A stretch of 46,351 nucleotides of DNA, counting the filler, from Catajapyx aquilonaris (Eukaryota), in NCBI GenBank assembly GCA_000934665.2. It is 2 parts of 2 records of this genome, joined end to end, with 100 filler letters (N's around TTAATTAATTAA, not from the genome) between each part and the next. Parts side by side here need not be neighbours in the genome. Positions count along the whole stretch, not along the records: positions 23,229 to 46,351 come from KZ539413.1; 1 more part is not named here. One strand, given 5' to 3'. The notes under the pieces were generated by a model that did not search any database, was not told where the DNA came from, and worked only from the letters and a program-made list of their open reading frames with translations. This document shows positions 1-46,351 of the stretch, piece by piece; within the stretch, counting starts at the first letter, position 1; the number at the start of each line of letters is the position of its first letter. Both the position numbers and the translations under genes were made by a program.

Positions 1-1020
1 CAAACATTTGCCGGCGTTTTACAACCATTACTATATAGACCAGTTTAAATTGAGCTTTCGGACAGAGCATTGTATATGAATAAGCTGTGACTAACCGGTA
101 CATACTGTCACAGTTCCGCTCAGTGATCGTCAAAAAAAAAAAAAAGGCGAGGACAAAACAGTTTTGTCGCCACATTTACAGTAAGACACCGCATTTATAA
201 GCTCGGTAGTTAACAACCTACAGTCCCTACAAAGCACGCTGAATCCTAGATCGATCCCGGGTAGAAATGAGGATTTTGCAAGTACAGACAAGTGAGGGAT
301 TTCTCCAGATTCTCCTGCATCCAACAAGGCTTGTGTGTCAAAGTGGAGGAATTACAAAAGACAAAACAACCTTCAGCTACAAGCAGAATTCACCTATATA
401 CAATCAGAGGATCAATATGTGCTTCTATATGTGCTGTATTCAAATCTCAACAATGCACCCTTGTGAAAATCAGCAGAACCATTCTTCTATTAGCCAGCAA
501 AATTTATTTGACATGCCCGTTATCCTGGTCATCCCAATATGTCGCCATTTCACAGATTAAACTCGACTGCCGTCTACCAATTACACGCATCCTGCCAACG
601 GGTCCATCCGCCTAAAACAATCAACCATATCCGAATCCCTTCAAAAAACGTGATAGAGCCCGAGGTGCTGATTACGGTTTTACCAGTGTAGGAAAATCGC
701 AAGACTTTGGTGCGACTGCGCTAAAGTCATCAGTCCGCGACCAACCCAAGCACATGTGTCCCTCCCCGCCTTCGCCCCCAGTATTGCACCGACCCCAGCC
801 GCACATGCACCTGCTCAATGGTCCGCATGTATGGGAGCTGTGCTGAGCCTCCAGTCCGGCTCACGGAACCGGAGGAAGCCCAGGGGCGGCCCCGGTGGTG
901 ACCGTCGCACCGGTGCGTTCGGATCCCTCAGGAGCACAGGGCTCGTCTTTAAGATGAACCCGCTGGGTTCGTCCCAGCCTTCTCGGGGTGGAAACAACTC
1001 GTGGGTATGAGCTTCTGGAC

Positions 1021-1236
1021 ATGTTCTTCTTCTGGAAGAGGGCTTTCCGGGTGGTGCAGTGCAGGAGGAGGCCTTCCTTCCTGGTTGGTCTCCTGCTGGT
1101 TCTGTCCGCCTGCTTGACCATCAGCACCATCGTCACTATGGGATCCGAAGGGGGGACGTGTTTCGCAGGGTGTATTGTCACCACAACGCCTTATGTTACC
1201 ACCGAGGCTTCAACACCTACGCCGGCAGAAATGGAG
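1021..1236 (+). CDS. CHST11: Carbohydrate sulfotransferase 11-like, probable first coding exon (cytoplasmic tail, transmembrane anchor, Thr/Pro-rich stem)
   Basis: ATG at 1021 gives MFFFWKRAFRVVQCRRRPSFLVGLLLVLSACLTISTIVTMG...TTTPYVTTEASTPTPAEME: basic residues then a hydrophobic segment, typical of Golgi type II proteins. Strong donor GAG|GTGAGT at 1236/1237, phase 0, compatible with the exon at 20720. Linkage to that exon is inferred; the symbol is a family-level label only. Confidence 0.65.
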
Positions 1237-4165
1237 GTGAGTCCAACGAATGTCATGAATAAATCTTCATTGGGATTTATGACACCCCTTGTGCCGGCAA
1301 GCAAGAGCGGTACCAGAAATCAATGGCGGGAGGCCGACGAGTGAGATGTAATATGGCACACTTGATTCGCACTGTACAGGGTGTTGCGTAATGTTTAAGA
1401 AGTGTCTGAAGGCAGTACTGCCGTCCCCAGGAGAAACACCATATCTACAAAACTAGTAAGGGTGAAAGTCGCATATGCATGCCCTGTACTAATCCCCACT
1501 GAATCAGATCGGATTAGTGCAGTGCATACACGCGACCTTCACCCTTACTATGCTACAAGTAGTTTTGTAGATATGGTGTTTCTCCTTGGGACGGCAAATT
1601 GCAAAATTTTCTGTTTTTGCTGCAGTTCACACCCGAATATATTACACTTGCTCTGGCCATGCCATGCAAGAACATTTTAAATGTACAAAACCAGCCGGAA
1701 AAAATTGTTTTGAGCGGCTGACACGTGCTACACGTGACAGCATATTGGACAGAAACAACCTGACGGCCACACTACTTTTGTTCTCCCATCGGAAAAAAAT
1801 CCTGCATTGTATATGACACGTCATACATCAATAATGAGACGCCATCCCAACTTCAAAGTTTTGATAACTTGACATCGAATAACATCGAATACCCCCCCAA
1901 AAAAAGTTTGAAGCATCTCTTAGAATTGACACGTCCGAGTCTAGACAGTCTGGAAATGGCTTCTGGAGAGCCTTAAGTTGCAATAAGAAAGAGAGAAAAA
2001 AAAATCCGATAAAATTCATCTCCCTCTTTCCAACCCTTCCGATTCGATAAACGTCACCTCAAACGACATCACATTTTTGTCAACCATGTCCCTTATTAAT
2101 TAATCCAAACCCCCCTAACTTTTGGGTCGGGTTTATACACAGGTGGTTTTCCCTCCGGTCCATAAACAAAATTCCTGATAACAATCTAGTCTCCCTGTCG
2201 ACGTATCGACACCAAGGGACCACCGACATGAAACGAAGTGCGTCTGCTCCTGGGAACATTTCGAACCAACCTCCGGGGGGCATTGGCTGTTCAGACACTT
2301 CATCGTCTCCTGCGGGCTGCAGGGTACACCAAAGGCAATTATACGCCGGAATTGTATCTGTTCAGGCTGAGGTTACGATACAATTTGCACTCCGTTAAGC
2401 CTCACCATTCTCTACAGAAGTACAGTAAAAAAAAAAAAGTACCAGTACTAGAGGAGCAAAAAGTGTGCCGACAACTTATTGCGGAACCCTCATCGTACTG
2501 GGCAGTAGCCCGTGAATACGCTGTTTTGTTTGAAATTGCTCTCGGCATTTGTTCGGCGTTCAACATTTACCTGCACGGACGTGGATAGAATAGTTGTATA
2601 TAAAAAACCGGCGAAAATCGGAAGGAGGATTGTATACAATAGCGGCCTTGACCCGCAAGGTATGAGCATTCACCACATTGCCATATATTATCTGCAATTA
2701 CCTTTGTATACCCCGGTGTTTACAGTGGCTTTGGGAGAGGCTGGGGCAGAATTTGAATGCATGTCCCCTGGAGGGTTCAAAATGTCATTTTACCCCGGTA
2801 GAACGAGCAAAAAAACAATATGGAACTTCTTAATAGTGCATAATAGCCAGGGGGGAGAAAAAAAATCACTGAAAAATGAGATATCGCAAAAAGCTGCCTG
2901 GAGCTGACATCAGAAAAACATGCCAGTCACATAAAGCAAACTCTTCTCAAGTTGCAAAACTGCTGTAAAAAGTTTCTTCAAAAATATCCATTGGTCCATA
3001 CAAAATTTTAATTCAAATACAATCGCTGATCTCATATCGAAAATGTCATTTAAATTTTTTGCTATTTCTAACCTATTGACTATACCTAAGGGAAGTTCGC
3101 CAAACTTTCGCGAATTGACACATCAAAAAAATGCATTTAAAAACGTGTTAAACGCAGCCCGAATTCACAATCGCAGCAGCAGGTACTGATTACTTGATTT
3201 GAATCCAGCTTTTTTGTTCACATTTTCTGAAGCCCCAAAAAGAGCGGCATTCCTATAGCCTACGATTTTACGGTCCGATTCCAGGCAAATAGAGCGGGAC
3301 GAAAATTACCCGCTCGGGATGCCTGATTGAAGTACAACTCGCTGAAAGACAGGCAAGCAATAAGTCTATAGACTCCTATCGCTTCCTATAGACTCTGCTG
3401 AACCGCCATTCCCCAGTTCCTCTTTTCACTAGGGACAAGACCCGAGCTCTCCAAATGTCCTTTTGTCTCCTGTGCATGTCGAGATGGAAATCGGGTGTGG
3501 TAGCGGTATTGGTCTGGGAGGGGGGGAAAAAATACTCGTAGCTTCCTGTCTTTGTCTCCATTCCAATGGAAGTCCATGCCGAAATTAATTTTTGCCATAC
3601 CGACAAAATACAGCTTCAGGCCAGGGCTTGCGGTGAAACGATACGGCATTTTTTTTGGTGTGTGTGTGTATATATATGTGACGCTTACAAAAGCGATATG
3701 AGTGTAGAGAGAGGGACGTTGACTTGTCAGCAGTCATTTCCACTTGCCCCGAAGTGCAAGAGTTTGACGGGCTGCAAACGTGACAGAAGAATGATGGCTC
3801 GATAAACAGTATGAAAATGGCGGTGTCACAACGCCTCTAACGTCAGTCATTCGCAGGTAGTCGAAAATCTGGCCCCCCATATTGATGAGCCCGATTTAAT
3901 AAAAAAAGTTTGGATAATGCTGCCAGTATTTATTTAGCATCAGTTAGTAATTACTTTAAAACTGTGCAGCAAAAAAAAGCACTTCAAAATCAGACATGAC
4001 AGCATATTTCGTGTGTATCCAGTATTAGTTTTGAAAGCAGCCTAGGTGTAATTACACGCATTATTTCGATGGGTACACCGCAATAACTAATGGATTCTAA
4101 GCCTGCAGGCTCTAAGGTTAATGCATAAACCCACACGCAATTAACATAAATGCTCTCTGATGCTG

Positions 4166-4170
4166 TTATT

Positions 4171-4204
<34 letters not shown>

Positions 4205-4218
4205 TTTATTATTATTAT
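4166..4218. repeat. (TTA)/(TTTA)n microsatellite
   Basis: Directly visible simple repeat. Confidence 0.85.
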
Positions 4219-5887
4219 GACACCTCTCATAATGTGGCAGCTGATTAAATAAACATCAACAAAAACGAGTCCACTTGACACGAAGGAAGTCGTCCCACAG
4301 CTGACCTCATATTCCCACATATAAACTTTATTCGTGAGGCCTTGGAAGGTTCCACATGAAACATTCACGCCTCCGATACTGCCTGGTGTTGCTTCGAATT
4401 TAGCCTCGGCGCACTGGAAGCGCGACACGACACTGCGAATAACACGAATAACACTTATTTTTTTTTTTTTACTAAACTCTTCCCTGGGAGCTAGGGAACA
4501 GAACTGGGTCAAAATCGCGTTAGATTCTCACCTCTCTTTGAAATGAATGCAATATGCAGTCGCGAAACATGGCCCCGTTGACTTCCGCATCCTCCCTTTC
4601 ATTTTGCAAATTTTTTTTCCGGATTCTTTTTTTTTTTGTATAATGGTCAAGGACTGCGTCGGAGTCTGAGCTTTCCACCAGCATAAAAACTGTTAATAAT
4701 TCAGGTCGAAATGACGCGTAGCACACCCGATTTGCATAAGTATGTCGTTACACAAAAATTTACTACGACGCCGCCCCGGAGTATTCATATGAAATTCATA
4801 CAAAATGAAGTGGCGCTCCATATATTTTTTTTTTCCTTCGTTCTCTCACGAAGCGAATCCTGCTGATAAGTTCTGCTTTTCAAAAATAATAAAAAAAATC
4901 CGACGAATCAAACTAAAGTGGGACATAATTTTCGCAAAAAAAAATGCATTATCGCGGTATTTTGGACATTTCACTTATCTGATCACTGAAAATGGCAACA
5001 TTTTTTGTTGTCATATTATACCCTGCATGGCATTTTTTTAAATGTGCAAACAGTTGAAAAACTAATTTCCCTGCATTGTTAAAGGAAAACCCACAAACGT
5101 CTACAAAGTAAAATTTTTTGCAACAATGTTTACTCCTTAAGGTGGCCATATTCCAGATCCCTCCTTTCTTTTGAGCAATTTTCGGTGCAATTTGCATAAA
5201 ATTACACCAAAGCTTATCTTAATATTGAACCAACTCTACGGGCTACATTCATTCTTCCAAGGTTGATTTTAGTTGAAAATGACTTCACATTTATGATCAG
5301 TAGTAATCACTCAAAATCAACCCGACAAATTGCGCCCACTTTTCAAGTTGAGCTATCTCATTAGTGTGATTTAATATCTCCGATTTGTACTCCCTTAACC
5401 AGCAATTACTGTGCACCGCCATATGCTTCCATCTTGAAAGTACTCAAGTACTGGGTACTTCCAATGCCAGCTTATGAAACACCCCCCCCNAAAAAAAAAA
5501 AGAGTACCAAATCGATACTCGCGCCTAATTCCCAACCGCCGCGTCTCCAGATCACGCAGATATGAATAATAAGCACCGTTCCAAAACATGACTACATTTT
5601 CTAGAAAACTACTCGATAGATCCCCCAGTTTTTCAGAGAGGAAAACGGACCGGCCAAGAGCGCGACAAAAAAAATAATAATGAGCAATTTGAAAAGCAAA
5701 CATGTTGCCGCCGCAAGATAAGAGCGTCGGCACGGAATGTCATCAAACGGAGGGAGAGATGCTGAGGAACGTTGGGAGGAGGCGTCGGTGGGCGTCGGAA
5801 TGAGGAATAGAGGTAGAAGTACATCTCCATGCCGAATCAATTCGGGCGCCTCACTAAAATGGCGAGGAAAATACTAAAATCTCATCT

Positions 5888-5976
5888 GGACAGAGCATTA
5901 AATGCTTGCGCATGCGGACAGCGCATTAAACGTTCGCGCATGCCGACAGCGCATTAAACTCTCTCGCACGCGGACA
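5888..5976. repeat. 28-bp tandem repeat, about 3.2 copies
   Basis: ggacagagcattaaatgcttgcgcatgc / ggacagcgcattaaacgttcgcgcatgc / cgacagcgcattaaactctctcgcacgc / ggaca. Confidence 0.85.
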
Positions 5977-8900
5977 TACCATTTTGTATGCAAATTTTTC
6001 TAGCAATACTCAGCTCAACTGTGAACATACTCGCTGTAATGACCCAGCCGCACCAGACTTTAATGAAACCCGGAAAAAAACCCGGTATAATCACAGCATA
6101 AGCTAGGTCAGCTCTTTAAGAAAATTGAGTTCAAAAATGGCATCTCCCCCCCTAAAAAACGTGCGGTAATACGACCCTACGCGCCGCACACGTGCTTTAC
6201 GACGAGTAGTTAATGAAACAACCTCCCTGTACGTTTAGAGGGGGGGTTTATTAATTATACGCACCCCCCCCCCCCATACCCCCATGCCTCTCCCCAGTCG
6301 TTGTCGTCGCATTACTTTCATATACGCCATATCCCACCCGATTTCACTGCCGCGAGCTGTTACAGGTTACGTGCTACGTCTTAATTGTTAACGTACACCA
6401 CCAGCAAAACCCATAAAACCCTCAGCCATTTTAATCACTCATCAAATATACAGCCTCTGATTATAGGAAATGAAATAATTTTCCCACACATAACCGCACC
6501 TGTTCACATCTAACTGGTGCTTAGTCCCGCTGATCAGACATTAAAAAACGAGTGAAAACCATAAGGTGTGTACAAAAAAAAAAGGGGGGGGGGGGAAGTC
6601 AGTCCTGTTGACCCCCCTGGTGGCCCAAGAGCTCGTAAAGTCCACTCTGGCCTGTAATGTACACTGGTCCCAGCTCGGAGATTCCGTGCTGTAGCCGTCT
6701 ATCAGATGCTTATTTAATGTCTGGGCGGTGCTTCCGACACTGGACATAAGGCCCCGAAAGGCAAGGGAAATGTCCTCGGGCAGGGATTAATTATACCCAG
6801 GGTTTTACCTTCGTACGTCCCACCCCACCTCCCACTGTATGTTCAACCACTGTGCATGACTATTTTATGTCATCGGAAGCATTATTGGATGGACTTGGGC
6901 CGGTTGGAATGCGTAGAAAGTGAGCTATATAGAATTTTTTTGACAGGTTTTTGGACCTGCAGGATTTTGTGGAGGAAAAAAATTTGTGGCTTCCATTGTT
7001 AGAACCGATTCTGGCCTGCTGGGTTGGGTCTTTCGAAGGACTAATACAAAAGAGGGCAGAGCTAATGTTCCGTACAAATCTTTTATTAGTATGTGAGCCT
7101 AGAGTGATATATTAACTGGATCATAATTCTTCTGGCTATAGCCACTGCAGTAAAATGTGAGTTAACACGACATAAATCGCTATAACAATACAGCACTGTA
7201 GTGAACTACAGGGGTCGAAATATTCGGATGCAAAGGTGCAATTTGCAGTCCAGTTTTTAAATGTGGCTAAACTCAGTAATTAAAAATTAAGCACTCCAAG
7301 TATAGTAAGTAATCTGCACTATTGATGCAAACATTGCATGTGGGCAAAAAAAATAAATTAAGATTCGACCCCTGGAACTATAGAAACACATTTTAGATTT
7401 TTTAATGCAATATTTCTGTCTAATTTTCTTTAATAATGTAAACCGTAAAATCGCGGACTGTATATGAAAAAAAGTCACGTCATTCAGAACAGTTTCGCTA
7501 TTTCTGCTCGAAACACCCTCCAGCAAATTCATATACACTGAGCGCATTCTGTACATTACAGTTGCTACAAATTGTATATGATAATGCCATGCAGATACCG
7601 CAACAGTAATAGCAGTCTATTAACAGGTAAATACCGTAATGTAATTTTCAGTCAGTAGGAGCTTTTGAGTTATTTTTTCCCCCCATAAAAGTGCACTTAC
7701 TGCTCTCACTATTGCTCTTCCCAGTAAAATGTCACATCATACGATGGTCCAACTAATTTAAGCACGGGGGGAGTTCAAAAGCATAGATTTGAAAGGACGA
7801 AAAATTCCGGAAAAATTCCATGCTTCACTTTCATGAAGCCATTGAACTTCCACCCCACCATCCTCTCATTCTCACTTTGAGTTTTACGCTCCGTGCCTGT
7901 ACTACATAAAGCTCTCCAGCTGGTGCTACACTTTAATATAAAATGGGATGAAAAGTACGGCAGCATTCCTGGTGCACACCCTAATTACGCAGGTAAACCG
8001 CATTCCATACACCTGCTTCTATCATAGGAATTTTCAGTAACCCTTGAACCTACGTCTTTAAATTCCCAGCAATATTCACTTTTTTAATTAAATTTAAATT
8101 TTTGAAAAAACTGGAAATGTCATTAACCGAAGTCATACTACCTCGTAATCATGCTAACTCAACCATGCATGTTTACGTACGCGGCTCAGCTTTGATTCTC
8201 ACTTGCTCATAAGTATGCAAATAAATTGTGAGAATGCGCGGGAAATCTCGCCGCGGCTGCACGTGCTACTTTTTGTTTTTTTACGATTTATGCCCCAGTT
8301 ACCATAAAGAGGGTCGCACACTATATCCCACCACCTTCAACTCAGGTACATTAAAATACCTACAGTCTGTAATAATATGTAGACAGTACATGCCAAAAGC
8401 GACTATTAGGGCAACAAAATGTGTATTTTAATTTTGATCCCCCAAAATGCTAATTTTCGCCGATATGACCAATTATAACCTGTAATTAACCGACGTGAAC
8501 CATTTCCACCTGCCCATTACAAAACTAATTCCATTACTTATTCCTCGGGAGCAACAGAGCGCAAATATTTGATCAGCGGGAAAACAGCAGCATGCGCATT
8601 GGCCCAGCCGACTGTTTCCATATAAAAAAATCAAGCAAACAAGGCAGCCACCGGGGATGCTCGTAAAATAAGCCGTTTTGCTAAGAAATGGGTGGCAATG
8701 CAGAAGAGCCGACCCCCCCCCCCCCCCNCCCCCCCCCCCCTCCAAACGAAACTGGCGTGAAGGGGGTCCTAAAAAAACATACTAAGAAGGCAGAGAAAAA
8801 AATCGGGCATTCTTTGACCTGCTGAACTTTTCATCGCCCCCTGTCGTCGATATCCGGGCGTTTCCCAAGTCTCCAAATGTATCTAGATGACCCTAGCTCT

Positions 8901-9978
8901 AAGAGGCTCCTCTTCGTAGAAACAGGAAATATTCCACGCTATAAGCATAACTCGTGCTTGCTTCAAGGTTTCCCCCCCAAAAAAGGAACCACCCCAAACC
9001 CTACAAAAAAAAAATCAAGAGGCTAGAGCTCTAGGAAAATACAACTTCCAACGTTGCTATAAAGCCTCTTCCTTTTTCCCCGGGCGAATTTGGAAGCCTA
9101 AAATCTGCAAGAGCCCGTCATTACACCCTAGCCCCTTTTCCCCCAACTGAAGTGAACTACAATGTCGATGGTGCAATCCGATTAAGAAACCTGAGAAAGT
9201 ATGCAGTTGCCATTGCCTGCTACTTAAGTTCCCTCTCTTTTGTGCCGGCCGTCTTACATATAATGGCCGTCAGTTAAAGTAAGCCGCTTTTTTAAAAGCA
9301 TTGTTGAGACAAAGGGGATGGGCACTAGTACCGAGGGGATCCGGACTTTTCGCCCCGGCCGTTTCGCCCCCTGGATTTTTCGCCCCCGATACATTGGCCC
9401 CCGTGACCGTAATCAGAGTACCGCTTTACATATTAGCTCAAAAAGGCCATGAATCAATGTCACTGGTTCATAGATGGAACTACCAGGCGAGGTCAGTTCA
9501 CATTAAGCTAGCAGGTGGCGCTAGTAGACACGACCTGCTCACCAGAAAATACTATCACTCTAAAAAATTTCGAGTATTTTTCCACTGGTTTTGATTTCTT
9601 CCAATTGATTTGAGTGAAAATCACTCGATTGAATGAGTAATCATTTCACTCACTGAAATAGTAGTCTCTCACGTATTTTCACTATTCTTTCGAGTAATAT
9701 CCAACTCGATTTGAGTTAAAGCAAATATTTACCGAGGGAAATTCACTGAAAAATAGCATTTCGCGAAATTGCTCCTTTGAAATTATTATAGAGAGATTTT
9801 TAGAGAGAAATTTAAACTTAAAAGCTTTCTAGCTCCTTTGGGATTGGTTTCCGACCATGGGTGTCCAATCTCAAATTGCTTCTTTAGGCAGCCCCTACAC
9901 ACCCTGGAAGTCTGTCCCCGAATTACAGGAAACACCCTGTAGAATGCAATTATTTGAGCTCCTTTAACCCAGATATGC

Positions 9979-10159
9979 CTGAATTATATTTTTAAATATA
10001 TTTAAAAATATAATTCAGATTTTACCCAGATATGCTTGTACAGTTATATTTTGAGTCATTATATTAGTTATTAATTTATTTATTAGAAGGAAATAATATT
10101 TCTTCTTATGAAATATAATGACTAAAGATATAACTATACAAGCACATCTTGGTAAAATC
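9979..10159. repeat. Perfect 40-bp AT-rich palindrome followed by an inverted repeat with ~48-bp arms
   Basis: 9979-10018 ctgaattatatttttaaatatatttaaaaatataattcag is self-complementary. 10018-10065 pairs with 10112-10159 with a few mismatches. Confidence 0.85.
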
Positions 10160-13100
10160 CTTGGGCAAGTTAATATTCAGAGCAACAGATGACTTTAGTT
10201 CAAATGTCGCCATCTTTACTCGGATATAAATTTTCACCTACCTCATCCCAAAAAAAACCTGGCAAATCTTTTCCCTGCCATTCCCAATCTCTTCCCTCCG
10301 ATAACACTACAGCATTTCGTTTGGTTCAACTCCAGCTAATATTCAATATCCCTTCCTCGTTTCCGTCTCCACCATCTTTTTCCTGGGCTCACCCCCCATA
10401 GAATCGATCCCTTATCACCTGGTCCCGATCAGTTTTCGAAAATTTGCCTTTCGAGATACGGCCAACCCGGATCCGGCACCAGTTTTTGGAGAATCCGGGA
10501 GGTTGGTTTTAAAAAAAAAGTGGAAAGGGGGTAGGGGACACTTTCCCGTATTTTCCCGGGCATTGAAAACTCTCCCCATTTAGCCCAATCTAGGGCCCAT
10601 AAATTTGCCAAAAAACCCCCAGCATTTTCCGCGGCTGGCTTATTTGGTCAGCCCACCGTTGCCGCTGACACAGGAAATATGAACCTGCCACACCGATAGA
10701 TAATGCGTGCTCGAGATATCACCCCTGGGCCTACCGGAATTGACCCCCCAAAAAACCAACCATTACCCCCATCCCCCTAAAAAAAATGACACTACTTCCG
10801 GCACAATTTGCGGCTTCAATGATTGTATGCCCGGCCCGATGCGCATACCGATTAGGTAATACGGAGATGTATTGTAATGATATTTTTTTTACCAGCATTA
10901 CCTAGAGGCGGTGAATTGATGGTGTGTAACCGAGCATTTCAAATGGTCACGCGTGTTTTGTGCAAATCCGGAGATTCGCTGGGGGTTCAGAAGCGGAATG
11001 AAAAAAAAAAGAGAGGAACGAGGTCAGAATGTCAATTGCAGAAATGCACTGATATGGCGAAGGTCAGATCAAAGCCAAAAACGAGATGAAACAAACGTGA
11101 AAACGGTACAAAGAAGCATAGGGGCATGCTGAGGGGGAAAAAAAAACCCCCGTGCAATTATATACCACAATAAATCTGATCACCGGAAGGTTCAAAAAGT
11201 GAATTACAGTACGGTATACCGCCCTTAAAAATATGCAAATGACACTTACAAATTCAATAATTAATTACTCCCGAGTCCATTCGGCCCATTCTGCCTAAAT
11301 GTGTCTTGCCGAATTTAGGGATAAAAGAGAATACCCTCCTACATGCATCAAAGTCATCATTACTGCTAATTACTAATTTATGCCAAAAAGAAACTCCCAG
11401 CTCGTGCCTGTAGTAAAAAAATTACAGATCACGTGCCTTCCCCCCCCCCCTCTTCTCTCTATTTTTTTTACCCTCATAGAATCAATATCTAGGGGCCTCA
11501 AATAGCCGGAGAAGCTTCAAAGTCAGTCTGTACTCATTAGGATTTTAAACATCGCCTGCAAAGTAAATTATACCTCCCCCCCCCTCTACCCCGTTTATTA
11601 ATCACTTCTGACGACATTAGCAAGAAAACCAGTCTCTTGTTTCCGACTCCGTAACTTTGACGTCTGAGCTAGATGAACACGTAGGTACAAAAATATTGTC
11701 GCTTCGTGACATTTTCATATAAAAAAAATCGACCTGATCAGCCGCATTCATTATTTGATCGTATCTCGTAAGACCCCTTTTGTGTTCCTGGATAGCTCCT
11801 GGAGAAAATACGTGACACCTCCAAGGAGCTCCGAATATTGCCACGCATAAGAACGACATTAAATATTTAAATGTTTTTGTGGATGCATCACCATGGTTGC
11901 GTTTATCACGCAAGGCCATCTCATTTATCACTTTTTATGACGAGTCCACCGCACGTTTATTTTACCGCCATTAAAGTTTCGAGATGTCTCGATTAATTAT
12001 ATAAAATTGTGGGTAGTCATAACCGGCCGCTCGGGAGAAAATCATGTTAACTGCCACTCGCACCATATTGGTTGTGACGTAATTCCGATTATCTCAAGGA
12101 CATCTGGTCATTAAAACACGGGTAGTCAGTCATGATGTCAGCTAACACGCGTATAGTTTCATTACAAGTTTTTTTTAAAAATTAAGCACCGAGTACGCCC
12201 GGGTGTAATTGAATTCCAAGATACTTTTCCTCCTCCGCTTCCCCCAAAATGATATTTCCCTCTCATCAAAAAAAATATGGAAGTAATTCCCGCATCTTTC
12301 TTAACCCCCCTCTGCATAATTTCGTAGGGAGAAGTTAAGTAAATGAACTATAAATTATGTAAAGTGGCGCTCTTTTTTTTTGTGTACACAAAAAAAAAAT
12401 ATACGTGGAAGTTTCCTGGAGAAATAAGCTTATGTCAACAGCAGGTGAGTCATCAAGCTCGAATCCTCCACTTCTGCGGGGAAAGGGGGCTGTAAACGCA
12501 ATTCCCACCGGAGACGCTATGTTTCCGCTTGGATAAGACCCTAACGACGTCTCTGACCCGTAATGTCGTAAAAGGTGAGCTCGTCAAAATCCTCCGGGAG
12601 AGTCTCAGCTGTCACCATGAAAACAGATCCGAGAACCACCGAACCAAATCAATCAAGTAAACACCTTCTTTTTTTTCTTATCCCATCAATTTTTTCCACC
12701 CTATATTCTTGCTGACGGTTACCGACTCCAAAACAAGTCGTCTAAGACGCGCAACGAATCCTTCCTAACTTCTTCTTCAAAAAAAACGAAAAAACACCCT
12801 CCAAAAAAGTCTCATCTTCTCCCGTCTCTTTTTGCCAGCCTTTGCTTTCAATCTAGTAATAGCACCCAGCCCCTTTTTACCCTGGCAACCTCCCCCCCAG
12901 CTGTTACTTTCAAGGAAAGGTTTACCGGCCAAAAGCTTTCTAAGAGAAGCCTTCTCCATTAAGCAACTAGATTGATCATTACGCTAAACGGGAAGTCCCT
13001 GAGAATAACCCTTGCCGGAAGATGCAATAATTATGCCACTTGGATCGATTTCCTACTCCTTTGAAACGCGACAACCACTCTATTTCCATCTTTGGGGAAT

Positions 13101-15825
13101 AACTTTGGGAATAAGTGCGCTCCAATGAGCTAAATAGGAAGCTTCTGTAACAACACAAGCGTCTTTGTATATTTAGGCACTGAAATTCCTGGGTTTTTTT
13201 GAAAAAAAAAAAGTTAGTTCAGTTTTCGACCGTCAGAGCGTCGCTAGGATCGATATCCGGTTTAGACCAGTAAATCCGGCAGCTTACTGGTATTTTGTCG
13301 TTCCCACTACTGCATTTCTGACGGTACCGGTGATTCTATGTGTGTGGTGGGGAGGGATATATCGATTGGACTGAAAAGTATTGTGATAGGCAGCAGGCCA
13401 ATCATGCTGATCGTACTCTTCATTTAGGGGGTTCAGGATTTTTTTTTTCACCCCGGATAAATTTAACGCGATAGGACACAACCACTAGTTTTATCAAGCC
13501 AGATTAAATATAGTAACCCCAGGCAGGCTTTTGACTATACGGATTTACTCTCTAAAATTTGGGGTTTTCAGGTTTTCTGCTCAATTTCAGTGATTTTTGC
13601 TATATTCTCCACATGAAATATTTTGTGTGAAAAATTTCTCCCAATTGATGTCTTTTTTGAGTACCGGTAATGACAGTTCGACAATAGTCAGCCTACATAT
13701 ATTTGAGCAAAATGTTTAAATAAAATGGACAAAATGTACTCTACTCAAATATGTGAAAAATGTCACCTATAAGATCATGTGCTATTTCAAGTACAGGAAG
13801 AGTGAAAAACTGCTGGAAACAATTCAAAGAGTAATACTTAACAAGGGACCAATGGCCACCCAAACATTGCCGGTAATGATTTCCAGTACCAGAGGCTGCA
13901 AGTATTTGCCCTTAATAACTTCCACTTGAATGCCTAACCCAGCTGCACAAAGAACGTTGCCTAATTAAAATCTTCCATTGACTTTATACAGTCAGTGCGC
14001 CAGTACAGTCCACTTTAAATGTGGCAGGTCTGTTGATGAAAAAAAAAAGTCAGAGCGGAAAAAACCTGCGCATATCCTTTCAGTACGCTCCCTGCAAGTC
14101 AGTGCATTGTGATGCAAATACACATGTTACGATATGGAATTTTTGGCCAGGTGGCACTGTAACCATAGTATTCAGCTCAGGTTATAATGAAAAAAACTCA
14201 TGCCAGTTATGTTGAAGTTTTCATCTGCACAGGGGGGGAAAAAAATATCACCATTCATTTCTGCAATATATGACCGCATTGAATTCGCATAATGTAGCTT
14301 GGCAATTGCACCTCGGTGCATAACCGCCGGAGCTTACTGCATGACATTAATTAGCCAATGAGTAATTACGAACCACCCTCCCCCCGTAAACGGCGTGTAC
14401 CCCNCCCCCCCCCCCCCCCCCCCCCCCGTAAACGGCGTGTACCCCCCCGATTTTCATTTATTATTCATACTTGGCAATCTTTGTCGGCGGCACTTTTTGA
14501 CTTTAAAACAGCGTCGATCATGGCCCTGATGAATGGGAACCCTAAGTGTCCCGGAAATGGCTTCCAGTGAGGTAAAATATTATTATGGTCCCTCCGAAAC
14601 AGAGCCCATAGTTTGTTGTATGGAATTTGTGCCGATTCATTAATTCAGTCCACTTAACTTATACCGATGAAATACTGCTTTAAACTCTCCCGGGTTGTCC
14701 GAAAACATATTGGCGATAGTGCCTGGACTGGAATGAAACTGAAGGTACACGTTCCGAGTTCGGATTTATAACCCCGAAAGAGAAGGAAAATACGATAACA
14801 CAAACGAAATTATTCATCCCCGACTATACCCGAGTAACATTTTTGTTTAAAAAAAACCCCTTATTAATTAAGTCACAGCCCATATTATTCCTTCAACCAA
14901 AGTATACACGTCTATAAAAAACCTCAATAAAACCCTGCCTTGAAAATTGGAGGATCAAATTATCATATCGTCTCAAAAGCCCGGATGTGCTAAAGAGATG
15001 TGCTGTCTCATACAGTTTGGGTGAGCTGCAGGATATCAGCTCGGTGAACGTTAACCGTAATATACAGCAAGAACGTTATGTCCCGCTCATATATCTTCAC
15101 TTAGCGATGAACTCGAAACTTACAGCACGCGAGCTATTTCTCAGCAAGGAGTTTTTAAAATTAGGCTGAATCGAAGACATATCGCCAAGATGATAGCGTA
15201 CTGAATTACTGCGACTATTTGTCAATTTACCGTTTTCGTGATAATAATTGCAAAACTCCCCAGCAGTTTTGTGTGCATCAAAATAGTTATTACACCCGGA
15301 CAAGATGAATCTGCAATGTTGGTCGGAATTTAATGGTTGAAACAACTCATAACGGTACATCGGCCAGGACAACATTACAAACGCTTCCGCACCCAATTAT
15401 GGCCCACACGTACCCCAAAAGTTATATGACAATTGCGCGCATATATCGCTCATATCCTCCCCATAAAATATCCCCATTTGAATTATTCCGCTACTACATG
15501 CACAATATAACATCGAAATGTACTAACACCCACCCAGAAAAAGAAAAAAAAATAGCAGACTCCCCTTTGAAACAATCCAATTAAAAATTTAACACCCCCC
15601 CGTTATTGTCAGATATTACCCTCCAAATTTAAATGTCAAAAAACCTTGTCCATAATGGACACGGCTTAGGTGGCCCCCAAAATTGACCCATTATCCAACC
15701 TCCCCTTTTCAATAACAACCTCTGATGGGTCGCCTCCATCCCTCCCTGGGTTTCAATAATAGAGCCGAAAAAAACGAGGTACTGGGAGGAGAGGCTGACA
15801 CAGCCTTAGTCCCCCCCCCCCCCCC

Positions 15826-16006
15826 NNNNNNNNNNNNNNNNNNNNNNNNNNNNNNNNNNNNNNNNNNNNNNNNNNNNNNNNNNNNNNNNNNNNNNNNNNN
15901 NNNNNNNNNNNNNNNNNNNNNNNNNNNNNNNNNNNNNNNNNNNNNNNNNNNNNNNNNNNNNNNNNNNNNNNNNNNNNNNNNNNNNNNNNNNNNNNNNNNN
16001 NNNNNN
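15826..16006. other. Assembly gap flanked by poly-C and poly-T runs
   Basis: Run of N. Confidence 0.98.
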
Positions 16007-19000
16007 TTTTTTTTTTTTTTTTTTTTTTGGAGGGTAAATGTAGAGAGAGAGAGGACAGGGGTCGTGTCACGTACGCTTAGAATCACGGTGGTCATCACCA
16101 GAGTTGGGGGGCTGACGTGGGTCGAAAGCGACGATTGCAGGAATGTTGATACTATCATGTGGCGCCTGCGTCATGTCCGAGATTGAACCGGAAGTGTGAG
16201 CGGAAGTTTCTAGCTATCCTACAGCCAATCAGGAAGCAAGTTGGAAGTTAACTGCTAAAAAAAAGATCATGAAAGATCATATAGATCATGATTTTTTTCA
16301 CAAAAAAATGAGGGGGTAACAACTATGTAAATCTGGTATACATTTGGCCATAAGTCCATGTATAAATCTTTTCGTATATCTCGTCATAAATCAAGTGTAC
16401 ACTAAAGGTAAATTTTTTTAAAAAATCTGGAATATTCGGAAGAATTTCAAAATATTTCGCAAATATGGATATTATTCAATACAAAATATTAACAGTTCAG
16501 TTTTACGTAAAGCATCTGAGCAAGTGTTATCAATTAATTATTAATATTGCGTTCATGAATTCCCAATTTCTGTATTTCTGCCGTTAGTTTTCTAAGTATT
16601 TCCGATCAATCTATATCGATAAATTGGCCCACAATATAAGAGTTTCGATGTGATATTTTGAGTGTGGAACATGCTTTGTCTAAAGTTGCAGCGACGATAG
16701 TTTCTGAATAAATATTAAATGTTTATTGCGTTAAAAAATGGAACTACAAATAAAAAACTGATTGGCCAAAGAAGCGTATGTAGACTGATGAGGACAGATT
16801 ATTTCATGATGTGCTGCTGCATAGTTCTGATAATAATTCTCATGAATCTGTTAATTGGTTACAAGCCATATTAAGTTTATCTTCAGGTGAACCCGGATAC
16901 AAGAGGCTAGCACACCAGAGCAATATATAACCTGCAAAGATCCACTCCAGCGTAATAACAATATATCCGTTGCCGAGGAACATAGTGCCTATGAGCTGGT
17001 TGCTGACAAAATAATTAATAGCTACGACGGTGCTGCGCAAGGTTGTTATGAGTTCTTCCGAAGTTGCAAACCTATACACGAGCTAGGGCAACTTAACTTC
17101 CTATATAATGAGTAGTCTTTGAGGCGTGAAGAGTAACAAGCAGCACTGCTGGCTGGCAACGAAAATTGATATGGATCTCTAGACGTGGACAAGAGCAGGT
17201 GAAATTCAAAACAGTTCAAGACAACAGTGCAGGGGTCGAAAAACATGACTGACCAAATGTTGGGCAAAATCAATGTGAACCAATAGACTCTTCAGCAATC
17301 AAAACATAGGCACGGGAAACGCAAGCAGTGAAAAGCCACGGGCCTTTACAATGTCGACAGCCAATACATTCCCAAGGTACTGAATTTATGGAAGCATGAA
17401 GGCGTTATGTATGTATAGATTCAAAATTTTTGTATTGAATTTTTTTTTCTCTCCTTCCCTAGAGAAGACTTGTTTTCTCTTCCGTTGCCTTCTCTTTTTT
17501 TTCTACTTCTGCACTTCAGGACCCATTGTGCAGATACGTGCATTAGATGAAATGGAAGAGAATTCTGTGACACACTTTGGAAGTAGGTAACTCGATTTTC
17601 CAAGGAAAAAATTGAGTTACCTACTTTTGGTTCCAGACCCTCCCTCGCATATAGTCGCCGACCATCTACACAGGCCACTTTAAGTCCTAAAATTGGTTCG
17701 ATATCCGATGTTTTCACGGTTAATATCGCCTCGAATCCCTATTAAAATTAGCCCTCCCCTGATTGCTCTTAAAATTTCAACACCCGTTCAAGCTCCATCA
17801 AGCAAGATTACAAATTAAAAATTGACCTTTTATATCCCCTCCCCCTCCCCCCCAAAAAAAAAAAATTGTCGGGGGCTCTCTACACAATCGATATTCAAAC
17901 CGTCTGAGCTTATCGGGCATTTAGCCTCACGCCCCACTGACTAATTCCTCTCCTCATTGTATTGACAGACTACCGATCTCCATGAAAAGCACGGTACTCA
18001 CACGCCACAGCAATTTAAAACAAAACATCTTGCACAATCGGCAGGCACCTGACAACAACAGTCAAAAAAAAAAAACCCCCAATTGCACTAGTTGCAGGCA
18101 ATTTAGCCTCAGTACCTTCCTGAATACTTCATGTGCAGAAAACCTGTCAACCGTTGGCCATGAATTCTGCATCGACGTGCTAAGTGCGCCAACGCGACAC
18201 TATCGGAGTTGAGCAATTTGTGAATCGATGGAACACACTTACAGCAATTGCGACCCCCGGACGGACTGCTATATACCCCAAAAAAACCTGGAGGGAACTG
18301 AAATTCATTTCTCCTGATGGAGGACATTAATAAAAGATGACGTCTAATGCGTGCTAACTCCGCTTTTGTCAACGGTTCTACGTGGCAGACACGGTGGCCG
18401 ATGCGCCAAGTTGTTTCCTACAGTGCAAAATGGGCCGACATGAAAAGTCACGCACGCCCTAAAATTTTCAGCGAGTCCCAGGTCGGTCCTACATCCGGCA
18501 TAATATTGGACTTCTCATGAATTTATATATTTTTAAAATAATTGCACATTATTATAAGCAGCACTATTGATGAAATTAATGTGACAAGGTAGAGTACTGT
18601 AACGAAATTGCAAAAAATACACTAATATTTAATAAATTAACATTTTAATTAGCAGGCTACTGCTTATATTATAAAAACACGATTGGGCAGTGTATGATAA
18701 TTTCATGCAATATTCACAAACTTTTTGAGAATAATATGCATAATAAATTAATGATAATTTCCAACGAGATTTTTTAAAAGGCAGTCAACTACTGTATGTG
18801 CAAGTTTTACATGATTTTTCGCGGATTCTTATGAATTTCCCTCATTTTCGACAACGTCGCCAATTCCAGTCACGTTCTATGGCAACATCGCTTCTCTCCG
18901 CCCAATAGCGACCGTTGTTTATTTGGCGGGAAGTCACTTGATTGGCTGATAACTTTCTCCCGCTACTGCTGACAGGCCGACTCCTAGTGCCGCAAACAGC

Positions 19001-20719
19001 CCTTGGCAACTGCTGATTAGCCCGGAGCTTCCTACCCGCAATGAGCATTTTCTAGTGTTAATTGGTTGAAAGTTAGCTCACGCAACCCACATTGCAACAT
19101 CTGCTCCAGGGAATGCAAGACAACTTAAACACTCTATCTGATTCTTTAAGAACTGGAAAAAAAAATGCTGCACATTTCGGCCCCAAAATTATATTACCGC
19201 TCTTCTGACTTCAATGTGGCATTTTTCGCCACGTCCTCTTGTCACCCTCTCTTACAAAAAAATGTCCTCCAGCAATTCATTACATCCTTTTCCTTTGAAA
19301 AGACTACGGGGGCATGCGGAGTCACATAAATTCCAGAAGCGCACATAAGGAAACGAGGGGCCAGCACGCACACGACCACTCCGCGGCCATTATAACCCCA
19401 GACGGGTATTCCCCGGGACTTTTTAAATGCCCGATGAATAAGAGATTTCGAGAGAAACCCCCCCGCCTTTTTCAACTCCTCGGGGCGTCCTCCCAATATT
19501 CCAAACTTTTTATGAGACGTTCACAATTTTTGTTGGCCCACCTTATGAGCAAACAGCATTATAATTTCATGCTTTTCCAACTCGACCTGAAACTACATTG
19601 TAGTGTCAATAAACAAATGAAGCGTACAAATTTTTTTTCCCTGCCAAATTTGCGGTTCTCTAACATACCATGGTATTTTTTTTCCAGGGGTCTCCAGGGC
19701 GTGTCCGGAGGTTCATTAATCATTTCACATTCTGAGTGAAATTATCGCAGCGAGTAGTCACTTCCAACCCTGCCGGTATTTGGGCAGTTAGCGTAAACAT
19801 TTTCTATAGGGCACCCTCTAGCCATCAAAAAATTTTCCACTTTAAATTTTGTCACTAAATAAAAAGGTGTTTCGCAAACAGTGTATTCCGCATGATGTCC
19901 CCATAATGACCTGAAGGTCGTGGGACCAATGTGGAAATCATTGGGCGTAAAATATGCCTCCGGGATTGACCGGATGGCCGATTATCGAAATCGGCTACAT
20001 TTTTTTGTCATGTTCCACTCCCCGTGTGTGTGGGGGGGCGTGTGTCAGAACGGGTTCGAACGAGACAAAAAGTCATGTCAAATCCAGGGGATCACCACAA
20101 GTATTACCATCTGCAAAATCGATCCTGGCCCCACCATACCAGGCAATTACAGCCAGTGTGTGCATATTGCTGAGCATTAGGTTTTATAATCATCCATCGG
20201 ATTCCTTTGTCCGTTTAATCATTCGCATAATTGTGCAATATTCGACGCGTTGTTTCACTCCGCACCGTATAAACGCCCGCCGGTTTAGTACATATGAGAA
20301 TTTATGCACGCAATAGGTTATCGATTCGAAATTTTGTGCCCATCTGGACCACATGCAAAAAATTTACAACCGGAAAATCTATCTACAAAACCAGTCGCAA
20401 TCATCTAATGAATTTGAGCCATTAACGTTGGGTATATCAAAACAACAGAGTCCAGGCCAGCAATTGTCATATAGATATTCTTCATCAGGCTAATTGCTCC
20501 CCAATGGCAACACTGTGGGAAGAAAACTTACAAGGCTAATCTAATATTTTGAAATCATATTGAATGTACGGTAAAATAAAAATTGTCAAAATACTGAAAA
20601 CTCAACAGGCCCACCATTGCTCAATTCACTGGCCCATTCCCATCAAATCTTGCTTAGATCTACATTCTCCCTATAGGCGATACGTGCCAGTTAATCTGAG
20701 ATTCCTTCCCTAATTCCAG

Positions 20720-21056
20720 ATTCTGGAAGAGGAGGGCCGAATCATCAGCAAACTGGTCAAGTCGTACCGAGCTCACGGAGAGGTACCGCCCTTCCTGCGT
20801 AGGATACAAAACGAGGCTGAGCACTACCCACGGGACCAGATAGAAGTGCCCCCAAAGACTCTGGAGCAAGAGCTGGAGGGCAGGAGGTACCGTATGAAGC
20901 GAGTATGTCACAAGTACGGTCTGGACCATTCTGGAGAGGACCTTCCACACAGGCCAAACGCCTGGGAGTTCTTCATTGACCCTGAACACAAGTTGGTCTG
21001 GTGCAACATCTTCAAGGCAGCCAGCTCATCATGGCTATACAACTTCAACATTCTAG
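20720..21056 (+). CDS. CHST11: Carbohydrate sulfotransferase 11-like (Sulfotransfer_2 family), internal exon with the 5'-PAPS-binding motif
   Basis: Acceptor ttccag| at 20719, donor |gtttgt at 21057. Translates ILEEEGRIISK...RRYRMKRVCHKYGLD...HRPNAWEFFIDPEHKLVWCNIFKAASSSWLYNFNIL. The WCNIFKAASSSW segment matches the CxxxKxAxTxW 5'-PSB motif of HNK-1ST/CHST8-14-type enzymes. Downstream exons were not found before the scaffold break. Confidence 0.9.
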
Positions 21057-23128
21057 GTTTGTATTATGCGCTCCTCCGCTCAGTAATCATTCCATATGAC
21101 ATACGCCAGGGTGTATGAAGCAGACTGTCATCCGCACAGTGACATATCTACCCCTCTCATTGAGCAAAAATATCCCGGAACCCGAACCCTTCACCCGCAT
21201 CTGTTGCTCGTCATAAAACTTCAACTTCCCGACCCCGTTTTATTATGTTGAATCGGATTCATTTCGCCCCCCCTTTGCCCCTTCTGGATTTTCAACCACC
21301 CCTCCCACCCATACCGAACACCCTCGCTTATCAAAACCTGTCAAGTGGGGCAATTCCCCCGCAAATTTCCGTACCCCCGATCCCAGTGAGAGAGGCCGAA
21401 AGGCAGACGTCCTCCTGACTGCCAAGTAATAAATCATGTGCCAAATTGCCTCCGATGGACCCCTCTATGCTTTATCGCACTCGCTGAGCCCCCGCCTAAA
21501 ATAATCCGGGGGGTCTCCAGAGAGAGTTCGCAGAGCTGATCAAATTTAGTGCTAATCACTCTCCTGTGCACGTGGGGAGAAACACACGGGTTTGAACTTT
21601 CCCGCCTGGGAAGGTACGCCAGCCAATCCCCTGTCACTCCCTGCTGATTGGTTGATCCATAATCTCGTTGACGGTCGCCCTGGGTACGTATATCCACCGA
21701 TACAGCTGAGATTACAGCAACTGCTAGCGACATTTTCCGATGCGGCAGACGTGCACATCGAAGTGATAGAGTGCGAGCCGTGCGAGTAAGAAATGGTAGC
21801 CCTTGGGTGACGTCACTATTACTCGCACGGCTCTATCACTTCGATTTGCACTTCCGCCGCATCGCAAGCAGTACGACGCACTAATTAATGTCCAACACTG
21901 TACGATTAGCAAGATGTTGACCTTGATGGTTCAATACTATTGGGAATTTGAACAGAAACAGTCAGTAAATCCATAGCTTAATTCCTAGATCTTCGAGGCG
22001 CCAGGATTTACCGCCCCGACTCTTTTTTTTTTCCAAAAATTTATTACACAGCAACACTCTTTGCCCAAAAACGGTGAATCTGACAAATCGCTTTCGGTCC
22101 TTTACTCCCATCGATCTCAACTCGTGGTGGGGAAAAGCACATTACTGCAGGGGGTGTAAAAAATAAAAAACTCGGCACGTCCCCGACATTAACCCCTCTT
22201 GGCTTCTCCCAAAAAAAAAAACCAGAGACAAGTTTTCCCTCGATCGGGGTCCGACCAAAAATCCCGCAGACCAACAGAACCATTCGCATTCTACTACCCC
22301 CAGCATCCAAACCGCTCACGGGATTCTAATTAGCTTGAACTCGGATACAAAACCACAGTTTTACCCACACTTGTTCGGGGGAAAAGCGCGCCAACAGTAG
22401 CTTTTAAATCAAAGTTTGAGGAACCCTGGTTGCAATAAATCCACGGGTGGGCACGTGGGACGCTCCAACAGTTGAATAATTATTGTTTTTTAATAGTTAT
22501 TTTTCAACATCAGTTCCTCCTAAAACCGGGCCAAATTGTGAAGGCCTATATTAGGTCGGTGTGTTCAGGCCCATAAAAACCACGTTCATAATTCGAACAT
22601 TCCTGGGGTGAGTAACATGTAATGGTTATACTGTCAATTACACATTGTATAAACGGCTGGAGTACTTCGGGAAGGGCATCGACCAATAGGCTAATTCTGT
22701 AAGTTGACTTATACCGTAGTATATCTATACACACTGCCACAATGCACCATGAATCATAAGTGCACTGTGGCTGAACTCAGACGTGTTGCGTTTATGTTAT
22801 TTTCAAATTGTGTTCACAATTTTGTGACTTAAAATTTTTTAAGGGTAATTTTGAAACCTGCGTATGAGTGAACAGTACTGACTGTGAGGATTTTTTATAT
22901 ATTTTCATTTAAGATAGATCTCTCAAATGTCTTTACTCCTCCTTGATTACAGATGGTTCTTTTCCTTCTGAAAATAATGACTTCTCTGACATCTCTTGTT
23001 GCGCGGGATAGAAAAATGTCCTTTTCTGACACGTACATAGAAGCATTTAATGACGTCTATAGGAACACAAGAAGTTCTGATATCACAATCGCGAGACCCT
23101 TTTGTGGCACAGACATTTCTTAAAATCG

Positions 23129-23228
23129 NNNNNNNNNNNNNNNNNNNNNNNNNNNNNNNNNNNNNNNNNNNNTTAATTAATTAANNNNNNNNNNNNNNNN
23201 NNNNNNNNNNNNNNNNNNNNNNNNNNNN
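23129..23228. other. Artificial scaffold/contig spacer (N44-TTAATTAATTAA-N44)
   Basis: Symmetric 100-nt block. TTAATTAATTAA puts stop codons in all six frames and is the core of commonly used pseudomolecule linkers. Confidence 0.92.
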
Positions 23229-24664
23229 TGCGCACTCACTCACTCGATTTGTAAACAGTGGCAACAATGGAAGCGCTCTCCATGGGCTGATGTGGCCCGC
23301 CGGACGGGGTTGCCAGGTTACGCCGCCGCCGCAGCCGCCGGAAAAAAACATTTAGCGACGGCTAATTTGTCCAGCACTGTACCAGTTGCGAATAGCGTTA
23401 TTCGGAGGAAGTCGTAGCGCTTCACCAGTAATGGCGATTATGTAGGGATAGCGCATTCAAGTCGATGCAAACTTGGAAAGTCTTATTTTGACAAATGGCC
23501 TTGCACGCTTCTAGGACCTTAGGGTGGGGACATTTAAAGAATCAAGTGTACAAGCATACTAAATCATTTAAAATGTGACTCATCTTCAAATTGAGTTACT
23601 GAGGTGTTCAATTCCTGTGGTGATCAGCAGAAACGCATGTGGGAAAGTCAAAATAGTTCTTCAAGCTGGCGTGGACTTTGAATTGTGCTAAAGTTGACCA
23701 CTATGTGGAAGATAGATAGGCATTATGTTTTGCTGACCCGGTCCATGTTTTCTCGTAGCTTCACTTGCTTCTATTAAATCGTCTTAATTGTTTCACTGCT
23801 CATCAAACATACGCCCCTTATTTCATGGCCACCCTGTAGTACGACTATTTTAACAAATAAGCTACTATTTTCTTAAGCGGATATCAAACCATTATTATTA
23901 TTATTATAAACTGTCAGGATGGTTATGATATTCCTTATGATAGTGAAACCTTAATTTATATCATTCCCAGAAACATCAATGTTCAGTTTGTGAGAGTGTA
24001 AGGTCGAGGACTAAACTCTGGAAATTAAACCCAGATAAATTATTCCATGATTTACCGTTTTCCTGCACATATTGGTGACATTTTTCATTGCCAAAGAGCA
24101 TTAATACTAGACTGTAAGACACACTGTAAGACAGGTCACACAGGTGAAGGCAATTTAGTACGTGATGTATGTTGAGAGCTCACATGAGACTCGACGCAAA
24201 GAAAAAAAACACCCATATGACAACAGATCTGGCCCGTCCAAATATATAAATGTTTTAAACTCTTTCCTGAAGCTGTCAAAAGAGTTGTCTGATTTGAAGG
24301 CCAAATAAAGGTAATTCCTATGTACGTTTTGTTAACTTTCACTGCACATTTCAGATGCACCACTAATGTACGGGAAATGAGATAATGTTCTGAAGCCGCA
24401 TCAAGGTTTCCATGGAAATACCTTCACAGTACAAGTGGAAAAAGCAACAATGGAAGAATTATTAACTATGGCGTCAGATCGTTCTCTTGGGAAGCTCTAA
24501 TAATTATTTTTCAGGCAGCAACCCAAGGGTTCCCATTCATTGTAGCATTGTTTTGGATTTCCCCCATCTGGACAGCACACTTCCTTCAACGGACCCACAG
24601 ACTGCCATGGTTGTAATCTTGCAAGCAGCATCATTGTCGCAATAAGGTCATGAATAGCTTTATT

Positions 24665-24830
24665 TGTTGAAGGAAATAGCAGTTTTGAACCGGTAGCCGC
24701 TATTGCAGAACTGTGGAGTGATAGCGCATAAGCCCGTCCTCCACTCTCTTGCGCGGCGGTAGGAATGCACCCTAATTTGCATTTTTAAAAAAGAAAAAAA
24801 AGAAAGAGAAGATAATCAAAATGGCCGACC
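24665..24830 (+). promoter_or_regulatory. Conserved promoter cassette of ZNF gene A
   Basis: Same ordered motifs as upstream of B-E: (c)cagtagcggcga-like box, atagcgc, ggaatgcacc, A-tract, aa(a/g)atggccg (YY1/Pho-like). Confidence 0.6.
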
Positions 24831-25051
24831 AACCGTCTCTTTTTTTATTTTGTGGTTCGTGTGGTCCGTTGAATTGAGCTAATTTCTACCCGTTTCACTG
24901 CCGAATTGGAGCTCCTCTCTTCGCTGGAGGGGACTGGTGTCCGGAGGGTGAAGAATAAGGAGGAGGAGGAAGAAGGGTGGGTGACGGATGGGGAATAGGG
25001 AGGGGAAGGGTGTGGGTACATGACCTCCACTCGTCTTGTGTTCGCAGGACC

Positions 25052-25315
25052 ATGTCCCAGGCAGTGTGGATTAAGACGGAAGAGGCGGAGGAAGGGGAAG
25101 AGGAAGATGGAACAATCACAGCGGAGGAGACCTGGCAGTTGCCTGTGAAGGAGGAGGCCTCGTCTTGCTTTGGTGGTATGCTCACGGATGACACGCTTCG
25201 TGATGTCAAACAGGAGCCAGTCAAGGAGGAGGAGGAGGAGATGGAGGTGGGCATGTCTGGGGAGGTTGAAGATGAAGATGACCCTTTGGCAGGAGGTTCT
25301 GCAAAGATTAGTGGG
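25052..25315 (+). CDS. C2H2 zinc-finger gene A, coding exon 1 (acidic N-terminal module)
   Basis: Acceptor ttcgcag| just upstream, ATG in accATG context, MSQAVWIKTEE...EDEDDPLAGGSAKISG, donor |gtaggt at 25316, phase 0. Homologous to the first exons of B-E. Confidence 0.85.
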
Positions 25316-25565
25316 GTAGGTAATCCACTGAAATTGCAGTAGGGATTTTGCACTGACACCAAATTATCAATGCAAATCAAACACCAAGGCTAGATGATAC
25401 TGTAATATCCGCACTCCAGCTGCTGCCTTGACTGAACCAGTTGGTGATGTGCAGTCAATGGTTCATCTTGAAACACCCTTATTATGTTTGACTAATGAGC
25501 CAAATTTTAGACTTTTTCTCATTTAAAAAGTTTTATGTAATGGCTCAGTCTGTCCGTGGTCAGGT

Positions 25566-25921
25566 CAGGGAGCATATGCTACATAAGAGGCGCAAACTTC
25601 TGTCGGCGTATTTGATGTCCGCGTCTCTCTGTTTGGGGCTGTTGCCAAGGCTGGCGGCCATTTTGAAGTGTGGGCAACGCCAACGAGGTATAAATAGGGT
25701 GCAGGCAAAAATAGGGTCCGACATCTTTGATGGTTTTGGCGGCCATGGCAACTACATGGCAAGAACACACGCGAATCAAAGATGGCGGATCCTATTTTTG
25801 CCTGTACCCTATTTATACATCATTGCCCACACTACAAAATGGCCACCAGCCTTGGCAACGCCCCAAACAGCGAGACGCGGAAATCGAATGTTTGCGCCTC
25901 TTATGTAGTATATGCTCCCTG
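25566..25921. mobile_element. Foldback MITE with long inverted arms (possibly P-element-like)
   Basis: Termini cagggagcatatgctacataagaggcgcaaac ... gtttgcgcctcttatgtagtatatgctccctg. Arms pair over about 150 bp. Flanking direct repeat gtcaggt (7 bp, 8 bp if ggtcaggt). Confidence 0.85.
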
Positions 25922-26611
25922 GTCAGGTTATCAAGGCCCAAACTGCCAGAGAAAGCGACAAACTGTTTTTGGATTGGGATTTAGCATTACCAATATAGGT
26001 AGTCTAGACAGAAACTTCCCATATATTGGAAGAACGTTGAAAATATGTGGCCAGAGGGCCGAGGGACCGGAAAATATGAGAAGATCCGATGGAAGATTTA
26101 TGTGGAGAAATGTTTCTTTGGAATGTTAGTTTTGTATTGGCTGCCCTCCAGGTCGGATGTTTGTCCCGTTGGCCGGAATATAGTTCCTGGCAGTGTTAGA
26201 CCTGACCCCCTCGTGTGTTCATTTAATAGTTGTGGTGGCTAGCGCATCTGGCTCAAGGAACATCACGGTAACAATAAATGACCCCAGGATTTAGGGATAT
26301 TTCATAATATTAATGTTAAAATGTGCGGTGATTTCTGACCTTGATGCAACATACATACATACACTTCCCATCACCCTCCCACACATTCATTAATTTGTGG
26401 CATTAGTACCATAAAGGGTAGCCAGCAATGCAACAGAGGTCTCTATTTCTTTCTTCCCAACATTTCATGTGGTTATACTGACAATGAGATCTCTGTGCAC
26501 TCTGTGAACAAATTTTGTCCTTTTTACCTGATGAAATCAGGTGGAAAGGATCACACTAGCCACTCTGTACATTCAAAATTGATGAACTATAATAATTCTT
26601 TTTTTTTTCAG

Positions 26612-28108
26612 GTTGTGCAAGTGATAAATGAAGGGATAGTAGAAGATGATGATATTCAAGAGGAAAGTAACAAGGATGTATATCGTGAAAGTTCATTTGA
26701 GTGCAGAAAATGCCAGAAATTATTTGGTAACCTGGATGATTTGAATACTCACATGATGACTCATAGTGAAAAAAATTTCTGCCATGTATGCCAGAAAAAA
26801 TTTAGTTGCATAGGTAATTTGAATGTTCATATGCGAATTCACACAGGAGCGAAACCACATTCTTGTCAGGTATGTCAGAAGAAATTTAATGATTCAAGTC
26901 ATTTGAAAGCTCACATGCGAGTTCACACAGGAGAAAGGCCATTCATTTGTAATGTATGTCAAAAAGGTTTTTGTGTTGCAAGCGCATTGAAAACTCACAT
27001 GCAAATTCATTCAGAAGACATGCTATTTAGTTGTGAGGTGTGTCAGAAAACCTTTAAGAACCCAAGTAATTTGAAAAGTCATATGCGACTTCATACGAGA
27101 GACAAACCATTTGCTTGTGAGGTGTGTCAGAGAAAATTTAGTTTTCAGTGTGAATTGAAAAGGCATATGCAAGTTCATACAGGGGACAAACCATTTATTT
27201 GTGAGGTGTGCCAGAAGAGATTTCGTGATTCAAGTGATTTGGCAAAGCACGTGCGAATTCATACAGGAGAAAAACCCTTTACTTGTGAGGTGTGCCAGGA
27301 AACGTTTCGTGCTGCAAGTAGTTTGAAAGCTCACATTGGAATTCATGCAGGAGAAAATCCATTTGCTTGTGAGGTTTGCCATAAAATATTTACTCAGCTT
27401 AGTGATTTGAAAAGGCACATGCAAAGGCATACCGGGGAAAAACCTTTTCCATGTGAGGTGTGCCAGAAAAAATTTAGTCAGCCATGTGATTTGAAAAAGC
27501 ATATGCGAATTCATACAGGAGAAAAACCATTCACTTGTGAGGTGTGCCAGGAAAAGTTTCGTTACTCGAATATGTTGAAAATTCACATGCGTATTCATAC
27601 AGGAGAAAGCCCATTTACTTGTGAAGTGTGCCAGAAAACATTTGGTCACGCAAGCGATTTAGAAAAGCACTTGCAAAGGCATACAGGAGAAAAACCATTT
27701 ACATGTGAGGTCTGCCAGAAAAAATTTAGTCAGCCATGTGATTTGAAAAAGCACATGCGAATTCATACAGGAGAAAAACCATTTACTTGTGAGGTCTGTG
27801 AGAAAAAATTCCGTGAATCAAATAAGTTGAAAATTCACATGCGTATTCATACAGGAGACAAACCACTTAATTGTGAGGTGTGCCAGACCAAATTTAGACA
27901 TCAAAGTAATTTGATTACTCACATGCGAATTCATACGGGAGAGAAACCATTCATTTGTGAGGTGTGCCAGAAAGGGTTTCGTGATTCATCTCAGCTGAAA
28001 ATTCACACGCTAATTCATACAGGAGACAAACCATTCACTTGTGAGGTGTGCCAGAAACAGTTTCGCGTATCAGCTAAGTTGAAAACCCATATGCGAATTC
28101 ATACATGA
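26612..28108 (+). CDS. C2H2 zinc-finger gene A, coding exon 2 (17 tandem Kruppel-type fingers)
   Basis: Polypyrimidine tract and acceptor ttttcag| at 26611, in frame with exon 1. Seventeen CxxC-x12-HxxxH units, mostly with TGEKPF-type linkers; TGA stop. Confidence 0.95.
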   Translation, partial: VVQVINEGIVEDDDIQEESNKDVYRESSFECRKCQKLFGNLDDLNTHMMTHSEKNFCHVCQKKFSCIGNLNVHMRIHTGAKPHSCQVCQKKFNDSSHLKAHMRVHTGERPFICNVCQKGFCVASALKTHMQIHSEDMLFSCEVCQKTFKNPSNLKSHMRLHTRDKPFACEVCQRKFSFQCELKRHMQVHTGDKPFICEVCQKRFRDSSDLAKHVRIHTGEKPFTCEVCQETFRAASSLKAHIGIHAGENPFACEVCHKIFTQLSDLKRHMQRHTGEKPFPCEVCQKKFSQPCDLKKHMRIHTGEKPFTCEVCQEKFRYSNMLKIHMRIHTGESPFTCEVCQKTFGHASDLEKHLQRHTGEKPFTCEVCQKKFSQPCDLKKHMRIHTGEKPFTCEVCEKKFRESNKLKIHMRIHTGDKPLNCEVCQTKFRHQSNLITHMRIHTGEKPFICEVCQKGFRDSSQLKIHTLIHTGDKPFTCEVCQKQFRVSAKLKTHMRIHT

Positions 28109-28804
28109 GAGTAACCAATCCAAGTCTTGCCATACGAGTACATGGAATATTAAAGTTCGTATGAGGCACTCTAAAGAGAGACCATTTACTGATTTTGGCA
28201 GAAGTGAAGCAATATGAAAATGACATACGACTGCACAGAAGTGAACAAACAATCGATTCAATCAATCCATCAAGGGCCCAAGTGCGAAAAACCAAACTTT
28301 CCAGGAATCAAAATCAACTGTCTAAAACTCTTCCTGTGCGGGTCGGAACAGAACTAAAATTATCTGTGCTGTAGCGGATTGGAAACTCAATTGATCTATA
28401 CGTGCCAAAATTAAAATGCAGCTCATTATTGGTTTCAATTGAGTGAAGTGGTCACAATTGGCCTCTTGACAGATTGCACGATTCAATTATTATTGGTATT
28501 GTTTATATGTAAGATCACATCATTTCAAATCGGCCTTACACAATTCAATGTCAATAATGGTTATGGTGATAATCTATGAGCATACATCATTAATAATGCC
28601 GTTTGTGTGTACAACTTTCCATGTATTTAAAAAAACTAAAATTAAAGGACATGCTTGGACTTACTCCCACATTTTTGTGATATGTATGTTCGCAATCTGC
28701 ATATCATACCAATTATTATGGTACTAGCGCACCCGTAGCCAAAATTTGAGTGACGCGGCAACATGAGGGATGGAGTTGCAGGAAATGACGTAAGTAGCTG
28801 TTAG

Positions 28805-28950
28805 CATATAGCAGCGTCACCAAGTAGCGGCGACTATTGAAGTGGAAAATAGCAATTAAAGACATCCTTCTCTCTCAGGTGGCGATGGGAATGCACCCCT
28901 CAAAAAGAAAAAAAGAAAAAAATTAATGAGCGAAATCAAGATGGCCGATT
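28805..28950 (+). promoter_or_regulatory. Conserved promoter cassette of ZNF gene B
   Basis: caagtagcggcgac...ggaatgcacc...A-tract...caagatggccg, as in the other paralogs. Confidence 0.6.
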
Positions 28951-29142
28951 CCGTTGGTTCTCTTTAGAAGTGTTCGAACTAATTTCTACCCGTCTACTTC
29001 GCCGGATTTTGTCTCCTTGCCGACACTTACAGGCACGCTGCCTCTTCCCCAGGGTGGACTGGAGTCCCGGCTGTGGTGGGTAGCCGGAATAGGAATAACG
29101 GGAGGAACTATTGAGAAGCCTGCAGTTTTGATTTGCAGGGCC

Positions 29143-29553
29143 ATGTCTTTGATCCTGAGGATAAAGAAGGAGGAAGAGGCGGAGGAGGAAGGAGGTGGTG
29201 GGATCACAACAGAGGAGACCTCTTCTGCCTTTGATGAAGGCTCTACGCTTATAAAGAAGGAAGAAGATGAGGACATAACGGTGGAGGAGACCTGGCAGGT
29301 TCCCTTGAAGGAGGAGACACCTTCTTGCTTTGATGGTGGCTCTACTCTCATAGAAGACACTCTCCTCGAGATCAAGAAGGAGGAAGCGGAGGAGGAGGAG
29401 ATGGTGGCAACCACATCTAAGGAGGACAAAGAGGAAGGTGACCTGTTGGGAGTTGTTCCAGCAGAGGAGGAGGAGGAGATGGTGGTGGCCGCGTCTGGGG
29501 AGGTTGAAGATGAAGATGACCCTTTGGCTGTTGGTTGTGGAAGGATTAGTGAG
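29143..29553 (+). CDS. C2H2 zinc-finger gene B, coding exon 1 (acidic N-terminal module)
   Basis: Acceptor tttgcag| at 29138, ATG 29143, MSLILRIKKEE...EDEDDPLAVGCGRISE, donor |gtacgt at 29554, phase 0. Confidence 0.88.
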
Positions 29554-29796
29554 GTACGTACACTGCTGAAATTTCATTATAATGTTACACTAAAGCCTCA
29601 CAAAAATTTCAGTGCAAAGAAAGCACCCAGGCCAGATGATATTGTACAGTATTTTGGAAATATCCACACTCTTGTTGTATAGACTCAACCACTTGGTGAC
29701 GTGCAGTAAATGGTTCCTGTTGATGCAGCCTTATTATGTTTTGCTATTTCTTCAATAAGCCAAATTTATGTAAGAGAGCAACTACAGTATTATACT

Positions 29797-29798
<2 letters not shown>

Positions 29799-29870
<72 letters not shown>
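29799..29870. repeat. (TTA)n microsatellite
   Basis: Directly visible; source of the poly-Leu in the spurious ORF 29710-30033. Confidence 0.95.
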
Positions 29871-29871
29871 G

Positions 29872-30006
29872 GGTATGAGGATTAATGTAGATAAGACCAA
29901 GGCATTGATATTTGAGAGAGGACAGCAGGTTTCTCCTTGTATGTTGCAGGCACAAGGAAAACTGGTGGAGCAGGTGAACCAGTTTGTATACCTGGGTAGT
30001 GTCCTT
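29872..30006 (+). mobile_element. Non-LTR retrotransposon (RTE-like) reverse-transcriptase fragment
   Basis: Translates GMRINVDKTKALIF...LVEQVNQFVYLGSVL, matching the GLxINxxKTK...VxxFxYLGS end of LINE RT domains. Confidence 0.8.
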
Positions 30007-30211
30007 GAGAGTACTGTATGGAACGACTCGTAAAAATTACTGCTGCGAACTACTCGGAGCAGTAGGTAGGATTTTAATTTGAAAAGAAAAAAATTGGGGA
30101 AAAAATTAAACCCATCCTAACAGACTTGGTCCAATCGAAAAGGGAAAAGTCTATCGTTTATCCGCACCTAGCGACGCGGTGGGATTGGGAAGGCATGGTG
30201 GGCTCCAAACA

Positions 30212-30364
30212 TGTTGGCTACCAGTCGCAAACAATCGGTTGCCGGCAGAGCACAACAAAGGGTGTCGTCTTCTTAGCCCTGCCATGCGAACGGATGAGAC
30301 GAGTGCTGGGACCACTGGCAGCAGTATCAAGGCACCTGATTGTTTGCGACATAACGTTGCCAAC
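30212..30364. repeat. Imperfect inverted repeat (probable MITE remnant)
   Basis: gttggctaccagtcgcaaacaatcggttgcc pairs with ggcacctgattgtttgcgacataacgttgccaac. Confidence 0.55.
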
Positions 30365-30512
30365 CGTCGGGTGCCCCCCCNNNNNNNNNNNNNNCCCCCC
30401 CGCCCAACCCCGCCCACATAATAGGCCACAGCCCCTTCCTTCTTTCCCTATCCTTGGAGTTTGAAGAGGCAAAGCTGGGCCAATCTCCCTAATATCAATT
30501 ATAAAGTTCTTG

Positions 30513-30557
30513 CTAACTTAGCAGTACCATTGCACTACACTGGTACTGCTAAGTTAG
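30513..30557. repeat. Perfect 17-bp hairpin
   Basis: ctaacttagcagtacca - 11-nt loop - tggtactgctaagttag. Confidence 0.8.
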
Positions 30558-31197
30558 AAGTAACTAGTAGTATGACAAAAATTCCACAAATTTGTTTTCA
30601 GAAAGGAGATTTCATGGGCATTAAATTGGAAATTGCTTGAGTAATACCTGTGGTACAGCTTAAATCAGTTGGTGAAGGTCGTAATGTGTGCCTGCCTTGT
30701 TTCAGTACTTTTATTTCGCCACGGAGGTCTTAGTACCCTTTTTTCTCACTCAAGGGAATGTTTTTGCTCTTATTGTAAATTCAATGCATCTGTCAACTCA
30801 CTGACCAAGGTGCAATGGCCACCTCACATAAATTTCTATCGTATAATCTTTCCAGGAGAAAAAACTCTGGGAATTTAGTGGGATTTGCAAGTAGACTTCC
30901 AGCCACAAATGAAACCCGACGAACAACATTACCCACATTGAAAACAAAATTTCATGCCAGGCATCTGTACAGTTCTTCAGGGCAAACATAGGGGACGAGG
31001 TGGGGGAGTGAGGTGGGGTTGGGGGTAGGGGGGTGAAGGGGACAGAAATTTGGGAGAATAACCCATGTGACCATGCAGTCTTTTCCTGGGCCAACTCTAT
31101 ATCCGCATTCATCCTCCTACACATCCAATCAGCCTGTACTGTACGCATCGACTCAGCTAACCAAGACGTGATTGGCCTTCTCAGATGAGGCAATGAA

Positions 31198-31860
31198 AAA
31201 CCTTTGCCTTATTGTTTTCAATTATAATAATGGTCCATAGGTCCAGTTTTAAGCATATCAAGTATGCAGAGAGTATACAGTCATGTAGATGAAGTGCATA
31301 TTACTAATTATTTATTTATTTATTTATTTCATACCCCATTATCCGGCCTGGGGCCGTTATTGTGGGGATACATATTACTATCTCTATAAATAAGGAAGTT
31401 TGTCAATTTGTTTGTTTGTTTGTCCCTTATAGAAATCCGGGGGAAGGCCCCTACACCGCCTTAAATTAGCATATCGGGAGTTACATTTTTCAAGGAATTT
31501 AATGCCGCATGTTTCAGCTTCCGAAAATGAACCCAACACCCATAACACGCATATTCCCAATTAGCCAATTGCCAATGACCTATTTAACAATATTCATAGA
31601 TTTCCATGGTAATGCCCTCATTACATTGTAGGCCTACCACCATAACTTACCCGGGCAACGCCGGGTAACCTGCTAAACCTTTGCCTTATTGTTTTCAATT
31701 ATTATAATAATGGTCCATAGGTCCAGTTTTAAGCATATCAAGTATGCAGAGAGTATACAGTCATGTAGATGAAGTACATATTACTAATTATTTATTTATT
31801 TATTTATTTCATACCCCATTATCCGGCCTGGGGCCGTTATTGTGGGGATACATATTACTA
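31198..31860. repeat. About 185-bp direct duplication (31198-31380 and 31675-31860) flanking a Helitron-like copy
   Basis: Both copies read aaacctttgccttattg...ggggatacatattacta, differing by one 3-bp indel and one substitution. Confidence 0.92.
31378..31675 (+). mobile_element. Non-autonomous Helitron-like element, copy 1
   Basis: 5' (a)TCTCTATAAA, internal (GTTT)n, subterminal hairpin cccgggcaacgccggg, 3' ...ctgCTA lacking the terminal G. Resembles insect Lep1-type Helitrons. Confidence 0.7.
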
Positions 31861-31871
31861 ATTATGTTATA

Positions 31872-32170
31872 CTAGCAGGTTACCCGGCGTTGCCCGGGTA
31901 AGTTATGGTGGTAGGCCTACGATGTAATGAGGGCATTACCATGGAAATCTATGAATATTGTTAAATAGGTAATTGGCAATTGGTTAATTGGGAATATGCG
32001 TGTTATGGGTGTTAGGTACATTTTCGGAAGCTGAAACATGCGGCATTAAATTCCTTGAAAAATGTAACCCCCGATATGCTAATTTAAGGTGGTGTAGGGG
32101 CCTTCCCCCGGATTTCTATAAGGGACAAACAAACAAACAAATTGACAAACTTCCTTATTTATAGAGATAG
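31872..32170 (-). mobile_element. Non-autonomous Helitron-like element, copy 2 (inverted)
   Basis: Reverse complement of copy 1 with a few substitutions. On the minus strand it ends in the hairpin, then CTAG followed by T. Confidence 0.75.
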
Positions 32171-32325
32171 AGAAGAGATGAAGTGTGGTTACACTGAGAT
32201 CTCTGATTATACAATCTGTGACTCAACTTCTTGAACCTTTATAACAATACAATGACATCAGGTTGAAAGGCTCACACTATCCACACTGCTAATTCAAAAT
32301 TAATGTGCTGTAATTTTATTTTCAG

Positions 32326-33282
32326 GTTGTGCAAGTGAGAACTGAAGATGGAGGAGAAGAGAATGGGATCCAGGAGGAAAGGGACAGGGGATTATGTGGT
32401 GGAAAAAGTTCATTCGAGTGTAGAATGTGTCAAAAATTATTTGGTACCCTGCATGAATTGAAAATTCACCTCTTCACTCACAGTGAAAAATATTGCTGCC
32501 AAATTTGCCAGAAAACATTTACTCAGCCTAGTGATTTGAAAATTCACATGTATATTCATACAGGAGAAAAACCATTTACTTGTGAGGTGTGCCAGAAAAA
32601 ATTCAGTGAATCAAATCAGTTGAAAAGGCACACGCTTATTCATACGGGAGAAAAACCATTTACTTGTGAGGTGTGCCAGAAAAAATTCAGTGAATCAACT
32701 AAGTTGAACAGGCACATGCTTATTCATACGGGAAAAAAACCATTTACTTGTGAGGTGTGCCAGAAACAATTTGGTCAGGCATGTGTTTTGAAAAGGCACA
32801 TGCTCATTCATACAGGAGACAAACCATTCACTTGTGAGGTGTGCCAGGAAAAGTTTCGTGCTGCAAGTAATTTGAAATTTCACATTCTTATTCATAGAGG
32901 AGAAAAACCATTTGCTTGTGAAATGTGCCAGAAAACATTTACTCAGCCTAGTCATTTGAAAAAGCACATGCGAATTCATACCGCAGAAAAACCATTTACT
33001 TGTGATGTGTGCCAGAAAAAATTCCGTGAATCAAATAAGTTGAAAAGGCACATGCTTATTCATACGGGAGAAAAACCATTTACTTGCGAGGTGTGCCAGA
33101 AACAATTTCGTCAGGCAGGTGATATGAAAAGGCACATGCTTGTTCATACAGGAGACAAACCATTCACTTGTGAGGTGTGCCAGGAAAAATTTCGTCATGA
33201 AAGTACTCTGAATTATCACAAGTGGATGCACACATGTGAGAAAAAATTTATTGTTGTGCTGCCCCCTGTAAATAATTTGTAA
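32326..33282 (+). CDS. C2H2 zinc-finger gene B, coding exon 2 (10 fingers)
   Basis: Acceptor ttttcag| at 32325, starts VVQV like the paralogs; ten CxxC-x12-HxxxH units. Confidence 0.95.
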   Translation, partial: VVQVRTEDGGEENGIQEERDRGLCGGKSSFECRMCQKLFGTLHELKIHLFTHSEKYCCQICQKTFTQPSDLKIHMYIHTGEKPFTCEVCQKKFSESNQLKRHTLIHTGEKPFTCEVCQKKFSESTKLNRHMLIHTGKKPFTCEVCQKQFGQACVLKRHMLIHTGDKPFTCEVCQEKFRAASNLKFHILIHRGEKPFACEMCQKTFTQPSHLKKHMRIHTAEKPFTCDVCQKKFRESNKLKRHMLIHTGEKPFTCEVCQKQFRQAGDMKRHMLVHTGDKPFTCEVCQEKFRHESTLNYHKWMHTCEKKFIVVLPPVNNL

Positions 33283-33312
33283 TGCCAGGAACGGGTACTG
33301 GTATCTACTGGT

Positions 33313-33480
33313 AGTGAAATTTGCCAAAAGGAATTCAGTGCAGCATATTGGTTGAAATGTCGCATAATGCACACGGATCAAACACCATACAGTTGCCTTG
33401 TTTGCAAGAAAATGGTTTTGTGAAGCAAGTACTGTGAAAGTGCTTATGTGACGGTGCACTGATGAAGAGACACCATTTAT
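33313..33480 (+). pseudogene. Decayed zinc-finger coding remnants in the 3' UTR of gene B
   Basis: Reads SEICQKEFSAAYWLKCRIMHTDQTPYSCLVCKK, then after a frameshift FCEASTVKVLM*RCTDEETPFI. Homologous copies at about 39941-40107 and 42226-42393. Confidence 0.7.
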
Positions 33481-33629
33481 CGTTTCACAGACATGTGAAA
33501 AGTCATACGATGGCTGAAACTGTATAAAAGTCAAAGAGGTATGTGTCATTCCACTGATAATGTATTATATTTCAGGTATAAAATAATTTTACTGCGATTA
33601 AAAAATTACGAAAAAATTCGTGTGGAGAT

Positions 33630-33790
33630 GGGAATAGCGCTGTTGGAGGGAGTAGCGGTTCTGCACCAGTAGCGGCGATTGTTGAATGGGAATTGATAGC
33701 GCATAAGGCCGTCCTTCCACTTTAGTGCGGTGACAGGAACGCACCCTTTAATTCGCATAAAAAAGAATAGAAGGAAATCAAAGATGGCCG
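33630..33790 (+). promoter_or_regulatory. Conserved promoter cassette of ZNF gene C
   Basis: caccagtagcggcgat...atagcgcataag...ggaacgcacc...aagatggccg. Confidence 0.6.
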
Positions 33791-34006
33791 CCTGACCTCC
33801 CTCGCCTTGTTCTCTTCAGAGAGAGAGTGTCCCCGTCGAATTGATTTCATCCCGGAGACCAAGCAGCTCGAGCAGGTGAATAACCACCCGTACTTTTTCC
33901 GGCAAGCTTCTTGTGAACTGGACCACGCACTGTTTCTTTCTCCCTCCTCGTTGAACTTACCTCTTTTGCCTCCCCCCTGATGCTTCACACCTAAATGCGA
34001 GACATC

Positions 34007-34228
34007 AGGCGACACGGTCATGTACTGGTTAACACCACAGCCTTCCACCTCTAAGGTACAGAGTACCAACCCCGGGTTGGACAGGCGACACTTATGGGGA
34101 AGCGTTTCGATGGGTTCTCACCATGTCTGTGCAGGTTTTCTCGGGGTTCTCCTGTTTCCTCCCACTACCAAAAGCCCATCACATGCATGCCAGATAGCCT
34201 TAGAAGCTTGGGCACAATCAACTCACCA
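34007..34228 (+). mobile_element. Degenerate tRNA-derived SINE with V-domain (same family as 42830-43084)
   Basis: ggcgacacgg...cagccttccacctctaaggt...ggttttctcggggttctcctgtttcctcccacta shared with the 42830 copy. Possible decayed TSD cctaaatg(c/t)ga. Confidence 0.75.
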
Positions 34229-34468
34229 AACCTAAATGTGATTGATATGATCAATAATGTACAACACTACAACCACTACAATTTGCACACGGTATATGTA
34301 TTTTTTTGAAATGTTGTAAAAAGAGTTACAGTATTACTTATTTTACATACTGATTGTTTACCAATCCCCCCTCATTCAGTATTCATTACCGAGTAATTTT
34401 CCACGTCTTCTGTCTTTTCTTTAGTGCGGCATCTTACTTTCAAATGTACCTCTTGTATTATTGTAATC

Positions 34469-34763
34469 GGACCGAAGCAGTAGTGGTGTAGTAGTATGGT
34501 GTCCGACTGCTAATCGGGAGGTCCTGGGTTCGAATCCCGGAGGCCGGCGGTCCTGATCATGGTTTTCTGTGGTTTCCCATGGTCATCGCAGGATAATTCC
34601 GGGATCGTTACCGTAATTATAGGCTACAGTCGCTTCCTTCCTTACCTATCCTTGCCTCAATTCCGATGAAAAAGTATAGTAAAAATGGAAAGAGTTCCAG
34701 ACAAAAAAAAAATGGGAGAAATCCCCCCCTAATAAAGCCTAAAGGGCTGATAATGGGGTATCA

Positions 34764-34813
<50 letters not shown>
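34469..34813 (+). mobile_element. tRNA-derived SINE with (TTA)n tail
   Basis: A-box-like tggtgtagtagt, B-box ggttcgaatccc, 3' stem-loop then (TTA)n. 13-bp TSD tattattgtaatc at 34456-34468 and 34814-34826. Confidence 0.85.
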
Positions 34814-34820
<7 letters not shown>

Positions 34821-35187
34821 GTAATCAGTTGTCTCCCCCCCAGTGGCCTGCATGCCCCCAGGGTTGAATATAATTAATTAATTAATAATTTTGAAACTAC
34901 AGTGAGAGGCTTACAGATTCCATACAGGGGATCATTTTTTGAATCATCATCTTTATTAATAGCTCGCACTGTGATGGAATTTGAGATTAGGAAGGAAACA
35001 CGAGCGCACACAGATACTTCATGCCCCTCCACCACTGTGCCATTCATTATGATGGGCTTGTCTAATTTTCTTTTCTTCGTGTTTTCCTTTGCCCACCCTC
35101 TCAGAGGCATGTTCCTCCTCTTCATCTGGCATGAGGGAGATACTCCTTGAAATGATTACCTGACCTGAAATTTTGTGTTGCAGGATC

Positions 35188-35466
35188 ATGTCTTTGATCC
35201 TGAGGATAAAGAAGGAAGAGGTGGAGGAAGGAGGAGGAGATGAGGACATCACGACAGAGGAGACCTGGCAGATACCCTTGAAGCAGGAGACCCCTTCTTG
35301 CTTTGATGGTGGCTCTACCCTCATGGAAGACACTCTCCTCGAGATGAAGAAGGAGGAAGCAGAGGAGAAGGGGGAGGAGGAGGAAGCAGAGATGGAGCTG
35401 ACCACATCCGATGTGGTCGATGATGAAGATGACCCTTTGGCAGTTGGTTCTGGAAGGATTAGTGAG
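35188..35466 (+). CDS. C2H2 zinc-finger gene C, coding exon 1 (acidic N-terminal module)
   Basis: Acceptor gttgcag| at 35183, ATG 35188, MSLILRIKKEE...DDEDDPLAVGSGRISE, donor |gtatgt at 35467, phase 0. Confidence 0.88.
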
Positions 35467-35620
35467 GTATGTATATGCTGAATATGAAATGTAATTTTAC
35501 ACTAAAGTGACACCAAATCATCAATCCAAATCAGACACCCAGGCTTGGAAAGATGATTTGGAAATTCCCACACTCCTGCTGAATTTACTCGACCACTTGG
35601 TGATGTTAGTGGTTCCTCAT

Positions 35621-37931
35621 GGGCGATTCCAGGACAAATGAGGGGTGTGGTGGGAAAAGGTGATAACCCTCATTTTTGTCATTTTGACATACCCACCTAG
35701 CAACTATGTAAAAGACATGACAAACAGTTTGGTGTACTCCAAGTTCACTTATCATCCACTAGACAGCCACACGGACTTGATCATTCCCTATGATTTGTTA
35801 AGAGAATGCAAACTTTAATTCGTTCTCCTGAAAAATTATACTTTTGTTATCACATTTTCCCATCACACCCCTCAAATCATACAAAGGACTTCACATTTTT
35901 TTATCTCAAAGAAATTAAGTGCAGAAAGGGGTATAACATTTTCAAGGCTGAAGGAGGTACTATAGTAGTTGACCATAATATTGTTTTTCAACAATGATTT
36001 GTCTCTGTAAGGCCTTCATTTTGATTTCAAAAATTTGAACATTCAGTCATGGCAATCACACAATCCTGTTCAGTTCATTCAGACATCAAAAGTATCGGTG
36101 TGCCCTGCATTACACGAGATATAAGGTCATTTGTCCACGTGTGTTGGGCATTTTACATGTATTTGGCCATTTAATTGTGCGTGACCTAATTACCTTACAT
36201 TTTTACAAAATTTTGATTTGTGTTTTATTCCTTATGGAGAATGGCAAGTTTCAGCACTCTCACAGGTGTGGGAGTGGGATATTGGTGGGACATACAAACA
36301 TATTGTCGGCATTAAGCAGAGAGGGCGGATAGATCATTTTATAAATTTCACAGGAGGGCTAATAATAGGTTTTAAATCACCCTCACAAATCGCAGCATCA
36401 CTGTATAAGCTCTAAATTTTTTGGATTGCATTGGATCAATGCATTGGAGCAATGCATTGATTTTCTTTGGCAGTCAAAATTAGATAATATTTTTATTGAA
36501 TTATTTTAGTGTAAAAAATTTAATGGATATTCGATCTTTCTCCTTAATTGTTTTTAATAGTCTGGATGCTAAGAGTTTTAACTTTGCATTTTGGGATAAA
36601 AACCTGAAATTCTCCACAATTAGTATTTGGACAGTTATTAACATGTCTGGAAGTGAGGCCATGATGGATAACCCTGCTGTTAGTCGCTCACAGGGTTGCC
36701 ATATTTAACAGGCGCAACATGCGTTTCTATTTGAATAAGGAGCTTCGATTCGGTGATAAAGACATGAATCTCGGTGCACTAGTTCTTTGGACACTTCTGA
36801 CCATATCTGGACATGGAGGCACAATGACCTCGCTGGAGGTCACTATCACGGGGTTGCCAAACCCAACAGACTGTGCAACATGCATTTATATTTGAATAGT
36901 GAGCTTGAATTTGGTAATAAAGACATGGAACTAGTTCTGAACATATCTGGACGTGGGGCGACGATCACAGACCTTGCTTTAACAAACTGTGAAACAAGCG
37001 TTTATATTTGAATAGGGAGCTACTGCGGGGTCGGTCACCGTGGCCCCACGTCCAGATATGTTCATACCTTTGTAAAGAACTAGTGTACTGAGTTTCACGT
37101 CATTTTCACCAAATGCAAGCTCACTATTCAAAAGAAATGCATGTTTCACGCTCTGTTAGATATGGCAACCCTGTAATAGTGACCTCCATCGGGGTCGGCA
37201 ATCGTGGCCCCACGTCTGACATGTTCAGAAGTGTGCAAAGACCTATTGTGGAGAGTTTCATGTTTTTACCACGGAATGCAAGGGCCTTATCAAGGGGGTA
37301 ACAACATCGTGGAGCCGGTGTATAGGATCCCGCTGGAACTGGCCTGGAACCGGTGGAACCACATGGTTCCAGGATACGGTGTACACTTTTTGGGGGAGTT
37401 CTTACGCCCTTGGACCCTACACATGTAAAGGTGTGCTGCACCTGTTCAATTGGCAACGCTGTGAAAGTGACCTCCAGCTGGGTCACCCAGCGTGGTCGCA
37501 CATCCAAATATGCTCAGAAGTATCCAAAGAGCGAGAGTACCGAGTTTCAAAATTTAATCACAAAATTCAACGTTTATTTTTCCCTTAGCACCTGGGCTAT
37601 GCTCCCTTTCTCCTTACACTGTCTTTGGATATTCACCGGAACAACTTTCTCGTTCAGGCACATTGTTCCACCTACACATCTGCTGTTTCACCAAACCATG
37701 TGGTGGGTGATGTCAATGTAAGATATGCATTTTCGCAAAAAAAATAAATTTAAAAAGGCCTATGATTCGCCATTTCTGCTTAATGCCGACGATATATAAT
37801 TAATTAATTATACATACCAACAAGTTTTGACATTTATACTATGAGAGATTATCCTACCAAATTTCATTGAGGTCAGAAAATAGGTGGTGAACCTTGAATT
37901 TTATTTTGCATGATCTGTCCTGGAATCACCC
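35621..37931. mobile_element. 2.3-kb non-autonomous TIR DNA transposon (Sola-like termini, tentative)
   Basis: 19-bp TIR gggcgattccaggacaaat / atctgtcctggaatcaccc (2 mismatches), flanks tcat/gcat. Removing it restores similarity to the gene A intron (ggttcatcttgaaacaccc). Confidence 0.7.
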
Positions 37932-38819
37932 GCATGAAACATCCTCATGACATCAAATGAGACTACTTTTCTGTAAGAAATTATCAATTCCTCCTCATCT
38001 TCATTATATTCTCAGGATGCTGATGATATACCATACAGTGAAACCTTGATCTGTTGCTTTCCCAGAACCTTGTTCAATCTGCAAGGCCCTGGAACTAGCA
38101 ATATTTAAACTATGGAATTAAAGCCCCCATGGAGTTGTCTCAATATATCGTTTTCACACTTATGGTTGAGACCCCCTGAGTCCCAAAGACAATTAATCCT
38201 GATCTGATCACTGAGCAATGCTGCACACACAAATGTTATACTTCATCAGTGACAGTGTTTGATGTTTTTGGGACCTGGAGTAACAACTAGCAGTTTTGAC
38301 TCCATATCCCTATCTGTGCAACTTTGAATGTATCTTATCTGTCATACAAGGATATGGAGGGTGGTGGTGGTGGTGATGATGGTAAAGCCCATTCTCAACT
38401 TGTTCTCAGTTTTATCAATGCAAATATTTATGTGTTTGAGTCCAAGGTAGTGTTTTCATATGCTCACCACATCACCAAATGGATACCAAGCAAATATTGT
38501 GAAGGTTTCATTTTTATTGCTAAGTTTGAAATATAACATTGCTACTAATGAAATGAACATCCGTGCGTATACAGGGTGTTCCAAGTGCATGGCTAGTATT
38601 TAGTATTTATTCCAAAGGAATTATTTCTGTGTAGCCTGTTGCTTCCCGATCCAGGTGTCCCATTACTATCAGGTCGTCGAATGTAGCAGTGGCTATAGGG
38701 CATAACAAGCAATTTACTATTTCCAGCATTACATTTTATGCAGCTACACAGAAATATGGGACTGTACAGTCCATGTGTTTGTGAGACAACTTCTTCAGCC
38801 ATTATAATAAGGGACACCA

Positions 38820-38900
38820 GGGACGCTTAGTGGCCAAGTCAGTAAAAACTTGGCGTGCTGAGCGAAATATCCTGGGTTAGAGCCCCGCCCGGGAGATCCC
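38820..38900 (+). mobile_element. Degenerate tRNA-like SINE head
   Basis: A-box-like tagtggccaagtcag and B-box-like ggttagagccc at tRNA-like spacing; extent unclear. Confidence 0.4.
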
Positions 38901-39289
38901 TTTCGCCTGCGTCAGGAGGGTCTCTGACCCGCTCCTTGGAGGCATCTGGCATCCCAACTCCTCGGAGATTGCACATGGCCCAGTTTCAGTCATTGCAATT
39001 GCACCCCTGCCGCCTCCCCAAAAATTCTCATTCCCCTCCTTATGTCCTTTCTCCCTTGTACAGTGAACTAAGAAAATATACATGAAAATAGTGATGGAAA
39101 ATGGTGGTGTTCCACCCCCCTAAAGGAGCGATGTTTCTCCCAATGCAATGGGTTAAGTAAAATATAAATAAGTAAATACTAATAATAAGGGATACCTTCC
39201 AAATGACAAAACAGGTGGAAAGCATGAGTCTGTCAGCACTGCATAATAGTAATTATATTATTATTGATAAACTGCAATTCACGTTCCAG

Positions 39290-39865
39290 GTTGTGCAAGT
39301 GAGAACTGAACATGGCGTAGAAGAGAATTGGATACAGGAGGAAAGGGCCAGGGGAATATGTGATGGAAGAAATCCATTTGAGTGCAGAATATGCCAGATA
39401 ATATTTGGTACCCAGGAAGATTTGAATATTCACGTCATTACTCATAGTGAGAAAAATTGCTGCTACGTTTGCGGGAAAAAGTTCAGTCATTCTGCTGGCT
39501 TGAAACTTCACATGCAAATTCACACAGGAGAAAAGCAATCCACTTGTGAGGTGTGCCAGAAAACGTTTTGTAAACCATCTGTTTTGAAAAGGCACATGTT
39601 TATTCACACAGGAGAAAAACCCTTTAATTGTGAGGTGTGCAAGAAAAAATTCAGTGTATCACATAAGTTGAAAACTCACATGCTCGGTCATACAGGAGAC
39701 ACACCATTCACTTGTGATGTGTGCCAGAAAAAATTCAGTGAATCAAATAAGTTGAAAAGGCACATGCTAATTCATACGGGAGAAAAACCGTTTTCATGTC
39801 AGGTGTGCCAGAAACAATTTCGTCATAAAGGTACTCTGAATTTTCACAAGTGCATTCATACATGA
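39290..39865 (+). CDS. C2H2 zinc-finger gene C, coding exon 2 (6 fingers)
   Basis: Acceptor gttccag| at 39289, starts VVQV; six C2H2 units; TGA after the last HT. Confidence 0.93.
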   Translation, partial: VVQVRTEHGVEENWIQEERARGICDGRNPFECRICQIIFGTQEDLNIHVITHSEKNCCYVCGKKFSHSAGLKLHMQIHTGEKQSTCEVCQKTFCKPSVLKRHMFIHTGEKPFNCEVCKKKFSVSHKLKTHMLGHTGDTPFTCDVCQKKFSESNKLKRHMLIHTGEKPFSCQVCQKQFRHKGTLNFHKCIHT

Positions 39866-40239
39866 AAGAAAAAATTAATTTTTGTGGTGCCCCCTTTAAA
39901 TAATTTGTAATGCAAGGAATGGGTACTGGTATCTACTGGTAGTGAAATGCCAAAAGGAATTCAGTGCAGCATATTGGTTGAAATGTCGCATACTGCACAG
40001 GGAAGAAACACCATGCAGTTGCCTTGTTTGCAAGAAAATGGTTTTGTGATGCAATTACTGTGAAAGTGCTTATGTGACGGTGCACTGATGAAGAGACACC
40101 ATTTATCATTTCACAGACATGTGAAAAGTCATACGATGGCTGAAACTGTATAAAAGTCGAGTCAGTATGTGTTATTCCACTGATAATGTGTTCTATTTCA
40201 GGTGTAAAATAATTTTACTGTGATTAAAAAATTACGAAA

Positions 40240-40521
40240 GGGTCATTCCATGTCAGTTCATCCAGCCATGTCACCCACCATCTCAGATTCTTTCTAGTGT
40301 TGCCTAGCGCACCTCGCGCGGCAGTTGTCACTGTGGGCGCGCTACAGTTCTCCGGTTTGCCGCGGGATGGTGTTGAATCGCCCTTCTTAACAGACGATGT
40401 GTGTAGATATATGATTTTCCGTGTAACCGCTGGGCGTAGAAAAAAAACCGATCGCACATTCGGAATCAGGATTTTTTGCCCGATTTTTGGGGGCCAACTT
40501 GTATTTTGAGTGGAGTGTCCC
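40240..40521. mobile_element. Possible small TIR element between genes C and D
   Basis: gggtcattcca ... tggagtgtccc imperfect inverted termini; segment absent from the paralogous D-E spacer; no clear TSD. Confidence 0.4.
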
Positions 40522-40579
40522 TTTAATGTAAAAACAAACAAAAAATTACTTGATAAACACTCCAACATGTTGCATTGAA

Positions 40580-40750
40580 AGAGCAGCCGAACTGCTATCC
40601 GCGAATAGCAGCATCACCAGTAGCGGCGACTGGTGAGGTGGAAATAGCGCTTAATGCCATCCTTCTCTGTCAAGTGGTGATGGGAATGCACCCATACAAA
40701 AAAAGAAAAAAAAAAAAACAAGAATCCGATGAGAATAAAGATGGCCGACC
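40580..40750 (+). promoter_or_regulatory. Conserved promoter cassette of ZNF gene D
   Basis: caccagtagcggcgac...atagcgc...ggaatgcacc...A-tract...aagatggccg; nearly identical to that of gene E. Confidence 0.6.
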
Positions 40751-40957
40751 GCCTCTTCCGTTGTCCTCTTCAATGAGGCCCTTCAAGTGACACTGTGTGA
40801 GGTCATTTCCACCCGTCCGAGTGACTGGATTTGTCTACTCGCCGACCAGAAGGACTGGTCCCCTCGCTAGGGTGACGCCGGCTGTGGTTGGGTAGGCGGA
40901 ATAGGAAACGGGGGAACCCTTTGGGAACATGAACTGATGTTTTGTATTTGCAGGACC

Positions 40958-41398
40958 ATGTCACAGGCAGTGAGGGTGAAGGAGGAAGAGGCTGAGGAAG
41001 GAGGAGGAGAGGCGGATGGAAGAGTCACAGAGCAGTTTCTCTTGAAGAAGGAAACTTCGGCTTGCTTTGATCGTGACTCTACACCCATAAAGAAGGAAGG
41101 AGAGGAGGACATCACAGTGGAGGAGACCTGGCAGATTCCCTTGAAGAAGGAGACCCCTTTTTGCTTTGATGGTGGCTCTACTCTCATAGAAGACACTCTC
41201 CTCGAGATCAAGAAGGAGGAGGAAGCGGAGGAGGAAGGGATGGTGGCAACCACGTCTAAGAATCACAAAGAGGAAGACGACCCATTGGGAATTGTTCCAG
41301 CAGAGGAGGCGGAGGAGGAGGAGATGGTGGTGGCCATGTCTGAGGAGATTGCAGATGAAGACGACCCTTTGGAAGTTGGATCAGGAAGGATTAGCGGG
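40958..41398 (+). CDS. C2H2 zinc-finger gene D, coding exon 1 (acidic N-terminal module)
   Basis: Acceptor tttgcag| at 40953, ATG 40958, MSQAVRVKEEE...DEDDPLEVGSGRISG, donor |gtatgt at 41399, phase 0. Confidence 0.88.
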
Positions 41399-41580
41399 GT
41401 ATGTAACCAGCTGAAATTGCAGTATAATTATTTGATGTTTCTCCCAATGGGTTAAGTAAAATAAAAATAGAAATAAGTAAATTATAATTAGGGATCCCTT
41501 CCAAATGACAAAACAGGTGGAATGAATCAATCTGTCAACACTGCATAACAGTAATTGATAAACTGTAATTCACATTCCAG

Positions 41581-42195
41581 GTTGTGCAAGTGAGAACTGC
41601 ACATGGCGTAGAAGAGACCCGGATACAGGTGGAAAGGAACAGGGGAATATGTGGTGGAAGAAATCCATTTAAGTGCACAATATGCGAGATAATATTTGGT
41701 ACCCAGGATGATTGGAATATTCATGTCATTGCTCATAGTGAGAAAAATTGCTGCCATGTTTGCGGGAAAATGTTCAGTCATTCCTTTGACTTGAAAATTC
41801 ATATGCAAATTCACGAAAAACCATTCACTTGTGAGGTGTGCCAGAAAAAGTTTCTTAATTCAAGTGAGTTGAAAATTCACATGCGAAATCATACAGGAGA
41901 AAAACCCTTTACTTGTGAGGTGTGCCAGAAAACGTTTTGTACACGATATATTTTGAAAAGGCATATGCGTATTCATACAGGAGAGAGGCCACATAGCTGT
42001 GAGGTGTGCCAGAAAAAATTCCGTTTTTCAAGAGATTTGAAAATTCACATGCTAATTCATACGGGAGAAAAACCATTTACTTGTCAGGTGTGCCAGAAAC
42101 AATTTCGTCATATAGGTACTCTGAATTCTCACAAGAGCATTCATACATTAGAGAAAAAATGTATTTTTGTGGTGCCCCCTTTTAATAATATGTAA
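41581..42195 (+). CDS. C2H2 zinc-finger gene D, coding exon 2 (6 fingers)
   Basis: Acceptor attccag| at 41580 (182-bp intron), starts VVQV; six C2H2 units. Confidence 0.93.
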   Translation, partial: VVQVRTAHGVEETRIQVERNRGICGGRNPFKCTICEIIFGTQDDWNIHVIAHSEKNCCHVCGKMFSHSFDLKIHMQIHEKPFTCEVCQKKFLNSSELKIHMRNHTGEKPFTCEVCQKTFCTRYILKRHMRIHTGERPHSCEVCQKKFRFSRDLKIHMLIHTGEKPFTCQVCQKQFRHIGTLNSHKSIHTLEKKCIFVVPPFNNM

Positions 42196-42829
42196 TGCAA
42201 GGAACGGGTACTGGTATCTGCTGGTAGTGAAATCAGCCAAAGGGAATTCATTGCAACATATTGGTTGAAATGTCGCATAATGCACAAGGAAGAAACACCA
42301 TACAGTTGCCTTGTTTGCAAGAAAATTGTTTTGTGATGCAAGTACTGTGAAAGTGCTTATGTGACGGCGCACTGATGAAGAGACGCCACTTATCGTTTAA
42401 CAGACATGTGAAAAGTCATACGATGGCTGAAACTGTATCAAAGTCGAAGAGGTATGTGTCATTCCACTGATAATGTATTCTATTTCGGGTATAAAATAAT
42501 TTTCCTGTTATTAAAAATTACGATTCAACTTATTTTCGGAACGACCCTTGTATAATCAGGCAAGTAATATGCCAAGATACATGCGAAGACAGAGAAGAGC
42601 AGAGCAATGTTGCCTAGGTAACATCACATCACTTGAAATTAGCATGAGGCTGTTCAATGCCTATCATTATCTTGATGATCTATGACCGTCTGGTTGCAAA
42701 TGTCATTGTTGTGTACAACTTTCCACGCATGATAAAAACTTATTTTCAGATGTTTTGCTGCTTTAAAAAAAAATACCATGCTTGACTTACTCTCACATTC
42801 ATGATGTGCTCACTACTGCATAATTATCA

Positions 42830-43084
42830 GGGCGACACGGTGGCGGAGTGGTTAGCACCGCAGCCTTCCACCTCTAAGGTCCCGAGTTAGATCCCCGGGT
42901 CGGACGGAGGATGCTTAAGTGGATAGAGTTTCGATGTGTTCTCTCCGTGTTCGCGTGGGTTTTCTCGGGGTTCTCCTGTTTCCTCCCACTATCAAAATCC
43001 ATCACAGGCAAATGATTAAAGTCAGTTTTTCAAAAGATGATCCCCTAAGAGGCCCGAGGGGCCTGTCACGGGGTATCCATTATT
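42830..43084 (+). mobile_element. tRNA-derived SINE with V-SINE-like core domain, full length
   Basis: Head gggcgacacggtggcggagtggttagcac (A-box), core gagtttcgatgtgttctctccgtgttcgcgtgggttttctcggggttctcctgtttcctcccac. Perfect 16-bp TSD tactgcataattatca at 42814-42829 and 43085-43100. Confidence 0.9.
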
Positions 43085-43859
43085 TACTGCATAATTATCA
43101 TCAATATCATGCCAATTAATAGGTACATTACACCACTAGAGAATCTTGCCTTGAATAGAGTAATTTCACTTATTCCTCCCCGCTCTGATCAATTTGGAGT
43201 GCATATCCTTCAGTGCCAAAGGAATTGAGGCGCTCGGAGGAAGAACTGCGCATCTCAACCTGAGTTCATTTTGAGGTAAATGGCTTTTTGTGTTGCAGGA
43301 TAATGGGATTTTCCATTGCGGACCAATTTTACAAGTGGAATATGTGAGCTCTGGCATATCCCAATTAATTTGGGACTTCAGCACATGAAAGGTAGATGGC
43401 AGGAGAGTACAAAAGCAATACAATTTCCAAAGCGGAGGCCGCTCGGTTGGGATATGCCGTTTTTCCTCTGAGCGCCTCCTAATAATTGCCAATTATTATC
43501 AAGAAGCAATCTTGAAGTTTCAAGTTATAGGAAAGTATAATTTCTTTATGTAATCATTTTGAGAGTGGGAGGATGTGGAAGAACACACTTATAACACAGG
43601 ACATGGGAACACCCACAGAGCGAGTTCAAAATAAACCTGCACTTCCTGTTACATACTTTTTTTAAAATGGCAAAAGTTCATTGTAATTATCATTTTAATG
43701 CATTTTTTTTCTTGGGGTCCGAGAATACCCCACGGAACGGTTCAGAACAAATAGGTACCTTGCATTTCACTAGCACATTTCTTTAATGTAAAATAATAAT
43801 TTAAAATAATAATAACAATAATAATAACTTGAGAAACACTCCAACATGTTGCATTGAAA

Positions 43860-44022
43860 GAGCAGCCGAACTGCTACCCGCGAATAGCAGCATCACCAGT
43901 AGCGGCGACTGGTGAGGTGGGAATAGCGCTTAATGTCATCCTCCTCTGTCAGGTGGTGATGGGAATGCACCCACACAAAAAAAGTAGAAAAAAAAGAATC
44001 TGATGAGAACAAAGATGGCCGA
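43860..44022 (+). promoter_or_regulatory. Conserved promoter cassette of ZNF gene E
   Basis: Near-identical to 40580-40750. Confidence 0.6.
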
Positions 44023-44336
44023 CCGCCTCTTCCGTTGTTGTCCTCTTCAAGGCCCTTCAAGTGACGCTGTGTGAGGTCATTTCCACCCGTCCGAGTGACT
44101 GGATTTGTCTGCTCGCCGACCAGAGGGACGGGTCACCTCTCACTAGGGTGCCGGCTGTGGTTGGGTAGGCGGAATAGGAAACGGGAGAACCCTTCGGGAA
44201 CACGAACAGGTAGAGACGAACCCGGCCGCGTATGAGAAGTCCCCCTGTCCCATCTGGGGATCGAAAGCAGGCCTCTGAGGCCGTGGCACTAACCATTACG
44301 CATCTGTGCCACCCATAAAGTATTGACATGGAATGA

Positions 44337-44570
44337 GGTCATCTTGGGGCTGCCCTGATGTGACCTTCAGCATAATCCAAACATTTTGTGAATTCATATT
44401 TAAGCTCCAGGTCGGCACATATATGATGTTTGTGAGTTTGAACTATGCCAATTGCTGCCGTAATGGCATTATGTGATTGCAATTTTCATTTTTATGAGCT
44501 GTAAACATAAATATTGAGTCATGAAATTTTTGGAATTGTGGCCAAGTTCTGCTGTGTGCCCAAGATGACC
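44337..44570. mobile_element. Possible MITE in the 5' intron of gene E
   Basis: 12-bp inverted termini ggtcatcttggg / cccaagatgacc. Confidence 0.45.
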
Positions 44571-44715
44571 CAACCTACGGCGGTGTGCTTATCTCTTACA
44601 TTCCTTGGCTTCATGCTTGCCTTTGTCGACTTCTCAGGGAAATGTTATTTTGTGACTGGTGGAATTGGCATCATGACATGATTACCTGACCTGCTGTTTT
44701 GTATCTGCAGGACCA

Positions 44716-45084
44716 ATGTCACAGGCAGTGAGGGTGAAGGAGGAAGAGGCTGAGGAAGGAGGAGGAGAGGCGGATGGAAGAGTCACAGAGCAGTTTCTCT
44801 TGAAGAAGGAAACTTCGGCTTGCTTTGATCGTGACTCTACACCCATAAAGAAGGAAGGAGAAGATGAGGACATCACAGTGGATGAGGAGACCTGGCAGAT
44901 TCCCTTGAAGGAGGAGACCCCTTCTTGCTTTGATGGTTGCTCTACTCTCATAGAAGACACTCTCCTCGAGATCAAGAAGGAGGAGGAAGCGGAGGAGGAG
45001 GAGGAAGAGATGGTGGTGGCCATATCTGAGGAGGTTGCAGATGAAGAAGACCCTTTGGCTGTTGGTTCTGGAAGGATTAGCAGG
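44716..45084 (+). CDS. C2H2 zinc-finger gene E, coding exon 1 (acidic module; finger exon presumably beyond the window)
   Basis: Acceptor tctgcag| at 44710, ATG 44716, MSQAVRVKEEE...DEEDPLAVGSGRISR, donor |gtatgt at 45085, phase 0. Confidence 0.85.
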
Positions 45085-45319
45085 GTATGTAACCAGCTGA
45101 AATTGCAGTATAATTATTTTCCACTAAAGTCTCACAAAAATGTCAAGGCAAATCAAGCACCCAGGCCAGATGATATTGTACAGTATTTCGGAAATATCCA
45201 CACTCTGGTTGTATTTACTCAACCACTTGGTGACGTGCAGTAAATTGTTCCTGTTGATGCAGCTTTATTATGTTTTGCTATTTTTTCAGTAAGCCAAATT
45301 TATACTATAAGAGAGCATA

Positions 45320-45833
45320 CAGTCAAACTTCTACAAGTCGAACTTCCCTAAGTCCACTTTCTCTATAAGTCGAAGCAAATGATGAGCTTTGTTGGTCACA
45401 ATGTAAAATAATAGGAAATAAACTTCCCTAACTCGAAGTGCAGGCAGGGCCTTACGATGGGATATCAATGCATGTTCAGTCTCCCTAAGTCCAAGTTCAT
45501 GTTGGCCGATACGGAAAATTGTCTCATTTCCCAGCCGAAGGGTCAAAAGTATAGGCTACATGCACAGAAAAGCTCAATTTCCTGATATCCGTCTACCAGA
45601 CGTACCGGAAGAAGTGTTTGACTCTATTTGTGACAATTATTTAATCCTTGAATCTAAGAGTAGGCAAATGTCCGTAACGGATATTTCTTTTACACCAAAA
45701 CAACGAGGAACATTGTAAGTGTGATAGTGACAGTTATTTTTCATCAAAAAATCCAAACTTCTCTAACTGGAATCTTCTATAACTCGAAGTTTTTTTCCGG
45801 TCCCATGGAGAGTCGACTTATAGAAGTTTTATT

Positions 45834-45834
<1 letters not shown>
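45320..45834. mobile_element. Tc1/mariner (pogo-type) MITE
   Basis: TA|cagtcaaacttctacaagtcga ... tcgacttatagaagttttattg|TA: ~22-bp imperfect TIR, TA duplication, repeated subterminal aa(g/c)tcgaa motifs. Confidence 0.8.
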
Positions 45835-45901
<67 letters not shown>

Positions 45902-45913
45902 GTTATTATTATT
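45835..45913. repeat. (TTA)n microsatellite
   Basis: Directly visible; source of the poly-Tyr in ORF 45721-46068. Confidence 0.95.
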
Positions 45914-45930
45914 CCTCCTTAAATCCTCTC

Positions 45931-46027
45931 CACATGACCACCAAGGTTTATTTGGGTGGAGTAGTTGGTAAGAGGGGCAAGGGGAGGCCTAGGAAGACAT
46001 GGTTGGACCAGGTGGGTCAGTGTCTTA
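45931..46027 (+). mobile_element. RTE-like LINE ORF C-terminal fragment
   Basis: Translates HMTTKVYLGGVVGKRGKGRPRKTWLDQV, matching the GKRxRGRPRxxWxD motif at the end of RTE-clade ORFs. Confidence 0.75.
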
Positions 46028-46351
46028 ACCCTCAGACGGTGACGTGCGAAATGTTCGCTCTCCGGTGACGTGGGCTCTTTTTGTGACCAAGCCATATTTT
46101 TTGCTATATCTGGCGAAATATAGCACATTTGGACTTCACCTTTGAGACAATCATAGTGTAATTCCTTCTACGACAAATATCGTTTAGTTTACATTTTTTG
46201 AGCAAATAGTGCGATCATAAAAAAATCATTTATGCATCGAAGCGTAGTTTCGGACAAAATGCTTCTTTGGCGTGCCCGCAATAATATCGAGTCAGGGGTT
46301 GTTTGCCTACTTTTCGAGGTCTCCGGAATGCCAGTGTCCTTTTAAAATAGC

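Follow-up and report, generated by a model that had tools for sequence, protein, structure and literature searches.

Dozens of animal zinc-finger (ZNF) families are uncharacterised, as stated by Wells et al. (PMC10547256). Two of the closest described systems combine a dedicated N-terminal effector with an array of fingers. KRAB-ZNF genes of tetrapods have an effector exon apart from the finger exon, lie in head-to-tail clusters and show diversification of contact residues. The FiNZ-ZNF genes of cyprinid fish, as described by Wells et al., carry a Glu-rich N-terminal sequence without similarity to known domains, encoded by a separate exon that precedes a single finger exon; they form a large, tandem, lineage-specific family with adaptive evolution, and the mechanism by which they silence is also given as unknown. 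SUMO-dependent repression has been characterised in human factors, where psi-K-x-E was reported as needed in 149 of the 166 repression domains holding it, a 10-aa IKEE tile of MGA was enough to repress and mutation of SIMs made 81 of 113 tiles weaker (DelRosso et al., bioRxiv 10.1101/2022.08.26.505496). For psi-K-x-E, NDSM and SIM we follow the definitions in PMC5574528.

Here we describe five ZNF genes (A-E) of Catajapyx aquilonaris in a stretch of 46,351 nucleotides (hereafter, the window), which share with KRAB-ZNF and FiNZ-ZNF genes the features of sequence, layout and evolution listed above for each and look like a lineage-specific counterpart of both families. Their first coding exon (exon 1) is rich in psi-K-x-E motifs.

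Organisation of the gene cluster

All five genes lie head-to-tail on the + strand, each with a phase-0 exon 1 of 88-147 aa. Genes A-D have one C2H2 finger exon apiece, with 17, 10, 6 and 6 fingers, and predicted proteins of 586, 455, 284 and 351 aa; gene E is incomplete, its finger exon not being found in the remaining 1267 bases of the window. The search of the window by tblastn and a finger regular expression returned no pieces beyond five first coding exons and four finger exons. Features are as follows:

24720..24900, + strand: gene A promoter-like conserved block, with GGAATGCACCC, an A-run, AAAATGGCCGAC at 24818 and ATTTCTACCCGT at 24882 (alignments, motif scans)
25052..25315, + strand: exon 1 of gene A (88 aa), an acidic module carrying 4 psi-K-x-E
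26612..28108, + strand: gene A finger exon, VVQV start, 17 C2H2 fingers, stop codon included
28840..28993, + strand: gene B promoter-like conserved block, with AAGATGGCCGAT at 28938 and ATTTCTACCCGT at 28982 (alignments, motif scans)
29143..29553, + strand: exon 1 of gene B (137 aa), with its repeat unit duplicated
32326..33282, + strand: gene B finger exon, 10 fingers
33683..33800, + strand: gene C promoter-like block, with AAGATGGCCGCC at 33781, 1.4 kb 5' of the ATG exon
35188..35466, + strand: exon 1 of gene C (93 aa), the minimal form with a single repeat
39290..39865, + strand: gene C finger exon, 6 fingers
40640..40816, + strand: gene D promoter-like block, with AAGATGGCCGAC at 40738 and ATTTCCACCCGT at 40805 (alignments, motif scans)
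40958..41398, + strand: exon 1 of gene D (147 aa), with both repeat unit and DDPL tail duplicated
41581..42195, + strand: gene D finger exon, 6 fingers
43914..44090, + strand: gene E promoter-like block, with AAGATGGCCGAC at 44012 and ATTTCCACCCGT at 44079, about 0.7 kb 5' of the ATG exon
44716..45084, + strand: exon 1 of gene E (123 aa); finger exon outside the window

An open frame, canonical splice sites and the same phase were found in all nine exons. The length of every exon 1 is a multiple of 3, and all five end at G/GTAxGT donors (the slash marks the splice boundary); the intron before the finger exon of gene D is only 182 bp. Each gene has one conserved promoter-like block 0.2-1.4 kb upstream, and the ATG sits 5-6 nt behind a conserved TGCAG/G acceptor-like site. 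The initial annotation of this DNA had described five head-to-tail genes with a separate N-terminal exon and, in A-D, a single phase-0 finger exon, in a KRAB-ZNF-like layout; all of this was recovered (five copies of the N-terminal exon on the + strand, and one finger exon in each of the four genes), with the effector exon set apart from a single finger exon and the genes in tandem. Given the acceptor-like site before the ATG and the upstream promoter-like block, its ‘first exon’ is probably the first coding exon only, rather than the exon with which the transcript begins.

Zinc fingers and selection

The finger exons of A-D encode 39 canonical C2H2 fingers, arranged as tandem C-x2-C-x12-H-x3-H units joined by TGEKP-type linkers, as in C2H2 poly-zinc-finger proteins, and match zf-C2H2 and zf-H2C2_2 with E values from 1e-25 to 1e-117. 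In gene D, the linker joining fingers 2 and 3 is shorter by 2 aa. The family most likely consists of tandemly duplicated, lineage-restricted poly-C2H2 zinc-finger transcription factors.

Across the fingers, positional entropy peaks at helix positions -1, +2, +3 and +6 (3.31, 2.92, 3.18 and 2.83 bits). At the contact residues dN/dS amounts to 8.6 for C-D, 2.65 for B-C and 3.2 for B-D, as estimated from 24 codons per pair with the aligned fingers assumed to be orthologous, against 0.35-0.47 for the finger framework. Contact-residue ratios above 1, together with the top variability at these helix positions, indicate divergence among the paralogues in the DNA that their fingers read. Diversification of contact residues in finger arrays is as seen in ZNF families that track transposable elements (TEs). 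Exon 1 is kept by purifying selection, with dN/dS of 0.26-0.43 in nine of the ten pairs and 0.78 in the youngest pair, D-E, at a dS of 0.05.

The first coding exon and VVQV

Exon 1 is built of one or two units of about 35 aa, after which comes an acidic tail with DEDDPL..G...IS at its end. The unit comprises a psi-K-x-E, an acidic spacer and ITxEETWQxP-psi-K-x-E-T-x-S-CFDGGST. Columns invariant in the five copies include E55, E56, T57, W58, Q59, P61, K63, E65, C69 and F70, and further D133, E134, D136, P137, L138, G141, I145 and S146. Asp and Glu make up 31-34% of the exon, and its net charge is -22 to -35 per copy.

Exons A-E contain 4, 4, 3, 5 and 5 psi-K-x-E motifs, against shuffle means of 0.24-0.58, and the observed count was reached in at most 0.28% of 5000 shuffles; because the five exons are paralogues, these counts are not independent. 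Motif density is 2.9-4.5 per 100 aa, compared with a median of 0.65 and a maximum of 3.61 in 99 other ZNF N-termini; psi-K-x-E is a short motif, and at least three sites before the fingers were also found in 27 of the 120 unrelated ZNFs retrieved. Three of the lysines are invariant (K8, K63 and K85 in gene D numbering), and two to three sites per exon have at least two acidic residues among the next six positions, making them NDSM-like.

All five exon 1 peptides were scanned against Pfam with hmmscan, and no family scored above the cut-off, KRAB, ZAD, BTB and SCAN included. KRAB (PF01352) was absent from them even at E <= 10; for ZAD (PF07776), which has four zinc-binding cysteines, there was no Pfam match and a single conserved cysteine, C69; for BTB and SCAN there was neither a Pfam nor a PDB match, and searches of PDB and Atlas with exon 1 gave no match at all. 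A profile of the five copies likewise had no real match, with no animal protein at E <= 0.001, among 1.84 billion (1.84e9) representative proteins, a collection that does contain animal ZNFs, including those of Danio and other fish.

Both structure models were built on alignments of just 4-5 sequences; exon 1 is predicted to be disordered (pLDDT 55, pTM 0.13) apart from one helix, the amphipathic DTLLEIKKEEE at residues 78-88, and residues 1-29 of exon 2 have a pLDDT below 50. This N-terminal stretch of exon 2 holds VVQV: the finger exons open at CAG/GTTGTGCAAGTG, and the same 12 nt occur in all four genes, followed by acidic residues 3-10 positions after VVQV. The V/I-V/I-x-V/I core and its acidic neighbours fit the SIM pattern, so that VVQV is a putative SIM, and its predicted disorder is as expected of a linear one. 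Its conservation could, however, serve splicing rather than SUMO binding, because the identical 12 nt lie directly behind the acceptor.

Most of what the initial annotation had claimed for these exons held: three to five psi-K-x-E per first exon, well above shuffles; acidic runs after several of them; four of the five lysines of gene A inside such motifs; the terminal D(D/E)DPL..GxxxIS; the lack of a KRAB, ZAD, BTB or SCAN signature; exon 2 opening with VVQV near acidic residues in all four finger exons; and the absence of a Pfam hit, which it had named as support. Its EETWQxP(L/V)KxE..SCF block is indeed conserved, but SCF is present in four of the five copies only, gene D having FCF.

Possible mode of action

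With psi-K-x-E sites, acidic tails and predicted disorder, exon 1 has the sequence features of a SUMO-dependent repression domain. We tentatively favour, at somewhat less than even confidence, a reading in which the family is lineage-specific, its members diversify in DNA binding and their disordered effector would repress through SUMO; we infer the repression step from motifs only. The effector would be the disordered region formed by exon 1 together with roughly the first 29 residues of exon 2, where VVQV lies. Ubc9 would conjugate SUMO to the three invariant psi-K-x-E lysines, the SUMO moieties would recruit SIM-containing co-repressors or heterochromatin factors, with the hydrophobic core of VVQV perhaps assisting as a SUMO-interacting motif, and the DNA bound by the fingers would be silenced. 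The weakest step is that transposons may be its targets, by analogy with the KRAB and FiNZ families. The earlier reading of a SUMO/SIM repressor family with possible transposon surveillance is partly supported. Sumoylation can also merely damp activators (PMC5574528), an observation that counts against the repression reading. It is doubtful that the cluster represents an independent KRAB-like genome-surveillance system, in which a repeat-built, disordered poly-SUMO acceptor and SIM cassette would be the sole effector of a whole fast-evolving ZNF family and direct SUMO conjugation of the DNA-bound factor would trigger silencing without a TRIM-type adaptor.

A serious alternative is that the same acidity marks exon 1 as a transcriptional activation or bifunctional domain, in which acid-exposed hydrophobics (EETWQxPL, DTLLEI and EMVVA, amid acidic residues) would contact co-activators and psi-K-x-E would tune or limit the activity. 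Its Asp and Glu content exceeds that of all 99 other ZNF N-termini (maximum 25%), its strongly negative net charge and amphipathic sole helix suit such a role, and its best 40-aa tiles, with a charge of -13 to -16 and 8-11 W/F/Y/L/I/M/V residues, have the composition of acidic activation domains reported by DelRosso et al. We nevertheless consider an activation or bifunctional domain rather unlikely: aromatics are scarce (each exon has 7-13 W/F/Y/L residues, of which 1 is W, 1-3 are F and none is Y), the best-conserved polar positions are lysines, which an activation domain would not need, and the studied families of like layout, KRAB and FiNZ, are described as repressing. The longest invariant runs, EETWQ.P and D(E/D)DPL..G...IS, are not lysine motifs and have no SUMO-related reading; they could, with CFDGGST, recruit a dedicated cofactor, psi-K-x-E being secondary. 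There is precedent in KRAB, which recruits TRIM28, and possibly in FiNZ with TRIM33, for which co-immunoprecipitation results were reported to agree with TRIM33 binding by FiNZ and KRAB-like proteins (PMC11603059). Against docking of this kind, no fold is predicted for exon 1. No known co-repressor motif is apparent in it by eye, the forms compared being WRPW, eh1 and PxVxL. Nor does DDPLAV conform to PL[DN]Lx, the refined CtBP motif given by DelRosso et al., and we regard a dedicated cofactor as unlikely.

N-terminal dimerisation domains are described in many non-KRAB ZNF families (PMC7913770), and Drosophila ZAD-ZNFs are reported not to target TEs specifically (Wells et al., PMC10547256), as would suit a module that serves self-association or architecture, in the manner of ZAD, SCAN or BTB, in a family that organises chromatin rather than silencing transposons. 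The predicted disorder of exon 1 (pTM 0.13) and its net charge argue against homotypic association, and a ZAD-like zinc site is impossible because the exon holds one cysteine only; such a role is very unlikely. Decay of the duplicates, or an exon 1 that is not truly coding, seems most improbable of all: the incomplete gene E and the shortened linker of gene D would agree with it, but the intact frames and splice sites of the nine exons, the dN/dS of exon 1 (0.26-0.43) and finger framework, and the upstream blocks conserved at all five genes oppose it.

Comparison with known systems

The family provides a compact, motif-defined candidate effector that combines one VVQV core with three invariant lysines. 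Should it act as a SUMO-dependent repressor, it would be a very small, portable repressor module and would show that generic SUMO machinery is enough for a lineage to arrive at a KRAB-like system; should it prove to be an activator, it would run counter to the view of such clusters as repressors. The psi-K-x-E repression mechanism itself is not new, because such repression domains have been published for human factors by DelRosso et al.; only the exon 1 module is. Exon 1 resembles the SP3/MGA-type human SUMO-motif domains of that study in being a short disordered stretch with psi-K-x-E (the active element of the human domains, as IKEE for example; IKKE, VKEE, LKEE and IKTE in the window). The human domains, as described there, are isolated motifs in unrelated proteins, whereas here three to five sites lie in a conserved, repeated, family-wide module whose activity is predicted.

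Teleost XlCGF57.1-like and OZF-like ZNFs have acidic N-terminal regions rich in psi-K-x-E, with IKEEQEEL...LKQET..F repeats before their fingers that by eye resemble IKKEEDEDITVEETWQIPLKEET..CF. This likeness does not reach significance: 11.5 bits was the top score of the whole-exon profile, the best of 20 shuffles scored 10.5, and the repeat-unit profile scored 4.2 bits, below shuffled controls (up to 7.3).

Unlike KRAB-ZNFs, the cluster encodes no PF01352 match and an exon 1 that is predicted to be fully disordered; KRAB works via TRIM28, and exon 1 contains no recognisable motif for such an adaptor. With regard to FiNZ, the profile search gave no fish protein at E <= 0.001, though a 28-aa match could escape it. 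FiNZ, as described by Wells et al., is a cyprinid-specific sequence of 28 aa, whereas the module here has 88-147 aa and is built of repeats.

Organisation of the gene family

The stop-to-stop ORF list and the splice-site check agree on five zinc-finger (ZNF) genes, A to E, arranged head to tail on the + strand in the second half of the window. As the initial annotation had described, each possesses a separate N-terminal coding exon (exon 1, or the module), followed in A to D by one finger exon (exon 2). Exon 1 is in phase 0, its length being a multiple of three in every gene, and the donors read G^GTA(G/C/T)GT in all five genes (^, splice boundary).

Coding exons of genes A to E
25052-25315, +, gene A, first coding exon, 88 codons
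26612-28108, +, gene A, finger exon, 17 canonical C2H2 fingers
29143-29553, +, gene B, first coding exon, 137 codons
32326-33282, +, gene B, finger exon, 10 canonical C2H2 fingers
35188-35466, +, gene C, first coding exon, 93 codons
39290-39865, +, gene C, finger exon, 6 canonical C2H2 fingers
40958-41398, +, gene D, first coding exon, 147 codons
41581-42195, +, gene D, finger exon, 6 canonical C2H2 fingers
44716-45084, +, gene E, first coding exon, 123 codons

The introns between the two exons measure 1296 (A), 2772 (B), 3823 (C) and 182 bp (D). All four finger exons open after CAG with GTTGTGCAAGTG, identical at 12 of 12 nucleotides and encoding VVQV, the SIM-like start ascribed earlier to exon 2. 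Pfam matches in exon 2 of A to D were confined to C2H2-type finger families, and a regular-expression count gave 39 canonical fingers over the four genes. Neither tblastn with the five exon peptides nor a six-frame finger scan revealed exon-1 or finger pieces in the 46 kb beyond these five and four; for gene E, no finger exon was found in the 1267 bases between exon 1 and the end of the window. Between fingers 2 and 3, the gene D exon (41581-42195) has the linker HEKPFTC, a two-residue deletion relative to HTGEKPFTC, and gene C reads TGEKQST at the linker position.

Upstream blocks and a possible 5′ exon

All five genes carry a conserved, pyrimidine-rich and splice-acceptor-like TGCAG^G 5-6 nt before the ATG. 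Further upstream lies a second conserved block, also present in all five, which is composed of GATAGCGC..., GGAATGCACCC, an A-run and then AAGATGGCCGAC. This block sits ~0.2-0.3 kb from the ATG in A, B and D. In C (1.4 kb) and E (0.7 kb) it is further away, with unrelated sequence of these lengths inserted between the block and the ATG exon.

Conserved elements upstream of exon 1 (+ strand, A to E in order)
25041-25051, 29132-29142, 35177-35187, 40947-40957, 44704-44715, acceptor-like TGCAG^G(A/G)(C/T)C(A) directly 5′ of the ATG
24720-24900, 28840-28993, 33683-33800, 40640-40816, 43914-44090, upstream blocks
24818, 28938, 33781, 40738, 44012, upstream-block sites

AAGATGGCCGAC, which resembles a YY1/Pho-type site, has 10 occurrences at up to two mismatches (2.64 expected), and five of these fall inside the upstream blocks. 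For ATTTCYACCCGT, at up to one mismatch, there are five (0.62 expected), of which four precede genes A, B, D and E. The upstream block probably represents the core promoter or a 5′ non-coding exon of the family. Because of the acceptor-like TGCAG^G and the conserved block, what had been called the 'first exon' stands as a separate N-terminal coding exon, but is predicted not to be exon 1 of the transcript: it is probably the first coding exon only, preceded by a short non-coding one.

Duplication history and genomic surroundings

Self-BLAST identified D and E as the youngest duplicate pair (~90% nucleotide identity). The 3′ flanks of B, C and D (33283-33613, 39866-40239 and 42196-42523; ~350 bp) are ~85% identical, a conservation equal to that of the coding sequence, and may represent a shared 3′ UTR; gene A has no such flank.

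Several repeats are located around the genes. The gene B intron contains a 298-bp inverted repeat (arms 31378-31675 and 31873-32170, 97.7% identity by self-BLAST) ending ~150 bp upstream of the finger exon; a young insertion of the foldback or MITE-like type could account for it. An older inverted repeat of ~250 bp with 75% identity (36584-36829 and 37033-37281) occupies the gene C intron. In the gene A intron, the stretch 25492-26129 has ORFs on both strands with recurring peptide strings (e.g., ...KMA.SLGN...RKSNV...) and no Pfam match among these ORFs; the recurrence points to an element repeated in tandem or in inverted orientation. Perfect trinucleotide microsatellites lie between the genes: (ATT)24 at 29799-29870, (ATT)19 at 34764-34820 and (TAT)26 at 45835-45913.

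N runs are present at 15826-16006 and 30381-30394, in addition to the filler that joins the two records (23129-23228); with several assembly gaps, the sequence is a draft scaffold. Among 112 ORFs scanned outside the family, the only Pfam domain was the start of a Sulfotransfer_2 (carbohydrate sulfotransferase-type) domain encoded by an exon at 20714-21115 (+; E 9e-7), and bases 1-24000 yielded no other domain in scanned ORFs of at least 75 aa. The CpG observed/expected ratio of the window is 0.72, and its Rfam search returned no match.

An acidic module built from repeats and SUMO-type motifs

The five exon-1 peptides share 39 invariant alignment columns, including (gene D numbering) K8, E55-Q59 (EETWQ), P61, K63, E65, C69, F70 and K85, and in the tail D133, E134, D136, P137, L138, G141, I145 and S146. 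The EETWQ block, the CF pair and the terminal DPL..G...IS noticed in the initial annotation are thus all among the invariant positions. Genes B, D and E carry a duplicated central unit (local alignment score of the N-block against the EETWQ-block 56-58, reached by none of 2000 shuffles). The exon is thus made up of a ~35-aa unit, present once or twice and bracketed each time by psi-K-x-E sites (the SUMO-attachment consensus), and of an acidic tail with one or two (E/D)DDPL motifs. A duplication of the tail in gene D is weakly supported, as 11 of 2000 shuffles reach its score.

Counted as [VILMF]KxE, psi-K-x-E occurs 4, 4, 3, 5 and 5 times in A to E. Shuffled sequences average 0.24-0.58, and no more than 0.28% of 5000 shuffles attain the real count. 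As paralogues the exons are not independent, but three of the sites are unchanged even in pairs whose dS is 0.3-0.8. In each exon 2-3 sites have at least two acidic residues in the next six positions, which corresponds to the NDSM definition in PMC5574528. The three to five motifs per exon previously reported, several with acidic runs, agree with these counts.

Compared with other ZNF proteins, exon 1 is at the extreme for both psi-K-x-E density and acidity. It has 2.9-4.5 sites per 100 aa, whereas 99 other ZNF N-termini of at least 60 aa have a median of 0.65, reach 2.14 at the 90th percentile and peak at 3.61. Asp and Glu make up 31-34% of its residues but no more than 25% in any of those 99, and its net charge is -22 to -35. 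Motifs of this type are themselves common in acidic ZNF N-termini, since 27 of 120 retrieved ZNFs, including teleost, cockroach and beetle proteins, have at least three psi-K-x-E before the first finger.

AlphaFold2, run on a shallow five-sequence alignment, gave a mean pLDDT of 55.4 and a pTM of 0.13 for exon 1; pLDDT is 70 or higher at 2 of the 147 positions, and a single helix is predicted at residues 78-88 (DTLLEIKKEEE). Residues 1-29 of exon 2, VVQV included, are below 50 in a similarly shallow alignment, in which the two following fingers are recognised. Shallow alignments make this weak evidence for disorder, yet it agrees with the composition. The VVQV would form a hydrophobic core in an accessible, predictedly disordered stretch, with acidic residues after it.

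Search for relatives and known domains

By every sequence-based test run, exon 1 is no known domain, in line with the original reading. Three of the five peptides had no Pfam match at all at E ≤ 10. CWC25 appeared in the other two, where its 15 and 12.6 bits fall far short of the 31.4 bits required, and was taken as a composition effect. The PDB profile search had no match at E ≤ 1, and the ESM Atlas offered a best value of 0.84 to unnamed clusters with low recognition (~1030) and no usable match among named clusters.

A profile of the five exons, the check proposed at the outset, was searched against 1,835,955,588 representative proteins. The sole match, at E 5.8e-5, was judged spurious: it is a repeat protein of 4679 aa that is rich in Thr, Ser and Ala and lacks acidic stretches. 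The word-index search for longer proteins with exon 1 retained 0 of 3613 candidates; a query of the 80 residues that open exon 2 brought up two candidates, neither of them significant. The gene B finger exon served as positive control: of 7360 candidates, 4579 proteins passed E ≤ 1e-20, and their sources span fish (Danio included), amphibians, mammals, insects, crustaceans, cnidarians and molluscs. Its best ZNF matches are 48-52% identical, none above 52%, and come from fish, amphibians, insects and crustaceans alike. Given the success of this control, the collection covers animal proteomes but contains neither the family nor a close relative.

The repeat unit IKKEEDEDITVEETWQIPLKEET..CF looks, by eye, like the IKEEQEELCTSQEGEQLELKQETETF repeats of teleost ZNFs. 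Kinship with these IKEEQEEL...LKQET..F repeats, however attractive, was not significant in controls: the whole-exon profile scored at best 11.5 bits on them against 10.5 for the best of 20 shuffled sets and 5.9 for reversed sequences, and a profile of eight repeat units scored 4.2 bits on real and up to 7.3 on shuffled sequences. The strings EETWQ, DEDDPL and VVQVRTE were found in no paper, and keyword searches of the literature found no description of the module.

Selection on the module and on the fingers

Exon-1 dN/dS is 0.26-0.43 in nine pairs; D-E has 0.78, at a dS of only 0.05. Positional entropy of the fingers peaks at helix positions -1, +2, +3 and +6 (3.31, 2.92, 3.18 and 2.83 bits), with 2.61 at +1 and 1.22 at +5. 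At the four peak positions dN/dS is 8.6 for C-D, 2.65 for B-C and 3.2 for B-D, from few codons (24 per pair) and with finger orthology assumed, most safely for the collinear C-D; the remaining finger positions give 0.47, 0.41 and 0.35, respectively. This is a DNA-binding family diversifying in specificity.

How the module may act

We favour, tentatively and at somewhat under an even chance, the reading that the psi-K-x-E lysines of exon 1 would be SUMOylated and that their SUMOylation would lead to repression. It draws on human psi-K-x-E and SIM data of DelRosso et al. (bioRxiv 10.1101/2022.08.26.505496), in which 149 of the 166 repression domains with the motif needed it, a 10-aa IKEE tile was enough to repress and 81 of 113 tiles became weaker once their SIMs were mutated. 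In the same study, what defines an activation domain is the presence of aromatic or leucine residues amid acidic ones, and domains that both activate and repress are described; sumoylation can also merely damp activators (PMC5574528). An acidic activation or bifunctional domain is the main rival, and we consider it less likely. Binding of a dedicated cofactor via EETWQxP and DDPL..G...IS is unlikely, a dimerisation module very unlikely, and that the genes are pseudogenes seems barely credible.

For SUMO-dependent repression, the initial annotation cited the SUMO-SetDB1 link in Drosophila and proposed surveillance of transposable elements (TEs). Only analogy and the contact-residue signal suggest such a role for A to E.

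Comparison with known ZNF families

The closest described system is the FiNZ-ZNF family of cyprinids. As described by Wells et al. (PMC10547256), its members carry a 28-aa Glu-rich N-terminal sequence, encoded by a single exon that precedes the ZNF exon and without similarity to known domains; the family is confined to cyprinids and was shown to restrain young TEs. Co-immunoprecipitation results reported for it are consistent with TRIM33 binding (PMC11603059). Compared with FiNZ by description only, the module of A to E is longer, built from repeats and without detectable similarity to anything. KRAB- and FiNZ-type families display the same pattern as A to E, a conserved effector combined with diversifying DNA recognition. 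Wells et al. (PMC10547256) also report dozens of uncharacterised ZNF families across animals, and A to E looks like one of these, with an unusually explicit motif grammar.
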